Under the pieces are notes generated by a model. It worked only from the letters and a program-made list of their open reading frames with translations, searched no databases and was not told the DNA's origin. DNA of 64,000 nucleotides from an uncultured Acidobacteriota bacterium (GTDB taxonomy: Bacteria > Acidobacteriota > Terriglobia > Terriglobales > Acidobacteriaceae). Shown here one piece after another: positions 1-64,000 of the stretch; positions within the stretch are counted from its first letter, which is position 1; the number at the start of each line of letters is the position of its first letter. Both the position numbers and the translations under genes were made by a program. The stretch lies in NCBI GenBank assembly GCA_963837015.1, contig CAWIMI010000008.1:3035-67034 (forward strand). The letters run 5' to 3'.

Positions 1-591
1 CCGGGAATAATCTCGGGATTGTTTTCCGGGGCGGGAGCAGAGCCAGAGAGAATCTTGAAATGCTCGGGCTGATCCGGATGGCCGGTATGGGTAATGGTGA
101 TGGTCGTTCCGGCCATGGGCTTGAGTCCCTCAGCGAGCGAGATGTAGTCGAGCAGCCGGTGCGATCCGAAAGCGGGGTAGTTGCCGGGTTTGTGCACCTC
201 GCCGACTACGGAAACACCTTGCGTCGCGTAATCCGAAATGAACACGGTAACTTGCGGGTCCTTAAGAAATCCGCCGTCAACAAATTTCTGACGGATGAGA
301 GTCTGAGCCTCTTCCGCCTTCAGCCCCTGCACGTGAAGCGCGCCCACCAGAGGAAGGAAAATGTCGCCCGTGTTGCTAACCCGGAGCTTTCCGCTCAATT
401 CGGGCGTGTCGAAGACGCTCAAGTCGACCAGGTCGCCGGCGCCGATCGGGCCTGCCGCCCCACTCCGGAAGCCACTGCTGCTCGAAGAACCCGAGGACTC
501 GGCCGATGCTCTGTCCTGCGCGGAAGCGGTACTCAGCGCGAGCAGCAGGAAGAACAAAATGTGAAGGGTGCCGATAGTCTTGGAATGGGGC
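1..591 (-). CDS. Polysaccharide export protein (Wza/Poly_export + SLBB type), N-terminal part; continues beyond the window start
   Basis: Not in the ORF track because no stop lies inside the window. Manual minus-strand translation from ATG 591-589 gives MPHSKTIGTLHILFFLLLALSTASAQ (signal peptide). It continues ...IGAGDLVDLSVFDTPELSGKLRVSNTGDIFLPLVGALHVQGLKAEEAQTLIRQKFVDGGFLKDPQVTVFISDYATQGVSVVGEVHKPGNYP, the typical Poly_export motif. It lies directly downstream of the Wzc-type gene. Confidence 0.85.
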
Positions 592-612
592 ATTCGAGGC
601 CTCTGGGATGTT

Positions 613-2879
613 TCAGTGGATTTGGTTGCCATTACCATTGCCGTTCCCATTGTCGGAGTGGTGATAGTAGGACTGATAGTCGCTGCCGTAATGACCGTAG
701 TACTGTCGATAGTCCACGGAGTTGAATGAGAGGTCGTTCACGACGACGCCGGCGATATTGGCGCGTACTTTTCTCAACAGATCCCGGGCGCGCAGAAGAG
801 ATTGCTGGCCGGTCTGCTCGGAGCGGGCGATGAGCACCACTACATCCGCAATCCCCGCGCACACCACGGCATCAGTCACGGCCAGCACCGGCGGAGTGTC
901 AACCACGATGTAGCGGAATTGTTCGCGCCATTGTTTTATGAGCCGTGGCATCGCTTCGGATGCCAGCATCTCCGAAGGATAAGGCGGCATATGCCAGCGG
1001 TAACGATATTCAGGCCGGGCACTTCCTCGACCTTGAGCACAACCGCATCCGGATCTTCCGTGCCTGCCAGGCACGCACTCAATCCACGATTCATGGGTAT
1101 GCCCAGGTATTTGTTTACTGCGGGACGACGCATGTCGGAATCCACCAGAAGTACCGATTGCCCGGTCTGGGCCAGAACCACCGCAAGGTTCAAGGCGGTG
1201 AAGGTCTTGCCTTCCTGCATCATGGCGCTGGTCACCAGAATCACTTGGGGCGGAGTGCCCGGGGAGGACAACAGCAGCGAAGTCCGCAGGGCTCGGAAAG
1301 CCTCTGCTATTCCTGAATTGCGTTGCTCCATCGTGACTGGTGGGATGAATTGTCTCACTCCCGCAGCCAAGGCTTTGTGTTCGTTCTTGTTGGTTGTTCC
1401 GTTCGTGGCAACACTGGGAATGACGCCCAGCGATGGCAGGGAGCAGAAGTTCTCAATGTCCTCAGGGGTTCGAATCGAACTGTCGACATTTTCGACCACG
1501 AAAGCCAAAGCCATGCCAAACAAAAGGCCGCCCAGACAGCCCAAGGCGATGTTGAGCGGAATTCTGGGTTCGACAGGCTCGATCGGAACACTGGCCGTGT
1601 CGACAATATTGATATTGCTGGATTGGAGGCCAGCCATAATTCCCGCTTCCTTGAGCTTTTTGAGCAGGCCCTCGTAAAGGTCGCGGCTGGATTCAACATC
1701 CCGGCGCATGATGGCGTACTGGATGGCGTCTTCGTTCAGTTTGTAAGCTTCCTGTTTTTGCTTGTCGAACGATGCCTTGAGCATCTCTTCGGACTTCAGC
1801 GCGGTTTTGTATTCTGCATGCACCGCTTCGCCTACCTTGGTTACTTCATCGCCGATTGCGGAATCAAGCTCGATCAGTTGCGATTGCAATTGGATTACTC
1901 GCGGATAGGCAGAGCCATATTTCGCCACCATTTGTGCATATTCTGCTCTCACTTCAGAACGTTGTTTGTAGAGGGCTCCGAGAACGCCTTCTGGGGCGAT
2001 GTTCGCAATCAGCTCGGGGTTCTCGGTCATGGCGATGCGGAACCTTGCTTCTTTGAGGATGCGATCGCCCTCGGCCTGGGAGAGCTCCTTATTGAGATCT
2101 CCCAGTTTGTCGATAATGATGTTGTGAGTTTCGTCGGTTCCGAGAATGCCGGTCTTCTTCTGATACGCGATCAGCTTCTCTTGCGAAGATTCCGCATTCT
2201 TTTTAAGGTCATCCAGTTGTTTGGTCAGCCAGTCGGCAGTCTGAAGAGTGGACCGATATTTTGTTTGGAAGTTGTGCTCGATATAGGTAGTGGCGACAGA
2301 ATTCGTAATATCTGCCGCCAGGTTCGGGTCTTTGCTGCGGAAGTGGATCTCAATAATTTCAGTCTTGGGGACGAGTTGGACGGTTAACGACCGATGGAGC
2401 GCGCTGACCAGCTTCACTCGCTGTTGCGGAGTCAGGCTGTCGAATTCTTTGGGCGATTGCTCAGCCAGGAGCCCACCAAATGCTTTGTTGCGATGCAGTC
2501 CCAGTTGCTTGATGACGCTGGTGGCAATTGTGTCGCTCTGCACGATTGTTATTTGGGTCTCGAGCTTGGTATTGATATCGAGGCCCATGGGTACCACGGC
2601 CTGCTCCAGGCCCAGGCCATCCGGCCCTTCCAGGTCCAGCAGGATTCGGGCGGTGGCGTCATATCGCTTGGGCAGAAACACGGAAACGATGGCCACAAGC
2701 AGCACGATCGTGATCAGGCTGCCGATGACGAGCCAGCGACGCTTCTGGAGCACACGCCAGAATTGGATGATGGAGATCTGATCCTCGTGAGACTCGATGG
2801 TCACAGGGTGCTGTTCAGAGAAAGTGAACGGCTCCAGCTCGGTCTTTTTGTTTGTGGCCAGAGATTGGTTGTCTGTCAT
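613..2879 (-). pseudogene. Polysaccharide co-polymerase / tyrosine autokinase (Wzc/GumC, BY-kinase) interrupted by a 1-nt frameshift near 991-993
   Basis: ORF 936..2951 carries a Wzz-like TM domain, a long coiled coil, Walker A (SAMMQEGKTFTALNLA) and Walker A' (VLLVDSDMRRP). ORF 613..1074, in another frame, continues with MPPYPSEMLASEAM, Walker B (YIVVDTPPVLAVTDA) and a Tyr-rich tail (DYRQYYGHYGSDYQSYYHH). The frames join at ...NIVTAG|(H)MPPYPSE, consistent with a 1-nt frameshift (apparent missing base) between GGC and ATATG (about 991-993). The probable start is ATG 2879-2877, which overlaps the TetR stop as ATGA. Confidence 0.85.
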
Positions 2880-3640
2880 TCGGTCCCTAGAGCTTGTATA
2901 GGAGAGTGAGTACTGCCGGTGCTTTGTCTTGCAGCTCGCGTGCGTGTCCACGGTTCTTGTGGATTGACTTGAGCTCCGCCAGGACAGTCGTCTGCGTGGG
3001 TCAGGGGCAGTGAAGATTCGGACATTAAGGCCTTGAACCAGAATTCCGCATACGCAGTGGTCGCGTCATCCATGCTTGCGTAATCAGCCGCTTCGTTGGT
3101 CACTACGCGGGAAAGCCCATGGTGGGCCACGATTGAAGTCATAAGAGCAAGGGCTGCAATCGAGGGATCAAGGTCGCGCGCCAGCCCTTTCGAGGCACAC
3201 CGGGAGAGATATTCACGAACCGGTTGGAAAAAGGGAACCAGGTACTTGCGCAGTATTCGTTCTGCGCCGTGTTCCAGCTCAAAAAGACTGAGATACAGCA
3301 AGCGGACCATCTCGGGCTGGTTGTGAAAGGTCTCGACCAGCAGGGCAACCACGCCGGGCAGAGCAGTCCGAGGGTTCTCATCGGCATCGAGCCGTCCGCG
3401 CAGTTCCTTGCTGATCCGTAGCCGCCGCAGACGGGACTCGGTTGCCGCCCAGAAGAGATCTTTCTTTCGTGCAAAATGACGGAAAACGGTGACTTCGCTG
3501 ACCCCTGCCAGCCGCGCAATCTCGTGGGTGCTGCTGCCCGCGAAACCTTGGCGCGAGAACAGTTGTACAGCGGCTTCGACAATGCGGTCTTTTGTGGAAT
3601 TTTTACTGCGATCTTTTTCTGCTGGCATTTTACCTAGCAC
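2876..3640 (-). CDS. TetR/AcrR family transcriptional regulator
   Basis: The N-terminal HTH is RIVEAAVQLFSRQGFAGSSTHEIARLAGVSEVTVFRHFARKKDLF. The stop TGA 2878-2876 overlaps the ATG of the downstream Wzc-type gene. The start could be GTG 3640 or ATG 3628. Confidence 0.85.
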   Translation of the reverse strand: MLGKMPAEKDRSKNSTKDRIVEAAVQLFSRQGFAGSSTHEIARLAGVSEVTVFRHFARKKDLFWAATESRLRRLRISKELRGRLDADENPRTALPGVVALLVETFHNQPEMVRLLYLSLFELEHGAERILRKYLVPFFQPVREYLSRCASKGLARDLDPSIAALALMTSIVAHHGLSRVVTNEAADYASMDDATTAYAEFWFKALMSESSLPLTHADDCPGGAQVNPQEPWTRTRAARQSTGSTHSPIQALGTE

Positions 3641-4239
3641 TGACTTTGGGGGAACGTAGGCGCGGATTGGATCGATCGGGAGGCTATGGGTTCTACATCA
3701 GCGGCGTCCAATTCGACTGCTACACTTTGTTTGATAAGTTCCACGGTAAGAACTACTCGAAAGCCCTTCGTATTGCGAACCAGTACGCCTGCCAAGCCCA
3801 TCAGCGAGCCCGCCCTGATGCGTACCTTCTGGCCGACGACCAGATTGTTATACGGCTCAAACTTCTGTAAGTGCAGACCGGAACGCAATGTCTCGATCTC
3901 AACATCAGGAAGCTGAGCTGGTTCGCTTCTGGGGCCGATGAAGGATAGAACCCCGGGCACGTCCAGAACTCGCACCCGTTCGCTTTGGGCGATGTTGACG
4001 AACAAGTAGCCGGGAAATAGCGGAAGTTCAACTTGGACCTTGCAGCCGTTTTTCCAGCGATGAATGGTCCGGAACAAGGGAAGAAAGCATTCCACGCGGC
4101 GATGCCCAAGATGCTCGCGAACTCGCTTCTCGTGTCTCGGACTTGTGTGCACAGCGTACCAATGGGGAGGGCGCTCTGCGGTTTGCATTGACGGGGGCAA
4201 CAACGAGCTGGTGGTCATTGCTGCAGTGCTGGTGTTCAT
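3634..4239 (-). CDS. NusG-family transcription antiterminator paralog (RfaH/UpxY-like) heading the polysaccharide operon
   Basis: NGN domain: HWYAVHTSPRHEKRVREHLGHRRVECFLPLFRTIHRWKNGCKVQVELPLFPGYLFVNI. KOW motif: GQKVRIRAGSLMGLAGVLV. I chose the internal ATG (MNTSTAAM) as the start; the 85 upstream codons of the 286-aa ORF look non-coding. Confidence 0.8.
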   Translation of the reverse strand: MNTSTAAMTTSSLLPPSMQTAERPPHWYAVHTSPRHEKRVREHLGHRRVECFLPLFRTIHRWKNGCKVQVELPLFPGYLFVNIAQSERVRVLDVPGVLSFIGPRSEPAQLPDVEIETLRSGLHLQKFEPYNNLVVGQKVRIRAGSLMGLAGVLVRNTKGFRVVLTVELIKQSVAVELDAADVEPIASRSIQSAPTFPQSQC

Positions 4240-5063
4240 CACTTGAGACAAGGCTTCGCCCCCGTCGCTTAGATAGCGTTTATTTCCTCTGAAGAAGTTT
4301 GTTGGTACTCGCGGTCGACGCTGAAGACCGCTCACTTCGACCGCGAGTTGCCTGCTGCGGTGTAAGTAGGCGACTACATTCTTCGCCGCCCAGTTCGATG
4401 CATGGCGGGTGCCAATTCGGTCCATTCCGTAAATCACCTGTTCTCGGGGACTTAGCTGTTCCGATCTGGGAATCGCTAAGGGTCCTCGTCTCAAAACGAG
4501 AGCCGCTCAAGAAATAAAACTCGGCAATGTCTCAACCCGAGGATCCTGACGGCGAAGCTCCCGGTCCAACCTCATGCGAAGTCCAGGCAGCCTTTCGGCG
4601 AACATGACGGTAAGTGCCACAAGCGGAGCTGAGGTCGGCATAAAGCCCCGGTGTGGCGAACGGATTTGCACAACCAGATCATCCACTGCCTTAGCGTCTC
4701 AAAGCGAGAGAAATTTCCAGCGATTTAATCCTTCCGTCTCATTCATGATCAGCGAACGACGTTGAGTTGACTGCGTGAAAACTGGGTTCGGCAGCAGAAT
4801 AAACTTTATTCGGGCAAGACGAGAGAAGCGAGATGTCGCGCAAATGTCGAACTCTGCATGTTTTAGGTGGCGATGCCTGCACATGACTGCGATCTAAAGT
4901 GCTAGTTCCTCGGCTACTAGTATCGGGTGCCTGGTTCAAGTTAATCTCGGCGATTAAAGTGCTCTAATGCGGCGGGGCTCCGCGTGTGATCTCAGCCTAC
5001 CCAGTTTTTGCAGCTGGTGAAGAGCGGCCGTTCGCGAGACTGAAGCTTGAGCACCGGGAGGAA

Positions 5064-5705
5064 ATGGTGCGTAACCGTTATCAGGGGTCTTATCTCTGTA
5101 TCGCTTTCGTGTTGGCGTCAGCGCTTTCCCTGCTGGCCCAGTCTGATCGCTTGGACATTCAGCAGTGGGATGACCTTCAGCGGAAGGTGAGCGATGACGG
5201 CGAGCCGCAGCTTGCCGCGATGCTCGCTGAGGCTCCGCCGGTCGCCGCTGTAAGCAGTGAATCTGACCTGCCCGATGCACCCAGCGCCACAAAGCCTGAT
5301 GCCTCCACAGCAGATCCATCGGTTTCTCCGGCAATTAAGAGAGAGTCTCACGGAGCGCCAGTAGCCGCCCAGGGTGGTCCACTCTGGGTCGATCGTAGTG
5401 TTGCGGACCGGGCCTACCTGGCACTCACCGGCGGGATGTTCGGCGCAAGCATTGCCAATGCGGAATTGACCATAAACTGCTTGAATAGACACGCTTCCTG
5501 CAACGATGTCCCACCCTCTTTACAGAGCCGGGCGGCTATCTATGGCATTGGAATTCCCGCTGACTTGGGGGTTGCGTATCTGACCTACTGCCTGAAGAGG
5601 AAACATAATCACATTTGGTACGTCCCCGCTGCGGCTGTAACCGGTGCGAACCTATTTTTTGCCTACCGCGCTTATCACTGGGGGCAGGAGCGTTCCATAC
5701 CGTGA
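5064..5705 (+). CDS. Hypothetical secreted/membrane protein
   Basis: GGGAGG lies just upstream of ATG 5064. The signal-like N-terminus is MVRNRYQGSYLCIAFVLASALSLLAQ, and the C-terminal hydrophobic segments are conserved in the neighbouring degraded copy. No family was recognised. Confidence 0.6.
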   Translation: MVRNRYQGSYLCIAFVLASALSLLAQSDRLDIQQWDDLQRKVSDDGEPQLAAMLAEAPPVAAVSSESDLPDAPSATKPDASTADPSVSPAIKRESHGAPVAAQGGPLWVDRSVADRAYLALTGGMFGASIANAELTINCLNRHASCNDVPPSLQSRAAIYGIGIPADLGVAYLTYCLKRKHNHIWYVPAAAVTGANLFFAYRAYHWGQERSIP

Positions 5706-5822
5706 TTTCGTAGCTCTCTGTCTGCGAAGCAACCGCGGGATCTATCGCGAACGGGAGATGCTCTTGATCTGGTAGCGATCGCAGATCCGTTCGTGGTGTC
5801 CCAATCAGAGTCAAAACTCGCT

Positions 5823-6165
5823 CAGACGCGCGCCCCCGGCCGCCTTGGGTGGCCCATCAGCGGTTGACCGTGATGTCGCAGACCGAAATATCTGATGCTC
5901 ACCGGTCGGATGTTCGGCGCTAGCATTGCCAACGCAGAATTGACCATACGCTGCCTGCAGGTTCACGCCTCCTGCAATGATGTTCCTTACTCCCTGCAGA
6001 GCCGGGCCGCTCTCTATGGAATCGGGATTCCTGCAGACTTTGGGGTTGCGTATCTGACCTACTATATGAAGAAGAAACAGCCGTGTTTGGTACGTGCCCG
6101 CTGCGCTCGTAACCCGCGCCAATATGTTTCTTGCCGTGCGGGCTTATCGTTGGATGAACGACTAG
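5823..6165 (+). pseudogene. Degraded tandem partial duplicate of the C-terminal half of the 5064..5705 gene
   Basis: ORF 5895..6206 (MLTGRMFGASIANAELTIRCLQVHASCNDVPYSLQSRAALYGIGIPADFGVAYLTYYMKKK) parallels LTGGMFGASIANAELTINCLNRHASCNDVPPSLQSRAAIYGIGIPADLGVAYLTYCLKRK. After KKK a 2-nt gap shifts the frame; the shifted frame reads VWYVPAALVTRANMFLAVRAYRW, against IWYVPAAAVTGANLFFAYRAYHW in the intact copy. Upstream similarity (PPAALGGPSAVDRDVADRNI) runs into a TGA, and there is no N-terminal half. Confidence 0.6.
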
Positions 6166-6327
6166 CGGCCGGGGCAGACAAACCGTCCGCAGCCGATTCA
6201 GCCTGATTGGATTAGGTCGGATTACGTCTCACTCGCGTCGAATGCCTGCCGGCGCCAGTCTTCGTTCGGAACAACTCGCCACTATCTCGCTGATACAATT
6301 CCTCCAGCAATCTCCTGTGGTCCTCTT

Positions 6328-7578
6328 ATGCTCGCACCCGCGCAACGAACCATCTTTCATGTAGACATGGACGCGTTCTTCGTGTCGGTGGAAGAGTTGT
6401 TTGATCCCTCGCTCAAGGGCAAAGCGGTAGTCGTTGGCGGCCAGCGCGACGAGCGCGGCGTGGTGTCGGCGGCGTCGTACGAGGCGCGCAAATTCGGCGT
6501 GCGCTCGGCTATGCCGCTGCGAACCGCGGCCAAGATGTGTCCGCATGCGATCTTTGTGAATGGCCATCCGGAGCGGTATCGCGAGTGCTCCGAGAAAGTC
6601 TATCGGGTGCTCAATTCGTTTTCGCCGCTGGTCGAAATGGCGTCGATTGACGAAGCCTACCTCGACATGACCGGCACCGCACGCTTGCATGGGCCGCCGT
6701 TGTGCGCGGCGCATACGCTTCATCAGAGGATTAAGTCCGATACGCAGTTGAACTGTTCGATTGGGATTGGCATTTCGCGTTTGATTGCCAAAGTTTCCTC
6801 GGCCAAGGCCAAGCCTCACGGAATCCTCTGGGTCATTCCCGGCCAGGAGGCGAAGTTTCTCGCCCCGCTCGACGTGCGCGATATCCCAGGTGTGGGAAAA
6901 GTTACGGAGCAGAACCTGCAGTCCCTGGGCATTCGGCGCGTGGGTGATCTCGCTCGCTTTGACGATGGGTTTCTGCAGGAACATTTCGGCAAGTGGGGTC
7001 TGGCGCTGGCGGGCAAGGCGCGAGGAGAGGATGCCGGGGGATGGTTCGATACCGAAGTCGGCGCCGACACGGATCCCAAGTCCATCAGCCATGAGCACAC
7101 TTACAACGAAGACACCGCTGACCCGGAGCAGATCGAGTCCACTTTAATGCGGCTTTCCGAGATGGTTGGGCGGCGACTGCGTGAAGGCCGGCTTCACGCG
7201 CGCACCATCCAGCTCAAGCTGCGCTACAAAGACTTCACCACGATCACGCGAGCTCACAGCCTGCTCGCTCCTACCCAGCTCGATACCGAGATTTTCGAGC
7301 AGGCGCGAGCCTTGTTTCGCAAGAACTGGCGCAAGGGAACTCAAGTGCGATTGCTCGGCGTACACGCCTCGTCATTCCAGGCCGAGTCGCAACAGGAAGA
7401 CTTGATCGAGGGCGCGCGGCGACAACGCTGGCAACAAGCGCTCTCAGCCGCGGACCGGTTGCGCGACAAATTCGGGGAGTCGAGTGTGTCGCTCGCCAGT
7501 GGATTGAAGGGCGGCTTCCGCGAACGTACCCACGAGAATCCCGCAGGATTGCCGGGCAAGAGCAAGGCGCAAGATTAG
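6328..7578 (+). CDS. dinB: DNA polymerase IV (Y-family)
   Basis: IFHVDMDAFFVSVEELFDPSLKGKAVVVGG...GVVSAASYEARKFGVRSAMP...ASIDEAYLDMTG, the canonical DinB/UmuC N-terminal motifs. Confidence 0.95.
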   Translation: MLAPAQRTIFHVDMDAFFVSVEELFDPSLKGKAVVVGGQRDERGVVSAASYEARKFGVRSAMPLRTAAKMCPHAIFVNGHPERYRECSEKVYRVLNSFSPLVEMASIDEAYLDMTGTARLHGPPLCAAHTLHQRIKSDTQLNCSIGIGISRLIAKVSSAKAKPHGILWVIPGQEAKFLAPLDVRDIPGVGKVTEQNLQSLGIRRVGDLARFDDGFLQEHFGKWGLALAGKARGEDAGGWFDTEVGADTDPKSISHEHTYNEDTADPEQIESTLMRLSEMVGRRLREGRLHARTIQLKLRYKDFTTITRAHSLLAPTQLDTEIFEQARALFRKNWRKGTQVRLLGVHASSFQAESQQEDLIEGARRQRWQQALSAADRLRDKFGESSVSLASGLKGGFRERTHENPAGLPGKSKAQD

Positions 7579-7716
7579 CAGCTCCACGCAAAGGCCGCTT
7601 GGCAGTTAGCCTTAGTCCCGAGAATACGATCACGACCGTTGGTAATCTATCGAAAGTAAGCGCCGTCGCACATAATCGAGGAGTAGCAATGGAACTCGCA
7701 CCAAACGGAGTCAGCA

Positions 7717-7923
7717 TTGAACGCCGTTGCGGAATTCTCAGAAGCCCTCACCCTCGATCCTGCGGAACGATCGGTCGATTTCGAGTCGAGCCGAGCCGTC
7801 GACGGAGTCTTGTCCACTCAGCGCCTGCTCGATGAGTTGCTTGGCAGCTTCGATGACGACAGTTCACCCATGTTCCTGACCCACGACTGTACGCCCGAGT
7901 TCTGCGTCGATTCTGACGAATAA
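7717..7923 (+). CDS. Possible small acidic hypothetical protein
   Basis: This 68-codon ORF has a TTG start and a GGAG 8 nt upstream. No recognisable family, so support is weak. Confidence 0.25.
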   Translation: MNAVAEFSEALTLDPAERSVDFESSRAVDGVLSTQRLLDELLGSFDDDSSPMFLTHDCTPEFCVDSDE

Positions 7924-8141
7924 CCATTCCCGCCACTGAGAAGCTATCCTGCAAGCCGTTTCTGCCCGTATCAGCGGGAATGCAGAGTCCGCGCACTGCT
8001 CTGACGCCTTAAGAACAGCTCAAGATCGCTTCATAGAAAAGACGAAGGCCGGAACCGCGGAATTGCTTCCGGTCCCGGCCCGCGCTTCCATCAACTCCTT
8101 CTAGAAAACTGACGGCGAGAGACGCCCCTTCCCCTTCGTCC

Positions 8142-9929
8142 TTAGTTGCTCGGTGCTGTGTTCGAAGCCGACGTCGCATTCCCTACGTTGGCGTCGCTGT
8201 TCAGGCGGCTCAATCGTGGGAAGAACGGCGTGACCTCAAACGGCATCTTGTCGCGTGCTGACGTGATCGCGACCGGTGCAGACTTGGTGAGTTCCACGCG
8301 ATCGTTCCAGGCATTCAGTTTCACGCGTCCGCCCATGGGAAGCGCGGCAATCTGATCCAGTTTGCTTGGATCGAGAGCCGGTCCCATGGCTTCAAGCGCC
8401 GACAGCCGCACCAGTTGACCCTTTTCGTTGGTAAAGCTGTTGCCCAGGTGAGCCGTCAACAACGCGGAGAGTGACGGAGCCCGGTCGGAAAGCTCTTTGA
8501 GGAACAGCGAAGGCACGTCCAGCTTCTGCGTATAGGGCGAGTTCTTCAGCAGCTCCATAGCTTTGGTGTCAGCCGCGGTTTCTTCATCCGGATTGTGCCG
8601 GAAGCCGAAGTTGCTGTAAGTCGATTCATCCGAGAACAGCATGCGGTCGTTGAAGGCGAACTTGCTGCCCAGGTTGTGCCCCAGAACAATGTGCGCCAGT
8701 TCGTGCGAGAGCACCATCGCCAGTGAAGCCTCGTCAGGAAGCACGTCAATCAAACCGCGGCTCACGACGATGGTATTGCCCACGCTAAACGTCTCCAGCG
8801 GAGAAGTAATCATGACCCGAGTCCTTACTGGACGCGGCAAGTCGATATTGTTGGTGACGATCAGGTTGTTGACCACGGTCTGCAGAACCTTGTCGACTTC
8901 ACCGTCGGGAGCCACCAACCCTGACTCCTGCAGGCGCTCGACCACGTTGTCCTCAGCCTGTTGCTGCCACTGCCGCTGGGCTTCGAGCGGCGAAGCATCG
9001 GTCGTCGAGGGCGTTTCGTCCTTTACCGAATCAACTCGCAGTGAAGTGAGTTCGTCTTCCTTCCCGCCTTTCTTCAAGTCATAGCCCCAAATGCGGCTCT
9101 GCGCCTTGAAGGCCATTTTGTCCTTGGCGCCGTAGCTGAAGTCGCCTTCTTCGCTGTAGATGAAAGCCGGAACCCAGTAACCGGGAATCAGGTTCAAGCG
9201 CCAGCTGTCCATGTGGAAGTACATGGCGTTTTTCGGCCGGGGCGCGTACGTACCATTCAGCCGGACAATGTTGTAATCCTGGTCTTCCACCCAGATGCGA
9301 CCGAGGAAGCGCCCTTTGCCGGCATCTTTCTTGGGCGTGACGTCAAACACCAGGCAACGCACGTCGCCTAGGAATTCGCGGCGCACGTATTTGAAACTGT
9401 AATGGCCGCGGTCGAAGTCCTCGCGGTCGGCGAAAATCATCCACGAGAAGCCCATGGGCCTGTACTCGAACTTGAACAGCTTGCTCACGCCACCCAGCAA
9501 ATTCTTCTCGAAGCTTTCGTCCCTGGAGAGATAATCGCGCCGGTCGATGCTCTCCCCCAAGTCGAGCCGCCCCAGGAAGTAATGGTCCTCACTCGGCACC
9601 GGCCCGAGCTTGGGATCGGATTTCAGATTCTGCAGATAAGTCTCGACCAGCGGCGTGCGCGTCTTGAGCATGTCCATCAGCGCATGTTCGCGCACGATGG
9701 TGCGATCCACTACTTGATCCATGGTCGTGGGCGCAGCAGCAGCAGCCGCTACCTGGTTGGCGGCCTGCGTGGCAGCCGGTTGAGCCGTTGGCGCTGGCGT
9801 GGTTGCGGGTTGCGAAACGCCTGCATTCGCTGGCGCGGCATTCGACGAAGATTGATCCGCGGTCTGCTGTGCCATCGCATTCAGCGTGATCAGCAGGGAA
9901 GCGGTGAGCATCCATTTCCAAGTACGCAT
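8142..9929 (-). CDS. Secreted zinc metallopeptidase, M48-like (HEXXH)
   Basis: Signal peptide MRTWKWMLTASLLITLNAMAQQ, an Ala/Pro/Thr/Gln-rich linker, and the HEXXH motif in LAMVLSHELAHIVLGHNLG. Confidence 0.8.
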   Translation of the reverse strand: MRTWKWMLTASLLITLNAMAQQTADQSSSNAAPANAGVSQPATTPAPTAQPAATQAANQVAAAAAAPTTMDQVVDRTIVREHALMDMLKTRTPLVETYLQNLKSDPKLGPVPSEDHYFLGRLDLGESIDRRDYLSRDESFEKNLLGGVSKLFKFEYRPMGFSWMIFADREDFDRGHYSFKYVRREFLGDVRCLVFDVTPKKDAGKGRFLGRIWVEDQDYNIVRLNGTYAPRPKNAMYFHMDSWRLNLIPGYWVPAFIYSEEGDFSYGAKDKMAFKAQSRIWGYDLKKGGKEDELTSLRVDSVKDETPSTTDASPLEAQRQWQQQAEDNVVERLQESGLVAPDGEVDKVLQTVVNNLIVTNNIDLPRPVRTRVMITSPLETFSVGNTIVVSRGLIDVLPDEASLAMVLSHELAHIVLGHNLGSKFAFNDRMLFSDESTYSNFGFRHNPDEETAADTKAMELLKNSPYTQKLDVPSLFLKELSDRAPSLSALLTAHLGNSFTNEKGQLVRLSALEAMGPALDPSKLDQIAALPMGGRVKLNAWNDRVELTKSAPVAITSARDKMPFEVTPFFPRLSRLNSDANVGNATSASNTAPSN

Positions 9930-9964
9930 AACTCTGTTCCTCTCTGTCTCAGTCTCTGCAAAAC

Positions 9965-11002
9965 TCAGTACGCTAACTGGAAAACCACATGTACGATTGC
10001 CGTGGAATCCACGGGTGTACCCAAACGTTGTGCCGGCTTGAACCGCATCTGACTCGCCGCCGTGACCGCGGCCTCATCCAACCCATGGCCCAGGCCACGT
10101 ACCACGCGATTCACGTGCAATTGCCCATTCGCGCCAAACATCACTTCCAGCAGCACCTCTCCCTCGAGCTTGAGCTGCCGCGCTTCCTGCGTATAAACCG
10201 GGCTGGGCTTGGAAATGATTTCGACCGGCGTGGTGGCTGGTCCGCTATCCGCTTGCGCGATCTTGGGTCCGCCGTGCGAAAGTTCCTGCGCGCCAAATCC
10301 CGCCGTCTGCACCGCTGCACCGTGATTTTTGTTGTCGCCCTGCGCGATCCCGTTTCCGAAACCTGCGCTCGCGATCGTTCCCTTGATCCCTTTCGCACCG
10401 CCCGCTCCATTGCCCGTGCCCTGGCCTTCCGGCAAATCAAACGATCCCAGCTTCGCTGAGGCGAGATGGGCGTTGTCCTTGCCCTGCCCCTTCAAACCGC
10501 TTGGATCGCCGAATCCCCCGGTCTGCACTTGCTGTATCGGAGCGCTGACCGTGGCCGGAGCCGAGCTGCCAAACGCGCCCGTGTACACGATCTTCGCCGG
10601 CATCGCGCTCGACGGCGCCGCCAGTTCTGGCGCCTTGAACTTGGTCTCTAGCTTCGGAGCCTTCTCTTCCTCCTCTTTCTTTTTCGGCGGGCGGATATCT
10701 TTTGGCACAAACAACTTCGCGGTCGGGAAGATTACCGGAGGTGCCACCTTGGCCAGGACCACCGGTTTCTTAAGCTTGACTTTCGGGGGCGCCGGTTGCG
10801 GCTTCAAATCGGGCCTCGGAACCAGTTCCGTCACGGTCATTCTCTTGCTCAGCCGCAGAGTGTCTGGAAACAAGAAGCCAACGCTCAGCAGCAGCAGGAT
10901 AAAAAAGACCTCGATGCCGTAACTGGTCGCAAACGTGCGCCAGCTTATGTGCCGTTCCGGCAGAAGACCAAATTCGAGCTTGTCAGGCGTAGCCATCCAC
11001 AC
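9965..11002 (-). CDS. TonB family energy transducer
   Basis: N-terminal TM segment (IEVFFILLLLSVGFLF), a Pro/Lys-rich spacer (PRPDLKPQPAPPKVKLKKP), and a C-terminal TonB domain (PVYTQEARQLKLEGEVLLEVMFGANGQLHVNRVVRGLGHGLDEAAVTAASQMRFKPA). It lies 35 nt upstream of the M48-like gene on the same strand. Confidence 0.85.
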   Translation of the reverse strand: MWMATPDKLEFGLLPERHISWRTFATSYGIEVFFILLLLSVGFLFPDTLRLSKRMTVTELVPRPDLKPQPAPPKVKLKKPVVLAKVAPPVIFPTAKLFVPKDIRPPKKKEEEEKAPKLETKFKAPELAAPSSAMPAKIVYTGAFGSSAPATVSAPIQQVQTGGFGDPSGLKGQGKDNAHLASAKLGSFDLPEGQGTGNGAGGAKGIKGTIASAGFGNGIAQGDNKNHGAAVQTAGFGAQELSHGGPKIAQADSGPATTPVEIISKPSPVYTQEARQLKLEGEVLLEVMFGANGQLHVNRVVRGLGHGLDEAAVTAASQMRFKPAQRLGTPVDSTAIVHVVFQLAY

Positions 11003-11203
11003 ACTCCAAAAGAGGGAACCCGAGCCGTGGGGAGGCGCGCGGGTGGAGGTTCTAACTTACGGTAGGCAGGGCGAGGGGTAAACGTGTCTCCGGCACCTGT
11101 ACCAAGGTAATGGAAACCCACCCAAAACGGGACCGGTCCAAAGAAGGCGAGGCCCCTCCCAAGTCCTCATCCCCCTACATTTGTCATTCCGACCCCCTAA
11201 AAT

Positions 11204-11240
11204 TTGTCATTCCGAGGAGCGAAGCGACGAGGAATCTGCT
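11204..11240 (+). repeat. REP-like palindromic element (GTCATTCCGAG-N-CGAGGAATC family), with a 12-nt partial copy at 11181-11192
   Basis: TTGTCATTCCGAGGAGCGAAGCGACGAGGAATCTGCT. The ATTCC...GGAAT arms can pair. Near-identical copies occur elsewhere in the window. Confidence 0.75.
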
Positions 11241-11338
11241 TTCCTCTGCCGTGGCAAGTCTGCAGGCCGACGCCCAGGCGCCACCAGCAAAAGTGTTCTT
11301 CGAGGAAACCTACGGGAGGGAATGAGAAGACAACCCTT

Positions 11339-11386
11339 CAAAACAGAAAAGCTCAGCCACGGTACAAATCCGTTCAGCCGAGCTTC
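11339..11386 (-). terminator. Possible intrinsic terminator after the 11408..11716 gene
   Basis: On the minus strand an imperfect AAGCTCGGCT / GGCTGAGCTT stem (8 of 10 pairs) is followed by TTCTGTTTT. Confidence 0.35.
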
Positions 11387-11407
11387 CCATATTCAGAAAG
11401 AGAACGC

Positions 11408-11716
11408 CTATTTGTGGTTCTTGTTGGATGCTTCTGCGGATTCCTTGAGTTCCCGGCTGGCCTGATCGATCAAGTCCTTGGCCTTGGCGGCATGCCCTGC
11501 CAGATCAAACTCATTGGCCTGCTGAGCAGCGTTGATTTTTTCGAAGGCCATGTCGAGGTGACGTTGTGCCGCAGCCAGGTTGGGGTGCTTTTTCGCACTG
11601 ATGTTTTCCGGCGGCGGCTTCATTCCACCACCCTGCGCGCCCGTTTGCGCGTATGCCATACTTCCGAAGAGCAAACCAACGCTCAGCATGCTTCCCAGTA
11701 ACGCGTTCTTCCGCAT
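11408..11716 (-). CDS. Small secreted hypothetical protein
   Basis: Signal peptide MRKNALLGSMLSVGLLFGSMAYAQ followed by a helical, charged mature part. It is flanked by two REP-like copies. Confidence 0.65.
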   Translation of the reverse strand: MRKNALLGSMLSVGLLFGSMAYAQTGAQGGGMKPPPENISAKKHPNLAAAQRHLDMAFEKINAAQQANEFDLAGHAAKAKDLIDQASRELKESAEASNKNHK

Positions 11717-11842
11717 CTGTACCCTCCTGAAAGAGTGAATTGCTCGCTAATTAAACACATGAAAGACCACAAAGTTGCGATGCCCGCTATTGTACGCAAT
11801 TCCCCCATCTCAGGGGAATCTCGGGATATAGAGTGATCAAAC

Positions 11843-11873
11843 TTGTCATTCCGAGCGAAGCGAGGAATCTGCT
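11843..11873 (+). repeat. REP-like palindromic element, second copy
   Basis: TTGTCATTCCGAGCGAAGCGAGGAATCTGCT. It generates the spurious VIPSEARNL-type ORF fragments seen in the track. Confidence 0.75.
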
Positions 11874-12122
11874 GTCGGCGTACCGAAAGAATGCCTGCAC
11901 TCACTTCGAACCCAAACCCAAAGCCGTCGACTGGTGGTCCACCCCGCCTTGGTCCGGCGTTTTCCCATCTTTCAATCACGTTAGAGGTGATAGCGTTTGT
12001 CTCCCCGGCTGCGGAAGCCGCAACTGAACAGCACCTGCGTGACTTTTTGAATAACCAAGTCCAGGATGCAAGTGCATGCTTGTACCCGGAGCCCTGTATG
12101 TGATTGACAGGTCACAACTGTA

Positions 12123-12494
12123 TTGACGCATTTTACTGATGCGCGTCAATCTAGGACCAACATGGCAGTTGTACTGGGTATTTGTGTTTTGCTCTTTACG
12201 CTTCCGGCGTGGTCGCCAATTTTCTTTCGGCGACCGATCTCAACGGCATCTCTCAAGCCCATCCTATCCTTGACGATCAGTTCATCGCTTCAAATAGCAT
12301 TCATTGCCCTGGTCGAGAAGCGGATCCTGACGCTGAAGCACTCTCTTGAGTTCGCGGTATTGGGGGGGGCATTCTGCGTTTTGGCTCTTGTTCTGGCAAG
12401 CGCTGGCAGACAACCGAATAACCCGCTGCGGGGTGCCATAATCGGAGCCTCTCTGGGGTTGGTAATGTGGATGCTCCTCATTACCCTTCATTAA
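12123..12494 (+). CDS. Possible small integral membrane protein
   Basis: Three or four hydrophobic segments (MAVVLGICVLLFTLPAW, FAVLGGAFCVLALVLA, GAIIGASLGLVMWMLLITL). The region has visibly lower GC than its surroundings. No family was recognised, and the start could be TTG 12123 or ATG 12162. Confidence 0.4.
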   Translation: MTHFTDARQSRTNMAVVLGICVLLFTLPAWSPIFFRRPISTASLKPILSLTISSSLQIAFIALVEKRILTLKHSLEFAVLGGAFCVLALVLASAGRQPNNPLRGAIIGASLGLVMWMLLITLH

Positions 12495-12951
12495 AGGGCG
12501 AGAATGCAACCAGCATGAACCCAAAGGAATCCGGACCAGCCTCAATCTCATCTTCGGCTCAGTCTTAGATTCCCAAATTGGAACTGGACGCATCCGCCCG
12601 ACCGCTTTTCTCTTGCGTTCATTCTTTCAACTGCGATAACATATGAACGTAAAGGTTATCTCCGGGATAATCTCGATCTTTGACAACCGATCGACGAAGG
12701 GGTTCCAAATTGGAGCGGCCCGGCAGCGGCGCCAAGTTAACTCCAATGTTTCCAAGATTTTGCCTCTAACTACCTTAAGAACCATAGATCTAGGGGGCAA
12801 GAAAAATTTCACCTCTTTGTTTTCTAGATTTTAGGCAAAAAGAGAGTTTTTTTTTGAGGCAAGGCTTGCACCAGAATTTGTGCAGGTTCTACTCCAGCCG
12901 CATAGCGGCGGAATGTGAGAGCGCGGCACGGCAGCAGTACCGGGAGGCGAT

Positions 12952-14328
12952 CTACCGAGTATCGCGGGAGCGTCGTCCGGCAAAAGCATAAAAAACCGGC
13001 ACGCCAGTCAGAATTACGAGGCATCCAAGCCCGGAATTCCGCAGATTATCGGTAAATGTGTAGTAAAGAAGCAGGGCGGAAGACAGCACAAACAGGGCAG
13101 GGACCAGGGGGTATCCCCAGACCCGGTAAGACCGCGCCGCCTGCGGATCGCGTCGCCGGAAGATGAATACCGTGCTCCCGGCGATCATGTAAAACAGCCA
13201 CTCCGCGAAAATCGCCAGCGAAAAGAATTGCCGGAAACTTCCTCCGAGCAGCAGCAAGGCGATGGCAAGAGCCGCCTGCACGGCCAGAGCAACCGAAGGC
13301 GTATGGAACCGAGGATGAACCTCCGCCAGGGCGGAAAAGAAATAACGGTCGCGCGCCACGGCGAAGGGAACGCGCGCCCCGCTCATGATCGTGCCGTTCA
13401 AAGTCACGAGCATGGAAACCGCCATGGCCGCCGAGACCAAGCTGGCGCCAAGGGTGCCCCACCCTAATGCGATGGCATCCGAGGCAGGCCGGGGTGAACC
13501 CGCAATGGCGCTGGCAGGCAGCACGAACTGTACGGCAGCATTCACCAGCATGTAGAGCGCGCCCACGGTGGCGACGCCTACGATTAGCGCGATTGGAATA
13601 TTGCGCTCCGGCTGGCGAATTTCTCCCGCGACCATGTTGAGATCGTTCCACCCGTCATAAGCCCACAGGGCCGCGACCAGCGCAGCCATGAACCCGGCAA
13701 TGCCGCCTTTGGCTCCGGCAAATGCGCCGGCAAAATGACTCCAACTTCCACCGCGGTAGCTGAACCCAATCACGACGATGCCCAGAATGATCGCCACCTT
13801 CAATAACGTGAAGACGAGTTGAAACTCGCCAGCTTTCTTGACGCCGATGTAGTTGAGCAGCGAAATCAAGATGGTCGCGGCGATAGCAACCATCTGCCCG
13901 TAGGAAATGGCGATCGGCCGATCAATCGCATGCTGGGAGAAGAACGCAAAGACCGAAAAAGTCCCGAGTATTCGGACAAGCCCAGTTGTAACGGTCGCGA
14001 TCGATGCGGGCTTAGCGATGAGAAACCAGGTCCAGGCATAGAGAAATCCCGCGAGAGGACCATAGCCATCGCGAACGTAGACATACTCGCCGCCGGCCTG
14101 CGGCTTCATCGCGCCCAGTTCCGCGTAGGTGAGCGCGCCGAAGAACGAGAGCAGTCCGCCGACCAGCCACGCCAGATAAACCAGCTTGGCCGAGCCGACT
14201 GCTTGCATCATTTCAGCGGGGACGAGAAAGATGCCGCTGCCGATGATGGTGCCGACGACGATCGCGCCCGCATGACTGACACCGAGATCGCGAACGAGTT
14301 CGGGGCGGGATTTGGCGTCTGCCTGCAT
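12952..14328 (-). CDS. Amino acid permease (APC superfamily)
   Basis: GAIVVGTIIGSGIFLVPAEMM...FGALTYAELGAMKPQAGGEYVYVRDGYGPLAGFLYAWTWF, with about 12 predicted TM segments. Confidence 0.9.
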   Translation of the reverse strand: MQADAKSRPELVRDLGVSHAGAIVVGTIIGSGIFLVPAEMMQAVGSAKLVYLAWLVGGLLSFFGALTYAELGAMKPQAGGEYVYVRDGYGPLAGFLYAWTWFLIAKPASIATVTTGLVRILGTFSVFAFFSQHAIDRPIAISYGQMVAIAATILISLLNYIGVKKAGEFQLVFTLLKVAIILGIVVIGFSYRGGSWSHFAGAFAGAKGGIAGFMAALVAALWAYDGWNDLNMVAGEIRQPERNIPIALIVGVATVGALYMLVNAAVQFVLPASAIAGSPRPASDAIALGWGTLGASLVSAAMAVSMLVTLNGTIMSGARVPFAVARDRYFFSALAEVHPRFHTPSVALAVQAALAIALLLLGGSFRQFFSLAIFAEWLFYMIAGSTVFIFRRRDPQAARSYRVWGYPLVPALFVLSSALLLYYTFTDNLRNSGLGCLVILTGVPVFYAFAGRRSRDTR

Positions 14329-14417
14329 TTGGCGAGTGGAAAGTATAAGCGAAAACCTTAGGACGCAGACGCTGTCGAGTTTGGAAGAGATTCATCGAAA
14401 GACTCGCTCTCTGCGAT

Positions 14418-15857
14418 TTAAGGTTTTGCGGTCTCTCGTTGCAGCACAATGCTCGCTGTGTATCCGATACCGAATGTCACAACGGTACCGATCGCGACAT
14501 ACCAGGTCCAGGGCACGCGTGTTCCGAGCCAAATGTAGAGTTCGCAGGCGAAGCCGCACAACATGCCGATCATCGCCCCGGTCTGATTCGCGCGCCGGGT
14601 CAGGACTCCGAGCAGGAAGACGCCCAATAAGGCTCCGTAGGCTACAGATGCGATCTGCAATCCGACCTCGATGACGCGTCCTACTTTGTGCAGCGACAAC
14701 ACCGCCAGGGAAAACAGCACCAGAGCCCAAACGAATGTCGCGATGCGGGAAAGCTGAACGCGTCGGCGTTCGTCGGTCTGCGGTTTGCTCTGAAGATAGA
14801 AGTCGATGATTGACGTCGACGACAACGAGTTGAGGGCGGCGCTCAGGTTCGACATCGCGGCGGCCAAGATCGCAGCAATCAGCAGGCCAGAGATTCCATG
14901 CGGCATCTGGCTGACAATAAACCTGGGATAGATTCTGTCGGGTGTGCCGAAGCTCGCGGAAGGGACGCGGTAATAGGCAAACAGCATCACGCCGACCATC
15001 AGGAACAGTGCAAATTGGAACAGGATGGCAACTCCGCTGGAGAGCAACGCCGTGATCGACTGCCGCTGGCTGCGCGCGGCCAGTAAACGTTGGACGATGA
15101 GTTGATCCGTGCCGTGGCTGGCGGTGGTGAGGAATGTTCCACCCACGAGCCCTGCCCAGAAGGTGTAAGGCTTCCAGAACGTAGGCGTGAAGTCGAAGAC
15201 CTGCAGCTTGCCCGCACTCGCGGCCACACTGTGAATGGTGGCCCATCCTCCCGGAACCAGGTGAAGGATGGTTAAAAGGCCCACTAGAGTTCCACCCACG
15301 TAGATGATGGTTTGCACGACGTCCGTCCAGATCACGGCTGCCAGACCGCCTTCAAAGGTATAGATCAGCGTCAATACGGTGATGATGGCGATCGAGGCAA
15401 CCTCGCCAGTCCCCAGCGCGATCGCCACGACGATGGAGACGGCGTAAATACGCACGCCTTCAGCGGCGGCTCGGGTTACCAGAAAGAGCCCAGCCGTCAG
15501 GGATCGCAGCCCGCGGCCAAAGCGGCGCTCGATCAGTGCGTAGGCGGTGTAGAGATCGCCGCGAAAGTACTGTGGCAGCAGAACGAAACTGATGATGACG
15601 CGTCCGACCAGGTATCCGAGCACGACCTGCAGGAAGGTGAGATTCGTATCGTAGGCAAGACCAGGAATACTGATGATGGTGAGCGTGCTGGTTTCGGCGG
15701 CGACGATCGAAAGCGCAATCGCCCACCAGGGAATGTTGCGGTCGGCGAGGAAGTAATCGCGCAAGGTGCGCTGACGCTTGCGAAAACGCAGGCCGAACAG
15801 GGTGATCCCCACGAGGTAGAGCGCGATAATGGCGAGATCGAGTTTGTCCAGGCCCAT
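14418..15857 (-). CDS. Sodium:solute symporter family transporter
   Basis: LAIIALYLVGITLFGLRFRKRQRTLRDYFLADRNIPWWAIALSIVAAETSTLTIISIPGLAY. Multi-TM SSF architecture. Confidence 0.9.
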   Translation of the reverse strand: MGLDKLDLAIIALYLVGITLFGLRFRKRQRTLRDYFLADRNIPWWAIALSIVAAETSTLTIISIPGLAYDTNLTFLQVVLGYLVGRVIISFVLLPQYFRGDLYTAYALIERRFGRGLRSLTAGLFLVTRAAAEGVRIYAVSIVVAIALGTGEVASIAIITVLTLIYTFEGGLAAVIWTDVVQTIIYVGGTLVGLLTILHLVPGGWATIHSVAASAGKLQVFDFTPTFWKPYTFWAGLVGGTFLTTASHGTDQLIVQRLLAARSQRQSITALLSSGVAILFQFALFLMVGVMLFAYYRVPSASFGTPDRIYPRFIVSQMPHGISGLLIAAILAAAMSNLSAALNSLSSTSIIDFYLQSKPQTDERRRVQLSRIATFVWALVLFSLAVLSLHKVGRVIEVGLQIASVAYGALLGVFLLGVLTRRANQTGAMIGMLCGFACELYIWLGTRVPWTWYVAIGTVVTFGIGYTASIVLQRETAKP

Positions 15858-15979
15858 AGGCTGCTCCCCACAGTATGTGGCTTTATTGCGTTGCGTTGGA
15901 TTGTCTGCGCCGCAAGGTACCTAGGTCATAACCTGATGCGACGATAGAAAGGTCAACCTCAGATGCAGCGGACAGGAGT

Positions 15980-16927
15980 GTGCGCTCTACACGGGTGCGC
16001 GCTTGTGATAGAACTACGCTCGTGAGCATCTTTCTTGGCATTGACGGCGGGGGCAGCAAGACTTCGTGTGTTGTCGGAGATGAGAAGTCGCTGCTGGGTA
16101 CAGGAACATCCGCAGGTAGCAATGTGGTCCGAGTGGGAGAGCGCCTCGCGCGGAAGAGCCTGGGCGCTGCGATACGGCAGGCCTGTGCCGCCGCCAACGT
16201 TGCTCCCGCACAAGTCGAACACACATGTGTCGGAATTGCGGGTGGGACGCTCCCCGAAATCGCAACGGTTGTGCGGGGCCTGGTGTCCGAACTTGTTTCC
16301 GGCGAAATTGAGGTTGTCGGGGACATGGTCATCGCGATGCAAGCCGCGTTTGGGAGCGGGCCGGGCGTGATTGTTATTGCCGGCACTGGATCGATTGCTT
16401 ATGGACGGAATTCGGCTGGACAGACTGCGAGAGCGGGCGGGTGGGGGTTTGCTATTTCCGATGAAGGATCGGGGCACTGGATTGGAAAGTCGGCAGTCGC
16501 GGCATGCATGCGCGCTTATGATGAAATGGCAGATGCGCGGCCGAGCGATTTGCTCGGCAACATTATGAAGTCGTGGGGCGTCAGTTCGCGCGAGCAGTTG
16601 GTCGTCGCTGCGAATAAGTCTCCTGACTTCGCGGCATTGTTTCCAGCCGTCGTGTCCGCGGCGGAGGCCGCCGACACAACCGCTCGCATTGTGTTAACCC
16701 ACGCAGGCGGTGAGTTGGCGAATCTCGCTAGCATTGTGATCGCCCGACTTTTTGGGAAGCGTAAACCAGTTCTGGTGGCCATTTCGGGGGGAGTCTTTGA
16801 CAATTCCGCGGTGGTGTGCCGGGCTTTCGACAAGAGTGTTCGCGCCGCTTACCCGCGTGCTTCCCTGAATGCGAAGGTGATTGAACCTGTGCAAGGCGCG
16901 CTGGCGCTAGCCCGTAAGGATGCGTGA
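15980..16927 (+). CDS. BadF/BadG/BcrA/BcrD-type ATPase (N-acetylglucosamine kinase-like)
   Basis: ASKHA phosphate-1 motif FLGIDGGGSKTSCVVGD, plus later GTGSIAYG and SDEGSGHWIG. The start may instead be GTG 16022. Confidence 0.85.
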   Translation: MRSTRVRACDRTTLVSIFLGIDGGGSKTSCVVGDEKSLLGTGTSAGSNVVRVGERLARKSLGAAIRQACAAANVAPAQVEHTCVGIAGGTLPEIATVVRGLVSELVSGEIEVVGDMVIAMQAAFGSGPGVIVIAGTGSIAYGRNSAGQTARAGGWGFAISDEGSGHWIGKSAVAACMRAYDEMADARPSDLLGNIMKSWGVSSREQLVVAANKSPDFAALFPAVVSAAEAADTTARIVLTHAGGELANLASIVIARLFGKRKPVLVAISGGVFDNSAVVCRAFDKSVRAAYPRASLNAKVIEPVQGALALARKDA

Positions 16928-16980
16928 AGCGCGACCGACTGTAATCAGAGCTTCCCTAGACGGATCCTCTGTTCGAGCAA

Positions 16981-18876
16981 TTAGTTGGCTGCGGACATGC
17001 TTGCTTTTTCATCCCCGCGGCGATGCAGCAGTTCTACCAGCGCCTGATTCAGGCGGGTGCGGATGGCGGAGCGCTCCTGGGCGCGCGCGATGTAGCGGAC
17101 GTGGACTTCCACGCCCGAGGAGGTTGGCCGCAAATTGACGGTTGGCGCGGCCGAGACTGAGCTTACTTTGTAATGGCCAGCGGCGTTCTTCCACTCTGCT
17201 TCAGCCGCCTTCCCGGTAGTTTCCGTTTCCTTTGCGATTGTTTTCTGGATGGCGTCGAGCAACGGATAGGGATCCTGATTCGGCGGCACGGTGATTTGCA
17301 GTTCGTCCCACATCCATTGGCCGCTGGTGGTGAAGTTGAAGAAGTGGCCCTCGATGGCGTAGCTGTTCACGAATGCCACTTTGCGGCCGGTGGGATGGCC
17401 AGTTTCGGTCCAGTTGCCGGTTTCGAGCAACACCGTGCGCAGCAGATTGATCTCGACTACTTCGCCTGCGACGCCGTTGATCTCGACCCAGTCGCCCACC
17501 CGCAAGCCGTTTTTTCCCATGAGCACGAACCAGCCGAAGAAAGCGACGATGAAGTCTTTCATTGCCACCGTGATTCCGGCGGTGGCCAAGCCCAGGAAAG
17601 TCGTAGTCTGCTGCGGAGCGCCTGCGATCACAAACAAAATGAGCAACACGCCCAAGGCCTGCACGGCGAAACGAATCACGGCGCGCAGCGTGTGCAGGCG
17701 AGTGCCTTGACCCATCTCGGCCAGTCGGCGATCAATCGAACGGTCGGCGAGATACACCATCAGCACTATGAGGATGACGAACAGCGCAGACTGAATCATC
17801 CCGTGCAACGCGGCGCGCTGGTGTGAACGGAGGACGGCAATCCATCCCGCATAGCTATTGGCCAATTCCTGCTCATCCTGAATGCGCTTGTCGAGGTCAG
17901 CCAAATTCTTCTGGTCATTCGAAAGACGATGCAGCGCTTTGACCGCCGTATTGGAAGCGTTGGGCGCAAAGCCTTGCTGGTTTGCGGATTGAGTCGGGTT
18001 AGCCTGGGCGAGCGACTGACCCGAGTCTGACTGACCCGCAGGTACTTGACTCGCAGATGATGGATTCTCTCGCTGTTTAGCCTTTCTAGCTGTGACTTGC
18101 TTCTCTAGCGCCGCGTGCTTCTCGACTAGCTTGGCCGCAGTCTCGCGGGCTTCGTTCTGCGCTTCCAGCAACGGAATAGCTTTGCTGCGCAAGGCGCGCC
18201 AGGCAAGGAATTGGGCGTAGAGGCTGCCCGCATGGTAATTGACCTCGAGGTTGTTTGCAGCGGCTGCCGCCGGTTTTTCATCGGTCGCGTGTTCGGCGGT
18301 CTGGTGCTGGTCGAATTGACGCTGGATCAAGCTCCCCGGATCGGCGCCCGATCGGATCAAGTCTTCCTTGGCGTCAGCGGCTTCGTCCTGATCGAGTTCG
18401 AGTTGGGCCTGGGCTACATCGAGTTGCTCCTGAACACGTTCCTGTCTGGCGCCGCTGGCGGAGGCGAGCTCCTTCTTGAGCTGCTCTACGCGGTCCTGAT
18501 CGGTTTTGACATCGGCCTCGGATTGGCTCACGTGTTCGAAGAGTTCCTGATTCTGCGGTGTGGGGGCGACGGGATGGTTCGCGGCATCCCGCAAAGCGTC
18601 GTGAAAGGCGAGGTCCACCTCGTTGTCAGCGAGTTCTAAGGCCTGATCCGAGAAGCGATGTTCGTCCGCGCCCGCAGCCAGTTTGGCCATTGCGCGCGCG
18701 GTCTGCAGCGGCTTTTCGTCCACCAGTGGAGCTTGCTCGTTTTCCGTTCCGGCGGTCGTGGGCGACGTGAGCGGGCCAATGTCGCGAGTCAGGACGGATC
18801 CGACGGCAGCCGCCAGTACCAGGGCCAGCAGCCCGAGCGCGATCAACCACTGGCGGGATTTCATCCAAGGTTCCAT
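16981..18876 (-). CDS. Mechanosensitive ion channel family protein (MscS/MscK-like)
   Basis: Signal/TM segment, a long periplasmic coiled coil, TM helices, then the MscS core GDWVEINGVAGEVVEINLLRTVLLETGNW. Confidence 0.9.
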   Translation of the reverse strand: MEPWMKSRQWLIALGLLALVLAAAVGSVLTRDIGPLTSPTTAGTENEQAPLVDEKPLQTARAMAKLAAGADEHRFSDQALELADNEVDLAFHDALRDAANHPVAPTPQNQELFEHVSQSEADVKTDQDRVEQLKKELASASGARQERVQEQLDVAQAQLELDQDEAADAKEDLIRSGADPGSLIQRQFDQHQTAEHATDEKPAAAAANNLEVNYHAGSLYAQFLAWRALRSKAIPLLEAQNEARETAAKLVEKHAALEKQVTARKAKQRENPSSASQVPAGQSDSGQSLAQANPTQSANQQGFAPNASNTAVKALHRLSNDQKNLADLDKRIQDEQELANSYAGWIAVLRSHQRAALHGMIQSALFVILIVLMVYLADRSIDRRLAEMGQGTRLHTLRAVIRFAVQALGVLLILFVIAGAPQQTTTFLGLATAGITVAMKDFIVAFFGWFVLMGKNGLRVGDWVEINGVAGEVVEINLLRTVLLETGNWTETGHPTGRKVAFVNSYAIEGHFFNFTTSGQWMWDELQITVPPNQDPYPLLDAIQKTIAKETETTGKAAEAEWKNAAGHYKVSSVSAAPTVNLRPTSSGVEVHVRYIARAQERSAIRTRLNQALVELLHRRGDEKASMSAAN

Positions 18877-19002
18877 TGCGCGAAGGGCTATTATACGGCG
18901 CGTTGCGTGTGGGTCGGCTCTCGGAAGGGCAATCGGAAGGCCGAGAACTTCTGTCCGTCACCAAGACCTACGGGACACTAGGGTTTGGACTCCGGGAGGA
19001 CA

Positions 19003-19066
19003 AGCGGATTCTTCGTCGCTTTGTTCTCAGAATGACAATGGTGGGGGCTTTGTTCCTCGGAATGAC
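19003..19066 (-). repeat. REP-like element, inverted orientation, plus an adjacent partial copy
   Basis: The reverse complement of 19003-19038 is TTGTCATTCTGAGAACAAAGCGACGAAGAATCCGCT. The reverse complement of 19047-19066 is GTCATTCCGAGGAACAAAGC. Confidence 0.7.
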
Positions 19067-19087
19067 CATGTTCAGCGGCGTTTCGGA

Positions 19088-20173
19088 TTACGGTGCCCAG
19101 TCGGCGATGAAGATGTTGGTTTCGTGCGGCGCTTTGGCATTGCGATTCGATGCCCAGACCAGTTTCTTTCCATCCGGGCTGAACATGGGGAAGCCGTCGA
19201 AGCCTGGGCTGTAGGTAATCTGCTCCAGCTTTGTGCCGTTCACGTTAATGGTATAAAGCTCGAAGTTGCCCATCCCGCCGGTGGATCCCTGATTCGAGGA
19301 GAAGATAATTCGCAGATGCTTGCCTTTGGGGAAGAAGGCGGGAGCAAAGCTGGCAGCGCCGAGATTCGTGATACGGCGCTTGTGGTTGCCGTTCGATCCC
19401 ATGATCCAAATTTCAAGCGTGGTCGGGCGGACCAGGTTTTGGGCCAGCAATTCCTTGTAGTCGGCAATTTCCTTGTCGCCGACGGGGTGATAAGCGCGAT
19501 AGATAACCTGTTTTCCATCGGGTGAAAAGACTGCGCCGCCGTCGTATCCCAGTTCGCGGGTGAGTTGCTTTACGTGGCGGCCGTCGGCGTCCATGCTGTA
19601 GATGTCGAGGTCGCCATTGCGCATGGAAGTGAAGACGATGTGCTTGCCGTTTTTCGAGACCGTGGCCTCGGCGTCGTAACCCGGCGAGTCGGTGAGCTGC
19701 ATAAGGCCGGAGCCGTCCGGATTAGCGGCGAAAATGTCGAAGCCGGGGTAGACCGCCCACACGTATCCCTTGGAATAGTCGGGACGTGGCGGGCATTTCG
19801 CGTCCGCCAGATATGTGGAGGAATAGAGAATTGTTTTGTCGTCGGGAAAGAAGTAACCGCAAGTGGTTTTTCCCTTGCCATTCGAGACCATGCGAACATC
19901 GGAGCCGTCAATGTTCATGGTGAACATCTGGTCGCATTCGAGGTTGTCGCGAGTGGACTGGAAAATCAGCTTCTTGCCGTCGCCCGAGAAATAAGCTTCG
20001 GCGTTCTGTCCTCCAAAGGTGAGCTGGCGAACGTTGCGTAGATGTTTCTCTTGCGGCGTGGCCAGATTTTCTTGTGGAGCGGTTGGAGTCGGAGGGTTCG
20101 CGTTTTGTGCCGCAGCCGTGCAGCGCAACGCAAGTTCGACGCCAAGAGTCAGGACGACGAGCAGCTTTTTCAT
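19088..20173 (-). CDS. TolB-like periplasmic beta-propeller protein (PD40/WD40-like repeats)
   Basis: I chose the internal ATG 20173-20171, which gives the signal peptide MKKLLVVLTLGVELALRCTAAAQ. Repeated motifs FSPDGKxxxF/SxRxG are present (YFSGDGKKLIFQSTRD, VSKNGKHIVFTSMRNG, FSPDGKQVIYRAY, FSPDGKKLVWASNRN). Confidence 0.85.
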   Translation of the reverse strand: MKKLLVVLTLGVELALRCTAAAQNANPPTPTAPQENLATPQEKHLRNVRQLTFGGQNAEAYFSGDGKKLIFQSTRDNLECDQMFTMNIDGSDVRMVSNGKGKTTCGYFFPDDKTILYSSTYLADAKCPPRPDYSKGYVWAVYPGFDIFAANPDGSGLMQLTDSPGYDAEATVSKNGKHIVFTSMRNGDLDIYSMDADGRHVKQLTRELGYDGGAVFSPDGKQVIYRAYHPVGDKEIADYKELLAQNLVRPTTLEIWIMGSNGNHKRRITNLGAASFAPAFFPKGKHLRIIFSSNQGSTGGMGNFELYTINVNGTKLEQITYSPGFDGFPMFSPDGKKLVWASNRNAKAPHETNIFIADWAP

Positions 20174-20263
20174 GGGACGAATCGCTAGTTTAGCAGGATG
20201 AGAGTATCGCAGGGCGCGTTGAGGCTCGGGTAAACTTGTCTCTGATTTTTCTATGGAGGCTTC

Positions 20264-20737
20264 ATGAAATTGCTGGCTCTTGGCGCCATACTCCTCATTG
20301 CAGTTGTGATTTTTCCCAATGTGCGGTCCTCGGCTTCGCCTACCTCCGGCGCAGACACTTTGCTCCAACTCGAAGCTGACTTCATGAAGGCCGCGGCCGA
20401 ACGAGGTTCTCACGGATATATGTCCTACTACGCCGAAGACGCCGCCGAACTGCCCAATGGAGCAGATATGTTTCGGGGCAAGGAAAGCATTGCAAAGACA
20501 ATGGGCTTCCTTGACGATAAAGACAATCACTTAATCTGGACGCCGGTTTACGCTGACATGGCCGCCTCGGGCGACTTGGGTTACACTTACGGAACTTTCG
20601 AATTTCGCTCCAAGGACAAAGATGGCAAAGCCACGGTTGAGTACGGTAAGTACGTGAGCATCTGGAAGAAACAGAAAGATGGGAGTTGGAGAGTTGTGAT
20701 GGACATGGGGAATTCGTCGCCTGGCCCGAAACATTAA
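20264..20737 (+). CDS. SnoaL/NTF2-like (DUF4440-type) secreted protein
   Basis: Signal peptide MKLLALGAILLIAVVIFP, then LLQLEADFMKAAAERGSHGYMSYYAEDAAELPNG...GKYVSIWKKQKDGSWRVVMDM, a typical NTF2-fold pattern. Confidence 0.7.
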   Translation: MKLLALGAILLIAVVIFPNVRSSASPTSGADTLLQLEADFMKAAAERGSHGYMSYYAEDAAELPNGADMFRGKESIAKTMGFLDDKDNHLIWTPVYADMAASGDLGYTYGTFEFRSKDKDGKATVEYGKYVSIWKKQKDGSWRVVMDMGNSSPGPKH

Positions 20738-20789
20738 AACACGGAGGGCACGGAGAAAAGTTTGAGCGTTTCTTCTGAATCGAAGATTT

Positions 20790-22679
20790 TCATTTCCGAA
20801 AGTGTTCCAGGATCGCCTCCGCTTGAGCGCGGGTGACTACAGAGGACAGGGCCGCGGCTTCGGCTTGCTTCACCGCCTGCACGCTGCCGAAATGTTCGAG
20901 TAACCGCCGGGTGGTGCGTGCGCCCACGCCGGGAATTTCCAATAATTCTGTCGAACGATCGCGCATCTGGCGTCGTTTGCGATGAAAAGTTACGGCAAAG
21001 CGGTGGGCTTCGTCGCGAATCAGTTGCACCAGATGCAACACCGGAGAGTGATGGTCGAGCACGACCGGTTCACTCTCCTGCCCGAACACGTAAATAATTT
21101 CCTCTCGCTTGGCAATCGCGGCCAGTGGCTGATTGATGATTTCGAGCGACGAAAGCGCCTCGGCTGCGGCGTGTAGTTGGCCCAGTCCGCCATCGATCAG
21201 TACCAGGCTCGGCATTGCCTTTTTTTCTTCCTGCTGGCGTTTGTAGCGGCGCGTCACAACCTCGCGCATGGAGGCGAAGTCGTCCACGCCTTCCACGCTG
21301 CGGATGATGAACTTGCGATAATCGGATTTTTTCATGTGGCCGTCTTCCCACACGACCATCGAAGCCACGGTCTCCGCTCCCTGAATATGCGAAATATCGA
21401 AACACTCGATGCGGCGCGGCAATTCCGGCATGCCGAGCGCATCCTGCAAGGCTTCCTGAATCGCCTTCGTATTGGGCTTCATCACTCGGAAGCGCTGATC
21501 GTAGGACTGTTTGGCATTGTTGCCCGCCAGATCCAGCAGCGAACGTTTTTCTCCGCGCAGAGGAACAACAATACGGACCCGAGTGGCGCGGCCGCCCTCG
21601 GCTGTGATCTGCTCGGATAACACTTCTTCGAGTGTTTCGCGATCTTCAAATTCGACGGGGACGTAGATATTGCGCGGAACGTAAGGCTGGCCGATGTAGA
21701 GCTGCTTGAGCAGAGCCGAGAAGAAGTCGCCTGGATTAAATCCTTCCGTAGAAACATTACTTGCAATGTTTCCGGGGGAGACGTCGCTAGCTATTTCTCT
21801 ACTGGATGTTTCAAACTCTGGCAGTTGTTCCCAGAAGAATTCGCGGCGGTCCAGCACCCGTCCGCCACGCATGTGGAATAGGTTCACGGCTAGCATGTCG
21901 TTTTCGTAGTGATAGCCAAAGACGTCGGCGTCGTCGCCCTCGACGGCAGCAATGCGTTGCTTCTCCTGCAACTGCTCAACGGTAGAAATCAAATCGCGAT
22001 ACTTTGCGGCTCGTTCATACTCCTCAGCCGCGGCCGCTTTGGCCATGCGATCGCGCAATGAATGCGACAGGTCCGTCGGACGGCCTTCGAGAAACAGCTT
22101 CACGTCGCGAACCGCTTCCTGATAAGCCTCAGGCGTTGTGAGCCCTTCCACGCAGGGCCCAAGGCATCGACCGATGTAGTACTGCAGGCATGCCCGTGGA
22201 TGAAAATGTCCAAGATCGACCTTACAGGATGGAATCAGAAAATGGCGGTGAATCAGGTCCACGATGCGATAGGCAAGGTTCGCCGGAAAGTACGGACCGT
22301 AGTAAGCGCTGCCGTCTTTTCTCAGGCGCCGCGTGACATAGACGCGGGGGAAGCGTTCACCCAATGTCAGCTTCACGTAGGGATAGGTCTTGTCGTCGCG
22401 CAGCAGAATGTTAAATCGCGGCTGCTTCTGCTTGATGAGGTGATTCTCGAGCGCCAGCGCCTCTTTGTTGTTTGCGACGACGATGTAGTCGACGTCAACT
22501 GCCTCGCGCACCAGCGTGTCGGTTTTCGCATCTTCGAGACGCCCCTCGCGGAAGTAAGAACTAACCCGGCTCCGCAGGTTGTTAGCCTTGCCAACGTAAA
22601 TGACCGCGCCCTCAGCGTTCTTGTAGAGATACACGCCGGCCGAAGCGGGCAGGGTACGGATTTTCGCGGCCAGATCCAT
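20790..22679 (-). CDS. uvrC: Excinuclease ABC subunit C
   Basis: GIY-YIG N-terminus (SAGVYLYKNAEGAVIYVGKANNLRSRVSSYF), a UVR domain, an Endo V-like domain and a C-terminal (HhH)2 (LLEIPGVGARTTRRLLEHFGS). Confidence 0.95.
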   Translation of the reverse strand: MDLAAKIRTLPASAGVYLYKNAEGAVIYVGKANNLRSRVSSYFREGRLEDAKTDTLVREAVDVDYIVVANNKEALALENHLIKQKQPRFNILLRDDKTYPYVKLTLGERFPRVYVTRRLRKDGSAYYGPYFPANLAYRIVDLIHRHFLIPSCKVDLGHFHPRACLQYYIGRCLGPCVEGLTTPEAYQEAVRDVKLFLEGRPTDLSHSLRDRMAKAAAAEEYERAAKYRDLISTVEQLQEKQRIAAVEGDDADVFGYHYENDMLAVNLFHMRGGRVLDRREFFWEQLPEFETSSREIASDVSPGNIASNVSTEGFNPGDFFSALLKQLYIGQPYVPRNIYVPVEFEDRETLEEVLSEQITAEGGRATRVRIVVPLRGEKRSLLDLAGNNAKQSYDQRFRVMKPNTKAIQEALQDALGMPELPRRIECFDISHIQGAETVASMVVWEDGHMKKSDYRKFIIRSVEGVDDFASMREVVTRRYKRQQEEKKAMPSLVLIDGGLGQLHAAAEALSSLEIINQPLAAIAKREEIIYVFGQESEPVVLDHHSPVLHLVQLIRDEAHRFAVTFHRKRRQMRDRSTELLEIPGVGARTTRRLLEHFGSVQAVKQAEAAALSSVVTRAQAEAILEHFRK

Positions 22680-23336
22680 AGGTTGTGGTGTGAGTCTATT
22701 TTATTAGAGTCGCTTTAATTCTGACCGGTTCCGTGTGGAGATCAATGGCTCGTGCGCTACAAATTGTTATATGGATCGTCTACTGACAGTTCGTCCAAGA
22801 GCCGGGCGCTTGGCAGGGCTAAGAAAAGCCTGGCAACGTAAACTGTGCCTGTTGGACGCATCATGCAAACAGCAGGAAAGGGGTCAGCCAGAGAGCGGCT
22901 TCCCGCGCCCTGCTGGCCGAGTCGATGGCTCCGATTTATCCTCGCGGAAGGGCTTTTCCGACGGCCGCGCTTCTTCGCGCGGCTAGGCCTTACTCTAACG
23001 AGCATCGCCCGAATGCCCCTTTACCGTATAAAATTTCCTCAGTTCATCTCGGTTATTATTGCCAAAGGTGCAATATTTCGACTGTGTATCACCGCAAGAA
23101 ATCTCACAATCACCACTACAGCAATAACTTACAGCCGGACCTCCGTTCCGGCCCGGGTTGGCAGCGCTCGTGCTCAAGTACGGTGGGGGACGGCGGATTA
23201 GCTCAGGAATCTGGCGACCCCAGTCAAGAGGAACATCAGGTTCGAACCCCGGGAACACGCAAGGCAAGAGGAAGCAAACTCAGGATCGGCTAGATTCTAG
23301 AGTCCCGGTTGCAAGGAAAAAAGGAGCGTCTCTAAA

Positions 23337-24065
23337 ATGAATCGCACTTCGCTAACAGTTCTGCTGGCAGTGAGCATGGCAGCCTCGGTAGGCTGCGCCA
23401 GCAAGAACTATGTTCGTCAACAGACTACGCCGCTGATCAACAAAACCAATGAACTGGACGACCTCACCGCAAAGAATTCTAAGGACATCAAGGACGTAGA
23501 CGCGCGCGCCCAGGCCGGAATCCAGCAGGTACAAGCCAAGACTGCCGAAGTAGACCAGAAGGCTCAGGCAGCCGGTCAGCAGGCCGATCAGGCCCAGACG
23601 CAGGCCAGCAACGCTGTCCACCGCGTGGACACATTGCAGAATGCCGTGGCCAACCTGGACAACTACAAAGTCGTGACCGAGACCTCAGTGCACTTTGGGT
23701 TTAACAAAGACAACTTGACCCAGGATGCCAAGACCGCGCTGGATCAACTGGCGAACGATGTGTCGAGCACCAAGGGTTACATTCTCACCGTGGAAGGCGC
23801 GACTGATTCCGTAGGCGACGCCGAATACAACTACGGGCTCAGCCAGCGACGCGCCGATGCCGTGATTCAGTACCTGGCCTCGGAGCGCAACATTCCGCCG
23901 TACAAGATTTATGTAATCGGTCTGGGCAAGGACAAGCCCGTCGATTCGAACAAGACCAGGGAAGGCCGAGCCAAGAACCGACGCGTAGATGTGCGGCTCA
24001 TGACCAATACGCAGGGAACCGCTCCTGCGTCAGCGACGAACCAGCCGTCCGGGCCGTCCTTGTAG
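23337..24065 (+). CDS. OmpA-family lipoprotein with N-terminal coiled coil
   Basis: Lipobox LAVSMAASVGC, a Gln/Ala-rich coiled coil, then the OmpA_C domain (FGFNKDNLTQDAKTALDQLA...GATDSVGDAEYNYGLSQRRADAVIQYL...RAKNRRVDVRL). AAGGAG lies 8-9 nt upstream of the ATG. Confidence 0.9.
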   Translation: MNRTSLTVLLAVSMAASVGCASKNYVRQQTTPLINKTNELDDLTAKNSKDIKDVDARAQAGIQQVQAKTAEVDQKAQAAGQQADQAQTQASNAVHRVDTLQNAVANLDNYKVVTETSVHFGFNKDNLTQDAKTALDQLANDVSSTKGYILTVEGATDSVGDAEYNYGLSQRRADAVIQYLASERNIPPYKIYVIGLGKDKPVDSNKTREGRAKNRRVDVRLMTNTQGTAPASATNQPSGPSL

Positions 24066-24102
24066 ACAAGTTCACCCTCCTCCCCGGAGGACTTCGCCAA
24101 CA

Positions 24103-24138
24103 CAGGCTGCTCCATCCCCAGGAGCGGCCTGTTTTTTT
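24103..24138 (+). terminator. Rho-independent terminator after the OmpA-family gene
   Basis: CAGGCTGCTCC-atcccc-AGGAGCGGCCTG followed by TTTTTTT. Confidence 0.6.
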
Positions 24139-24208
24139 GCGTGAGAGAGCAGACCAACAACGAGACGGGATGCGGACTTTTTGCCCCGCAAAGCGTTAAA
24201 ATCTATCT

Positions 24209-24784
24209 ATGCGCAGGTTTGTTTTCGTAGTCCTCGTATCCCTGTTTCTGGGAGGCTGGGCAGTTGCACAACAGCAGTCGGATCAAGATCAAGAGCAGCC
24301 GGGTGAGAATCAGGCCCCTCCGCGATCGGCCCCGGCAACCGAAACCGGGGAGAGTTCCAGCCGAGACACCCGGGTGGACATCAGTCCCCCCAAGGACGAC
24401 GCCAAGAATCATCCCAACAGCGGCGCGGTCGAAACCAACCCGGAAGACGACCCTGGCACCGACGTGGGGGAGATGCATCCCTGGAACCCGTACCGGGCCA
24501 CGAAGGATGACGAGGTCGGCGACTTTTATTTCAAACGCAAGAGTTATAAAGCCGCCCTCGCCCGCTATCAGGATGCGCTAATCTGGAAGGAGAAAGATGC
24601 GGTCGCCAATTTTCGTATGGCGCAATGCTACGAGAAGCTGGACCAACCCGATCAGGCGATCCCACACTATGAGGAGTATCTCAAGATTTTACCCGACGGC
24701 CCCTACGCCAAAGAAGCACGCAAGGCACTGGAAAAGTTAAAGGCGGCTGAAGTGAAAAACGAGAAGGCGCAGTCCAAACCGTAA
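24209..24784 (+). CDS. Secreted TPR-repeat protein
   Basis: Signal peptide MRRFVFVVLVSLFLGGWAVAQ, an acidic low-complexity linker, then TPR-like YFKRKSYKAALARYQDALIWKEKDAVANFRMAQCYEKLDQPDQAIPHYEEYLKILPDGPYAKEARKAL. Confidence 0.8.
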   Translation: MRRFVFVVLVSLFLGGWAVAQQQSDQDQEQPGENQAPPRSAPATETGESSSRDTRVDISPPKDDAKNHPNSGAVETNPEDDPGTDVGEMHPWNPYRATKDDEVGDFYFKRKSYKAALARYQDALIWKEKDAVANFRMAQCYEKLDQPDQAIPHYEEYLKILPDGPYAKEARKALEKLKAAEVKNEKAQSKP

Positions 24785-24789
24785 CTGCG

Positions 24790-25416
24790 CTATTTCTCCA
24801 CCCGCAAGAACTCTCCCGTGGTCCCATTCACCTCGACGGTCAATTTGGCAGTGTCACGGCTGTTCCCATAAATTACGTGCCACACTAGCAAGTTGGTGGC
24901 CTTACTCCAATCGAGCACGTAGAGAACCGGAGTGTCCGAAGCCTTCTCCAGCACCTTGTCGCCCTCATGTTGCTGTGCAACTTCAAAAGCCTTGTCGGAG
25001 TCCACCTTCAGGAAGCCGGCGTCGAAAACCTGGGTCGACGAATTTGTCGGACTGTAACTGTCCTCCGTGCCCGGCGTGATTCCACGCGCGGGCGCATCCT
25101 GGGCGTCGGTCCCGGACCACACATAGGTCTTCGCGCCATGCCCGGCAGGCGACGCGAAAGAGGCGTGCCATACCGCGGACTTGCCATCTTTGCCCATGGA
25201 GTCAGCCGTGGCCTGTGATTCTAGCCGGTACGGTTGTGCATCCCGGGCCCAGCCGCGCGCCGAAACGTAAAGCTTTTGGAAAGCGTAGCGGCCAGTCTGC
25301 AACTCAGCGGCCTTCGGTTGTGGCTTCTCCGTCTGCGTGGGGGTAGAGGGTTGCGACGAGCAGCCCGACATCGTAAAGACGGCGACGGCCAGCGTCGCTA
25401 TCAGCAACTTTTTCAT
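24790..25416 (-). CDS. Hypothetical lipoprotein
   Basis: The internal ATG 25416-25414 gives MKKLLIATLAVAVFTMSGC (lipobox). No family was recognised. Confidence 0.7.
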   Translation of the reverse strand: MKKLLIATLAVAVFTMSGCSSQPSTPTQTEKPQPKAAELQTGRYAFQKLYVSARGWARDAQPYRLESQATADSMGKDGKSAVWHASFASPAGHGAKTYVWSGTDAQDAPARGITPGTEDSYSPTNSSTQVFDAGFLKVDSDKAFEVAQQHEGDKVLEKASDTPVLYVLDWSKATNLLVWHVIYGNSRDTAKLTVEVNGTTGEFLRVEK

Positions 25417-25499
25417 AGCGTCATCCCTAGAGGCGTGAAATTTTTGCAACCGTGAATGCTGGAATCGATTCTACTAGAAGCACTGTAGGAGTTTCGTCC

Positions 25500-26003
25500 A
25501 TGGATGCGTATCTACAAAGGTTACAGAAGGCCATCGCCTCTGCTACTGACGGCATGACTGCCGAAGACCTGCATCGCCATCCCGACGGCAAATGGAGCAC
25601 TGCGGAAGTGCTCGAGCACCTCTATCTCACCTATACCGGAACGACGAGAGCCTTCGAGCGCTGTCTCAAAGAAAACAAGCCGCGGGCGCGAACGCCGCTG
25701 CTAAAGGATCACTTCAGCGCATTTGTGGTCACTGGACTCGGATACATCCCCGAAGGACGGAAAGCGCCGGAGCATGCCCAACCCCGTGGGAGAGCGGTTG
25801 AGGACGTCGTACTAGAAATCGGGCCGCGCATCTCTGCCATGGACGACCTGATCAGTCAATGCGAAGTCCGCTTCGGTAAAGGTACCCGAGTGCTCGACCA
25901 TCCCTTCCTTGGACCCTTAACCGCCCGCCAGTGGCGAAAGTTTCATTGGGTGCACGGCCGCCACCACCTAAAGCAGATTCAAAAGCTCCGGCAACCAGCT
26001 TAA
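25500..26003 (+). CDS. DinB-superfamily (DUF1569-like) protein
   Basis: MDAYLQRLQKAIASATDGMTAEDLHRHPDGKWSTAEVLEHLYLTY...HPFLGPLTARQWRKFHWVHGRHHLKQI, a four-helix DinB-like pattern with conserved His residues. Confidence 0.7.
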   Translation: MDAYLQRLQKAIASATDGMTAEDLHRHPDGKWSTAEVLEHLYLTYTGTTRAFERCLKENKPRARTPLLKDHFSAFVVTGLGYIPEGRKAPEHAQPRGRAVEDVVLEIGPRISAMDDLISQCEVRFGKGTRVLDHPFLGPLTARQWRKFHWVHGRHHLKQIQKLRQPA

Positions 26004-26105
26004 GAACGGAGAACGGACGTCTAGTCCGCGATCTTCAGTAATCCGTCTGCCAGGAGAATAATCCATTCCCGCGAAACGTCCTACTGAACCCGGACCCAAA
26101 AAGAC

Positions 26106-26141
26106 GTCATCCTGAGTCCGGCGCAAGCCGGGCGAAGGATC
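26106..26141 (+). repeat. REP-like element, GTCATCCTGAG...CGAAGGATC variant
   Basis: GTCATCCTGAGTCCGGCGCAAGCCGGGCGAAGGATC, with an internal hairpin CCGGC-gcaa-GCCGG. Confidence 0.65.
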
Positions 26142-26299
26142 TAGCGCGTAGTGCCTAAACTCTATGTCGCGCGGGACAGGCTGCCGCATCCGCGAGGCAG
26201 GCGAGATCAAGAAAAACGCCACTTGTGTTCCGCGCAGTAGGCTCCACGTCCTCCACCTGAGATAATTGTCCTCGCAAAATCCCGTGAAGGAGATTCACG

Positions 26300-26966
26300 A
26301 TGTCGAAGGCAACATCGAACGTCGAGTTTGCCCACAAGATCCGCGAGCACGGCCATCACCACGCGCCGTCGTCCGGCGCGCACGCGGAATGGGTCGAGAT
26401 TCTTGAGGCAGTGTTGCCTGCGGTCGTAGCCTTCCCAACCGCCTGGAGCGGCTACCAAGCATCGCGCTGGGGGAGCCCTGTCGGCCGAGAACTATGCGAA
26501 AGCTTCGCGCACCACCGTGCTGTCGCAGGAAAAGATAACTTTGGCGGGTCAAGACCGCCTCTAACACACCGTGACCTTCAACGGCTGGGTAGCCGCGGAG
26601 GTTGCCGGTCGGCACAAGGTCGCAGATTTTTACGAGCGACGATTTCGCCCCGAATAAGCCCTCGCATTCCAGGCCGGTGGAAGCTCGATCCGGTCAAGAA
26701 CCTGTCTGCGCCGCAGGGGCCGATCTTTATGCCCGAGTACAAGAATGCCCATGCGGTGGAGGGAGCGCAGCTTGCCGAACAGGCAAGAGGCTTTTTTGAA
26801 AAAGGCGTGAGCACGCGCGACACTGGGGGACGACTACGTCAAGGTAACTGTGTTCCTAGCCACGGTGCTGTTGTTGACCGCGCTCAGCCAGCGTTTCCGG
26901 GTTCAGAGACGCCGCGTCGCAGTCGCGACCGTGGCTGTCATTCTCCTATGCATTAGCGCGAACTGA
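26300..26966 (+). pseudogene. Multiply disrupted gene for a conserved two-TM membrane protein (His-rich N-terminus)
   Basis: Frame 0 reads MSKATSNVEFAHKIREHGHHHAPSS...EILEAVLPAVVAFPTAWSGYQASRW, then loses sense. Frame +1 continues GALSAENYAKASRTTVLSQEKITLAGQDRL*HTVTFNGWVAAEVAGRHKVADFYERRFRPE*, with TAA stops at 26562-26564 and 26655-26657. Frame 0 resumes with KLDPVKNLSAPQGPIFMPEYKNAHAVEGAQLAEQARGFFEKG. Another frame ends with DDYVKVTVFLATVLLLTALSQRFRVQRRRVAVATVAVILLCISAN*. That is at least 3 frameshifts and 2 stops. Confidence 0.6.
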
Positions 26967-27061
26967 CTCCTGACCCTCCCACGCGCCTAAGATGAAGCAC
27001 GAGACCAAAGAAAAGGCCCTCGATCGGGTCGAGGGCCTGGCATCACGCATGACCGCAGGTG

Positions 27062-27673
27062 CTACTCTCGGACCGAAGAGGGAACTCCCGCCTTGCGGGC
27101 GTCTTCCTGCATGTCATCGAGTTGTTGCTTGGCTTCGTCGACGGCTTTTTTCTTCTCCGTGATTTTCTGCTTATAGTCCGCGTCTTCTTTGTCCCACGCG
27201 GCTGAATTCCGCAGACGGTTGCCGGCATCGGAGTAGAAAGCCGCTGCGCGCAGTTGATACTCGCGTTGCTCGACGTCCAGTTCACGGTTGAGCAAATCCA
27301 GTTTCGCTTTCTGGTCGGTCAGCCGGTCTTTCCACGAGTCATAGGTCTTCTGCCGCTCTTCCTTAGATTCTCCTGGTTGAATCGACGGCGGTTTGTCATC
27401 GGCCTTTTTGTCGGACTGGCTCGCGTCCGCTACGGTCTGTGACTTATCGGCATCGCTCGGCGCTCCCGCACCGCCCACGACGCTAAGCTTGTCGTCCACA
27501 GGCAGATTGTCGTTGTCAAATTGCTTTGCTGCGGCTGGTTTTTTGTCTTTGCGGACGGCGCGGGCATAGTCGCCTAACGGTTGTTGCTGGGTCGAGTCCT
27601 GGGCGCCGGCAAACATCGCCATCAGCCCAGCGAGAATCGTGGCTCCAATCCAGACATGTGTGATGCGCTTCAT
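27062..27673 (-). CDS. Secreted coiled-coil hypothetical protein
   Basis: Signal peptide MKRITHVWIGATILAGLMAMFAGAQ, a low-complexity Asp/Lys region, then a helical C-terminus. Confidence 0.65.
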   Translation of the reverse strand: MKRITHVWIGATILAGLMAMFAGAQDSTQQQPLGDYARAVRKDKKPAAAKQFDNDNLPVDDKLSVVGGAGAPSDADKSQTVADASQSDKKADDKPPSIQPGESKEERQKTYDSWKDRLTDQKAKLDLLNRELDVEQREYQLRAAAFYSDAGNRLRNSAAWDKEDADYKQKITEKKKAVDEAKQQLDDMQEDARKAGVPSSVRE

Positions 27674-27734
27674 AGTTGCTTCATCCTCCATGCCGCGGCC
27701 TTTTGATCATCAAGGGCCTCGGCGTTGATTAAAT

Positions 27735-28595
27735 TCAAGCTCCGGCGGCCTTCGCAGCTTTTGCGCCCGCGAGAAAACCGCCAATCGTGTGATCGAGATC
27801 GGCTGCTTCGGAAACGATGTCGACGGCTAACTGCCGCACTTGTCCAGGATCGCGGCTCACCGCTAGTTGCTGCGCATAGCTCGAAATGGTCGCCAGCGAA
27901 GTCCGCAACGCCAAAGCCTTCTCGGCCGACATCTCTCCGCGCAACTCCTGCAGTCGTTGAATCAAAGCAAACTCAGTCTTGTCGGTGATTAGGCAAGCGG
28001 CGCCCAAAGTCTCGCCCGACGGCGCGTACACCGGCGAAATCGTGATCTCGAGAATGCGTTGCTCGCCCGACGGCGTCACGTACTCCGCCTCGACCCTTTG
28101 CGACGCGCCTTGTCTCCGCAGACTCGCTTCGACTACCGTTGCCAGTGATTCCTTGGCGCCCAAAGGCGAACTCGTCCTCGCTTCCCGAAATATCTCGCTG
28201 ACACTCATCCCCGCGGGTGATGCGAATCCGAGAATGCTCTTGGCCGCGGCGTTCGCTGTGCGGACCAATCCGCTGGTTGTCAGGAACAGCACTCCACTCG
28301 AGAGGTTCGAAAGCACAGCCGCACTGATGTTTTCCGAAGTCTTGGCCCGGCGCCGCTCCACCTGTTGCACGGTCAGCAACTCATGCTTCTGCTGCTTCAG
28401 TTGTTGAATCACAGCGTTATACGTGTGCATGGGGAACTTTTCCTCGAGTTCCGGAACAGAGTCAACCGCAAAAGACTCTTCCGTGAGGATGCGACGCATG
28501 CGCCGCAGCAGCGCCGTCGCCAACCAAAAGGCAAAGCCAGTGACAAACAGCAAGACCGCCATGCGAAGCATAATGGGGTTGCTGAGCAGCTTCAT
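27735..28595 (-). CDS. Membrane-anchored PAS-domain sensor with a degenerate HisKA-like helix and no ATPase domain
   Basis: TM segment (IMLRMAVLLFVTGFAFWLATALL), a PAS-like core (AAVLSNLSSGVLFLTTSGLVRTANAAAKSILGF...ILEITISPVYAPSGETLGAACLITDKTE), then LRGEMSAEKALALRTSLATISSYAQQL. That last stretch resembles a HisKA H-box but has no His. ATG 28595 overlaps the pilD stop as ATGA. Confidence 0.75.
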   Translation of the reverse strand: MKLLSNPIMLRMAVLLFVTGFAFWLATALLRRMRRILTEESFAVDSVPELEEKFPMHTYNAVIQQLKQQKHELLTVQQVERRRAKTSENISAAVLSNLSSGVLFLTTSGLVRTANAAAKSILGFASPAGMSVSEIFREARTSSPLGAKESLATVVEASLRRQGASQRVEAEYVTPSGEQRILEITISPVYAPSGETLGAACLITDKTEFALIQRLQELRGEMSAEKALALRTSLATISSYAQQLAVSRDPGQVRQLAVDIVSEAADLDHTIGGFLAGAKAAKAAGA

Positions 28596-29512
28596 AGCAA
28601 CCTCCAATACCAGCGAAAAAACTGGTCACCAAAGAACGAAGCAACCATCGCCATGCTGCCGAGGAACACTCCGAAGGGCATAGGAAAGCGCCGCAAGGCA
28701 ATGCTGGCCGAGGCCCATCCATGACGCCGCGCGAGGCTTGGCGGCTCGTGATGTCGGATGATGCGTCGGCGGGTGCGCTTAATCCAGACCACCATCACGG
28801 TCCACAATCCGGCCAGCGATCCCAGCACCGTCGCGGTGAACAGCGTGAAGATGGTCAAGCGGATGCCAAGAAACGCGCCCACCATCGCCATCAGTTTGAC
28901 GTCGCCGAAGCCCATGCCCTCGACCCCGCGCGCCCGCAGATAAATCGCCCCCGGGCCATAGATGAACGAAGCTCCTACCGCCGCTCCCATCAATGCCTGC
29001 AGCAACGACAGCCAGGGACTCGACGCGCTCGCAGCTGGTTGGTAGACCAGCCCGAACAGCATTTTCGAGAGCAAATCGTTAACTGGAACCACCAGGCTGA
29101 ACAGCAATCCCAGGGCAAATCCCGGCAAGGTCAATTTATCGGGTAAGAGCTGGGTTTCCGCGTCGGTGAAGATCAAGCCCACCAGCAGGAATCCGAACGT
29201 GCAGTACTTCAGCGTGGCCAGGGTGGGCCCGAAGTACGCGTAACAGGCCAGGAACAGCGCAGCAGTCAGCAACTCGACCACCAGATAACGCGGCGAGATC
29301 GCAGCCTTGCACTGGCGGCAGCGCCCCCGCAAGATCAGCCAGCTAAGGACCGGAACATTGTCATAAAATCGGATTGGCTGCTCGCACGCGGGGCACGCCG
29401 AGCCCGGACGAATCACCGACAGATCCCGCGGCAGGCGATAGATACACACATTCAGGAAGCTGCCAAAGGCTAGCCCCAGCGCGAAAATCGCCAATGCGAA
29501 TGCAGGGTCCAA
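28592..29512 (-). CDS. pilD: Prepilin peptidase (A24 family)
   Basis: FGSFLNVCIYRLP...CPACEQPIRFYDNVPVLSWLILRGRCRQCKAAISPRYLVVELLTA and GFGDVKLMAMVGAFLG, the two catalytic Asp regions. Confidence 0.9.
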   Translation of the reverse strand: MDPAFALAIFALGLAFGSFLNVCIYRLPRDLSVIRPGSACPACEQPIRFYDNVPVLSWLILRGRCRQCKAAISPRYLVVELLTAALFLACYAYFGPTLATLKYCTFGFLLVGLIFTDAETQLLPDKLTLPGFALGLLFSLVVPVNDLLSKMLFGLVYQPAASASSPWLSLLQALMGAAVGASFIYGPGAIYLRARGVEGMGFGDVKLMAMVGAFLGIRLTIFTLFTATVLGSLAGLWTVMVVWIKRTRRRIIRHHEPPSLARRHGWASASIALRRFPMPFGVFLGSMAMVASFFGDQFFRWYWRLL

Positions 29513-29780
29513 GGTAAGCTTTGCCCACTCCCTACCAGATTTATGCTGGTTTCGCCTCGATTATACGGTGCCGCGGGGGGCGGGATGCAGGTACTAAAGG
29601 GATGGTCCGGAAGGACGATGAGCTTGTAAAACGACAGGCGCCGGTCAGTCTCGCCCGGCGGGAGGCCCGATAATGCGGGCCGATCCGACCAGGTTGTTTC
29701 AAGTGTGGATGTCGACAAGTTGCGAAATCTACCGCGCGTGCTAGCATCGACCCACGAGAGCACGCCCATCGCAGAATCTG

Positions 29781-30347
29781 GTGGAAACATTCTCTAGCTC
29801 GGAATTACCCATGGTTGTGATCATGGCCGGCCTCCCGGGTACGGGAAAGAGCGCGCTGGCGCGTTCGCTTGCCGAGCGTATTCCGGCCGTGATACTCGAT
29901 AAGGACGTGATTCGAGCGGCGCTCTTCACGCCGGCACACGTCGAATATTCGCGCGCGCAAGACGATTTCTGTCAGGAGATCATGCTGCAGACCGCTGCTT
30001 ATCTTCTCGGAAGAAATTCGTCTTCGTGCATTCTCCTGGATGGCCGCACATTCTCACGGCGCTACCAGCGCGAGCGGGCGCTCCAGTTCTGCTCGGAACT
30101 GAAAAGCCGATGGGCCATATTGGAGTGCGTCTGCTCTGAACCAATCGCGCTCACGCGCTTAGAAAAGGCGGCCGCGGAGCGGATCCACCCAGCTACGAAT
30201 CGCGTCCCCGGTCTATACCGCCAGATCCGGAAGGAGTGGGAGCCAATCGACCACCCCAAACTCGTTATCGACACCGAAGCCAGCTTGGACTCTTGCGCCG
30301 AGCAAGCCATGCAGTACTTTGCTCAGATTGCAAGGCCGGCACGTTAG
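29781..30347 (+). CDS. P-loop kinase-like ATP-binding protein (AAA_33 type)
   Basis: Walker A in VVIMAGLPGTGKSALARSLA, size about 190 aa. No further specificity can be assigned. Confidence 0.7.
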   Translation: METFSSSELPMVVIMAGLPGTGKSALARSLAERIPAVILDKDVIRAALFTPAHVEYSRAQDDFCQEIMLQTAAYLLGRNSSSCILLDGRTFSRRYQRERALQFCSELKSRWAILECVCSEPIALTRLEKAAAERIHPATNRVPGLYRQIRKEWEPIDHPKLVIDTEASLDSCAEQAMQYFAQIARPAR

Positions 30348-30464
30348 CATGAGCAATCGGCGAAAACGAACAGTAGCGAGGATTTGGCGGCGGATACTGC
30401 ATGTTTAGAGCGGCTATTTTACGCGAAGAACTGCTCCCCGGGCTGATCGTTGCAGCCCAAAAGA

Positions 30465-30493
30465 TTGACACTCAAGCAACGCGCACCTAGACT
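30465..30493 (+). promoter_or_regulatory. Candidate sigma-70-type promoter upstream of nuoB
   Basis: TTGACA (30465-30470), a 17-nt spacer, then TAGACT (30488-30493). This is about 65 nt upstream of ATG 30560. Confidence 0.35.
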
Positions 30494-30559
30494 TGAAATG
30501 CTTGCAGCCCAACGTGCGGGCTGGAAGCGAATGCTGTGACGGAAACCCGAGGACGCCGA

Positions 30560-31120
30560 ATGGCTTGGCTACAAAACAAGTTCGAAAAGAATTTTCTGAT
30601 TACGACGGTGGATTACGTTTTCAACTGGGCGCGGAAGTCGGCGGTGTGGCCGATGACGTTTGGCCTGGCTTGCTGCGCCATCGAAATGATTGCTTCTTCG
30701 ACGGCGCGCTTCGACATTGCGCGCTTTGGGTCGGAGGTGTTTCGTCCCAGTCCGCGGCAGAGCGATCTGATGATCGTGGCGGGCACGGTGACGCTGAAGA
30801 TGGCGCCGGTGGTGAAACGCATTTATGACCAGATGCCCGATCCCAAGTGGGTGATCTCGATGGGCGCGTGCTCGTCGGTAGGCGGCCCGTTCAATACTTA
30901 TGCCGTGCTGCAGGGCGTCGACAAAATCGTACCTACGGATGTCTATGTGATCGGATGCCCGCCGCGCCCGGAGAATCTTTTCTACGCGCTGCTGAAACTG
31001 CAGGACAAGATCGACCAGATGACTCTTGCCAAGAAGCCCACGGAAGTTCGGCTGGATCCGAATATGGTGGAGAATTTCAAGCGCCAGGTCATGATCGCGC
31101 AGACGTTGCAGCCGAAATAG
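30560..31120 (+). CDS. nuoB: NADH-quinone oxidoreductase subunit B homolog (solitary; no other nuo genes in the window)
   Basis: [23 protein letters not shown]...[46 protein letters not shown]...[11 protein letters not shown], containing all four Cys ligands of cluster N2. GAGGA lies 6 nt upstream of ATG 30560. Confidence 0.9.
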
Positions 31121-31179
31121 CTGTCAGCTTTCAGCCGTCAGCACTCAGCGAATCCACGTGACTGAATGCTGAGCGCCGA

Positions 31180-31482
31180 ATGCTCACCAAGCTGACCACT
31201 CAATCCGAACTTCCTCCTGAAGGCGAAGCCAAAGAATTTTCCTGTGGCGATAAGGTCATCTGCGTTGCCAATGTTAATGGGACTATCACCGCGATGGATA
31301 ATGTTTGTCTGCACCGCGGCGGGCCGCTGGGGCAGGGGACTATCGAGGGCGACAAACTGGTGTGCCCGTGGCACGGCTGGCAATGGGATCCGAAGACGGG
31401 CGAGGCGGCGCATAGTCCGGGGGCTGAGGTCGCGGTGTATCCGATCAAGATGGACAATGGTGACGTGCTGATCGAGGTGTGA
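31180..31482 (+). CDS. Rieske [2Fe-2S] domain protein (NirD-like small ferredoxin)
   Basis: CLHRGGPL...CPWHGWQWD, the CxH...CxxH Rieske ligands, in a 100-aa protein. Confidence 0.85.
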   Translation: MLTKLTTQSELPPEGEAKEFSCGDKVICVANVNGTITAMDNVCLHRGGPLGQGTIEGDKLVCPWHGWQWDPKTGEAAHSPGAEVAVYPIKMDNGDVLIEV

Positions 31483-32438
31483 ATATGACCGTTCCGACGG
31501 TGTCCGATACACGCGGCGTGCTAGCAGCGATCTCGGAGTTCCGGGACCTCGTGAACATTCCGAGGCTGCAGCAAGGTCTGATGAAAGACCTGTCTCAGTG
31601 GGGGAAGTTATGCAGTGCAATGGACGTCATCGAAGACACGGGCATGGCTATCAGATCCTATTCTTCCGGGGAGGAAACCCGTGACAAGGGAAGACTCTAC
31701 CTGGAAACCTACGGCGTTCTCCAAGCGTTAGTAGTGCAGCAGGATGCCGTGTCTGATCTGTGTGCTGTCCTCGGGTCATCGAGAGCGAAAGGCGACTTCC
31801 CTGAGTTGACCAATGTGCGGACGGCACGCGTTTCAGTCGCTGGCCATCCTACCAAGAGACAGCGCGACGGTGATGGACCCTATCACTTGGTTCAGATGAG
31901 CTTGGGTCGGAACAGCTTTGAGCTGGTATCGTTGTCGTCGGGCAGTCCCAAGTTCAAACACGTGAGTGTGCGTGACTTGATTCGAGATCAGGAAGCAGCG
32001 TTGGGCAAGATCCTAACGGGGGTAATCGACGACTTGAGAGACGCCGATGCTAAGCACAAAGCCAAGTTTCATGGGAGCAAGCTCCAGGCCGTTTTTCCCC
32101 AAACCCTGAGCTACAGTTTCGAGAAAATAAACGAGCATGTCCGAGGGGACACGCTCGCGCCTGTGGGATCGTGGGGAATAGAACAGGTGCGCAACACGTT
32201 GAATGACCTCCGGCGCGGCCTGGAAGCGCGAGAGATTCACGTCGGGACCTACGACTCGATAGATAACCTCTACGACCTAATCGAATATCCACTAGAACAG
32301 CTAAAGGCATATCTTAATGGGAAGGAGTCAGAGATATCGGGTCCGCGTGCCGCTAAGATTTTTTCTTTTTTCATCGAGAAGCACGTCGGCGAGCTACGTA
32401 CCATTGCAACTGAGATCGACGATGAGTTCAGTTCTTAA
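31479..32438 (+). CDS. Hypothetical protein, no family recognised (possible Rx5H HEPN-like motif)
   Basis: An uninterrupted 319-codon ORF. Its start (GTG 31479 or ATG 31485) overlaps or abuts the Rieske stop. It looks mostly helical, and the 3' half has visibly lower GC. The motif RVSVAGHPTKR follows a helix pair (GRLYLETYGVLQALVVQQDAVSDL). Confidence 0.65.
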   Translation: MNMTVPTVSDTRGVLAAISEFRDLVNIPRLQQGLMKDLSQWGKLCSAMDVIEDTGMAIRSYSSGEETRDKGRLYLETYGVLQALVVQQDAVSDLCAVLGSSRAKGDFPELTNVRTARVSVAGHPTKRQRDGDGPYHLVQMSLGRNSFELVSLSSGSPKFKHVSVRDLIRDQEAALGKILTGVIDDLRDADAKHKAKFHGSKLQAVFPQTLSYSFEKINEHVRGDTLAPVGSWGIEQVRNTLNDLRRGLEAREIHVGTYDSIDNLYDLIEYPLEQLKAYLNGKESEISGPRAAKIFSFFIEKHVGELRTIATEIDDEFSS

Positions 32439-32461
32439 CACTTCTGACCAGCCATATCCCT

Positions 32462-33709
32462 TTATCCCAAGTATTTCAGAAACTTTTCCTGCCGATTTTC
32501 GAAGCCTGGGAAAACCCGGTTGAGATCTTTGTTTCCCAGATGCTTGTAGACGGCTTCTCCCAGGACTTGGCGGAAGTCGGTGGTCACCGCCAAGTCGCGG
32601 CCCTCGTAGAGTTGGGATTGATCCAAGCCAGGCCAGCGTCCGTAGACCTTGCCGCCTTTGACTGGGCCACCCATTACGAACATTACGTTGGCGTGGCCGT
32701 GGTCGGTGCCGTGGTTGCCATTTTCGCGGGCGGTGCGGCCGAACTCGGACATGGTCACGACCACAGTGTCTTCGGCTAGATCGCCGAGGTCGGTCCAAAA
32801 GGCGGCGAGCGATTGCGAGAACTCGCGCAAAACGTTAGCAATCTGTCCCTGCGTGCTGCCTTCGTTGACGTGATGGTCCCAGCCGCCGATGTCGGCGAAT
32901 GCGACTTGAACGCCGAGATTCGCTTTGATCAGTTGAGCGAGTTGCTTGAGGCTGTCGCCGAAGCGTCCGTTGGGATAGTCGGCGCCGGCAGCGGGCTTGT
33001 ACTTGCCAGGATCGGCGGACTTCAGCATCTTTACCGCGTTGAAGGTTTCCTGTCCGGTGCCGTGCAGCACGGAGTCAACCGAGTGCTCGTACATGGCTTC
33101 GAAGGTGTTGGCGTTGGGCGAGGTTTTGGGATTGTTTCCTCCTACACCGAAGTCGTTAATGTTGTTGATGGCGACTGCGGGTTCGCTGCCGGAAAGAATT
33201 CGCGGCAGGGAAGGCCCGAGGGCGATGGCACGAAAAGCAGATTCTGCCGAAGTGGGCTGAGATAAAGAATGCAGCGATCGGTTCAACCAGCCGTCTTCGG
33301 TAGCCTTCACGCCGGGCGTGCCGGATTCCATGAAGTCCTGCGCGTCGAAGTGTGAGCGCGTGGGGTCGGGCGAGCCGGCAGCGTGAACGATTGCGAGATG
33401 ACGCTGCTTCCACAGCGGCTGAAAGGGTGAGAGCGAGGGGTGGAGTCCGAAGAAGCCGTCGAGGTCGATCACCTGGTTACGGGGAATATTGATGGAGGGA
33501 CGCATCGCATAGTAAGCGCGCTCGGCGTGGGGCACGACGATGTTGAGACCATCGGCCGCGCCGCGCTGGAAAATGACGACGAGGCGTTTGTTTTGCGCTT
33601 TCAACGATTCTGCAGCGTGCGCAGCGCGCGTTAAGAATGCTGGAACAGCGGCCGTGCCCACCACCGCGAGTGCGCCGTTTCTCAAAAATACTCGTCTTGT
33701 AATCGACAT
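32462..33709 (-). CDS. DUF1501 domain protein (sulfatase-fold, Tat-exported)
   Basis: Tat signal MSITRRVFLRNGALAVVGTAAVPAFLTRAAHA, plus ...GGWDHH...TVVVTMSEFGRTARENGNHGTDHGHAN, typical of DUF1501. Confidence 0.9.
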   Translation of the reverse strand: MSITRRVFLRNGALAVVGTAAVPAFLTRAAHAAESLKAQNKRLVVIFQRGAADGLNIVVPHAERAYYAMRPSINIPRNQVIDLDGFFGLHPSLSPFQPLWKQRHLAIVHAAGSPDPTRSHFDAQDFMESGTPGVKATEDGWLNRSLHSLSQPTSAESAFRAIALGPSLPRILSGSEPAVAINNINDFGVGGNNPKTSPNANTFEAMYEHSVDSVLHGTGQETFNAVKMLKSADPGKYKPAAGADYPNGRFGDSLKQLAQLIKANLGVQVAFADIGGWDHHVNEGSTQGQIANVLREFSQSLAAFWTDLGDLAEDTVVVTMSEFGRTARENGNHGTDHGHANVMFVMGGPVKGGKVYGRWPGLDQSQLYEGRDLAVTTDFRQVLGEAVYKHLGNKDLNRVFPGFENRQEKFLKYLG

Positions 33710-33760
33710 AAAGCTCCTGGCATCCAGCCCCTTAACATGGATCGACGCCTGAGGGTCCAG

Positions 33761-35728
<1,968 letters not shown>

Positions 35729-35935
35729 AGGGGCACGAGAGGTCGTTAGAATTATGAACCCGACGGAAGGGAAAAGTTGCTGGCCAAGAGGTTACCTTTG
35801 TACCCGCTGAAACCGGCTTCCCGGGCGGCAATTTGCCTCGGCGGTTGAAGCTGGCCCGGAGCAGCGCGGCTCATGCTGAAGCGCTGCTCCACCCAAATTC
35901 AGGCGCGATGATTCCGACCACTGTGTCCCACTGAC

Positions 35936-37465
35936 CTATTTGGAGCGATCCGCTTTGATGACGACTGAGGTAATGTCGTCGTCTTGCGGATCACCTTGCA
36001 CGAATGCCCGAGCTGCGTGATAAATCCCGTCCGCAATATTTAAGGCGGGGACTTGGTTGTGGGTCTGAATGTAGCCCAGGACGCGTTGAGCGCCGAACTG
36101 TTGTCCGTCGGGCGTGGTTGCTTCCATCACACCATCGGTGAGGAATAACGCGATTTCTCCCGGATCGAGTTGAATCTCGGGGCTCAACGAAAACTTGCTC
36201 ACGGAGAAGAGGCCGAGCGGCGGACCCGTGCTATCCAAGGTACACTTCACGTTGCCGGAATCGAAAAAGATGAAGCCGGGAACGTGGCCGGCGCTGGCGT
36301 AGGACAAAGTCCGGCGATCAGAATTCAGTCGCGCCAGAAACAGCGTGACGAAATGGCCATGTTCGAGGTCTTTCAGAAGCATCTGATTGACGCGGGCCAA
36401 GATGTCATCGAGCTCCAATTGCATAGCGGCAAAGCAGCGAACGTAAGCCCGGGTGAGGGCCATGACCAGGGCAGAGCTGAAGCCGTGCCCTTTGGCATCG
36501 GCCACAGCGACCAGAAGTGAGCCATCGGGCATGGAGATGAAGTCGAAATAATCGCCACCCGTTTCGTCGGCGGGATGAGCGGAGGCGCCCACATCGAAGC
36601 CCGGTATCACCGGTGGAGCTGCGTAGAAGCGCTGCTGGACATCGCGCGCAAGTTGCAGCTGAAACTCCTGCTCCTGCTTCTTTCTAAGCTCGGTGATGTC
36701 TTGCGATACTGACACAAAGTGGGTGAGATGTCCGGATTCATCGCGCATGGACGTGATGGTCTGTTGCGCCCAATAAAGTTCACCAGTTTTCTTGCGGTTG
36801 ATGACCATGCCTTTGAAGGCGGGCCCGTGAGTGAACTGGGCCCACATCTGACGGTAAAATTCCGCATCATGCAGACCCGATTTCAAGATTCGGGGAGTTT
36901 TGCCCAAGGCCTCGTCCCGGCCATAGCCGGTGGTGGCTTCGAAAGCTGGATTTACATATTGAATGATGCCTTGCGTGTCGGTCAGGACAACGCTGTCGGC
37001 GGTCTGCTCTATAACCCTGGAAAGTAGTACGAAGCTTTGCAGCGCTTCGCGTCCTCGGGTGAAATCGTGAAACATCACGACGCCGCCAGAAACCGCTCCG
37101 GCTGCATCTTGCAGGGGCCATGCGTTTACGCGGATCCACACTCCGGGTCGTTCGTGAGAATTGCGTACGAAAATGAGCTCATCGACAATCTTCTCTCCGC
37201 GAATGGCTCGAACCAGTGGCAGTTGATCGGGCGGAATAACTGAGGTTTGATCGGGGAGATACCAGCCTGCAAGCGAGGTTCGCGTGTTGGGCAATGTCTC
37301 GACAATACCAATTCCTAGTATCGATTCCGCGGCGGGATTGGAGAATAGAAGCCTGCCCTCCCGATCGGCGACGATCACACCCCAGGGAAGGCCCTCGAAG
37401 ATGACTCGCAAGGCGTCGGATTGCTGAGCCAGAGCTTCGTACTGATACTCCATTGTTATTGCCAT
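35936..37465 (-). CDS. PAS-domain PP2C-type (SpoIIE/RsbU-like) serine phosphatase
   Basis: Two PAS modules (WGVIVADREGRLLFSNPAAESILG; VVLTDTQGIIQYVNPAFEATTGY) and a PP2C core (GGDYFDFISMPDGSLLVAVADAKGHGFSSALVM...DDITSVVIK). Confidence 0.9.
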   Translation of the reverse strand: MAITMEYQYEALAQQSDALRVIFEGLPWGVIVADREGRLLFSNPAAESILGIGIVETLPNTRTSLAGWYLPDQTSVIPPDQLPLVRAIRGEKIVDELIFVRNSHERPGVWIRVNAWPLQDAAGAVSGGVVMFHDFTRGREALQSFVLLSRVIEQTADSVVLTDTQGIIQYVNPAFEATTGYGRDEALGKTPRILKSGLHDAEFYRQMWAQFTHGPAFKGMVINRKKTGELYWAQQTITSMRDESGHLTHFVSVSQDITELRKKQEQEFQLQLARDVQQRFYAAPPVIPGFDVGASAHPADETGGDYFDFISMPDGSLLVAVADAKGHGFSSALVMALTRAYVRCFAAMQLELDDILARVNQMLLKDLEHGHFVTLFLARLNSDRRTLSYASAGHVPGFIFFDSGNVKCTLDSTGPPLGLFSVSKFSLSPEIQLDPGEIALFLTDGVMEATTPDGQQFGAQRVLGYIQTHNQVPALNIADGIYHAARAFVQGDPQDDDITSVVIKADRSK

Positions 37466-37706
37466 GGTTAACTCTTTTGGTGTCGTGTCTGGTTGAGCAT
37501 TGCCGGACCTTTGGCAAAACCAGGGACAACAGGTTGGGTTTCGTTACGATCGAGCATAGGCAGGGAAGGAGGGAATGACTGGTACAGATCAATTATCGGC
37601 GAAGGTCACAAGAACTTTAGCAGCGGTTGATTTCTGGAGATTCCCGGAGAAACTTGGAGTTTGTGGCAGAAATTCCCTGCAACTCTGTGCTGGTGCCGGC
37701 TTCGAC

Positions 37707-37732
37707 GGATACCTCACTTGGTGAGGGATGAC
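37707..37732 (-). repeat. Possible degenerate REP-like copy
   Basis: The reverse complement is GTCATCCCTCACCAAGTGAGGTATCC. It has the same GTCATCC...GGTATC frame around a short hairpin. Confidence 0.4.
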
Positions 37733-37764
37733 AGGGCAAAAGATGGGGTGACAGAATCCTGGTC

Positions 37765-39057
37765 TCAGGTGAGGTAAAGACGGCCGTGATTCATTTTGTG
37801 TTGCAGGCTGGCGGCGAGTTGGTCGATGTCGGAGGCTGCGATGTCACCGACCAAGCGATCCTGGAGAAAGGGCGTGCGATTACTGCCGACGGTATCGCGG
37901 CGAATTTGCAGAAGCAGGGCGTGAACTGCGTTTGAGTCAAATTTCTGCGGAGTCAGCCGGACGATTTCATTCAGCGTACTGCCGAGCGAATGACGCTCAC
38001 GGTAAGGACGCTCGCTGGTCATGGCGTCGAAAGTGTCGGCCAGGCCGACGATGCGCACGGGCATGGGCAAATCTTCGAGCAGCAATCCGTCGGGATACCC
38101 GGAACCGTCGCTACGCTCATGGTGCCAGCGCACGATCTCGGGAATGCGGGGCCAGGGAAACTGGACACCGCTCACGATTTGATGTCCCACAATTGTGTGG
38201 TCCGCCATTTCCCGAAATTCCTCGGCATCCAGAGAACTTGGCTTGCCGAAGAGGCGCTTGTCCACGGCAACCTTCCCGATATCGTGCAAATAACCGGCTG
38301 AGCGAAGGGCCGTGACTTCGGTTGGATCCATGTTCATGGCTTCACCGATGGCGGAAGCGTAGCGGCCAACGCGCAGGGAATGGCCGTGAATGTTGATGTG
38401 CTTGACGTCAATGGCGGTGGCGAAAGCTTCGAGAGCATTGTCGTAGAAGCCGTGCAAGGACGCCATGAGGCGAAGATTTTCCGAGACACGCTGGGCCAGA
38501 GTCTGAGTGAGCGAATGATTGTGGACGGCGAGAGCCACGTAGTGGCAGAGCAACTCCAAGGACTCGAGGTCGCCGGAATCGTAGAGGGCGTCACCCTCAC
38601 GACGCCCCAGAGCGATGAGGCCGACGAGCTTGCTGCCGACCTTGAGGGGAACGATGCACTTGAAGAGCTCGGGAGCAACATTTCCGTTGGCGCTCAGGTA
38701 AAGGTCGGAGGAGCCGGAGTCCAGAATCAGCGGCTCGCGGGACGAAGTGAGAGCATGAACGTGTCTGGGCAGGAGCGGGATTACGGCCGGTTCCGGCATT
38801 AAGGTGAATCCCTCGGCTGCGATCGAGGTGAGAAGGGAGGGGCGGTCGCTATATGTAAAGAGCGCCCCCTCGCCGGAGCCGCCAGCCTCGATGGACGCCG
38901 ACAACATGGCGCGGGCGGTCTGGGGAAATTCACGCTCGGCCGTCATCTCCGGGCCGAGATCGGAGAGAGCTTCGACCGTTCGCAGAAGGCGCCGAAAGTT
39001 GTCTTTTTGCAATGGCACGCGCTGGGGAGCAAAACCACAGCAGAAAAAGAGTAACAT
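37765..39057 (-). CDS. GAF-domain HD-GYP phosphodiesterase
   Basis: HGHSLRVGRYASAIG...AGYLHDIGKVAV...HHERSDGSGYPDGL, the HD and GYP signatures, with a GAF-like N-terminal half. The exact start is uncertain. Confidence 0.85.
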   Translation of the reverse strand: MLLFFCCGFAPQRVPLQKDNFRRLLRTVEALSDLGPEMTAEREFPQTARAMLSASIEAGGSGEGALFTYSDRPSLLTSIAAEGFTLMPEPAVIPLLPRHVHALTSSREPLILDSGSSDLYLSANGNVAPELFKCIVPLKVGSKLVGLIALGRREGDALYDSGDLESLELLCHYVALAVHNHSLTQTLAQRVSENLRLMASLHGFYDNALEAFATAIDVKHINIHGHSLRVGRYASAIGEAMNMDPTEVTALRSAGYLHDIGKVAVDKRLFGKPSSLDAEEFREMADHTIVGHQIVSGVQFPWPRIPEIVRWHHERSDGSGYPDGLLLEDLPMPVRIVGLADTFDAMTSERPYRERHSLGSTLNEIVRLTPQKFDSNAVHALLLQIRRDTVGSNRTPFLQDRLVGDIAASDIDQLAASLQHKMNHGRLYLT

Positions 39058-39150
39058 GCACCTGGTAAACGAACTTGTTAGTTAGTTTGGTGCATCGAAG
39101 GCGAGAAGTGCACGGCATCGAAGAGACTAGCGGTCACATTGCACGGCGCA

Positions 39151-39729
39151 CTAGCGACGAGGTGTTTTGTTATGGATTGTTTTGAAGGTCATCTCGTTCG
39201 CGCGGCTTCCGGTCTGTTTTTTCCATTGAAAGAAGAGGTCCGAATAGGTTGCGGTGATGTAATCGGCGCGGCTGATTTGCAAAAGGCGGGCCGTGCGATC
39301 AATCCAGCGTGAAGCGCCTTCGATCTCGCCGAAGTTACCAATGGGGGTTTCATCCACGACCACGTGCCCTTTGGCGTCAGCCCACTCGGCGCGGAATTTC
39401 TCATAGCGAAAGGTCGGGGCAAATCCGAGAGTGTGAAGAATAGCGTCCAGCTTTGCGCCGTCCTCGATCTTCGTTTCCGTTTCCACCCGCGTCTTGTGGC
39501 GCCCTGTCTTGCCCTTGGCTTTGTGAGTCAGCAGCCATTCGGATCCATACTTCCGCAATCGAAGCAGCTCGCCGCGCTGGCGCAGCGGTTGGCCAGGCAC
39601 ATCATAGAGCGTATTTATTTCGTGAGTTCGGCGCGTAACCAGGCGAAAACTGAATGTGCGCAGCCGTTGATTGAGCGCGCGCAGGTCGTCAATTCGAAAC
39701 TTGATCTCGATCTCGTTGTGCAGGGCCAT
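39151..39729 (-). CDS. CYTH-domain protein (class IV adenylate cyclase / CyaB-like)
   Basis: The internal ATG 39729-39727 gives MALHNEIEIKFRIDD...LRLRKYGSEWLLTHKAKG...VVVDETPIGNFGEIEG, the ExExK CYTH signature. The 67 upstream codons of the ORF overlap the rhodanese tail and are rejected. Confidence 0.85.
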   Translation of the reverse strand: MALHNEIEIKFRIDDLRALNQRLRTFSFRLVTRRTHEINTLYDVPGQPLRQRGELLRLRKYGSEWLLTHKAKGKTGRHKTRVETETKIEDGAKLDAILHTLGFAPTFRYEKFRAEWADAKGHVVVDETPIGNFGEIEGASRWIDRTARLLQISRADYITATYSDLFFQWKKQTGSRANEMTFKTIHNKTPRR

Positions 39730-39767
39730 GGGAAGCAGTATAGAAGGCTCGGGCGTCGGGAATGTCA

Positions 39768-40745
39768 CTAGGCGAACGTCGGCAGTTTTATCAGGTCGCT
39801 GGGTGGCACCGGTTCCAGCGGTTGACCCGCCTTCTTCCACGCCGCCACGCCGCCAACGAGGACAAACGCGCTGAATCCCTGTTCTCGCAGTTGCAGCGCC
39901 ACCCGGGCGCTGGTCGCTTCGCGCGCTCAAGTACAGTAGACGTAAATGTCTTTGTCCTTGCGGAGGGTTTTGAGTTCCTCGGTGAGGTTGTTGGGTTCGA
40001 TGCGAATCGATCCTTTGATGCGCTCCGCGCCAGCGTCGTAGTAGCCGTGGCTTCGGACGTCAAGAATCAGAACCTTATCTTTTTCCTCCGAAGCCAGTCT
40101 CGTTGCCAGCTCTTCCACCTGTGCGCGCGGCACCACGCGGTACACCTTATTCTTGTGGTAAAGCCAGACACGGTAAACGATGTAAACGATGGCCGCTACG
40201 AAAAGTACTTCTTCAAATACGCGGCCTGCAGCCTGGAATCCACGCGTGATTGCGGCCAGAAAGTCGCGAAACAAGAATCCCAGAGTGCCGTAGGCCAGGA
40301 TATACAGCGACGCGCCAGCGGCGTCGAAGCGAAGGAACTGCATAGGGCGCATCTTCAGGCTGCCGGCGAGCGGCGGGGCCATGGTATTGACGCCGGGAAT
40401 GAACTTGGCGACCAGGAGCGTAGTCTTTCCCCGTTTGTAAAAGGACTCAGCCGAGCGCAGAACACACGACTCCGGATTCGCCGACAGGCGGCACAGAAGA
40501 CCCAGGAGGCCCCATCCCATGTAGCGGCCGAGGATGAAGAGCAGACTGTCGCCGAGCAGCATTCCGCTTAGGGCGACGAGTAAGACTTTAGGTACACTCA
40601 GACTGCCAGCTGCCGCGCCGGCTCCTCCGGCCACGAGAGCTACAGCCGCTGGAACGGGCAGGCCGATCGCTTCAGCCAGCACAACCACGAAGATGACAAG
40701 ATAACCGTGATGCGCGATCAGTGAGAGAATATTGTTCATCTTCAA
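39768..40745 (-). CDS. DedA-family membrane domain fused to a rhodanese domain, with in-frame TGA (39927-39929) at the catalytic Cys position: candidate selenoprotein, or a nonsense-disrupted gene
   Basis: DedA: HHGYLVIFVVVLAEAIGLPVPAAVALV. Rhodanese: VLILDVRSHGYYDAGAERIKGSIRIEP...DKDIYVYCT-TGA-AREATSARVALQLREQGFSAFVLVGGVAAWKKAGQPLE. The same frame continues for 52 codons to TAG 39768-39770. Confidence 0.75.
39894..39912 (-). promoter_or_regulatory. SECIS-like hairpin 14 nt downstream of the rhodanese TGA
   Basis: Minus strand: UGA-GCGCGCGAAGCGAC-CAGCGCC-CGGGU-GGCGCUG. Perfect 7-bp stem with a 5-nt loop containing GGU. Confidence 0.45.
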
Positions 40746-40820
40746 CGCATCAGAACTGAAGGTATTAGATAGGCTGCCAAGTCAACAGGATTCAAAGCCC
40801 CAGGGAGGAACAATAATCCA

Positions 40821-41219
40821 ATGCTGACAAAAACCAAAGCCGTTCGCCGCCACATCAATCTCCCCAATCGTAAAGTACCTCTGCCATTCAGCGATGCGGT
40901 CCTGGTAGGCAATACTCTTTACCTTTCCGGACGCATCGGTATCGACCCCGCGACCGGCGTGGCGCCTGAAGACGTCAACCAGGAACTTCGTCTGCTGTTC
41001 GACGGTTTTGAGGGCGTCCTCGCCGAGGCCAGCATGAATATGGATGACCTAGTCTGGGTACAAGTTTACTCGCCCGACGTTTCTTTGTGGGAGCCCTTCA
41101 ACAACGCCTACGTCCAACGGTTCGCAAAAGACCTGCCGGCGCGGGCGTTTATCGGCTCGGGGAAGCTGTTGAAAGGTGGAAGATTCGAGATGCTCGGAGT
41201 GGCGGTGAAGAGATCGTGA
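40821..41219 (+). CDS. RidA/YjgF family protein
   Basis: PFSDAVLVGNTLYLSGRIGIDPATG...ARAFIGSGKLLKGGRFEMLGVAV, the typical RidA pattern. Confidence 0.85.
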   Translation: MLTKTKAVRRHINLPNRKVPLPFSDAVLVGNTLYLSGRIGIDPATGVAPEDVNQELRLLFDGFEGVLAEASMNMDDLVWVQVYSPDVSLWEPFNNAYVQRFAKDLPARAFIGSGKLLKGGRFEMLGVAVKRS

Positions 41220-41220
41220 A

Positions 41221-42210
41221 CTACTTTTCTCTCGCTACAACGAATTCCGGCGCCCACAACAAGGCCCGCTTGATCTCGCCATCGGGGAATCCGCAGATCG
41301 CATTTCGCGCCAGCGCGGCATACTGCATGGCGCGGGCGTTAGCAGCTTCGACTGAGCCGTAACGGTTCAGAATCTCGAGGATTTCTGCATGAGTAACGCC
41401 GTCGAAGGCGCGTTCCCGCACTACCCGGCCGATGCGCTCGCGCTCAATCGGCGTACAGCGCTCGAGCGCATGAATCACCGCCATCGTTACTTTGCCCTCG
41501 CGTAGATCGCTGGCCACGGGCTTGCCCAGGATGTCCTCGGAGGCGGTCAGGTCGAGCACATCATCTACAATCTGGAACGCCATGCCGAGGTCCCGGCCGT
41601 ACTGCGCGAGATTCTCTTCCTGTTCTGGAGTTGCCCCGCCCAGAATTGCCCCAATCCGCATGCATACGGAAAATAAGCAAGCTGTCTTGCGGAAGATCAG
41701 GTCGAAATGCTCGTCCGAGGAAATCAGCTTGCCCAGTTTTTCCATCTGCAGCAGTTCGCCTTCGACCATCTGCTGGGTCAGATCGATCAGCGTGTCCAGA
41801 ATGCGGAAGTTGCGTTCCTGCACAGCAATCTTGAAGGCCTGCATGTAGAGCCAATCGCCCGCCAGCACGCACTTGGAGTTTCCCCATTGCGTATTGGCAG
41901 CGGGACGGCCACGCCGGATCTGGGCCTCGTCGATGATGTCATCGTGAACCAGCGTGGCGGTGTGAATAATTTCGACGACCGCACCCAGCTTGATAGCACC
42001 GCGTCCCTGGTAGTCGAGGAGTCTGGCAGACAACAACAGGAGCATGGGACGAATGCGCTTGCCACCACCGCTGCGCAGGTATTCACCGATTTCTGTAATC
42101 GCCTCAACTCCCGAGACGGTATCGCGCCCAAACTCGCGCTCAATGGCGGAAAGGTCGCCGCGCAGCAATTCAAAGATTTCTTTTCCGTTGATGGTGGCTG
42201 GCGTGCTCAA
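41221..42210 (-). CDS. Polyprenyl diphosphate synthase (trans-IPPS, IspB-like)
   Basis: First DDxxD in TLVHDDIIDEAQIRRGRPA, second in AFQIVDDVLD. Confidence 0.9.
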   Translation of the reverse strand: MSTPATINGKEIFELLRGDLSAIEREFGRDTVSGVEAITEIGEYLRSGGGKRIRPMLLLLSARLLDYQGRGAIKLGAVVEIIHTATLVHDDIIDEAQIRRGRPAANTQWGNSKCVLAGDWLYMQAFKIAVQERNFRILDTLIDLTQQMVEGELLQMEKLGKLISSDEHFDLIFRKTACLFSVCMRIGAILGGATPEQEENLAQYGRDLGMAFQIVDDVLDLTASEDILGKPVASDLREGKVTMAVIHALERCTPIERERIGRVVRERAFDGVTHAEILEILNRYGSVEAANARAMQYAALARNAICGFPDGEIKRALLWAPEFVVAREK

Positions 42211-42255
42211 TTAGTTCGCCCCAACTCCAAAGCCTAAACTCCAACTGTAAAACTT

Positions 42256-42753
42256 CTAGTTCGTTCGGTAGTTTGTAAACTGCGTATCAATGCCGAAATC
42301 CTGCGCCCGGAGCAGCGTAATAATTTCCTGCAACGCGTCGCGATCCTTTCCGCTCACTCGTACCAAGTCTCCCTGAATCGAAGCATTCACCTTCTTCTTG
42401 GAATCCTTGATGACCTTGACGATCTGGCGCGCTTTCTCAATGGGAATGCCCTGCTGCATCGTGATTTTCTGCTTTACGGTGCCGCCCGCGGCGGCTTCAA
42501 CGGCACCATAGGTTAGTCCCTTGAGAGATACGCCACGCTTCACCAGTTTCTGCTGGAAGATCTCGGTGACAGCCTTCAGCTTATACTCGTCCAGCGAGTG
42601 CAAATTGATGGCCTCCTTGCCTTCGAGTTCGATGTTTGACTTCGAATCTTTCAGGTCGAAACGGGTGTGAATCTCCTTCAACGCCTGCTGCATGGCGTTC
42701 GCCACTTCCTGCAGGTCAAGCTTGCTCACAATGTCAAAAGTATTCTCTGGCAT
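42256..42753 (-). CDS. yajQ: YajQ family nucleotide / cyclic-di-GMP-binding protein
   Basis: FDIVSKLDLQEVANAMQQALKEIHTRFDLKDS...ASIQGDLVRVSGKDRDALQEII; 165 aa. Confidence 0.9.
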   Translation of the reverse strand: MPENTFDIVSKLDLQEVANAMQQALKEIHTRFDLKDSKSNIELEGKEAINLHSLDEYKLKAVTEIFQQKLVKRGVSLKGLTYGAVEAAAGGTVKQKITMQQGIPIEKARQIVKVIKDSKKKVNASIQGDLVRVSGKDRDALQEIITLLRAQDFGIDTQFTNYRTN

Positions 42754-42811
42754 AGCAATTCGCTTCCAGTTAACAGATTACACAGCCCCAGCAAAAGATG
42801 CTCTAAACAAG

Positions 42812-43645
42812 CTAAATGGAGTTGAGCTTTTCGTGAAGCGAAAAGAAGCGATAAAAGTTTTTCGCGGTCTGCAAACCAATATCTTCCGTTGAAAGCCCGC
42901 GTAACTCGCCCATTTGCCGCGCTACCTCTTTTACGAACGAGGGTTCGTTGCGCTTGCCGCGATGCGGCACAGGCGCCAGGAATGGCGAATCAGTTTCAAT
43001 CAGCAGGCGGTCGAGCGGCACCTGCTTTGCGGCTTCGCGAATCTGCAGCGCTTTGGGAAAAGTGACATTTCCGGCAAAGGAGATCATGAATCCCATGTCG
43101 AGCGCCCGCAAAGCATACGCGCTGGTTCCAGTAAAACAATGAAGAATGCCTCCCAGGCCGCTCCCGGCCCAATGCTCCTGCAACAGCTTGAGGCAATCCT
43201 CCCATGCGTCTTCGGTTTTATCGGAAGGTCGGCAGTGAATCACAATCGGCAATTTGGCGGCCTGCGCGAGTTGGAGTTGCCTCAGAAATACTTGTTGTTG
43301 CACATCCCGCGGTGAATGGTCATAGAAGTAGTCGAGTCCAATTTCGCCCCACGCAATGACCTTGGGACGCTTCGCGAATTGCGCCATCTTTTCGAAATCA
43401 GTATCGCTGGCCAGCTTGGCTTCGTGCGGATGAATGCCGATGGTCGCGTAAATGAACTCGTGCTGTTCTGCGAGCCGAATCGCGCAATCAAGCGACCCTG
43501 GCCCGGTTCCGCTGCCGATGGCGAGAATAGTTTCGATCCCAGACTCTTTGGCGCGTTGTAGCATGGCGACGCGATCGGCATCGAACTGCTCCATCTCGAG
43601 ATGCGCGTGGGAGTCGACGAAGATCGGTCGTTGGTTGTTGGTCAT
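42812..43645 (-). CDS. tatD: TatD family metal-dependent hydrolase
   Basis: FVDSHAHLEM..., IGEIGLDYFY, VIHCR, ILHCFTG, ETDSPFL. Confidence 0.9.
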   Translation of the reverse strand: MTNNQRPIFVDSHAHLEMEQFDADRVAMLQRAKESGIETILAIGSGTGPGSLDCAIRLAEQHEFIYATIGIHPHEAKLASDTDFEKMAQFAKRPKVIAWGEIGLDYFYDHSPRDVQQQVFLRQLQLAQAAKLPIVIHCRPSDKTEDAWEDCLKLLQEHWAGSGLGGILHCFTGTSAYALRALDMGFMISFAGNVTFPKALQIREAAKQVPLDRLLIETDSPFLAPVPHRGKRNEPSFVKEVARQMGELRGLSTEDIGLQTAKNFYRFFSLHEKLNSI

Positions 43646-43712
43646 TAGTCGTGTGGTGACGGGCGACTCGCCCGTCGGGATCGAGTGAAACTCAGCATGC
43701 GCAGGGGTTTCG

Positions 43713-45752
43713 CTACTTCAACCTCGTACCCACGGGGACATCTTCGAGGAAGCTCGCCAACACAGCTTTCCCGCCCTCGGATGACGCGGCGACGATCATT
43801 CCATTCGATTCCAGGCCTCGAAGTTTACGAGGCGCAAGGTTTGCCACAATTACTACTTTTCTGCCGATCAGAAGCTCCGGCGCGTAGGATTCGGCGATAC
43901 CGGCGACCACCTGTCGAACCTCCGTACCCAAATCGACCTCCAATCTGAGCAGTTTGTCCGCGCCTTTCACCTTTTCGGCGGCCTTTACCTGGCCGACGCG
44001 CAGTTCGACTTTCGCAAAGTCGTCGATGGTAATCTTGCCGTCGGGCACGGCTGGGACAGGCTTCGCGGCGGGCGTAGCAACCACGGCCTGTGCGTCGAGA
44101 CGAGAAACCGCCATCGTCGGTGCTGGTGTCTCAGGCTGTGCTTCGATTGGGCTAGGTGTGCTTCGTTGCTGCTCTTCCATATTCTGCATCCTTTCGATTG
44201 CGCTCTTGTCGGCGCGCGGGAAGACCGCTTCGATATTGCCCAACTTAGTGCCCAGTTGGAGTTGCCCCCACTTCAGATCAGAGAGGGGAAACTTGCGAAT
44301 ATCGCCCAGGCCCAGTTGCGCCCAGATCTTCGAGGTTGCGTCGGGAATTACCGGGTGTGCCAATGCCGTCACAATGCGCAAGGCTTCAGCGCTGGTATAC
44401 AGAATCGTCCCCAGCCGCGAACGATTCTCCTCGTCCTGCTTTTCACCCAGCGCCCACGGTTCGTTCTCGACAATGTATTTATCCACCGCAGCCACGAGGC
44501 CCCACGCGACTTCGAGAGCGCGTGAAAACTGATACTGATCAAACAGCGTGGAATATTCGGCAATAACATGGCGTGCGCTGTCAGCGATAGCACTGTCTGC
44601 CGCCCTTTGCGAAACCGGAGCCGAAGGATATGGCACCTCGCCTCGAAAATAACGCGTGATCATGGTCAGCGTGCGGCTGGCGAGGTTGCCGAGGCCGTTG
44701 GCCAGATCCGCGTTGTAACGCTGTACGAGCGCGTCGAAGGAAAACGTTCCATCCTGGCCGAATACCACTTCACGCAGAAGGAAGTAGCGAAGCGCGTCAG
44801 CGCCCAGCACGTCGAGAATCGTCTCAGCACGCACGATGTTTCCGCGCGATTTCGACATTTTGCTTTCCTCGAACAGCAGCCAGCCATGCGCCACAATGCT
44901 CTTGGGTAAAGGAAGTCCCGCAGCCATCAGAAACGCAGGCCAATACACGCAATGGAAGCGAACGATCTCCTTGCCGATCATCTGCAGATCAGCGGGCCAG
45001 TACTTCCGAAACGCTTCTTGGGCGCCCTCGTGCGACGATCCGTAGCCGATGGCCGTGATGTAGTTCGCCAGAGCATCCAGCCATACGTAAATCACATGCT
45101 TGGGGTCGTCCGGCACCGGAATACCCCAGGAGAAGGTCGAGCGGCTGATGGAAAGATCACGCAGTCCACCGCGCACGAACGACATTACCTCATTTCGTCT
45201 CGTCTCCGGCCGGATGAAGTCGGGTTGCTCGGCGTACAGTTGGAGCAGCTTCTCCTGAAATGCGGAAAGCCTAAAAAAGTAGTTCTCTTCCTTCACTGTT
45301 TCCGTCGGACGCCCGCACTCCGGGCAGGGAGCGCCGGGCCCGACCGCATCTACGTAGAGTTCGTCGAACACGCAGTATTGGCCGGTATAAGTGCCCTTGT
45401 AGATGTGGCCGTTATCGCGGAGCTGCCGAAAGAGGTGCTGCACTCGCTTCTTGTGTCGTTCCTCCGTGGTGCGGATAAAGTCGTCGTTGGTGATGCCCAT
45501 CCGCTTCCACAACTGCCGGAACTGCGCCGAGATTTCGTCGGCGTACTGCTGGGGCGTTTTGTTGGCAGCCTGCGCCGCTCGCTCAATCTTTTGCCCGTGC
45601 TCGTCGGTGCCGGTGAGGAAGAATGTATCTGCGCCCAGCATGCGCTGCCTCCGCGCCACCGTATCGCAGGCAATCGTGGTGTAAGCGTGGCCGATGTGCG
45701 GCCGCGCATTTACGTAATAGATGGGTGTGGTGACGTAGAATTTCTTGTTCAT
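43713..45752 (-). CDS. metG: Methionine--tRNA ligase with C-terminal tRNA-binding (EMAP/Trbp111-like) domain
   Basis: FYVTTPIYYVNARPHIGHAYT (HIGH), the CPECG knuckle, KMSKSRGN (KMSKS), and C-terminal FAKVELRVGQVKAAEKVKGADKLLRLEVDLG. Confidence 0.95.
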   Translation of the reverse strand: MNKKFYVTTPIYYVNARPHIGHAYTTIACDTVARRQRMLGADTFFLTGTDEHGQKIERAAQAANKTPQQYADEISAQFRQLWKRMGITNDDFIRTTEERHKKRVQHLFRQLRDNGHIYKGTYTGQYCVFDELYVDAVGPGAPCPECGRPTETVKEENYFFRLSAFQEKLLQLYAEQPDFIRPETRRNEVMSFVRGGLRDLSISRSTFSWGIPVPDDPKHVIYVWLDALANYITAIGYGSSHEGAQEAFRKYWPADLQMIGKEIVRFHCVYWPAFLMAAGLPLPKSIVAHGWLLFEESKMSKSRGNIVRAETILDVLGADALRYFLLREVVFGQDGTFSFDALVQRYNADLANGLGNLASRTLTMITRYFRGEVPYPSAPVSQRAADSAIADSARHVIAEYSTLFDQYQFSRALEVAWGLVAAVDKYIVENEPWALGEKQDEENRSRLGTILYTSAEALRIVTALAHPVIPDATSKIWAQLGLGDIRKFPLSDLKWGQLQLGTKLGNIEAVFPRADKSAIERMQNMEEQQRSTPSPIEAQPETPAPTMAVSRLDAQAVVATPAAKPVPAVPDGKITIDDFAKVELRVGQVKAAEKVKGADKLLRLEVDLGTEVRQVVAGIAESYAPELLIGRKVVIVANLAPRKLRGLESNGMIVAASSEGGKAVLASFLEDVPVGTRLK

Positions 45753-45842
45753 TTGTGCATTTCAGGCTACGGGACAACACAAAGGAATCCGCTCTGAAGC
45801 CTTCCTCGGTAAAACTCGCGTCCTTCGTGGTTGATGACTTTG

Positions 45843-47318
45843 TCAGTCCTGGTGGTTCATATAAAGATGCAGAGCTTCCTGCATTACGGCCTTCAGTGGA
45901 ACGTGGAACTCAGTCGCAATGCGTCGGCAATCCTCATATTCCGGCGCGGAGTTCATCACCCCGTCTTTCATGCTGGCGACCTTGAGCCGTACATCACCCC
46001 AGCGGGTCGTAACCGTTACCCACTTCCGGTTCAGCATCTGACGCTTTTCCTCACGCTGCCGAACGCCAAGGGTTGTTGTTTCCGAAAAAATCAGACGGAT
46101 CAACTTCGAGGCATCCTCCGTCCGGCATAGAACGTTCAGCAGCATGCCCGGACGATTCTTCTTCATCTGCACCGGCAAGCCAAAGACATCGAGTGCCCCT
46201 TCCTCGAGCAAACGATCCATGACGTAGCCGAAAACCTGCGGGTTCAAATCATCGATATTCGCCTCGAGCACGGTGATTGTGTCCGTCGGAATTTCAGATG
46301 ACAGTTCCGGCCGGGTTTCGCCGATCGTGAGCCGCACCACGTTCGCTTGTCCGGCGAAGTCACGAGTCCCGGCGCCGTAGCCGGCTTTTTCAACCTTCAT
46401 CGCTGGGAAGGGCGCGAAGCGTTTCGCCAGCGTTTTCACTATCGCGGCACCCGTTGGAGTGACCAACTCAGCTTGAACGCCGGAGGAATACACAGGTGCG
46501 TCTTTCAGCAACTCGAGCGTCGCGGGCGCAGGTATCGGCAAAGTTCCGTGCGCGCACTCGACTGTGCCGCCTCCCACGTTCAGCGGTGAACAGACGATTT
46601 GGTCAACGCCCAGCGCCTCGGCTCCGACGGCGGCGCAGACAATATCTACCATGGCGTCCACTGATCCGACTTCGTGAAAATGAATCTCCTCAACGTCGGC
46701 GTCGTGAATCTTTGCCTCTGCCTCCCCCAATGCTTCGAAGATTTCGATCGCTGTCTTCTTCGCGGCCTCGCTGATTGACGCCTTGCCGATAATGTCGCGG
46801 ATCTCCTTTAGACCTCGTCCTTCTTCGTGCGAATGAGCGTGTTCATGTTTACGTTGCGGCGCTGGCACGATGTTTCCCATGTGCTCGCCTTCGGCATGCT
46901 GAGGTGAGAACCCTTCCGCTCGCGAAGCGCCGTGGCTTTGCAACGCGTAGTTATGTTCCAAAAGTGTGACCGGTTCCCCATGATGAGCGTGCATGTTTTT
47001 ATTCTCATCGTGGCTATGTTGAGTGTGCCCTTGCTTCTGAACGTGGATATGCTCGTCATCTTTATGCCCAGCGTGGACTTGCTCCGATTGTCCATCCCAC
47101 ATCTCGCGCGGCAAATCCTTTTCACCGTTCGCATAAACGTCGACCTTGATCGCGCTTATACCATTGCGCTGCACGCGAGAAATCTCAAGCTTTGCCCCAA
47201 TGTTTAATCCCGAAGCCGTTCCTTCAAGAAGTTGGGCGGGAACGCCGACATCGACCAGCGCGCCCAGGAACATATCCCCGCTCATGCCGGAAAAACATTC
47301 AAGATAGGCTATACGCAT
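45843..47318 (-). CDS. larC: LarC-family nickel insertion protein with a His-rich insertion
   Basis: The internal ATG gives MRIAYLECFSGMSGDMFLGALVDVGV. The His-rich segment is HAGHKDDEHIHVQKQGHTQHSHDENKNMHAHHGE...HEHAHSHEEG. The C-terminal domain is VLEANIDDLNPQ. Confidence 0.85.
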   Translation of the reverse strand: MRIAYLECFSGMSGDMFLGALVDVGVPAQLLEGTASGLNIGAKLEISRVQRNGISAIKVDVYANGEKDLPREMWDGQSEQVHAGHKDDEHIHVQKQGHTQHSHDENKNMHAHHGEPVTLLEHNYALQSHGASRAEGFSPQHAEGEHMGNIVPAPQRKHEHAHSHEEGRGLKEIRDIIGKASISEAAKKTAIEIFEALGEAEAKIHDADVEEIHFHEVGSVDAMVDIVCAAVGAEALGVDQIVCSPLNVGGGTVECAHGTLPIPAPATLELLKDAPVYSSGVQAELVTPTGAAIVKTLAKRFAPFPAMKVEKAGYGAGTRDFAGQANVVRLTIGETRPELSSEIPTDTITVLEANIDDLNPQVFGYVMDRLLEEGALDVFGLPVQMKKNRPGMLLNVLCRTEDASKLIRLIFSETTTLGVRQREEKRQMLNRKWVTVTTRWGDVRLKVASMKDGVMNSAPEYEDCRRIATEFHVPLKAVMQEALHLYMNHQD

Positions 47319-47427
47319 AGGAGCCGTCGTTGCTCGTTGATCTTGAGTCGTTAGTCTTAACGTCACCGGCTAACAGGCCGATGACTAACGACCCACGACT
47401 GATTTTCATCATAGGGAAGCGAGAACC

Positions 47428-49470
47428 GTGCGTCAAACCGGTGCGCGGTGCGCCTCTGCTACAATCACTAGTTTCCTGAACCGCCTCGAGGGACTCTTGT
47501 ATCGTCATCTGGAACGTCGGCTGGCCCAGCAAATAGGCGACTTTCTGCGTCGAAACTACGATGTCGAGTTGGCCAAGATTGTGGTCGAGCAGCCGCCTCG
47601 CGTCGAACTCGGCGACTATGCTTTGCCACTTGCTTTTGAGCTAGCTAAAAAGCTGCGCAAGGCGCCGCGGAAGATTGCTGAGGAGATTGTTGCGGGTATC
47701 GGGCCGATCGAGGGGTTTGACAAGTTGGAGCTTGCCGGGGCGGGCTACATCAATGCCCGGGTAAAACGCGGGTGGCTTGCCGTCGCGCTCGCTGCCGATG
47801 AAAAACCGACGGTTGATGCCCCACCGGGCAAAGTCCTGGTCGAGCACTCCAGTATTAATCCGAACAAGGCCGCGCACATCGGTCACTTGCGCAATGCCAT
47901 CCTGGGCGACACTTTTGTTCGCTTACTCCGTTTTGCGGGTAGGGAAGTGGATATCCAGAACTACATTGACAATACGGGTGTCCAAGTCGCTGACGTGGTC
48001 GTTGGTTTCCTGCTTCTTGAGAAAAAATCGCGCGTTCAGATCGAAAGCCTAACCCGCAAGCCGCGCTTCGATTATTACTGCTGGGATTTATACGCACAGG
48101 TTTCGCGCTGGTACGACCAGGACAACCACAACCGCGATGCGCGCCAGAAGGTATTGCATGCGCTTGAAGAAGGCAATAACGAAACTGCGGCAATCGCGGA
48201 TTTAATTTCGATTGCGGTGCTCCGCCGCCATCTCGAAACAATGGACCGGCTGGACATTGAATACGACTTCCTCCCCCGCGAGAGTGAAATCCTGCACCTG
48301 CACTTCTGGGATGCGGCGTTCACCAAGCTCAAGGACGCGGGTGTGCTTACCTTCGAGACCGAGGGCAAGAACACGGGCTGCTGGGTAATGCGGCGAGGCA
48401 AAGCCCTTGCAGGAGAAGAAAGCACTGAGGTTGCCGAAGAAGATCAGAAAGTCATTGTGCGGTCGAACGGAACTGTCGGCTACGTCGGGAAGGACATTGC
48501 CTACCACTTGTGGAAGTTCGGTTTGCTGGGACGCGATTTCGGATATCGCAAATTCTATCGCTATCCAAACGGGCACGACTGCTGGATTTCGACCACCGAT
48601 GGCGTGCCCGACCATCCGCACTTTGGTGATGTCGCCGAGATTTACAACGTCATCGATGCGCGGCAAGCCGAGGCGCAGACCACTGTGGTCGAAGCGCTGC
48701 GCGGGCTTGGCTACAGCCGGCTGGCGGACCACTATACGCATTTTTCCTATGAGATGGTCGCGCTCACTCCGCGTTGCGCCGCCGAACTGGGATATCAACT
48801 TTCCGAGGAGGACAAGAGTCGTTCTTACATCGAAGTCTCCGGCCGCAAAGGCTTCGGAGTGAAGGCCGATGACTTGATCGATAGGTTAATCGCCTCGGCC
48901 AAGAAGGAAGTCGATTCTCGCCATGCCCAGCTAACCGACGCTGAACGCTTGACTATTGCTACGCACATTGCGGTTGGCGCTCTGCGTTATTTCATGTTGA
49001 AGTTCACCAAGCCCTCGGTCATTGCGTTCGATTTCAAAGAGGCGCTGAGCTTCGAAGGTGAGACCGGTCCTTATGCGCAATATGCGGTGGTCCGCGCCAA
49101 CAACATTTTTCGAAAAGGCGGACTCGATCCAGACACATTTTGTAGAAACTTAGCTAGCTTCGTTTCTACAGACAGATATGCGAAATATTTGAATAGTGCG
49201 GATGGAGACGAAATCTGGGAGCTGTGGCTGGGGTCTTCGAAGACGTCTTACGTGATCGAGCAGTGTATTGCGACCACAGAGCCAGCTTATCTAGCGAAGC
49301 ACGTATTCCAGATGGCGCAACTTTTCAACGCTTTCTATCACCGGCATCCCATCCTTGCTGAGCCCGATGAGAGCCGGAAAAGATTCTTGCTCGCTACGGT
49401 CGCGGTCGTACGTCGCGAACTGATCCGCGCCTTAGCTGTAATGGGGATCTCGATTCCAGCGGCGATGTAA
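47428..49470 (+). CDS. argS: Arginine--tRNA ligase
   Basis: VEHSSINPNKAAHIGHLRNAILGD (HIGH region), and a DALR anticodon-binding C-terminus ending in M. The true start may be TTG 47497, which is preceded by GAGGGA. Confidence 0.95.
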   Translation: MRQTGARCASATITSFLNRLEGLLYRHLERRLAQQIGDFLRRNYDVELAKIVVEQPPRVELGDYALPLAFELAKKLRKAPRKIAEEIVAGIGPIEGFDKLELAGAGYINARVKRGWLAVALAADEKPTVDAPPGKVLVEHSSINPNKAAHIGHLRNAILGDTFVRLLRFAGREVDIQNYIDNTGVQVADVVVGFLLLEKKSRVQIESLTRKPRFDYYCWDLYAQVSRWYDQDNHNRDARQKVLHALEEGNNETAAIADLISIAVLRRHLETMDRLDIEYDFLPRESEILHLHFWDAAFTKLKDAGVLTFETEGKNTGCWVMRRGKALAGEESTEVAEEDQKVIVRSNGTVGYVGKDIAYHLWKFGLLGRDFGYRKFYRYPNGHDCWISTTDGVPDHPHFGDVAEIYNVIDARQAEAQTTVVEALRGLGYSRLADHYTHFSYEMVALTPRCAAELGYQLSEEDKSRSYIEVSGRKGFGVKADDLIDRLIASAKKEVDSRHAQLTDAERLTIATHIAVGALRYFMLKFTKPSVIAFDFKEALSFEGETGPYAQYAVVRANNIFRKGGLDPDTFCRNLASFVSTDRYAKYLNSADGDEIWELWLGSSKTSYVIEQCIATTEPAYLAKHVFQMAQLFNAFYHRHPILAEPDESRKRFLLATVAVVRRELIRALAVMGISIPAAM

Positions 49471-49494
49471 ATCGGGTTCATGCCGGCGCTCACG

Positions 49495-49710
49495 CTAGCT
49501 CTTGCCGCGTCCGGCGATCATCATTCCCGCTCCCACCACCACCAGCGCCACGCTAAGGGCAGGAGCGACCCGGTCTTCGTGATGGGTGGTTACCCCGAGC
49601 TGGACGTCACCGGCGCTGACCCCGTGGTGTTCTGAATGTGGCACGGTCACAAAAAACGAAAGAATTCCTAGGACCAGTACGACCAACCCGACACCAAACA
49701 GTGCTCTCAT
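49495..49710 (-). CDS. Possible small two-TM membrane protein
   Basis: MRALFGVGLVVLVLGILSFFVTVP...APALSVALVVVGAGMMIAGRGKS. No family recognised; 71 aa. Confidence 0.45.
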   Translation of the reverse strand: MRALFGVGLVVLVLGILSFFVTVPHSEHHGVSAGDVQLGVTTHHEDRVAPALSVALVVVGAGMMIAGRGKS

Positions 49711-49859
49711 GAATGATTCTCCACGTCCGCAGAAATGGTCTATATGCTGACGTGTCGCTGAAATAGTCAGCGCAGCTTCAGATGCAGGGGGTCGAGAATG
49801 GGCTGCATGATGGTCAAATTTTCGATGCAGACGGACGGAGTGGACCGCCGCCACACGAC

Positions 49860-51347
49860 CTAGTTGTTAAATCCTCTGGCGAACTCGATCAGGGTTCGCA
49901 CTGCGATCCCGGACGGACCTTTGGCAATCCATGGCTTGGTCTCTTCCATCCATGCGGTACCGGCGATATCGAGGTGCAGCCACGGCGTCTCCTCGGCAAA
50001 CTCTTTGAGGAACATGGCCGCATTCACCGCGCCGCCCCAACGGCCGCCGGAGTTGACAATATCGGCGATGTTTGACCGGATGTTCTCCTTGTACTCATCG
50101 TCGAGCGGAAGTCGCCAGAATTTTTCACCCGCTTTCTCCAGCGCCCGATTGAATCCTTCGTACATTTTGTCGTCGTTGGCAAAAACGCCAGCGTTGACGT
50201 AGCCGAGCGCAACCACCACCGCGCCAGTGAGCGTAGCGGCGTCAATCAAGTGCGTGCAACCAAGCTGGCGAGCGTAGCAGAGTCCATCGGCGAGGATCAG
50301 CCGTCCCTCGGCGTCGGTATTGATAATTTCAATCGACTTGCCAGACATGGCGATCTGTATATCGCCGGGCTTCTGCGCTTTGCCGGAAGGCATATTTTCC
50401 GTGGCGCAAATAACGGCGGTGACGCGAACCTTCGGTTTAAGCAACGCGATGGCCCGCATGGTGCCGATCATGGCGGCAGCGCCGGCCATGTCGTATTTCA
50501 TCTTCTCCATGCCATCCGCGGGCTTAATGGATATGCCGCCTGTATCGAACGTAACGCCCTTTCCAACCAGGCCGAGGGCTGGCGTCGCAGGCGCATCGGC
50601 CGGCTCGTAGCGCAAAACGATCAACGCAGGGGGTTCATCGGAACCTTGTGCTACACCCCAGAAGGCGCCCATCTTCAATTCTTTGAGTTTGTCGGCTCCA
50701 TAGACCTCGGCTTTCAGGCCAACTTCCTGCGCCATCTTGCGGGCGCGCTCCGCCAGAATGGTTGGCGTCATGCGGTTGCTAGGCTCATTCACCAGGTCGC
50801 GAGTGAAATTCTGTGACTCGCCAACCACGCGAGCTTCGTCCATCGTTTTCTGAAGTTGAGCTTGGTCCCCGCGCACGACAACCGTTATCGAGGCCATCTT
50901 TTGATCTTTGCGGTCACTCTTGTAAGTGTCGGGATCGAAGTCGCCCACGAAAGCGCCTTCTACAATGGCTTTCACGGCTTCGTTGCTCTTGATACTCTGG
51001 GGAGCGAGGAAGGCGAAACTGCGAATGCCTTTCGGCTTAAGGAAGCGGACCACGGCGCCACCCAACTTGCGCAACTCGGAGGCGGAAAAGTTTTTGGCTT
51101 TGCCGCCGCCCAGAAGCAACAGGCGCTTGGCCTTCAACTTCGCCGGGCGATACAGTAGCGTAGTTTCAAATATCTTGCCCGTAACTTCGCCGCTGGCCAT
51201 TACATCGGACGTGACATCCTTAATCGCCCCATCGCTGGTTTCGATCACCAGTTCGGTTTTATCTTTGGAGCCTTGATCGAGAACCACCACGACCAGGCAT
51301 TCAGTTTCAACTTCTGCGAGATTGGCAAAAGAAAGGTTAGTCTTCAT
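49860..51347 (-). CDS. pepA: Leucyl aminopeptidase (M17)
   Basis: The internal ATG 51347-51345 gives MKTNLSFANL. Motifs: VGKGVTFDTGGISIKP, DMAGAA, NTDAEGRLILAD. The 221 upstream codons of the 716-aa ORF are rejected. Confidence 0.9.
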   Translation of the reverse strand: MKTNLSFANLAEVETECLVVVVLDQGSKDKTELVIETSDGAIKDVTSDVMASGEVTGKIFETTLLYRPAKLKAKRLLLLGGGKAKNFSASELRKLGGAVVRFLKPKGIRSFAFLAPQSIKSNEAVKAIVEGAFVGDFDPDTYKSDRKDQKMASITVVVRGDQAQLQKTMDEARVVGESQNFTRDLVNEPSNRMTPTILAERARKMAQEVGLKAEVYGADKLKELKMGAFWGVAQGSDEPPALIVLRYEPADAPATPALGLVGKGVTFDTGGISIKPADGMEKMKYDMAGAAAMIGTMRAIALLKPKVRVTAVICATENMPSGKAQKPGDIQIAMSGKSIEIINTDAEGRLILADGLCYARQLGCTHLIDAATLTGAVVVALGYVNAGVFANDDKMYEGFNRALEKAGEKFWRLPLDDEYKENIRSNIADIVNSGGRWGGAVNAAMFLKEFAEETPWLHLDIAGTAWMEETKPWIAKGPSGIAVRTLIEFARGFNN

Positions 51348-51599
51348 AGTTTTTGTGTAACTCCAGTATCGTCGGCGGCGGGGCAAAAACGCAAGGCCAG
51401 TTACTCGGAGATGAAGGCTTCGCTTTGCGATTCCGGAGACGGTGTCCTGTAAAAATCCAATCAAGGTGGTGCTAAGAGCTCTGATGAGATCACAAACGCT
51501 AACGGTTTCCGTGGGCTGGAATTCAGGTCTTTGCCCCCTTTTCTGGCTCTCTGGCATCTCAAATATTAGGGGAATGCTCGGAGTTGAAAGGAGAACTTC

Positions 51600-52547
51600 A
51601 TGAAGAAAACTCGCTTTGTGTTTGAGGCTCTGATCGTAGTGGCAAGCCTGTTGGCCGGCGTGCCGTTCGTCGCTGCGCAGGAAAGCGCAGCCTCCACAGC
51701 ATTCGCAGCGAACCTGGTGGTCACCGTCGAAGCCCGTCACGGCTCCAACGTTCCTGAAATTACTCGCGACGACGTAATGGTTTATGAAGGCCGCGACCGG
51801 GACCGGGTCACCGGCTGGCTCCCCTTGCAGCAAGATCACGCGGGACTGGAATTCTTCATTCTGCTCGATGACGCCTCGAGTGTCAGTCTGGGTTCCCAGC
51901 TGGAAGATATCCGCCAGTTCATCAATGCGCAGCCTCCGGCTACAAAGATCGGAGTCGCCTATATGGCGAACGGAAACGCACAGGTCATGCAGAACCTCAC
52001 CAGTGACCACACTCTGGCAGCGAAAGCGTTGCGTCTCCCTCTCGGAACCCCCGGTGCCTCCGCGAGTCCATATTTTTCACTCGGAGACTTGATCAAGCGC
52101 TGGCCCGAAACCGGCGAACGTCGTGAAGTTCTCATGATCACCGACGGCATCGACCGGTACTGGGGGAGCGGCCCCGACAACGGTTATGTCGATACGGTAA
52201 TCGAACAAGCCCAACGTTCCGCGGTTATCGTCTACAGCATTTACACTCCTGGCGTGGGACATTACGGCCACAGTTATTGGCGCACCTACTGGGGACAGAA
52301 TTATCTTTCCCAGCTATCCGACGAGACTGGCGGCGAAAGTTACTACCTGACCGGTCCCGCTCCGCCGGTTTCGTTCGCTCCTTATCTGGAGGACATGTCG
52401 CGCAAGCTAAACCATCAATACCTACTGACCCTTGTCCCTAAGCCGCAGAAAAAGGCGGGCATGCAGCGAGTAAAGGTTCAAACCGAGGTGCCGAATGCGG
52501 AACTGGTCAGCGCCGACAAGGTCTACGTTCCCGCCACCGCCCAGTAA
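51600..52547 (+). CDS. VWA-domain protein of the acidobacterial VWFA-related type
   Basis: Signal peptide MKKTRFVFEALIVVASLLAGVPFVAAQ, then a beta-sandwich N-domain and a VWA-like core (FFILLDDASS...VLMITDGIDRY). Confidence 0.8.
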   Translation: MKKTRFVFEALIVVASLLAGVPFVAAQESAASTAFAANLVVTVEARHGSNVPEITRDDVMVYEGRDRDRVTGWLPLQQDHAGLEFFILLDDASSVSLGSQLEDIRQFINAQPPATKIGVAYMANGNAQVMQNLTSDHTLAAKALRLPLGTPGASASPYFSLGDLIKRWPETGERREVLMITDGIDRYWGSGPDNGYVDTVIEQAQRSAVIVYSIYTPGVGHYGHSYWRTYWGQNYLSQLSDETGGESYYLTGPAPPVSFAPYLEDMSRKLNHQYLLTLVPKPQKKAGMQRVKVQTEVPNAELVSADKVYVPATAQ

Positions 52548-52565
52548 GACTGATTCTCGGGCGAC

Positions 52566-54167
52566 CTACTCGCTGGGTTGAGCGTACCTGCGGAAGAAGC
52601 TGTCCGGCTTCCATTGGGGCCGCTGAGGATTCTGAGCTACCGAGATCATGAGCCCTCGAACGATCTCCTCATAGAGCGCGGCCGCCTGCAGGTCCACCGG
52701 CTGATTCAAGTCGTCGGAAGGCGCATGATAGCGCTGGGTGAGCCAGTCTTTGATGATCTTCTGTTCCGGAGAACCGGGAGCGGCGCCCACCCCCATGGCC
52801 AACGCAGGAATTCCGTGCCGGATGAAATTGTATTGGTCGCTTCGAATAAAGATATTCCGCTGCGGCTCGGGATCAGGCTGAACCGTAACTCCATACGATT
52901 GCGCAACCTCGCGCGCCGCGTCGCCCAGATCGGACTCCGCCAGACCGAACACAGTCAGAATCTTGAGCGGAACAATGGGCAGGAACATGTCCACGTTAAT
53001 GTCGGCCACCATCGACTTCGCGTCCACCGTGGGATGCGCCGCGAAATACTTTGAACCCAGCAATCCCTTTTCCTCGCCAGTGACGAACAGAAACAGAATC
53101 GACCGTTTGAGCTTATCTGGCGACTTCTTCAGAGATGCCGCAACGTCTAGCAGCAAAGCGCTTCCCGATGCGTTGTCCATCGCCCCGTTGTAGATGCGAT
53201 CGCCGTTGATAGGCTCGCCGATGCCAATATGATCAATATGCGCCGAGAGAACCACATATTCGTTCTTAAGCTCGGGATCATTACCCGGAAGTTTTGCAAT
53301 CACATTCGCGGATTCGAGAGTCTGCTTCTCCAGCTTGGCCTTCGCTGCAATCGACACAATCAGCGGAAATCGCGGAAGTTGCTTCCGCTCCTTGGCAATC
53401 GCCAGGATTTCGTCGAAAGTATGGCCTGAACCTTCAAACAGCATCTCCGCCTTCGCCGGATTGAAAACCACCGCAAGTTTCTCGCCCTCAGTCTCATTGA
53501 ACTCCGAACCGGCTAAGGACATGCTCGGATGGTTTCGGTTCACCGACATGCGAGACCACGGGATATCCATCGTCGCTGGATTGGCAATGCCAACCACCCC
53601 AACCACACCGGCTTTATGCAGTGCCTTCCACCGTTCGGCCGCGGTTTGATAATGAGATCCCAGAGAACCAGGAATCTCCGAAGGCAAGCCATTGAGAATC
53701 ACGGCTACCTTGCCCTTCAGGTCGAGGCCCGCCAGATCGTCGTAGTTTTTCTCCGGAATGGTGAGTCCATAGCCCACGAATACCAGCGGCGCCTGCACTT
53801 CGGGCGCAAGATCGATTCGCGTGCTGAAAAAAGCATCTTCGCCCAGCGTCAAAGGCTCAGCCTTGCCATTGCGCACCAGCGTCAAGCTAGAATCTTTTTC
53901 GATGATCTGCCGCGACTCAAACTTTATTTTCTGGTAGAAGCCGTCCGTTCCCGCAGGCTGGAGGCCCGCCAGTTTCAACTGGTCGACGACGTACGCCTCG
54001 GCTCGTCGCAGTGCGGCGCTGCCCGTCTCGCGGCCTTCCATATTGTCGTCGGCCAGAACCTTCACGTAATCCCACCAGGTCTTGCCATCGAAGTGCGTGG
54101 GTGCCTTTTGCGCAAACGAGAAGAAGGTAATTAACAAAATCACCAGGGGCGAAAGCTTCTTCAACAT
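52566..54167 (-). CDS. M28 family peptidase with PA domain
   Basis: The internal ATG 54167-54165 gives the signal peptide MLKKLSPLVILLITFFSFAQ. Motifs: VVLSAHIDHIG, GAMDNASGSA, FLFVTGEEKGLLGS. Confidence 0.85.
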   Translation of the reverse strand: MLKKLSPLVILLITFFSFAQKAPTHFDGKTWWDYVKVLADDNMEGRETGSAALRRAEAYVVDQLKLAGLQPAGTDGFYQKIKFESRQIIEKDSSLTLVRNGKAEPLTLGEDAFFSTRIDLAPEVQAPLVFVGYGLTIPEKNYDDLAGLDLKGKVAVILNGLPSEIPGSLGSHYQTAAERWKALHKAGVVGVVGIANPATMDIPWSRMSVNRNHPSMSLAGSEFNETEGEKLAVVFNPAKAEMLFEGSGHTFDEILAIAKERKQLPRFPLIVSIAAKAKLEKQTLESANVIAKLPGNDPELKNEYVVLSAHIDHIGIGEPINGDRIYNGAMDNASGSALLLDVAASLKKSPDKLKRSILFLFVTGEEKGLLGSKYFAAHPTVDAKSMVADINVDMFLPIVPLKILTVFGLAESDLGDAAREVAQSYGVTVQPDPEPQRNIFIRSDQYNFIRHGIPALAMGVGAAPGSPEQKIIKDWLTQRYHAPSDDLNQPVDLQAAALYEEIVRGLMISVAQNPQRPQWKPDSFFRRYAQPSE

Positions 54168-54217
54168 CGAGTCATTCCTCCAGTCAATTCTGGCATCTGC
54201 GGTGAGGCAGTGTGTTC

Positions 54218-56317
54218 TCACCAGACCCTGCATTGATTAGCCCGCACCATGGGCGAACCCTTCTTGCAGGAGAAGGCTTCCTGAAACTCGGGCATATTGG
54301 AGACGACATTGTTTACCCGGTATTTCGGGATGGAATGCGGGTTTGTCAACACAATGGTCCGCATGAATTCAGGGCGAAGCTCTTCACACCATGAATAGGC
54401 GTAGGACACAAAGAACTTCTGCCGTGGTGTCCAGCCGTCGGCTTCCTTGGCGTCGAGCGACTTGCCCTCCGACTGCAGTTTGTTCGTTACCGCCATAAAC
54501 GCTAATCGCAGACCACCGTTATCTGCGGTGTCCTCGCCCTGAGTCAAATGTCCGTTCTGCTTCACGCCAGCCTCCCGAATTTCCTCGGTGTATTCGTCGG
54601 CGACGCACTGCCCGCGTTGGTCGTAGGCCTTGGCGTCTGCCTCCGTCCACCAGTCGCGGAGATTCCCCTGGGCATCGAACTTGCGGCCTTGATCGTCGAA
54701 GCCGTGCGTTATTTCGTGTCCGATTACCATGCCGATGGCGCCGTAATTGACCGGATCCCCCATCTTGCTGTCGAAGTATGGAGGCTGCAAAATGCCGGCA
54801 GGGAAGTTGATCGTATTCAACTGCGGATCATAGTAGGCATTGATGGTAGGTGGAGTCATGGTCCACTCCGCACGATCAACAGGCTTGCCGATTTTGTCGA
54901 GTTGCCGGTGAAACTCGAAAGTGGTTGCCTCGTGCACATTGTTGATATAACTGTCGCGTCCAACTTTCACCGAGGAGTAATCGCGCCAGTGGTTGGGATA
55001 TCCGATCTTGTCCTCGATGGCCCGCAGCTTGATTTTCGCCTGCTCTTTAGTTGCCGGTTGCATCCAGTCGATGGTGGTTATGTCCTGGTCCAGCGCGTGT
55101 TCGATGTCATGTACCATCGCGACCGTGCGCTGCTTGCTCTCCGGCGGAAAGGCCGCGGCTACGTACGCCTGCCCCAGAGCCATTCCAAGATCGCGGTCGG
55201 CGGCACGCACACAGCGGCGCCAGCGAGGCTGCAGCTGTCTTGCTCCCTGCAAAGTGTGTGAATAAAAATCCCAATTCTCGTCAACAAACGCCTTGCTCAA
55301 ATACGGCGCTGAGCCGTGGATCAGGTGCCAGCGCAAGTAAACCTTCCAATCATCCACCGAATGTTGCTGAATCAATGGTTCGAGGCCGCGGAAAAATTGA
55401 GGAGAAGATACGATGTAGTGTGGTAAAGAAGGTGGTGCTCCGACCACCTCGATGTAGTGCTTCCAGTCGAATGAAGGAGTCAGTGACTGAACCTGCTCCA
55501 AACTCATCTTGTTGTTCAGGTTCTTGGGATCGCGCCGCAGGACATTGTCCATCTGCGCTTGCGCCATGGCGGTTTCGATTGCGAAGATTGTCTTCGCGTC
55601 GGCAGCTGCTTGTTCCGGGCTTTCTCCTGAAAGCACCAGCATTTTCTTGATATGGGTCTCGTACTTGCCGCGGATTTCCTTGGATTTGTCGTCATCCTTG
55701 ATGTAGAAATCACGGTTCGGCAATCCCAGTCCGCCCTGATCGATAGCGGCGACGACTCTGCTGGCGTCGTCAAAATCCTGCTGTTGACCAAAGCCCAGGA
55801 GCGCGGCACGAGTCTGATTGTCGTCGCCTTGCCATGCGCCTGGAACGGCTTGGTGGATATGGGCCACCTGATCGGCTAGCTGCGACTTGCTGGTCATCTG
55901 AGCGATCCGCTCGAGTTCCGGCCTTAAATCCCGCGTCCCAGCGGCCTCAATTCCGGATTCATCCATGCAGGCAGCCCAATAGTCTCCGATTTTCTGCTCA
56001 TAATCCGTACGATTGCTGGTTGGTGCTGCCGCCTTCTCCAGGGCGTCGCGGAGGATATTCTCGTTCCAGTACTGCAAACCACTGCCAGTTCCCCAGGCCA
56101 CCTGATCCGCGGGAATGGGATTTGCCGCATTCCACCTGCTGCACGCGTATTTGTAGAAGTCCTGGCACGGGTCGAGCGACTTATCCACCATGCTGATATC
56201 GAAGTGCTCCAGCTTAGGCGTATTTTGTGACGCGGGCGCGCCCTGGGCGTAGGCATGAATGATGCCGAGCACGGGAAAAAGTAGAACGACTCCGATCGCA
56301 AGTCTTACGATACGCAT
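54218..56317 (-). CDS. M13 family metallopeptidase (neprilysin/PepO-like)
   Basis: The internal ATG 56317-56315 gives the signal peptide MRIVRLAIGVVLLFPVLGIIHAYAQ. Motifs: NAYYDPQLNTINFPAGILQ, GMVIGHEITHGFDDQGR, GEDTADNGG, and C-terminal CRVW. Confidence 0.9.
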   Translation of the reverse strand: MRIVRLAIGVVLLFPVLGIIHAYAQGAPASQNTPKLEHFDISMVDKSLDPCQDFYKYACSRWNAANPIPADQVAWGTGSGLQYWNENILRDALEKAAAPTSNRTDYEQKIGDYWAACMDESGIEAAGTRDLRPELERIAQMTSKSQLADQVAHIHQAVPGAWQGDDNQTRAALLGFGQQQDFDDASRVVAAIDQGGLGLPNRDFYIKDDDKSKEIRGKYETHIKKMLVLSGESPEQAAADAKTIFAIETAMAQAQMDNVLRRDPKNLNNKMSLEQVQSLTPSFDWKHYIEVVGAPPSLPHYIVSSPQFFRGLEPLIQQHSVDDWKVYLRWHLIHGSAPYLSKAFVDENWDFYSHTLQGARQLQPRWRRCVRAADRDLGMALGQAYVAAAFPPESKQRTVAMVHDIEHALDQDITTIDWMQPATKEQAKIKLRAIEDKIGYPNHWRDYSSVKVGRDSYINNVHEATTFEFHRQLDKIGKPVDRAEWTMTPPTINAYYDPQLNTINFPAGILQPPYFDSKMGDPVNYGAIGMVIGHEITHGFDDQGRKFDAQGNLRDWWTEADAKAYDQRGQCVADEYTEEIREAGVKQNGHLTQGEDTADNGGLRLAFMAVTNKLQSEGKSLDAKEADGWTPRQKFFVSYAYSWCEELRPEFMRTIVLTNPHSIPKYRVNNVVSNMPEFQEAFSCKKGSPMVRANQCRVW

Positions 56318-56659
56318 CGATGTCTCCTGGATTTGAAAGGAAAAGTCTGATCCTGTGTAGCGGAACAACGAGCCGTCTTGGTTTGAGTAGCGCGCAAGTT
56401 GCTGGTAGCCTGCGCCAAGAAGTTTACCGCAGTTTGCTCAGCTCCGCTTGTGTGTTGGGCCGTTTCCGTCCTATCAAGTGATCGGTGTTCGATGTCAGTT
56501 ACAACTGCTTTTGCGAAGTAACTCGCGCTCAGATTATTCGAAGTTCGAGGCTTCAGCGGGATCGATAGAAAATGAAAGGATAATCGGAAGAAAAAAATGG
56601 GAGCTTTATTCGCAAGCCTAAGGACTCTCTGAATAAGTAAGTTTCTGACTGCGCAAGTG

Positions 56660-57313
56660 TAAGTATCCCCCGGCAGAGCCGGGGGCTTTAGTTTGTGAGC
56701 CGCTCAAAGCGGCTGTGCGGGGTCGCAAATGCGGCCCCGAGTTTCTGGAGCCACCTTTCGGTGGCCGTTAGCGCCACAGGTTCATCTGGTCCAAGCGCTT
56801 GTCCTCTTGCTCTTGGTTCCGGATGTAGTCCCGAATCACCGTCTCATCCCGCCCCACCGTGGACACGTAGTACCCGCGCGCCCAAAAATGCTGCCCGACA
56901 AAGTTCCTCTTCCTTTCCCCATACACCCGTGCCAGGTGAATCGCGCTCTTCCCTTTGATAAACCCAATCACCTGCGACACCGCGTACTTCGGCGGGATCG
57001 CGATCATCATGTGCACGTGATCGGGCAGCAGATGCCCTTCTTCGATTCGACTCTCCTTCTGCACAGCCAGCTTGCGGAACACTTCTCCCAAGTGCTGCCG
57101 CAACTCCCCGTACAGCGTCTTTCTCCGGCACTTCGGGATGAACACCACATGGTATTTGCACTCCCACTTCGTATGGCTTAGGCTTTCCATTTCGTCCATC
57201 GTGAAACTCCTTTTCGTGTGCTTGGCGGCTCACGTCTGGGAGTTTCCGCGATGGACTCCTGTATCTGTCAAACTTCTACTGCCTCCCCGGCAGAGCCGGG
57301 GGGTCTCTCTTCG
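56660..57313 (-). mobile_element. IS200/IS605-family element (boundaries approximate)
   Basis: It carries a Y1 transposase gene. The same subterminal hairpin CCCCGGCAGAGCCGGGG occurs at both ends (56667-56685 and 57285-57303). Confidence 0.7.
56768..57199 (-). CDS. tnpA: IS200/IS605 family Y1 (HUH) transposase TnpA
   Basis: KYHVVFIPKCRRK...LLPDHVHMMIAIPPKYAVSQVIGFIKGKSA...FWARGYYVSTVG, containing the HUH motif and catalytic Tyr. Confidence 0.9.
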   Translation of the reverse strand: MDEMESLSHTKWECKYHVVFIPKCRRKTLYGELRQHLGEVFRKLAVQKESRIEEGHLLPDHVHMMIAIPPKYAVSQVIGFIKGKSAIHLARVYGERKRNFVGQHFWARGYYVSTVGRDETVIRDYIRNQEQEDKRLDQMNLWR

Positions 57314-57315
57314 TA

Positions 57316-58432
57316 CTAGTACCGTGACCGCGTGATTATGTAGTCAAAAGTGGCGCGAGCCTTTTTGCGAGTAAATTGCCATTGGATCGGAAGGTGATGG
57401 CGATTCATACGGCGGCTCCAGGCGAGAGTTTGCCTGCGTAGAGAAGCCCGATCTCCGATCCGGCGTTGACCGAGGCATTGCCGCGAAAACAAGCTGATCG
57501 CGATCTCGGCTTGGTTCAGCCAACTGCCGTGCTTGGGGGTGTAATGCACCGTAAACCGATCCCACAGCCAGTTCCCGGCCTTCTCGCCAAAGCGTTCCAC
57601 CACCGCCTTGCGCGTATGCGAACTCAGATTGTCCAACACCAAATGGATGGTGTCCGCCTCAGGGTAGCGGATCGCAACCTCCAGCAGGTAGTCGGCAAAT
57701 TCGGGCGAAGAGCGATGAGCCGTGACCTTGGGGAAGTACTGCCCCGCTTTCGGTTCGACTCCACAGAACACGTTGGCGGTGCCGCAACGCTGGTATTCGC
57801 TATCGCGCCGCGCGATTCGTCCCGGCCTCATGGCCCAGGGAGGACGAACCTCTTGGTGGAGAACCACCGGTTTCTCATCCACACAAACCACCGGTTCCCG
57901 CTCACTCAGAGGCTTTTCATACACCGCCAAGATGTCCTCCATGCGCCGGATGTACTCCTCATCCAGTTCCGCCACGCACCACATTTTTTTCCCGCCACGG
58001 CTTCAGGTCGTGGCTTTCCAGCAAGACCCGAATCGTTTCCCGTCCCACCCGCGGCACCAGTTTGCGTTTCACCACCTCTTCGGTCAGCAGGCGTACCGTC
58101 CAGCGCGAGCGGCCTTCCGGCGGAGGACCACACGCCAGCGCCACGATGCGTTGCCGATGCTGCGCATCTAGCAAGGCCGCTTTCCCCGGTCGGGCCCGCT
58201 CGTATAAGGCGCGCTCCAAGCCGCCTTGCCGGTAGCGTTGGCTGGTCAGCCACACCGTCTTCGGAGTCAAGGCCGCGTTCTTCGCCACCTGCCGAACGGT
58301 TTGCCCCTCCGCCAGTTGCCGCAGGGCCAACGCTCGCAACACGGTGCGCACGGGCTGCAAGCCGCTGTGTAACAAGTGCCGTAACTCCTGCTGCTCTTGC
58401 TTGGACAGCCGAACCTGCGATTGCTTCTTCAT
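57316..58432 (-). CDS. IS630-family transposase in two frames (HTH part 58432-57959, DDE part 57984-57316) joined at an A7 slippery run
   Basis: The first frame ends ...LKPWREKNVVRGGTG*. The other frame reads (K)MWCVAELDEEYIRRMEDILAVYE...VCVDEKP...VLDNLSSH...HYTPKHGSWLNQAEI. The A7 run is at 57984-57990 (minus strand). Confidence 0.85.
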
Positions 58433-58507
58433 GTCCCAGCTATAAGCTCGGACATGCTCGTGAACAAGTATCTATCTGTATTACTATCTATGCGGTCATA
58501 GTACTAG
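57316..58507 (-). mobile_element. IS630-family insertion sequence with TA target duplication
   Basis: Ends are TA|CTAGTACCGTGACCGC... and ...GCGGTCATAGTACTAG|TA, i.e. imperfect inverted repeats CTAGTAC(C/T)(G/A)TGACCGC. TA is found at 57314-57315 and 58508-58509. Confidence 0.75.
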
Positions 58508-58589
58508 TACCTCAGCCATGGTGGGTTGATGACCTAGCTTTCCACTTGGATTTCTTGGCTCCGCCTTCGCTCATCGAACCGGCTTTCAT

Positions 58590-59573
58590 CTACGCGCTCG
58601 CTGTCAGCAGCTTCTGACGACTCAGAAACAGATTGACCAACCCGCAGATCACGAACAGCTGATGCGCGTTCTTCTTCAGTCCTCGGTAACGCAGCTTCAC
58701 AAATCCAAATTTCAACTTCATCACCTGAAATACGTGCTCCACCTTGGACCGCACGCTCGATTTCGTCCGATTCTTCGCCCGCTCCTCTTCGTCAATCCCG
58801 TTCTTATAGCGGTAGCGACGGTGCGTGTGGTCCTGCGCCCGGGGTGCGCACTCCTGGATAACCTCAGTTTGTCCGCGATAAGCCTGATCACCCCATACCC
58901 GGGTTTCTTCCCCATGCAACAGATCGGGCAGCACCCTCGAGTCGGCCACATGGGCCGGCGTGGCTACCGCCGTATGGATGATCTTGGTCTTGCTGTCCAC
59001 TCCTACATGGGCCTTCATCCCGAAAAACCACTGCTTGCCTTTCTTGGTCTGGTGCATCTCCGGATCGCGCTGCTGCTCTCGGTTCTTGGTCGACGTAGGC
59101 GCGTGCAGGATGGTTGCGTCTACGATCGTGCCGGTGGTGATGCGCACTCCTCGGGCTTGCAAGTGCAGATTGACCGTGCCCAGAATCTTTTCCCCAAGTC
59201 GATGTTCTTCCAGCAAATGCCGAAACTTGCACACCGTGGTTTCGTCCGGCGCCGGCTCCTGCCCCAGATCGATCCCCACGAACTGCCGCATCACCGGCGA
59301 GTCATACAGGGCCTCTTCCACGGCCGGGTCCGATAGGTTAAACCACTGCTGCAGAAAATAAATCCGCAGCATCCGCTCCACTCCCACCGGCGGGCGCCCA
59401 TTCCCCGGCTTGGGATAATGGGGTTCGATTCGCGCCCACAACTCTCGCCACGGGACCACTTGTTCCATTTCTTCCAGAAATACCTGCCGTCGTGTCTTTT
59501 TCGTGTACCGCTCAAAACCATTCATCGTCGCCAGACTCCTCTGTTGTTTGTTCCTCGATCTCATCTGGCGCAA
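58590..59573 (-). CDS. IS5-family DDE transposase
   Basis: FLEEMEQVVPWRELWARIEPHYPKPGNGRPPVGVERMLRIYFLQQWFNLSDPAVEEALYDSPVMRQF...DATILHAPTSTKN...VWGDQAYRG, the DDE_Tnp_1 pattern. The start may be the internal ATG (MNGFERY, 59525). Confidence 0.9.
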   Translation of the reverse strand: MRQMRSRNKQQRSLATMNGFERYTKKTRRQVFLEEMEQVVPWRELWARIEPHYPKPGNGRPPVGVERMLRIYFLQQWFNLSDPAVEEALYDSPVMRQFVGIDLGQEPAPDETTVCKFRHLLEEHRLGEKILGTVNLHLQARGVRITTGTIVDATILHAPTSTKNREQQRDPEMHQTKKGKQWFFGMKAHVGVDSKTKIIHTAVATPAHVADSRVLPDLLHGEETRVWGDQAYRGQTEVIQECAPRAQDHTHRRYRYKNGIDEEERAKNRTKSSVRSKVEHVFQVMKLKFGFVKLRYRGLKKNAHQLFVICGLVNLFLSRQKLLTASA

Positions 59574-59652
59574 CTTACTCTATATCCCTGTGGAAAGGGG
59601 AGACCTTATTCAGAGTCTCCCTAAAGCCCCCTCGTGCGGTTGTCGGCGCAGC

Positions 59653-60057
59653 TTAGCTCATCGGGCTGATGTCTGAGACATGGATCGTGCTCGTGTTGCT
59701 GTCGAGGCTCCCACTTACCTTTACCTGCTGGCCGACGTATTTCTTGGCCTTCTGCTGATCATCCAACTGGTAGCTCATGTCGCTGGTCTTCAGCACATAC
59801 TTGCCACCTGCCTTCACCACGGTTCCGCTGAAAGATGAGGCTTGGTTGGCTTGCATGGAACTCGATGAATCCTGGTCCGGGGAACTCGGTTGGGGCTGTG
59901 TTCCTTGCTGATCCGCAGTGGGTTGCTGTGTGTTCTGCGTATCCGAAGCCGATGGCTGGGTGCTCGGCTGCGCTGACTGATCCTGCTGGGCGAAGCCGAC
60001 CGCAGAAAGTGCCATCGCTAGCGCCATCGTGGCTATTGCTGTAAGTAGTTTCTTCAT
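59653..60057 (-). CDS. Small secreted protein with a Gln/Ser/Pro-rich linker
   Basis: Signal peptide MKKLLTAIATMALAMALSAVGFAQ, then the C-terminal module FSGTVVKAGGKYVLKTSDMSYQLDDQQKAKKYVGQQVKVSGSLDSNTSTIHVS. Confidence 0.7.
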   Translation of the reverse strand: MKKLLTAIATMALAMALSAVGFAQQDQSAQPSTQPSASDTQNTQQPTADQQGTQPQPSSPDQDSSSSMQANQASSFSGTVVKAGGKYVLKTSDMSYQLDDQQKAKKYVGQQVKVSGSLDSNTSTIHVSDISPMS

Positions 60058-60240
60058 TCGTCTTTCCTCCGTTTTTGATTACGATCCGGCGAGGCTTAAG
60101 CTAGCAAGCGCCGTGCCATTTTCCTCAGCCTCGCGATGCCAAGCACATAGCCATGAGGTCGCGCTGCAGATCAATTTAGTAGGAGGTTTTTTCCCGAACA
60201 AGAATGAAAGTTATTCGTACAGAGAAACCTGTAGCTAGGT

Positions 60241-61041
60241 TTAAGGGGTGTCCCGCTTTTCTGTCTCGGACCGCGCCTGGGTCGAGTGCACTACCCGAGT
60301 TACGGCTGACTTCAGTTCCTCAGCGTTGAAGCCAAACGGACCGGGTCTGCTCTTATAAGCCACGCGTCCTGTGGAGTCGATCAAGTAAAGGCGGTCTGGC
60401 CACGCGGTGTAGGCCCGCTCGGTTGAGTTGCCAAATTCATCCAGCACCGCGGGAATCTCTATTCCGAGCTTGCGCACGCAAGCTCCGGCCACAAAACCGC
60501 GCTCTTCCTCGCTTCTCGGACTGGCAAACACAACCTTGTCCTCGAGGTTGCTGTGCATCTGCCAGACGTCACTGGGATGCGCTTCGGTAATGTAGACCAC
60601 GAGGAAAGCAGCCTGGCTTCCATACTCTTTGTAGAGCTTGTTGAGGGCGGGCACCTCCCGCCGGAACGGAGGTCAAGTGTAGCTGCCAAATATGAGTACC
60701 ACCGGCTGTCGTTGAGCGGTAAACGCAGACAGCTGTATCTGCGCGCTCTTGTCCAGCTTGGTTAAAGAAAAATCTGGTGCGGGGTCGCCTATTTGCAGCG
60801 TGCCGCTACGGGCGCGCATCCACAACGTTTCGAATGGAAGTACGAGAAACGCGACCGGACCAGGAACTCTGGCCATTACCCGAGCAAACTTCTCGGGGGG
60901 CTGCCGCATGACCGTGTACAACGCCCCGCAGGCGAAGATCCACAAAAGCGCGAGCACCGCGAAAGCCGTAACCAACCGCGTTCTTACCGACTCGCCCTTC
61001 GAATTCAGAACCTTCGTCCCCACAAACTTTGTTGCCCCCAC
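60241..61041 (-). CDS. Iodothyronine-deiodinase-like thioredoxin-fold protein with in-frame TGA (60673-60675) at the active-site position: candidate selenoprotein
   Basis: ORFs 60673..61041 and 60241..60654 are in the same frame and are joined by ...QPVVLIFGSYT-TGA-PPFRREVPALNKLYKEYGSQAAFLVVYITEAHPSDVW. This matches the deiodinase signature FGS-x-T-U-P-x-F and the downstream (Y/F)(I/V)xEAHPSDxW. There is an N-terminal TM anchor. Confidence 0.8.
60646..60662 (-). promoter_or_regulatory. SECIS-like hairpin 10 nt downstream of the deiodinase-like TGA
   Basis: Minus strand: UGA-CCUCCGUUCC-GGCGGG-AGGUG-CCCGCC. Perfect 6-bp stem with a 5-nt loop containing GGU. An alternative fold, CCUCCG...CGGGAGG, starts directly after the UGA. 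Confidence 0.45.
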
Positions 61042-61085
61042 CGGAGTTACGCGATTATAAAGATCGCCAACCAGCGGTCAATAAT

Positions 61086-62516
61086 ATGAAAGCAGTAGCC
61101 GGTGGTGATCGCGCGATACTCAAAACTACCGCGCTGGCACTCGATGCGCCCCCGTTATATCCTCAGGTCGTGCTTCACCCGCCCCCGTCCAGTCGGTCCC
61201 CAACCTCGGGTCTATTCCTGGGGCTCATTATTACTCTGGTCGCGGTCGTGGCCTACTCGTGGTACATCACGGTGCAGATTTCGGGTCTTCGCAAACTGCA
61301 AAACGATCTTGCCGGACGGAACCGTAAAGACTCGCTCCAACTGCTGCGTATCCAGAACGATTTGAATTCACTCGCGCTGGCCATGCGCGACATGCTCGAC
61401 AATGACGAACCCTACCCGCTCACGGCCTGGTCAGCGCAGTTCGAACGCATTCGCGCTGACTTGGACGATGCGCTCAAACTTGAAGAGCAGGTCGCCGTGG
61501 CCGAGCGAACCCCCGAGCAAAGACAGTTCTTAGGAAACTCGATAACCCAATTCTGGGGCGCGGTCGACCGTACCTTTGCGCTTGCTCGCGATGGCAAGGA
61601 CAACGATGCGCGCACCCAGATCCGGGTTTCGTTGCAGGCGCGTCAGGCAGCCCTAAGCACGGCAGTGGCACGGTTGCTGGTGCAGAACAATGAAAGCGAA
61701 GAACAGGTTGCGGGGCGCATCGGAGGGATCTACGATCGCGTGCAGCGGCAAGTCTACGTATTTCTTGCCGCAATCCTTGGCGCAATCCTGCTAACCAGCC
61801 TGTATCTGATTTACTCCAACCGCCGGCTCTTCGCGCAACTCGCTGCGCTTTCTGAGCAACGCAGCGAGCTGGCGCAGAAACTCATTTCTACCCAGGAATC
61901 CACTCTGCTGCACATCTCGCGCGAACTGCACGATGAGTTTGGCCAGATCCTCACCGCGATCGGCTCGATGCTGAGCCGGGCGCGAAATCATGTCCCCGAA
62001 GACTCGCCGCTGCGCGTTGAGCTGCGTGAAGTTTCCGAGATTGCGCAATCCACGCTCGACAAGGTGCGCAGCCTTTCGCAAGCGTTGCACCCGGTCATGC
62101 TGGACGAAGCCGGCCTCGAGAGTACGATTGATTGGTATATCCCAGTGGTGGAAAGGCAGACAAGAATTGAAATATCGTACGAGAAATCGGGAACGCCCTT
62201 TCCGGTCGACGGCAGCGTTGGGGTTCACATTTACCGAATCCTCCAGGAAGCACTCAACAACCTCGCCCGCCACTCCGGAGCGCGCCAGGCCTCGGTGCGG
62301 CTTCGCTTCCTTCCCGCAGGATTGGAACTGGAAGTTGAAGACCACGGGGTAGGATTTGTGGAACAATCTACAAGATCAGGCATTGGACTCGTGGCGATGC
62401 GTGAACGCGCGGAGTTGTTGCGTGGAAGTATCGAGTTTCTCAGGCCCGCGGAGGGTGGAACGCTGGTTCATCTGAAAGTGCCAATAGAGAAGGCGGCGGA
62501 GGCGCATGTCGAATAA
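61086..62516 (+). CDS. Sensor histidine kinase (HisKA_3 / NarX-LiaS type)
   Basis: Two TM segments, then the H-box HISRELHDEFGQILTAI and HATPase motifs (LQEALNNLARHSGA, VEDHGVGF, GIGLVAMRERA). I prefer ATG 61086 over TTG 61029. Confidence 0.9.
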   Translation: MKAVAGGDRAILKTTALALDAPPLYPQVVLHPPPSSRSPTSGLFLGLIITLVAVVAYSWYITVQISGLRKLQNDLAGRNRKDSLQLLRIQNDLNSLALAMRDMLDNDEPYPLTAWSAQFERIRADLDDALKLEEQVAVAERTPEQRQFLGNSITQFWGAVDRTFALARDGKDNDARTQIRVSLQARQAALSTAVARLLVQNNESEEQVAGRIGGIYDRVQRQVYVFLAAILGAILLTSLYLIYSNRRLFAQLAALSEQRSELAQKLISTQESTLLHISRELHDEFGQILTAIGSMLSRARNHVPEDSPLRVELREVSEIAQSTLDKVRSLSQALHPVMLDEAGLESTIDWYIPVVERQTRIEISYEKSGTPFPVDGSVGVHIYRILQEALNNLARHSGARQASVRLRFLPAGLELEVEDHGVGFVEQSTRSGIGLVAMRERAELLRGSIEFLRPAEGGTLVHLKVPIEKAAEAHVE

Positions 62517-63135
62517 GATTTCGGTCCTGCTGGTCGACGACCATAGCCTGGTGCGCCGTGGTTTTCGACGCATCCTTGAGGACGAACGCGACATTTCCGT
62601 GGTTGGTGAGGCCAACGACGGCGCCGAGGCGGTCCGTCTAGCGGAGCAACTGCGCCCGCAGCTGATCGTCATGGACTGCGCTCTTCCCGGCATGAGCGGA
62701 TTGGACGCGACGCGGCGTATCCTCCAGAAGTTTCCCGATACCGCCATCTTGATGTTGAGCATGCATTCGGAAGACACCTGGGTTCATCAAGCGCTGGATG
62801 CAGGTGCCCGCGGCTACATCCTCAAGAGTGCTGTGGATATGGAATTGGTAACGGCTATCCGGCGAGTCGTCGCGGGTGAGATTGTGCTCGACCCGCAAGT
62901 ATCTCGTGCTGCCACTTTGAAGGGCGAGCGGAATTCCGGAATTACTGTGCGCGAACTCGAAGTGCTGCAGCTTATCGTCGCTGGCAAGTCGAACAAGGAA
63001 ATTGCCGCCGAACTTGATCTGAGCGCCAACACGGTGGCCGTTCACCGCGCCAACATTATGGACGCGCTGGGGATTCATAAGACCGCGGACCTTGTTGTCT
63101 ACGCCATTCGCAGCGGCTTGGTGAACATTCGGTGA
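62506..63135 (+). CDS. NarL/FixJ (LuxR-type HTH) response regulator
   Basis: ISVLLVDDHSLVRRG...LIVMDCALPGMSG receiver domain, and the C-terminal HTH LTVRELEVLQLIVAGKSNKEIAAELDLSANTVAVHRANIM. It overlaps the kinase stop. Confidence 0.95.
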   Translation: MSNKISVLLVDDHSLVRRGFRRILEDERDISVVGEANDGAEAVRLAEQLRPQLIVMDCALPGMSGLDATRRILQKFPDTAILMLSMHSEDTWVHQALDAGARGYILKSAVDMELVTAIRRVVAGEIVLDPQVSRAATLKGERNSGITVRELEVLQLIVAGKSNKEIAAELDLSANTVAVHRANIMDALGIHKTADLVVYAIRSGLVNIR

Positions 63136-64000
63136 ACCGCAGATCTTTCTTGCATGGGCTCGCCGGTGCCGCCTCAGCTTCGGTTCTACCGTTGAAATTG
63201 TTCGCCGCGCCGGTGCCGGATACATCAAATCCCGGCTTCCGCCTCGTCGACATTACAAGTTCCGCCGGCATTCAGTTTCAGCACAACAGCGGTGCCTTCG
63301 GAGGCAAGCTTCTTCCCGAGACACTCGGCTCGGGCTGCGCTTTCCTCGACTATGACGGCGACGGATGGCAGGACATCCTGCTTATCAATGGCATGGATTG
63401 GCCCGGTCACAAGCGCCAGACATCTACCCTTCGGCTTTACCGCAACAACCGTGACGGCACCTTTACCGACGTGACTCATAAAGCGGGCCTTGATGTGGAG
63501 ATGTACGGGATGGGCGTCGCGGTGGGTGATTACAACAATGACGGCTTTCCCGACATCTTCATCACGTGCGTCGGTCAGAACCGACTTTTCAAGAATAACG
63601 GGAAGGGAAGCTTCGTCGATGTCACCCACTCCACCGGACTCGGCAACCGCCAGGCTCTAAGCACATCGGCATTATGGTTTGATTTCGACCGTGACGGCCA
63701 TCTTGACTTGTTCATCTGCAATTATGTGAAGTGGTCGCCCGAGCACGATGTGTTCTGCAGCCTTGACGGGAAACATAAGTCTTACTGCACGCCTGAGGCT
63801 TACCGCGGCGAAACCTGCTGGCTCTTCCATAATCGGGGTGACGGAACCTTTGAGGATGTCACGGCAACCAGCGGCATTTTCGACAGCAGTTCGAAATCGT
63901 TAGGAGTAGCCATGCTGGACTATGACCAGGACGGCTGGCCGGATATGCTGGTCGCAAATGACACGCAGCCGAACAAGCTCTACCGTAACCGGCACAACGG
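63132..64000 (+). CDS. CRTAC1/ASPIC-UnbV-type FG-GAP (VCBS) repeat protein, N-terminal part; continues beyond the window end
   Basis: Not in the ORF track because no stop is present. GTG 63132 overlaps the regulator stop. Tat-like signal (M)NRRSFLHGLAGAASA, then repeated DYDGDGWQDILLING, DYNNDGFPDIFIT, DFDRDGHLDLFICNY and DYDQDGWPDMLVAND. Confidence 0.85.
   Translation, partial: MNRRSFLHGLAGAASASVLPLKLFAAPVPDTSNPGFRLVDITSSAGIQFQHNSGAFGGKLLPETLGSGCAFLDYDGDGWQDILLINGMDWPGHKRQTSTLRLYRNNRDGTFTDVTHKAGLDVEMYGMGVAVGDYNNDGFPDIFITCVGQNRLFKNNGKGSFVDVTHSTGLGNRQALSTSALWFDFDRDGHLDLFICNYVKWSPEHDVFCSLDGKHKSYCTPEAYRGETCWLFHNRGDGTFEDVTATSGIFDSSSKSLGVAMLDYDQDGWPDMLVANDTQPNKLYRNRHN

Follow-up and report, generated by a model that had tools for sequence, protein, structure and literature searches.

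The active-site residue of cysteine-type rhodaneses accepts sulfane sulfur as a persulfide. A review from 2026, which covers over 110 families of prokaryotic selenoproteins, names five rhodanese forms, including form 3 (NF041203, with a CxU motif) and TsoB. Rhodanese domains are also known as partners of DedA membrane domains: Cys-type DedA-rhodanese fusions occur in the COG0586 DedA subfamily, e.g. PA1209 of P. aeruginosa, and the role of the rhodanese domain in these fusions has been called 'unclear' (PMC10127716, PMC12893004). For undecaprenyl-phosphate flipping by DedA proteins the charged residues E39, D51, R130 and R136 (YghB numbering) are regarded as essential (PMC10127716). The words DedA, VTT and SNARE are absent from the 2026 review, and none of the papers that we searched describes a DedA selenoprotein of this kind. 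Selenoproteins as such have been recorded in Acidobacteria by older surveys (PMC1794560). Here we analyzed a DedA-rhodanese gene that is interrupted by an in-frame TGA, located in a 64-kb stretch of DNA from an uncultured Acidobacteriota bacterium (the window). We consider it very probable (about 0.9) that this UGA, codon 271, is a selenocysteine (Sec) codon in a genuine selenoprotein gene, at the catalytic site of the rhodanese.

A DedA-rhodanese gene with an in-frame TGA

The uninterrupted open reading frame on the minus strand (39927-40745) ends with ...KDKDIYVYCT at a TGA (39927-39929). In-frame read-through past this codon gives AREATSARVALQLREQGFSAFVLVGGVAAWKKAGQPLEPVPPSDLIKLPTFA, followed by a TAG (39770-39768), and the next gene begins with an ATG at 39729, 38 nt downstream of the TAG. 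The initial annotation had proposed this reading, with the stop placed after ...DKDIYVYCT and 52 further sense codons, and translation confirmed its coordinates up to the start of the next gene. Based on translation and on the N-termini and lengths of homologues, the complete recoded coding sequence comprises 323 codons and the TAG stop (39768..40739, minus strand). The true start is most likely the ATG at 40739-40737 and not the TTG at 40745, because the homologues begin with MNNIL or MSNIL. Codon 271 lies in the motif C269-T270-U271-AREAT-S277 (a CxU motif), and the 52 codons after the UGA (39771..39926, minus strand; AREATSARVALQLREQGF...KLPTFA) correspond to the C-terminal half of a rhodanese fold. 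Scans for sigma-70 promoters and intrinsic terminators around the gene found nothing, and no exact match to the 270-aa product of the window is on record in public assemblies.

Domain searches against Pfam and NCBIfam were done with the UGA replaced by Cys in the query protein. A DedA/VTT membrane domain was found at residues ~33-154 (40278..40643, minus strand; PF09335, 43.9 bits, cutoff 33.9) and a rhodanese homology domain at residues ~219-304 (39828..40085, minus strand; PF00581, 48.5 bits, cutoff 22.2), both exceeding the Pfam gathering thresholds. The helical membrane part of the DedA half extends to about residue 196. In the AlphaFold model of P0001, a natural Cys form with 85% identity (mean pLDDT 80.8), ten helices precede residue 197 and are followed by an alpha/beta domain, which Foldseek matched to single-domain rhodaneses with target-normalised TM-scores of 0.7-0.78; no solved DedA structure was among the Foldseek matches to this model. 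The phmmer alignment with the solved rhodanese 6mxv placed the UGA column on its active-site Cys (YFYC-GGGFR-S vs YCT-U-AREAT-S). The TGA had been suggested to stand at the persulfide-forming cysteine, and this was borne out by its alignment both with the catalytic Cys of 6mxv and with the Cys of full-length homologues. The further suggestion that the tail is the missing C-terminal half of a rhodanese also holds, since the PF00581 domain spans the UGA and the read-through completes the rhodanese fold.

The TGA was found at codon 271 in 79 of 80 GTDB species-representative loci from Terriglobales/Terriglobia (63-88% amino acid identity), the remaining one having TGC. A scan of soil metagenomes, which had been seeded with Cys forms in order to gather Cys-form DNA, yielded TGA forms instead (78 of 80 loci, with one TGT and one unreadable codon). 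In total 157 independently assembled loci with 63-96% amino acid identity share the TGA, and in every Sec-form locus the frame is open to the normal C-terminus. The protein search gave a corresponding picture: most matches at 79-96% identity were 269-270 aa long and cut exactly at the UGA point, and the matches at 63-71% identity, together with one at 85%, had 323 aa and read YCT-C-xR[ED]ATSARVA. In the gene calls of NCBI, JGI and ENA that we examined, the product of the TGA forms is 270 aa long and is named 'VTT domain-containing protein' or 'membrane protein DedA'. P0001 (locus L084) lies inside the Sec clade and has TGC at codon 271 with an intact hairpin, and its tail differs from that of the window by one residue in 52 (S/N). 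It looks like a natural recent U-to-C switch, and it shows U and C to be interchangeable at codon 271.

The TGA was also present in forms only 32-57% identical to the window protein. In a profile-free search of 1.84 billion cluster representatives, the best 150 clusters were examined; 65 were Cys forms reading YC[STAN]-C-PNExxSA and 31 ended abruptly at ...[YF]C[TSA]. One of the abruptly ending clusters is annotated as Candidatus Deferrimicrobiaceae and thus as belonging to a different phylum. In the DNA of this Sec form (37% identical) the TGA is present and the tail is open, and the stem recurs unchanged in sequence and spacing, with a loop that encodes different amino acids. The rhodanese motif YC(S/T)-C-PxEA(S/T)SA, which the initial annotation had given for related single-domain rhodaneses, matches the reading of the distant Cys forms, and its question of whether orthologues carry Cys or TGA at this column is answered by TGA in nearly all loci of both close sets and Cys in more distant full-length homologues.

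Selection on the tail was estimated by the Nei-Gojobori method over 78 distinct Sec-form genes. Over the 44 codons preceding the UGA the dN/dS ratio was 0.08, and over codons +13 to +52 behind it the ratio was 0.10 (dS ~1.5 in both), i.e. amino acids are conserved in the tail while third positions vary. Conservation of the 52 residues, which the initial annotation had wished to see checked, thus takes the form of purifying selection. Judged by this substitution pattern the 52-codon tail is translated, and a pseudogene and a non-coding conserved element are therefore both excluded.

The hairpin behind the TGA

The perfect hairpin CAGCGCC-CGGGU-GGCGCUG that had been described 14 nt after the TGA (39894-39912, minus strand) is indeed present. 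Its core stem GCGCC/GGCGC (39905-39909 with 39895-39899) occupies nt 20-34 counted after the U of UGA, its apical loop CGGGU (39900-39904) nt 25-29, and with two further pairs the stem reaches 7 bp in the window (39894-39912). The SECIS-like element and the RNA-constrained zone around it together cover 39894..39932 on the minus strand and span codon -1 (ACU) through nt 36 in the same numbering. The folding energy of the hairpin is unexceptional in G+C-rich sequence (66-nt fold z = +0.59 vs shuffles). Folding energy was consequently rejected as evidence for the hairpin, as both z-scores (+0.59 and +0.58) are uninformative in this G+C-rich context, and the weight of the hairpin rests on comparative data because its energy was not better than that of shuffled sequences.

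The comparison was made over the same 78 Sec-form genes. Codons +7 (GCC), +9 (GUG) and +10 (GCG) were each identical in all 78, and nearly the same degree of fixation was found at codons -1 (ACU, 75/76), +2 (CGC, 74/76), +3 (GAA, 73/78) and +6 (AGC, 76/78), while the codon entropy at four-fold degenerate codons elsewhere in these genes was 1.3-2.0 bits. Synonymous divergence was likewise reduced, with a dS of 0.42 over codons +1 to +12 compared with ~1.5 in the flanks, a 3.5-fold drop. The frozen sites at codons -1, +2 and +3 lie next to the UGA and between it and the stem, and are not explained by the hairpin.

Among 136 distinct 69-nt segments from the 157 Sec-form loci, the stem G20-C24/G30-C34 was never broken, its sole variation being two C-to-U changes that lead to G.U pairs, and the loop had the consensus C-G-[G/U]-G-U. 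Where codon +11 is Leu, as in the window, the stem gains two pairs. The outermost of them, 18-36, is formed by the synonymous third positions of a Thr (ACN) and a Leu (CUN) codon and covaries, with 45 C-G pairs, 9 G-C pairs and no mismatch (Fisher p = 2e-10, not corrected for phylogeny). RNAalifold retained no more than the 5-bp stem, which is invariant and so has no covariation of its own. A lower helix was also considered (columns 10-12 with 45-47 of alignment A4) and rejected; it is mostly paired, shows no compensatory change and is broken where Arg is encoded by AGG.

The contrast with Cys-form DNA is limited to six loci. In three of them (L057, L165 and L167) other codons are used at +7, +9 and +10 and the stem is lost, in one (L093) it is partly lost, and in two (L084 and L166) it is retained. 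No match was found in Rfam at gathering or at permissive thresholds; to our knowledge Rfam holds no general bacterial SECIS model. On the comparative evidence the hairpin is under RNA-level constraint of the SECIS type, and the initial claim of a SECIS-like element is upheld by the frozen synonymous sites, the one covarying pair and the decay in several Cys forms.

Decoding of the UGA and the predicted product

Neither tRNA genes, including tRNA-Sec (ARAGORN), nor homologues of SelA, SelB and SelD (tblastn with E. coli queries) were found in the 64-kb window or the fetched flanks. The window was scanned for in-frame TGAs between long open segments, and a second TGA-interrupted gene was found, which encodes a deiodinase-like, thioredoxin-fold protein (60241..61041, minus strand; PF00837, E = 1.6e-33; NF038285, 187 bits). 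Its TGA (60673-60675, minus strand) lies in ...VVLIFGSYT-U-PPFRREV and is followed at nt 14-30 after the UGA by the hairpin GGCGGG-AGGUG-CCCGCC (60646-60662, minus strand), with GGU in the loop at nt 21-23. All four DNA copies examined (the window and three relatives) have the TGA, and distant homologues carry Cys. Close homologues have W at the U column in JGI calls, which points to a TGA read with table 4. The protein is 54% identical to the 'Deiodinase-like protein' of Occallatibacter riparius DSM 25168, which has U at the same column and is listed among the three known selenoproteins of that strain; O. riparius is a cultured member of the Terriglobales that is treated as a Sec-utilising bacterium (PMC12013277). 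This second TGA-interrupted gene is an orthologue of the published O. riparius selenoprotein gene, and it supports the decoding of Sec in this genome.

A further 12 long open reading frames of the window terminate normally at TGA. Genome-wide reassignment of TGA was ruled out on this ground, and recoding at codon 271 is therefore site-specific. The case for Sec at this codon is made by the recoding signature (conserved TGA, Cys/TGA pair, translated tail and RNA-constrained hairpin), the domain architecture and the second selenoprotein gene.

Site-specific recoding could in principle also insert Cys or another standard amino acid, by an opal suppressor resembling tRNA-Sec, e.g. a selC*-type tRNA-Cys(UCA) with a SelB paralogue or an acidobacterial allo-tRNA. 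Sec insertion and SECIS-dependent Cys insertion cannot be told apart by sequence data alone. Suppressors of this sort do exist: Desulfobacterales and Syntrophobacterales possess selC* tRNA-Cys together with selB*, and allo-tRNAs, which are often found in Acidobacteria, are able to suppress stop codons in E. coli (PMC5389517). However, selC* has been reported in anaerobic Firmicutes, Thermodesulfobacteria, Nitrospirae and Proteobacteria and not in Acidobacteria (PMC5389517), and the cultured Terriglobales member with an orthologue of the second TGA gene is classed as Sec-utilising. General suppression is unlikely because of the 12 other long reading frames that end in TGA, and a costly recoding of UGA in 79 of 80 species just to obtain Cys would be hard to explain, since TGC works in P0001. 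We regard insertion of a standard amino acid as very improbable.

Termination at the UGA might instead be the main or intended outcome, giving a 270-aa DedA protein with a truncated, inactive rhodanese stub, with the downstream 156 nt conserved for another reason, e.g. as a regulatory RNA or as a leader of the next gene. The sampled gene calls do present the TGA forms as 270-aa proteins (or, for the second gene on some JGI contigs, with W). Because bacteria insert Sec inefficiently, some UGA-terminated product is expected when selenium is scarce. However, the tail evolves as coding sequence in the gene's own frame (dN/dS 0.10, dS ~1.5) and completes the rhodanese fold, the stop falls exactly on the catalytic-Cys column, and in the Cys forms this tail is part of one uninterrupted protein, which makes termination as the main outcome less probable still than insertion of a standard amino acid. 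A nonsense mutation, pseudogene or sequencing error in this genome, the alternative raised by the initial annotation, would look identical at the codon level as a single TGY-to-TGA change, and one close relative does read TGC, but the same TGA in 157 independently assembled loci (63-96% amino acid identity) and in forms 32-57% identical, with the frame open in all, together with the translated tail, leaves this explanation with practically no standing.

In the Sec reading of codon 271, translation would start at ATG 40739 and the G+C stem-loop in the mRNA, acting as a bacterial SECIS with a 5-nt loop that contains G and U, would recruit SelB with Sec-tRNA(Sec). The ribosome would then continue for 52 codons to the TAG at 39768, and the product would be a 323-aa inner-membrane protein. 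It is predicted to be a membrane-tethered rhodanese with a selenolate nucleophile, U271, and Cys269 two residues before it. Most plausibly, the domain would hold a chalcogen atom or pass it on as a Se-S(H) adduct, or U271 would cycle with Cys269 through a selenenylsulfide; in the first case U271 would accept sulfane sulfur as a selenosulfide, or another chalcogen. When selenium is limiting, the truncated 270-aa product would be expected. The last membrane helix is followed by KNKVYRVVPR, and from the positive-inside rule we infer that the rhodanese domain faces the cytoplasm.

This chemistry would take place at the membrane, beside a DedA domain of divergent sequence in which the flippase signature has been lost and an invariant cysteine pair acquired. 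Aligned to YghB of E. coli, the family retains E39 and has A in place of D51, K in place of R130 and N in place of R136; identity in this alignment is 23%, and the D51 column is less certain. The R136 column is an invariant Asn in the family (N118) and Ser in distant members. The scores of the NCBIfam equivalogs stayed far below their cutoffs, with 44 bits (cutoff 300) and 32 bits (cutoff 250) for the UptA models and 42 bits (cutoff 236) for PRK10847. By equivalog cutoffs and by charged residues, the window protein falls outside the DedA undecaprenyl-phosphate flippases (UptA; COG0586 YghB/YqjA type). The cysteine pair, Cys83-X8-Cys92 in LLCRLSxNPExCVLR (40464..40493, minus strand), lies inside the DedA domain, is invariant in alignments A1, A5 and A6 and is absent from E. 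coli YghB. Searching for the CX8C motif, which misses fragments, gave 54 of the 65 Cys-form and 22 of the 31 Sec-form cluster representatives.

A speculative and rather unlikely extension is that the DedA domain is not a lipid flippase but half of a membrane-associated chalcogen relay, in which C83/C92 work with the CxU site. Such a relay would acquire sulfane sulfur or selenium or pass it on, e.g. during the import of thiosulfate or selenite with coupled reduction or trafficking, and would recall older genetic work that linked a DedA protein to resistance against selenite. If true, no other DedA subfamily would have had its redox chemistry defined before this one, and the abundant Acidobacteria of soils would possess a major function that depends on selenium and is not annotated.

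Relation to known systems

Terriglobales are among the most abundant soil bacteria. The gene family is widespread among soil Acidobacteria, and nearly all sampled species have its Sec form; in the public gene calls examined, the rhodanese half and the probable selenium dependence go unannotated. For the DedA-rhodanese fusions, our results suggest that the rhodanese nucleophile is important enough for an upgrade to Sec in about one third of the family clusters. The compact and well-conserved acidobacterial SECIS-like element could also aid selenoprotein annotation in soil metagenomes.

With the SECIS of E. coli fdhF, the paradigm among bacterial Sec insertion elements, the hairpin shares its place, as a stem-loop directly 3' of the UGA within the coding sequence, and its small apical loop, which exposes G and U ~22-29 nt from the U of UGA. 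The fdhF loop presents G23 and U24, and the position of the hairpin loop in the window fits this. The sequences are unrelated, and the stem in the window is shorter (5-7 bp, with all or nearly all pairs G-C) and has no evident bulged U.

The Cys-type fusions of COG0586, as PA1209 is described in the literature, have the same order of domains, PF09335 and then PF00581. They have Cys where the window protein has the putative Sec, and Sec forms are not mentioned in that literature. The distant Cys-type DedA-rhodanese forms found here combine the YC[STAN]-C-PNExxSA site with the same CX8C pair in the membrane domain. TsoB (NF045694; 'rhodanese form 5') is likewise a selenoprotein with a rhodanese-like domain fused to another part, which is DsbD-like and not DedA, and it has two Sec in a UxxxxU motif; the NCBIfam search of the DedA-rhodanese protein gave no match to NF045694.

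The best NCBIfam match was NF041203 (rhodanese_LYCAU, 'rhodanese-related (seleno)protein'), with 88.7 bits and E = 2.2e-25, below the curated cutoff of 115. The alignment covers profile positions 11-124 of 126 and protein residues ~196-311 (in the 325-aa numbering from the TTG start). Both proteins combine the rhodanese fold with a Sec, predicted in our case, in place of the catalytic Cys and with a Cys two residues upstream, the motif being LYCAU in NF041203 and VYCTU here (YC-x-C in the Cys forms), so that the CxU/CxC arrangement is common to both. The loop after U reads AREATS in the DedA fusion, and NF041203 is a free-standing domain of ~126 aa, whereas here the domain lies at the C-terminal end of an integral membrane protein of 323 aa. 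A membrane-integral fusion with DedA would thus join the rhodanese selenoprotein forms catalogued so far. CxU rhodanese selenoproteins are already known, and what the locus adds is an uncatalogued form in fusion with DedA, not a new principle.

Codon context and natural cysteine variants

Synonymous sites were found to be almost fixed close to the UGA of the DedA-rhodanese gene (39918-39932, minus strand), with ACU at codon -1 in 75 of 76 sequences, CGC at codon +2 in 74 of 76 and GAA at codon +3 in 73 of 78. These frozen codons lie between the UGA and the SECIS stem, and the hairpin gives no explanation for them. A lower helix was tested and was not supported. The conserved codons may reflect a requirement of the UGA context or of the spacer. 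Natural Cys variants of the gene differed in the state of the stem. Locus L084, which encodes P0001, carries TGC (10811-10813) within the Sec clade together with an unbroken SECIS stem, and the Cys variant at L166 (70% identity) has also retained the stem. The variant at L093 has TGT and a partly decayed stem. Together the three loci look like snapshots of a Sec-to-Cys conversion followed by erosion of the SECIS.

The DedA and rhodanese domains

The DedA domain contains a Cys-X8-Cys pair (C83 and C92; 40464-40493, minus strand), which is invariant and found specifically in the DedA-rhodanese fusions. The domain also has substitutions at residues that are essential in E. coli YghB (D51 to A, R130 to K and R136 to N). 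The cysteine pair and these replacements suggest that the DedA domain of the fusion is not a standard undecaprenyl-phosphate flippase.

The rhodanese part of the query matched three giant proteins repeatedly, namely P0244 (2327 aa) 16 times, P0293 (1197 aa) 8 times and P0384 (1654 aa) 10 times; in each, rhodanese domains of this type are predicted to be arrayed in tandem. The read-through tail exceeds 52 codons in a few species, with 70-73 codons at loci L058, L075 and L081 and 53 at L012, L060, L069 and L078, which indicates C-terminal extensions.

Gene neighbourhood

Synteny is kept around the DedA-rhodanese gene (window 37765-42753; loci L001, L084 and L165-L167), in the order YajQ, polyprenyl synthase, (PDDEXK), RidA (opposite strand), DedA-rhodanese, CYTH and then a GAF/HD-domain protein. 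The CYTH gene follows the selenoprotein gene after 38 nt in the same orientation and, as no terminator was predicted between the two, they may be co-transcribed.

A deiodinase-like gene

Based on its sequence, a deiodinase-like thioredoxin-fold gene (60241-61041, minus strand) is the window's predicted second selenoprotein gene. It has a TGA at 60673-60675 within the motif FGSYT-U-PPF and a hairpin, GGCGGG-AGGUG-CCCGCC, at 60646-60662 (minus strand). The ORF track breaks it into pieces of 122 and 137 aa. Among its homologues (P0121-P0153; loci L171 and L172), genes called by JGI on short contigs show W at the position of the Sec TGA (FGSYT-W-PPF), apparently as a result of genetic code 4 having been picked by the gene caller, and these selenoproteins have therefore been deposited as full-length 'peroxiredoxins' with a false Trp. 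The product of the window gene shares 54% identity with the published deiodinase-like selenoprotein of O. riparius.

What the first reader, a model, noticed from the sequence alone, without database searches (positions are those of the whole stretch)
39768..61041. Two independent UGA-at-catalytic-Cys genes share the same downstream hairpin architecture, implying a Sec-decoding host
The two cases lie 20 kb apart. Both have UGA at the redox or persulfide Cys position and a 10-14 nt spacer. Both then have a 6-7 bp all-Watson-Crick GC-rich stem with a 5-nt loop containing GGU (CGGGU and AGGUG). From memory, the E. coli fdhF SECIS loop needs a G and U for SelB binding, and published bacterial SECIS models require a G in the first two loop positions about 16-37 nt from the UGA; both hairpins satisfy that. 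Two chance nonsense mutations each landing on a catalytic Cys codon and each followed by such a hairpin seems unlikely. If this is real, automated annotation of this genome will systematically truncate or split its selenoproteins.
Basis: inference. Interest (0 to 1): 0.6.

Follow-up and report, generated by a model that had tools for sequence, protein, structure and literature searches.

The report
Two genuine selenocysteine genes, Acidobacteriota
Both in-frame TGA codons are real selenocysteine codons in two already-known bacterial selenoprotein families. The genome has the full machinery to read them, so this is correct but ordinary biology whose main consequence is mis-annotation.

Summary
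The observation and the interpretation both hold.

**The two genes.** On the minus strand, a DedA/VTT–rhodanese gene (39768-40739) has TGA at 39929-39927. A deiodinase-like gene (60241-61041) has TGA at 60675-60673.
- Each TGA falls on the catalytic Cys/Sec position.
- Each is followed by the described hairpin: 14 nt, then 7 bp with loop CGGGU; and 10 nt, then 6 bp with loop AGGUG.

**Evidence that these are Sec codons.**
- The genome encodes SelA, SelB, SelD (itself with an in-frame TGA) and one tRNA-Sec(UCA).
- The exact hairpin pattern follows only 9 of 180,530 TGA triplets genome-wide. Only these two have long open frames on both sides.
- The TGAs are conserved: all 23 strong rhodanese orthologs and all 19 deiodinase-like orthologs in sampled sister genera, and 75 of 80 named Terriglobales/Acidobacteriota genomes. 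The rest have Cys.
- Synonymous sites are frozen inside the stems and free in the flanking codons.

**Controls and context.**
- Two other in-frame TGAs in this genome are not conserved and fall on Ser or Trp. They are ordinary nonsense changes.
- At least seven further selenoprotein genes were seen.
- Public annotations do truncate, split or mistranslate these orthologs.

Both families are published selenoprotein families, so novelty is low.

The parts
39768..40739 (-). DedA/VTT membrane domain fused to a C-terminal rhodanese domain. It is a selenoprotein gene of 323 aa counted from ATG 40739; a TTG at 40745 is an alternative start. The stop is TAG 39770-39768.
   Evidence: Translation with TGA=U. 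Pfam VTT_dom scores 44.3 bits (cut-off 33.9) and Rhodanese 48.5 bits (cut-off 22.2). Orthologs align from residue 3.
39927..39929 (-). UGA selenocysteine codon (U271 from the ATG, U273 from the TTG) in the motif VYC-T-U-AREATS. It is the first residue of the 6-residue rhodanese active-site loop.
   Evidence: It aligns with Cys86 of the C-G-G-G-F-R-S loop of PDB 6mxv. All 36 full-length database homologues have Cys here. TGA is present in 23 of 23 strong orthologs from sister genera and in 75 of 80 named genomes.
39894..39912 (-). SECIS hairpin CAGCGCC-CGGGU-GGCGCUG, 14 nt after the UGA. It encodes T-S-A-R-V-A-L.
   Evidence: Minimum-free-energy hairpin. The 5-bp core GCGCC/GGCGC is kept in all 26 orthologs. 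Codons AGC, GCC, GTG and GCG are invariant in 25-26 of 26 sequences, while flanking Ala, Thr and Gly codons use 3-4 synonyms. The outer pair switches C-G to G-C in a few sequences. The core decays in 3 of 5 Cys-form genomes.
60241..61041 (-). Deiodinase-like thioredoxin-fold selenoprotein gene with an N-terminal membrane anchor. The start is uncertain: GTG 61041 or GTG 61023. The stop is TAA 60243-60241.
   Evidence: Translation with TGA=U. Pfam T4_deiodinase scores 116.4 bits (cut-off 27). The best solved relatives are type II and type III iodothyronine deiodinase, E 2e-24 and 2e-23.
60673..60675 (-). UGA selenocysteine codon (U123 of the longest ORF) in FGSYT-U-PPF.
   Evidence: It aligns with the catalytic Sec position of deiodinase 2 (FGSAT-C-PPF in chain 9h48_A, which reads Cys there). 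Among homologues, 64 have Cys and 44 have 'W', which is TGA read as Trp. TGA is present in 19 of 19 orthologs from sister genera.
60646..60662 (-). SECIS hairpin GGCGGG-AGGUG-CCCGCC, 10 nt after the UGA. It encodes R-R-E-V-P-A.
   Evidence: It is conserved in orthologs with loop AGGUU or AGGUG. CGG, CGG and GAG are invariant in 16-18 of 18 sequences. The Pro codon is only CCC or CCU, both of which pair with G, whereas Pro codons just upstream use all four synonyms.

Best explanation
Both TGAs are selenocysteine codons of an Acidobacteriota (Terriglobia/Terriglobales) bacterium that uses the standard bacterial Sec pathway.

**Pathway (established knowledge of the bacterial Sec system, not shown here).**
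- SelD makes selenophosphate.
- SelA converts Ser-tRNA-Sec(UCA) to Sec-tRNA-Sec.
- SelB-GTP binds that tRNA and the small GC-rich hairpin that lies 10-14 nt after the UGA inside the coding sequence.
- SelB delivers Sec to the ribosome when the UGA is in the A site.

**Products (function inferred from family).**
- A membrane-anchored DedA/VTT–rhodanese with a C-x-U active site. Sec replaces the persulfide-carrying Cys, and the Cys two residues upstream is placed to form a selenenylsulfide.
- A membrane-anchored deiodinase-like thioredoxin-fold oxidoreductase with Sec at the redox residue.

**Shown here:** the codons, hairpins, machinery genes, Cys/Sec homologue pairs, conservation of the TGA and of the hairpin, and purifying selection on the protein downstream of the TGA.

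**Inferred:** actual selenium insertion, SelB binding, and the enzymatic roles.
For: - **Sequence and domains:**
- **Hairpins:**
- **Machinery:**. There is one tRNA with a UCA anticodon, and tRNA-Trp has the normal CCA.
- **Pattern rarity:**
- **Catalytic position:** U aligns with the catalytic residue of deiodinase 2 and of a solved rhodanese.
- **Cys at the same column in homologues:**
- **TGA conservation:** kept across genera down to about 55% identity, and in 75 of 80 species representatives, the other 5 having Cys.
- **RNA-level selection:** synonymous sites are frozen in the stem codons only, and the loop third position is free (G or U).
- **Translation past the TGA:** codons after the TGA vary synonymously while the amino acids stay fixed.
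- **Hairpin relaxation:** the hairpin core is relaxed in Cys-form genomes.
- **Same layout elsewhere in the genome:** SelD, both FdhA genes and the AhpD-like gene have an 11-13 nt spacer, a 6-7 bp stem and a small G-containing loop. FdhA-1 has loop GGUCU.
- **Published families:** deiodinase-like and rhodanese-related in PMC1088965; 'rhodanese form 3, NF041203, CxU' and 'deiodinase-like PF00837' in PMC13188914.
Against: - There is no direct evidence of selenium in the proteins.
- No Rfam family matches either hairpin. I did not establish whether Rfam holds any bacterial SECIS model, so this is weak evidence.
- The 60-nt folds are not more stable than shuffles.
- The stem codons also encode conserved residues (SARVA, RREVPA). 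Part of the nucleotide conservation is therefore protein-level, and true compensatory changes are few, mainly the outer pair of the rhodanese stem.
- Three thioredoxin-fold genes with an in-frame TGA (two peroxiredoxins and one Prx-like UxxC gene) lack this hairpin layout. 'Same architecture' is therefore not universal in this genome.
Confidence: 0.93

Rival explanations
1. The TGAs are chance nonsense mutations or assembly errors, the genes are pseudogenes, and the hairpins are coincidental.
For: Such TGAs do exist in this genome.
- A class-V aminotransferase copy has TGA where orthologs have Ser.
- A 616-aa protein has TGA where an ortholog has Trp.
- Estimated contamination is 4.9%.
Against: - The two TGAs are conserved at the same codon in every strong ortholog from dozens of genera and in 75 of 80 species.
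- The downstream frame is under purifying selection.
- Both TGAs fall on catalytic Cys columns.
- The control nonsense TGAs show none of these properties.
Confidence: 0.01
2. UGA is read through here, but not as Sec. It could be read by near-cognate tRNA-Trp, by a Cys- or other-charged tRNA-Sec-like suppressor of the kind reported in Acidobacteria, or by local reassignment of the codon.
For: - Non-canonical allo-tRNAs that may act as suppressors have been described in Acidobacteria (PMC5389517).
- JGI gene calls read the codon as W.
- A few other in-frame TGAs in this genome sit where Trp is expected.
Against: - ARAGORN finds a single UCA-anticodon tRNA. It is called tRNA-SeC and passes the Rfam tRNA-Sec threshold, and tRNA-Trp has CCA.
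- selA, selB and selD are all present and intact.
- Homologues have Cys, never Trp encoded by TGG, at these columns. In the one case whose DNA could be read, the database 'W' is a TGA.
- TGA is otherwise a normal stop.
Confidence: 0.03
3. The TGAs are true stops and the genes are naturally split. A DedA protein with a crippled rhodanese stub would result, along with two separate deiodinase-like half-proteins, the downstream pieces being translated on their own or not at all.
For: Public annotation models them this way: 270-aa 'VTT domain-containing protein', and 146-160 aa C-terminal deiodinase fragments.
Against: - The 52 codons after the rhodanese TGA have no start codon context of their own, yet they complete the rhodanese fold in frame. 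Pfam and NCBIfam matches span the TGA.
- Cys-form orthologs are single uninterrupted proteins.
- A split exactly at the catalytic residue would inactivate both enzymes, yet both halves are conserved.
Confidence: 0.02

Closest known systems
Bacterial deiodinase-like selenoproteins (Pfam PF00837; Zhang, Fomenko & Gladyshev 2005, PMC1088965; listed in the 2026 review PMC13188914)
   Same: - A thioredoxin-fold deiodinase domain at 116 bits.
- Sec at the FGSxT-U-PxF redox position, aligned with the catalytic Sec of mammalian DIO2 and DIO3.
- Cys-form homologues exist.
- The SECIS hairpin lies inside the coding sequence immediately after the UGA, with G in the apical loop.
   Different: - The source is soil Terriglobales rather than marine metagenomes.
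- The protein has an N-terminal membrane anchor.
- It scores below the NCBIfam 'deiodinase_rel' cut-off (187.5 against 250).
- The review lists a UxxC motif for the family, but here the sequence is U-P-P-F with no Cys at +3, as in animal deiodinases.
Rhodanese-like selenoprotein 'form 3', CxU motif (NCBIfam NF041203 rhodanese_LYCAU; PMC13188914)
   Same: - Single rhodanese domain.
- C-x-U motif (here YC-T-U).
- Sec at the first position of the 6-residue active-site loop.
- Cys-form homologues read YCTC.
   Different: - It scores 88.7 bits, below the family cut-off of 115, so it is a relative and not a member of that equivalog.
- The domain is fused to an N-terminal DedA/VTT membrane domain, and that architecture is conserved across the order.
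- I did not establish whether the fusion has been described as a selenoprotein.
E. coli fdhF SECIS / SelB system
   Same: - UGA followed within about 11-14 nt by a short GC-rich hairpin inside the ORF.
- The apical loop contains G and U.
- selA, selB, selC and selD are all present.
- This genome's own FdhA-1 has the loop GGUCU at a 12-nt spacing.
   Different: - The hairpins here are shorter minimal stems, with no evident bulged U.
- Binding to this organism's SelB is inferred, not tested.

Membership tests
Bacterial selenoprotein gene (UGA-Sec decoded through SECIS and SelB) | In-frame UGA with a coding sequence conserved on both sides | tested here: met
   Single domain matches span the UGA. 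Downstream codons vary synonymously while the amino acids stay conserved.
Bacterial selenoprotein gene (UGA-Sec decoded through SECIS and SelB) | Homologues carry Cys at the aligned position | tested here: met
   Rhodanese: 36 of 36 full-length homologues have Cys, and 5 of 80 species have TGC or TGT. Deiodinase-like: 64 homologues have Cys.
Bacterial selenoprotein gene (UGA-Sec decoded through SECIS and SelB) | Stem-loop immediately downstream of the UGA, with a small apical loop containing G about 16-37 nt from the UGA | tested here: met
By my count from the folds, the first loop G lies 22 nt and 17 nt after the UGA. The hairpins are conserved in orthologs.
Bacterial selenoprotein gene (UGA-Sec decoded through SECIS and SelB) | Genome encodes tRNA-Sec, SelA, SelB and SelD | tested here: met
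   All four are above the curated cut-offs.
Bacterial selenoprotein gene (UGA-Sec decoded through SECIS and SelB) | Selenium is actually incorporated at the UGA | not testable with these tools
   This needs 75Se labelling or mass spectrometry.
Iodothyronine deiodinase family (PF00837) | Pfam gathering score and the FGSxT-(U/C)-PxF active-site motif | tested here: met
   116.4 bits against a cut-off of 27. The motif aligns to deiodinase 2 chain 9h48_A; deiodinase 3 (4tr3) is also among the best matches.
NCBIfam NF038285 deiodinase_rel | Whole-protein score at or above the curated cut-off of 250 bits | tested here: not met
   187.5 bits. It is a relative, not a member of this model.
NCBIfam NF041203 rhodanese_LYCAU (seleno)protein | Whole-protein score at or above the curated cut-off of 115 bits | tested here: not met
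   88.7 bits over residues 196-311. The CxU motif is shared, but the protein is a DedA fusion.
Rhodanese domain (PF00581) | Gathering score, and a catalytic Cys at the start of the CX4[R/T] loop | tested here: met
   48.5 bits against a cut-off of 22.2. U-A-R-E-A-T-S aligns with C-G-G-G-F-R-S of 6mxv.
DedA / VTT domain (PF09335) | Gathering score | tested here: met
   44.3 bits against a cut-off of 33.9. It is far below the UptA and DedA equivalog cut-offs, so no specific transporter function can be assigned.

The most novel reading that the evidence does not exclude
The DedA/VTT–rhodanese fusion with a C-x-U active site may be a distinct, membrane-anchored selenoprotein subfamily that has not been described as such. 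It is kept in the Sec form in about 94% of sampled Terriglobales species (75 of 80) and is routinely annotated as a truncated 'VTT domain-containing protein'. Its fixed link between a DedA-type membrane domain and a seleno-rhodanese could point to sulfur or selenium transfer at the membrane.
Probability: 0.35. Interest if true: 0.35.

Novelty: new member of a known kind. Interest (0 to 1): 0.25.

Why it matters
**Mechanism.** Nothing new: this is textbook bacterial Sec decoding in two selenoprotein families published since 2005.

**Practical value.**
- This genome and most of its soil Terriglobales relatives carry about nine or more selenoprotein genes.
- Standard pipelines truncate them (270-aa 'VTT domain-containing protein'), split them (deiodinase fragments), or mistranslate them (TGA read as W).
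- Catalogues of acidobacterial redox and sulfur-transfer enzymes are therefore systematically wrong at the catalytic residue.

**Method.** The case shows how to tell Sec codons from ordinary nonsense TGAs in a metagenome-derived genome. The useful tests are conservation of the TGA across genera, Cys in the remaining homologues, and frozen synonymous sites in the stem.

Tried and rejected
- **Rfam.** A scan of the whole window at gathering thresholds found nothing. Permissive scans of both hairpin regions gave only two chance hits below threshold, M23 and EBER1.
- **Whole-fold stability.** The 60 nt after each UGA are not more stable than shuffles. This was dropped as a criterion.
- **Genome-wide scan, first version.** Codon-usage scoring plus a hairpin gave 597 candidates, mostly antisense 'shadow' frames. 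It was replaced by a best-of-six-frames filter, which left 233 candidates that I read by eye.
- **Class-V aminotransferase (contig C11, position 1993).** It looked like a tenth selenoprotein, with a loop GGUCG. I rejected it because 19 orthologs and a 93%-identical second copy have Ser at that site and none has TGA.
- **616-aa protein (contig C33, position 97365).** Rejected. An ortholog has Trp at the site, none of three orthologs has a stop, and no hairpin is present.
- **DNA for the nearest 'W' homologue P0004.** It was not retrievable. P0035 was used instead and gave 'with_TGA=W'.
- **Other UCA-anticodon or suppressor tRNAs.** ARAGORN found none.
Full report
**What is there**

The window is contig C8:3035-67034 of a 6.07-Mb, 46-contig genome, 98.5% complete with 4.9% contamination. 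Its nearest named relatives are uncultured Terriglobales, Terriglobia and Acidobacteriaceae (Acidobacteriota) genomes assembled from metagenomes.

*Case 1.*
- On the minus strand, an ORF starting at ATG 40739 (or TTG 40745) encodes a DedA/VTT membrane domain followed by a rhodanese domain (Pfam 44.3 and 48.5 bits).
- It reads ...DKDIYVYCT, then TGA at 39929-39927, then 52 more sense codons (AREATSARVALQLREQGFSAFVLVGGVAAWKKAGQPLEPVPPSDLIKLPTFA) to TAG 39770-39768.
- Fourteen nucleotides after the TGA lies CAGCGCC-CGGGU-GGCGCUG at 39912-39894.

*Case 2.*
- Also on the minus strand, ORF 61041-60241 encodes a membrane-anchored deiodinase-like thioredoxin-fold protein (PF00837, 116 bits).
- It reads ...VVLIFGSYT-TGA-PPFRREVPALN..., with the TGA at 60675-60673.
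- Ten nucleotides later lies GGCGGG-AGGUG-CCCGCC at 60662-60646.

**Is it more than chance?**
A spacer of 10-15 nt, six Watson-Crick pairs and a 5-nt loop containing GGT follows 9 of 180,530 TGA triplets (5e-5). It follows 3 if at least 5 G/C pairs are required.
- Of the nine, only these two have long open frames with protein-like sequence on both sides.
- A loosely defined hairpin is not rare, at 2.3% of TGAs. The hairpin alone would therefore prove little.

**Catalytic position**
- U123 of the deiodinase-like protein aligns with the catalytic Sec position of type II iodothyronine deiodinase: FGSAT-C-PPF in chain 9h48_A, which reads Cys there, E 2e-24. Type III (4tr3) is the next best match at E 2e-23.
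- The rhodanese U aligns with Cys86 of the C-G-G-G-F-R-S active-site loop of the solved rhodanese 6mxv. U-A-R-E-A-T is therefore the 6-residue loop, with a conserved Cys two residues upstream (C-x-U).

**Sec machinery**

| Component | Location | Score (bits) | Cut-off (bits) |
|---|---|---|---|
| SelB | C30 | 367 | 242 |
| SelA | C28 | 543 | 268 |
| SelD | C28 | 361 | 125 |
| tRNA-Sec | C6:31584-31681 | 72 | 47 |

- SelD is itself interrupted by one TGA, in ...VKAAG-U-ASKLSP.
- ARAGORN gives anticodon TCA for the tRNA-Sec. It is the only UCA-anticodon tRNA among 50 tRNAs, and tRNA-Trp is the normal CCA.

**Homologues**
- *Rhodanese protein.* Of the 120 nearest database proteins, 84 stop exactly after YCT (269-270 aa). 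All 36 full-length ones have Cys at the U column (YCT-C-[AVQ]RE). One truncated cluster, P0126, was read at the DNA level. It ends in TGA, has the same hairpin, and the frame continues to ...KLPTFA-TAG.
- *Deiodinase-like protein.* 64 homologues have Cys and 44 have 'W' at the column. For P0035 the look-up states that it translates only 'with_TGA=W', so in that case the W is a TGA read under another code. I infer the same for the other 43. Fragments of 146-160 aa that start just after the TGA are also on record.

**Conservation across genomes**
- One genome was sampled from each of 60 other genera of the same family.
- All 23 strong orthologs of the rhodanese fusion (55-77% identity) contain exactly one TGA.
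- All 19 deiodinase-like orthologs contain one at this site.
- Among 80 named species representatives, 75 have TGA and 5 have TGC or TGT.

**Selection on the RNA**
- *Rhodanese, 26 orthologs.* The stem codons are essentially fixed: AGC 25 of 26, GCC 26 of 26, GTG 26 of 26, GCG 26 of 26. The loop codon varies (CGG 18, CGT 8). Flanking Ala, Thr, Gly and Pro codons use three or four synonyms.
- *Rhodanese, 80 species set.* The outermost pair changes C-G to G-C in a few sequences. Three TGA forms show G·U replacements in the core. Three of the five Cys forms have lost core pairs.
- *Deiodinase-like, 18 orthologs.* CGG-CGG-GAG are fixed in 16-18 sequences. The 3'-arm Pro codon is only CCC or CCU, both of which pair with G, whereas the two Pro codons right after the UGA use all four synonyms.
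- *Downstream of both TGAs.* Amino acids are conserved while third positions vary, so the region is translated.

**Wider selenoproteome**

A codon-usage and best-of-six-frames scan, followed by NCBIfam searches, found further in-frame TGAs at catalytic positions, each spanned by a single domain match:
- two formate dehydrogenase alpha subunits (C19:173352, C19:169441);
- two peroxiredoxins (C41:16006, C25:300723);
- a Prx-like UxxC protein (C32:159479);
- an AhpD-like CxxU protein (C28:22914);
- SelD.

For the C25 peroxiredoxin, the TGA is present in 14 of the 16 highest-scoring matches in other genera. SelD, both FdhA genes and the AhpD-like gene share the layout of an 11-13 nt spacer, a 6-7 bp stem and a small G-containing loop. 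FdhA-1 has loop GGUCU. The three thioredoxin-fold genes (two peroxiredoxins and the Prx-like UxxC gene) do not show it clearly.

**Negative controls**

Two other in-frame TGAs inside otherwise intact genes are ordinary nonsense changes.
- A class-V aminotransferase copy (C11:1993) has TGA where 19 orthologs and a 93%-identical second copy have Ser or Thr.
- A 616-aa protein (C33:97365) has TGA where an ortholog has Trp, and three orthologs have no stop.

Neither is conserved, neither sits on a Cys column, and the C33 site has no hairpin. This shows what a chance TGA looks like here, and why conservation rather than improbability alone carries the argument.

**Surroundings**
- Case 1 lies between a CYTH-domain gene (39151-39729, minus strand) and a RidA/L-PSP gene (40821-41219, plus strand), with a polyprenyl synthetase next to that. 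The same neighbours occur in a related contig.
- Case 2 lies between a DUF5818 gene with a DDE transposase on one side and a histidine kinase on the other.
- Nothing in either neighbourhood is related to selenium.

**Comparison with what is known**
- Bacterial deiodinase-like and rhodanese-related selenoproteins, each with Cys homologues and in-ORF SECIS elements bearing a G in a small apical loop, were described from the Sargasso Sea in 2005 (PMC1088965).
- A 2026 review lists 'deiodinase-like protein PF00837' and 'rhodanese-like form 3, NF041203, CxU' among more than 110 prokaryotic selenoprotein families (PMC13188914).
- Both proteins here score below the corresponding NCBIfam equivalog cut-offs: 187.5 against 250, and 88.7 against 115. 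They are relatives rather than members of those exact models.
- I did not find the DedA fusion mentioned in the review; 'DedA' has no occurrences.

**Verdict**

The biology is well established, so interest is low. The remaining value is correct annotation of acidobacterial selenoproteins and a possibly undescribed DedA-fused seleno-rhodanese subfamily.

Noticed in passing
Genome contig C11:1183-2472 (outside the window); second copy at C10:101816-103102: A TAT-signal class-V aminotransferase (PvdN/SufS-like) has an in-frame TGA at the 'HKWLQATKG-*-GFLY' site. The 93%-identical second copy has Ser (TCG) there, and 19 orthologs have Ser or Thr. This is a nonsense variant or a strain or contamination duplicate, not Sec.
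   Followed up: yes
Genome contig C33:96445-98295, minus strand (outside the window): A 616-aa protein has TGA where an ortholog has Trp (PPVWYSSWFD-W-VQYNGS), and three orthologs have no stop. Two more TGAs look similar, sitting where Trp seems expected: C32:127776 (VOC/glyoxalase-like, 'VFG*N') and C25:383982 ('GS*LVKI'). They may be TGG-to-TGA pseudogenes, consensus errors, or low-level Trp read-through.
   Followed up: partly
Window 39930-39932 (minus strand), the codon before the rhodanese UGA: The Thr codon immediately 5' of the UGA is ACT in 26 of 26 orthologs, although Thr has four codons. This may be a context requirement for Sec decoding or for avoiding termination.
   Followed up: no
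Loci L076-L155 (orthologs of the rhodanese fusion): In the five species where Sec has been replaced by Cys (TGC or TGT), three have lost pairs in the hairpin core. All 75 TGA forms keep the core, 72 with Watson-Crick pairs and 3 with G·U. This pattern is consistent with relaxed selection on the SECIS after a Sec-to-Cys change.
   Followed up: partly
Genome contig C28:74873-75799 (outside the window): SelD is itself a selenoprotein (...VKAAG-U-ASKLSP), with a hairpin GUCCGGC-GGC-GCUGGAC 13 nt after the UGA. The Sec pathway therefore depends on its own product.
   Followed up: partly
Window 58590-59573 (minus strand): A DDE transposase (IS) gene lies about 670 bp downstream of the deiodinase-like gene, beyond a DUF5818 gene (59653-60057).
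   Followed up: no
Window 61029-61041: The longest deiodinase-like ORF (GTG 61041) overlaps by 13 nt the divergent histidine-kinase ORF (TTG 61029, plus strand). Homologues suggest a shorter N-terminus, so the real start is probably GTG 61023 or the kinase starts later.
   Followed up: partly

Follow-up and report, generated by a model that had tools for sequence, protein, structure and literature searches.

An in-frame UGA in the catalytic motif of an acidobacterial deiodinase-like gene probably encodes selenocysteine

The stretch of DNA analyzed here (the window, 64,000 nt from an uncultured Acidobacteriota bacterium) carries on its minus strand a deiodinase-like gene that is interrupted by a single in-frame TGA. 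We conclude that the region is very probably one intact gene for a membrane-anchored, deiodinase-family enzyme of thioredoxin fold, with selenocysteine (Sec) encoded by UGA and with the hairpin that follows acting as a bacterial SECIS element (bSECIS). The narrower conclusion, that the in-frame "stop" encodes Sec, is almost certainly correct.

The open reading frames 60673..61041 and 60241..60654, which a reading made from the sequence alone had assigned to one frame, do share it: between GTG 61041 and the terminator TAA 60243–60241 there is exactly one internal stop, TGA 60675–60673. The longest reading frame, from GTG 61041, encodes 266 residues; a start at GTG 61023, where the aligned orthologs carry ATG or a different start codon, gives a coding sequence (60241..61023, minus strand) of 260 residues including Sec. 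The UGA (60673..60675, minus strand) is residue 123 counted from GTG 61041 and residue 117 counted from GTG 61023, and the read-through product runs QPVVLIFGSYT, then the TGA, then PPFRREVPALNKLYKEYG...FLVVYITEAHPSDVW, which places the putative Sec inside the motif FGSYT-U-PPF. Near the N terminus, the segment LVTAFAVLALLWIFACGALYTV (60910..60975, minus strand), preceded by a short basic segment, is predicted from its sequence to be a transmembrane anchor; orthologs also keep a hydrophobic segment, and the charges on its two flanks are similar and favor neither orientation.

The assignment to the iodothyronine deiodinase family, proposed earlier from motifs, is borne out by profile, sequence, and fold comparisons. 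The read-through product matches PF00837 (T4_deiodinase) with 116.4 bits (gathering cutoff 27; E = 1.6e-33), residues 73–248 aligning to profile positions 65–234 of 237, and its best sequence matches in the PDB are Dio2 (9h48, 1.5e-24) and Dio3 (4tr3, 1.2e-23), at 29–36% identity. For structural comparison the homolog P0002, 88% identical to the window protein, was modelled in its place with AF2 (pLDDT 88, pTM 0.84). The top PDB fold matches of this model are again 4tr3 (TM 0.77, rmsd 2.2 Å) and 9h48 (TM 0.82), which rank ahead of ResA and peroxiredoxin proteins, with E values of about 1e-13 versus about 1e-9 for ResA-type proteins; the model has the deiodinase-type thioredoxin fold including the family-specific insertion. 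Peroxiredoxins of the AhpC-TSA type and ResA-type oxidoreductases do share the thioredoxin fold, the Thr-(Sec/Cys) pair, and a conserved Arg; however, their matches are much weaker (Pfam AhpC-TSA 1.4e-11, Redoxin 9.7e-11), and the window protein has no CxxC motif and carries the deiodinase-specific insertion and motifs. The best NCBIfam match is NF038285, "deiodinase family protein" (E = 4.5e-55, 187.5 bits, below the curated cutoff of 250). It covers only profile positions 177–341 of 347, so the window protein lacks the N-terminal half of that family, and membership in the deiodinase_rel equivalog is ruled out on score and partial coverage.

In the active site, the counterparts of FGSYT-U-PPF are FGSATCPPF in Dio2 and FGSCTCPPF in Dio3, where the two crystal sequences are Sec-to-Cys constructs. 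The TGA therefore sits at the Sec/Cys position, as had been claimed when the stop codon was placed on the catalytic residue, and homologs with a Cys codon there were found. Downstream, the E-A-H of YITEAHPSDVW (60577..60585, minus strand) aligns with the Glu and His of the deiodinase proton relay, whose residues are named in PMC11592359; among the deiodinase-like homologs E153 is invariant and A154 and H155 are nearly so. When the hydrogen-bond and relay set of Dio2 (Ser127, Thr129, Tyr157, Glu160, His162, and His182, with Trp167) is compared, the window protein retains Ser120, Thr122, Tyr150, Glu153, His155, and Trp160. The site aligned to the distal relay residue of Dio2, His182, is, unlike in that enzyme, a Pro (ASPRSEEER versus AAHRNQEDR), and the reaction may therefore not follow the chemistry of the animal deiodinases. 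A nearly invariant cysteine, C188 counted from 61041 (60478..60480, minus strand), lies 65 residues after Sec and is a candidate resolving cysteine; at least 90% of the 33 sequences compared have it, and the codon is one for Cys in 81 of 81 orthologs.

Relatives of the gene are encoded in at least 588 of the scanned genome-assembly stretches, and the best 80 of these are, with one exception, labelled Acidobacteriota (Terriglobales, Acidobacteriaceae, Sulfotelmatobacter). A scoring of Cys and Sec codons among bacterial homologs, suggested with the original observation, gives TGA at the aligned codon in 80/80 best-matching genome loci (62–98% pairwise identity) and in 74 of 80 metagenome loci, the remainder being five TGC and one TGT; with the window included, TGA is present in 155 of 161 loci. 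The motif U-P-P-F is found in the window and in all 156 TGA-form loci read. The description of the family as classically selenocysteine-dependent stands with a qualifier, since bacterial Cys forms are common (62/120 database homologs). One database homolog with Trp at the Sec site, P0033, has TGA in its DNA, decoded with code 4; it is the one of 43 Trp-type entries whose DNA was traced. A Gly at the same site in P0052 was considered as TGA under code 25 and rejected, as the DNA shows a real GGA codon.

The best-surviving alternative, though an improbable one, is that the UGA is read through without the Sec machinery, by an opal-suppressor tRNA, a SelC*-type tRNA-Cys, or near-cognate Trp insertion, the hairpin merely stimulating the event. 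Acidobacteria are reported to contain unusual 8/4 and 9/3 allo-tRNAs with a possible role as missense or nonsense suppressors; SelC* tRNA-Cys is known from other phyla (PMC5389517). Moreover, tblastn with Escherichia coli SelA, SelB, and SelD found no selA, selB, or selD in the window or related loci (1.38 Mb), and ARAGORN, run on the window and 60 of the 80 genome loci, found no tRNA-Sec (selC); these absences say little because sel genes need not be linked. Two weak SelD-like tblastn matches (L058 and L064) are ThiL (IAGIGDDCAIL...TTD). Against read-through of this kind, the UGA coincides exactly with the catalytic Sec/Cys site in a family some of whose members are known to contain Sec, and the alternative codons in relatives are only Cys codons plus one Gly mutant. 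The hairpin, too, is of the kind described by the SelB-type bSECIS model, its G-G/U loop motif and its spacing included. A general suppressor also conflicts with the use of TGA as an ordinary terminator in 13 of 40 long open reading frames of the window, which indicates the standard code, and SelC* is not reported in Acidobacteria (PMC5389517).

Decoding of UGA as Sec is further argued for, indirectly, by a second UGA-recoded gene in the same window (39768..40739, minus strand), which belongs to another known selenoprotein family. It encodes a DedA/VTT membrane domain joined to a rhodanese domain (best NCBIfam match NF041203, rhodanese-related (seleno)protein), with TGA 39929–39927 in the active-site loop YVYC-T-U-AREATS and a hairpin, CAGCGCC-CGGGU-GGCGCUG, at 39912–39894. 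Its homologs end at ...YCT in 84 of 120 cases and have Cys there in the other 36. At 16 loci the TGA is followed by an in-frame tail, which in 15 is intact and conserved, with an identical hairpin. The presence of two such genes suggests that the organism decodes Sec, and selenoproteins have been reported in Acidobacteria (PMC1794560).

The SECIS-like hairpin GGCGGG-AGGUG-CCCGCC (60662–60646, minus strand; 17 nt) was described beforehand as a perfect hairpin ten nt after the UGA, and so it is: it begins 10 nt past the codon and has a 6-bp stem and a 5-nt loop with GGU. Published bSECIS criteria call for a loop of 3–9 nt, a stem of 4–16 bp, a G in the first two loop positions, a UGA-to-loop distance of 16–37 nt, and a minimum free energy at or below -7.5 kcal/mol (PMC13188914). 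The SECIS prediction for the region places the window hairpin within all of these limits (stem 6 bp, loop AGGUG, -11.3 kcal/mol), the distance of 16 nt being the minimum allowed. In isolation the hairpin has a z of -2.4, 4 of 200 shuffles folding as well, and in its 61-nt context it is unexceptional (z = -1.1). The single-sequence fold therefore counts for little, and it is the comparison of orthologs that supports the hairpin. Rfam yielded no SECIS or other relevant family, either across the whole window at gathering thresholds or in a permissive scan of 60400–60900, a result that says nothing either way, since no single general model covers the SECIS elements of bacteria.

In the orthologs, the strongest synonymous constraint lies on codons +3 to +14 after the UGA (60631..60666, minus strand; F-R-R-E-V-P-A-L-N-K-L-Y), where the mean relative codon entropy is 0.36 versus 0.79 elsewhere, the lowest of 104 windows (Mann-Whitney p = 1e-6). 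The peptide in this segment is conserved, and the hairpin could in principle be a by-product of RREVPAL and a GC-rich codon bias rather than a selected RNA, as the modest in-context z and the covariation result below might suggest. This explanation is very improbable given the codons used. Arg+4 is CGG in 80 of 81 sequences, Arg+5 is CGG in 78 of 79, and Glu+6 is GAG in 81 of 81, whereas other invariant Arg positions in the same genes are mostly CGC (relative entropy 0.60–0.76) and other Glu positions use their codons about 50:50. Likewise, Pro+8 is restricted to C or U at its third base, in contrast to the three codons used at Pro+1 and the four at Pro+2. Three Cys forms, finally, retain R-R-E yet lose both the stem and the GGU loop.

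Classical covariation in the 80-genome alignment is not significant (one double change; 215 of 500 shuffles score at least as high), as the stem is nearly invariant, and we rely instead on the synonymous-site constraint, a slide control, and the wider metagenome set. Opposite G, the 3′ arm has no wobble base other than C or U, and 99.2% of hairpin cells are paired, compared with 64–67% when the partner is slid. Where Arg+4 is CGC, the third base of codon +9 is G in 10 of 11 unique sequences, versus 5 of 111 with CGG; this combination restores a stem with a single bulge and is found in two or more groups. Each of the two CAG variants has CCU as well, so that an A-U pair forms.

That the hairpin would not be conserved in TGA-carrying orthologs had been named as an outcome that would count against a SECIS; it is conserved, 151 of 156 TGA forms lying within all four bSECIS criteria, compared with 1 of 6 Cys forms. 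In five of the six Cys forms codon +7 is AUG, not GUN, so that the GGU loop motif is lost, and the segment folds at -1.2 to -6.9 kcal/mol, versus -8.4 to -11.3 kcal/mol for the TGA forms. Together these comparisons show the predicted hairpin to be constrained at the RNA level and lost in homologs with a Cys codon. Like the E. coli fdhF-type bSECIS, it is a stem-loop directly after the UGA with a small apical loop bearing G followed by G/U; unlike it, it has a stem of only 6–7 bp without the extended lower helix, and its main form has no bulged U, a bulged variant being present in some lineages. In its GGU loop and its spacer of about 11 nt, the window hairpin is similar to the minimal fdhF element.

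The part of the protein encoded after the TGA is under purifying selection, and the TGA itself is conserved. Median identity of the genome orthologs to the window protein is 74% before the TGA and 76% after it, there are no frameshifts or further stops downstream in the orthologs, and the motifs EAHPSD-W, WPDR, and GPFGF are invariant or nearly invariant among homologs. Although gene callers split or truncate homologs (fragments P0110, P0111, P0114, P0117, and P0120) and transposase genes lie close by, the notion that the TGA is a nonsense mutation in a pseudogene with a decaying downstream frame, or that only an N-terminal fragment is made, is scarcely credible and effectively refuted by these comparative data, the same TGA being present in 154 other independent loci.

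If the UGA is decoded as Sec, the SECIS hairpin would bring SelB with its Sec-tRNA(Sec) to the ribosome, and the codon would be translated as Sec instead of ending the protein; limiting selenium or machinery would lead to termination at the UGA and a non-functional N-terminal fragment. The Sec nucleophile may work within the conserved Ser-Thr-Sec and Tyr-Glu-His-Trp network together with a peroxiredoxin-type Arg (WPDR), and the nearly invariant Cys that lies 65 residues farther on, followed by a thiol reductant, would probably resolve the oxidized selenium. Candidate substrates are a redox substrate, as proposed in 2005 for the bacterial family, or, by analogy with deiodinases, a halogenated aromatic compound; a literature search turned up no work on the function of bacterial deiodinase homologs. 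As a long shot, the abundant soil-acidobacterial clade, with its UPPF motif, near-complete deiodinase catalytic network, and membrane anchor, might be a selenium-dependent reductive dehalogenase that acts on natural halogenated phenolics of peat and forest soils by the selenium-halogen chemistry of the thyroid-hormone deiodinases, an unlikely proposal. Were it true, the animal deiodinases would have their bacterial ancestor-type in this clade, whose enzymes would form a dehalogenase class distinct from the halogen-removing enzymes so far known in bacteria.

A prokaryotic deiodinase-like selenoprotein family was described from the Sargasso Sea by Zhang et al. in 2005 (PMC1088965) and appears in reviews (PMC9312934, PMC13188914). 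The window gene shares with it a bacterial source, PF00837, the occurrence of Sec and Cys forms, and a bacterial-type SECIS right after the UGA, and it is a well-supported new member of that family rather than a new kind of system. A redox function was proposed for the family, and thyroid hormones are considered unlikely substrates for the bacterial proteins (PMC1088965). In the tables of the two reviews the family is listed with the motif UxxC and with marine examples, whereas the acidobacterial clade has U-P-P-F like the animal enzymes and its conserved Cys 65 residues downstream, a mismatch that points to a distinct subgroup or to a loose table entry. With vertebrate Dio1–3 the window protein shares FGSxT-U-PPF, YIxEAHPSDxW, the Ser/Thr/Sec/Tyr/Glu/His/Trp network, and an N-terminal anchor (predicted here); unlike theirs, which is a SECIS in the 3′-UTR, its element is a bacterial-type hairpin in the coding region.

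Since bacterial Sec-containing deiodinase-like proteins with a coding-region SECIS were already published in 2005, the finding will not surprise specialists, and its interest lies partly in annotation. In the searched protein database such genes appear as split fragments or, in JGI entries, as full-length proteins with Trp at the catalytic site, and truncation of the same kind affects the DedA-rhodanese gene of the window. The selenoproteome size and selenium dependence of soil Acidobacteriota, a dominant soil phylum, could consequently be underestimated. In addition, a bacterial active site so close to that of the animal deiodinases (FGSxTUPPF...EAHPSD-W) offers a tractable model for the origin of deiodinases and their ancestral chemistry.

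Among the 80 genome loci there is no conserved operon or synteny, each type of neighbor occurring in at most 28; recurrent ones include a two-component system, LemA/DUF2207-like genes, and an S8 peptidase. IS5 and IS630 transposases lie just downstream of the gene in the window. The divergent HisKA_3/NarL two-component system reported about 45 bp away is real (61086..63135, plus strand), with a HisKA_3-type sensor kinase at 61086..62516, whose start is most likely ATG 61086, and a NarL/MctR-like regulator at 62506..63135. The gap to the kinase is 44 bp from GTG 61041 or 62 bp from GTG 61023. Only about 20 of the 80 genomes have such a system next to the deiodinase-like gene, in two arrangements, and it is consequently not a defining partner. 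In the divergent intergenic region, just upstream of the deiodinase-like gene, a candidate sigma-70-like promoter (TTGACC-16 nt-TATAAT; 61054..61081, minus strand) is identified by an 11/12 consensus match only, with one site found versus a shuffle mean of 0.4.

The deiodinase-like frame runs on the minus strand from GTG 61041 to the TAA at 60243-60241, and its sole internal stop is the TGA at 60675-60673. Translation gives a read-through product, ...VVLIFGSYT-(stop)-PPFRREVPALNKLYKEYG...VVYITEAHPSDVW..., and orthologs point to the second GTG of the window, 61023, as start codon, for a protein of 260 aa. From this start, a short basic N-terminus is followed by a single hydrophobic helix (60975-60910) and then the catalytic domain. 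By consensus match, a near-consensus sigma-70-type promoter (TTGACC-16 nt-TATAAT) is found at 61081-61054. TGA terminates 13 of the 40 long ORFs in the window, and the genetic code is therefore standard.

Replacing the stop with Cys gives a product that Pfam assigns to T4_deiodinase (E = 1.6e-33; 116 bits against a cutoff of 27), and the AhpC-TSA and Redoxin matches are far weaker. Of the solved structures, mouse Dio2 (9h48, 1.5e-24) and Dio3 (4tr3, 1.2e-23) score best by sequence. The best NCBIfam match, NF038285 "deiodinase family protein", scores 187 bits, under its cutoff of 250, and involves the C-terminal half of the profile only. An AF2 model of the database homolog P0002, which is 88% identical to the window protein and stands in for it, is confident (pLDDT 88, pTM 0.84); its best PDB fold matches include 4tr3 at the top (E = 1e-13, TM 0.77, 36% identity) and 9h48 (TM 0.82), with ResA-type thioredoxin-fold proteins coming next at ~1e-9. 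The sequence-only reading, in which two ORFs share one frame interrupted by a TGA within the FGSYT-U motif of a deiodinase-family gene, is thus borne out. The catalytic network of Dio2 comprises Ser127, Thr129, Tyr157, Glu160, His162, and His182, plus Trp167 (PMC11592359). In the alignment, the window protein keeps Ser120, Thr122, Sec123, Tyr150, Glu153, His155, and Trp160 (numbered from GTG 61041), whereas Dio2 His182 aligns with a Pro. The U-P-P-F motif of animal deiodinases is likewise present in the acidobacterial clade.

Scanning a single genome for each species gave at least 588 stretches that encode relatives; the 80 best were analysed. These 80 loci encode proteins 63-82% identical to the window protein, and 79 are labelled Acidobacteriota (Terriglobales, Acidobacteriaceae, Sulfotelmatobacter). 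The lone Verrucomicrobiia label, on locus L060 (DATJNK010000028.1), could reflect a binning error or horizontal transfer. The aligned codon is TGA in 80/80, and a metagenome search that started from Cys-type proteins added 74 TGA, five TGC, and one TGT at this position. Protein identity between pairs of the 81 genome sequences falls as low as 62%, and the median identity to the window is 74% before the TGA and 76% after it; the two halves are therefore under the same purifying selection. Judged by this comparison, the segment downstream of the TGA is translated.

The hairpin GGCGGG-AGGUG-CCCGCC lies 10 nt after the UGA, at 60662-60646 on the minus strand. Folded alone it reaches -11.3 kcal/mol (z = -2.4); set in a 61-nt context it does not stand out (z = -1.1). 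A single-sequence fold is weak proof, and the case for the hairpin therefore comes from comparative data. Across the 81 codon-aligned genes, mean relative synonymous entropy is 0.36 for codons +3 to +14 downstream of the UGA (11 scored codons) versus 0.79 for the 103 others, the lowest of 104 windows (Mann-Whitney p = 1e-6). Arg+4 is CGG in 80/81 sequences and Arg+5 in 78/79, other invariant Arg codons being mostly CGC; Glu+6 is GAG in 81/81, and Glu codons elsewhere divide ~50:50. Pro+8 is restricted to CCC/CCU and Ala+9 almost only to GCC/GCU, third bases that, opposite G, keep G-C or G-U pairs. Three codons are in use at Pro+1 and all four at Pro+2. The six stem pairs are formed in 99.2% of cells; sliding the 3' partner by 1-3 columns lowers this to 64-67%. 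Because the stem is almost invariant, the genome set offers little classical covariation (one double change; its score is reached in 215 of 500 shuffles). In a wider set, G at the third base of +9 accompanies CGC at +4 in 10 of 11 unique sequences and occurs with CGG at +4 in only 5 of 111; with the CGC/G combination, which arises in at least two groups, the stem is restored around a single bulged base. The two variants with CAG at +5 each have CCU, and an A-U pair results. On this comparative evidence, the hairpin is a selected RNA element.

The published bacterial SECIS (bSECIS) model specifies a loop of 3-9 nt with a G within its first two positions, a stem of 4-16 bp, a UGA-to-loop distance of 16-37 nt, and a minimum free energy of -7.5 kcal/mol or lower (PMC13188914). 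The window hairpin agrees with all four published criteria, as do 151 of the 156 TGA forms; the remaining five fall short on energy alone (-6.0 to -6.8). Of the six Cys-codon loci, by contrast, only one conforms. Codon +7 is AUG (Met) in five of the six and GUN (Val) in Sec forms, so that the GGU loop motif is lost, and the segment folds at -1.2 to -6.9 kcal/mol versus -8.4 to -11.3 kcal/mol in Sec forms. In these alignments, the Val-to-Met change at +7 tracks the Sec-to-Cys change. The hairpin and its placement, as given by the sequence-only reading, are upheld, and the hairpin is conserved in orthologs that carry TGA. Comparison with relatives thus establishes a deiodinase-family enzyme in which a conserved UGA, accompanied by a conserved SECIS-type hairpin, is the catalytic codon.

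Trp occupies the Sec site in 43 close homologs from the protein database, all of them JGI records reading FGSYTWPPF. For P0033, the one of the 43 compared with its DNA (locus L165 501-1214), the codon is TGA and the deposited protein is a code-4 translation; gene calling on the short JGI contigs of these records apparently used a TGA=Trp code. Two further proteins have Gly from a true GGA codon. This Sec-to-Gly variant (protein P0052; L163 257-976 and L164 97-816) comes from two independent samples, and sequencing error is therefore unlikely. Most of its SECIS-like hairpin survives (-10.6 kcal/mol), which fits a change of recent date, and the copy may have lost catalysis or taken on another role.

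The window contains a second gene of this kind, a minus-strand DedA/VTT plus rhodanese gene (39768..40739) with a TGA at 39929-39927, at the U of a CxU motif in the active-site loop YVYC-T-U-AREATS. A hairpin, CAGCGCC-CGGGU-GGCGCUG (39912-39894, minus strand), begins 14 nt past the TGA. The best NCBIfam match, NF041203 "rhodanese-related (seleno)protein", whose name refers to an LYCAU motif, scores 88.8 bits, under its cutoff of 115. Among 120 homologs, 84 stop exactly at ...YCT and 36 continue with Cys there. Sixteen related loci have the same in-frame tail after the TGA and an identical hairpin; the tail of 52-53 residues is intact and conserved to its stop in 15 of them, with a frameshift in L173. 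This is likely a second selenoprotein gene. With two known selenoprotein families each represented by a conserved recoded gene within 64 kb, the organism very likely decodes Sec, and selenoproteins have been reported in Acidobacteria (PMC1794560). A tRNA scan of the 64-kb window found no tRNA, tRNA-Sec was absent from the 60 related loci scanned, and tblastn with E. coli SelA, SelB, and SelD against 1.38 Mb of sequence gave nothing genuine. Weak SelD-like matches at L058 12043-12750 and L064 10750-11727, ~5-6 kb from the deiodinase-like gene, are actually ThiL (thiamine-monophosphate kinase), of the same PurM-like superfamily.

In the mechanism we propose, SelB with Sec-tRNA(Sec) would bind the hairpin and Sec would be inserted at the UGA. 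The nucleophile would be Sec, set in the conserved Thr/Ser/Tyr/Glu/His/Trp network plus the Prx-type Arg of WPDR, and a nearly invariant Cys 65 residues past Sec (60480-60478) would resolve the oxidised selenium. A redox role was proposed for bacterial deiodinase-like proteins in 2005 (PMC1088965); an attractive hypothetical alternative, by analogy with deiodinases, would be dehalogenation, with natural halogenated aromatics as candidate substrates.

A 2005 study of the Sargasso Sea (PMC1088965) already reported bacterial deiodinase-like proteins in Sec and Cys forms, with SECIS elements of the bacterial type, and the locus is a well-supported addition to them rather than a new kind of system. 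Reviews of 2022 and 2026 tabulate the prokaryotic deiodinase-like selenoprotein with a UxxC motif (PMC9312934, PMC13188914), whereas 156/156 TGA-form loci have U-P-P-F and no Cys at +3; by the tabulated motif, the acidobacterial clade may form its own subgroup, apart from the cited marine examples. Beyond this literature, the present data add only refinements: the abundance of the clade among acidobacterial genome assemblies, U-P-P-F as in animals rather than UxxC, and a SECIS embedded in the highly conserved RREVPAL coding segment, together with the paired Val-to-Met and Sec-to-Cys changes.

The divergent HisKA_3/NarL-type two-component system described beside the gene is indeed present (61086-63135), its histidine kinase most likely starting at ATG 61086. 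It adjoins the deiodinase-like gene in only ~20/80 genomes, either divergent upstream, as in the window, or co-directional downstream, often accompanied by a large FG-GAP/ASPIC-like protein. The linkage is recurrent but optional, and its occurrence in two arrangements hints at a functional connection. No other neighbour is shared by more than 28/80 genome loci, and with neighbours so rarely shared the gene looks monocistronic. Between the gene and pepO (M13 peptidase, 54218-56368) lie IS5-family (58590-59573) and IS630-family (57316-57984) transposases; in nine related genomes pepO directly follows the deiodinase-like gene, at ~+1.1 kb, and the IS5/IS630 stretch therefore looks like a recent insertion block. 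A 134-aa ORF immediately downstream of the deiodinase-like gene (59653-60057, minus strand) has no confident family, matches a single-stranded DNA-binding protein model weakly (E = 8e-4), and follows the gene in just ~6 related loci; it could be part of the mobile insertion.
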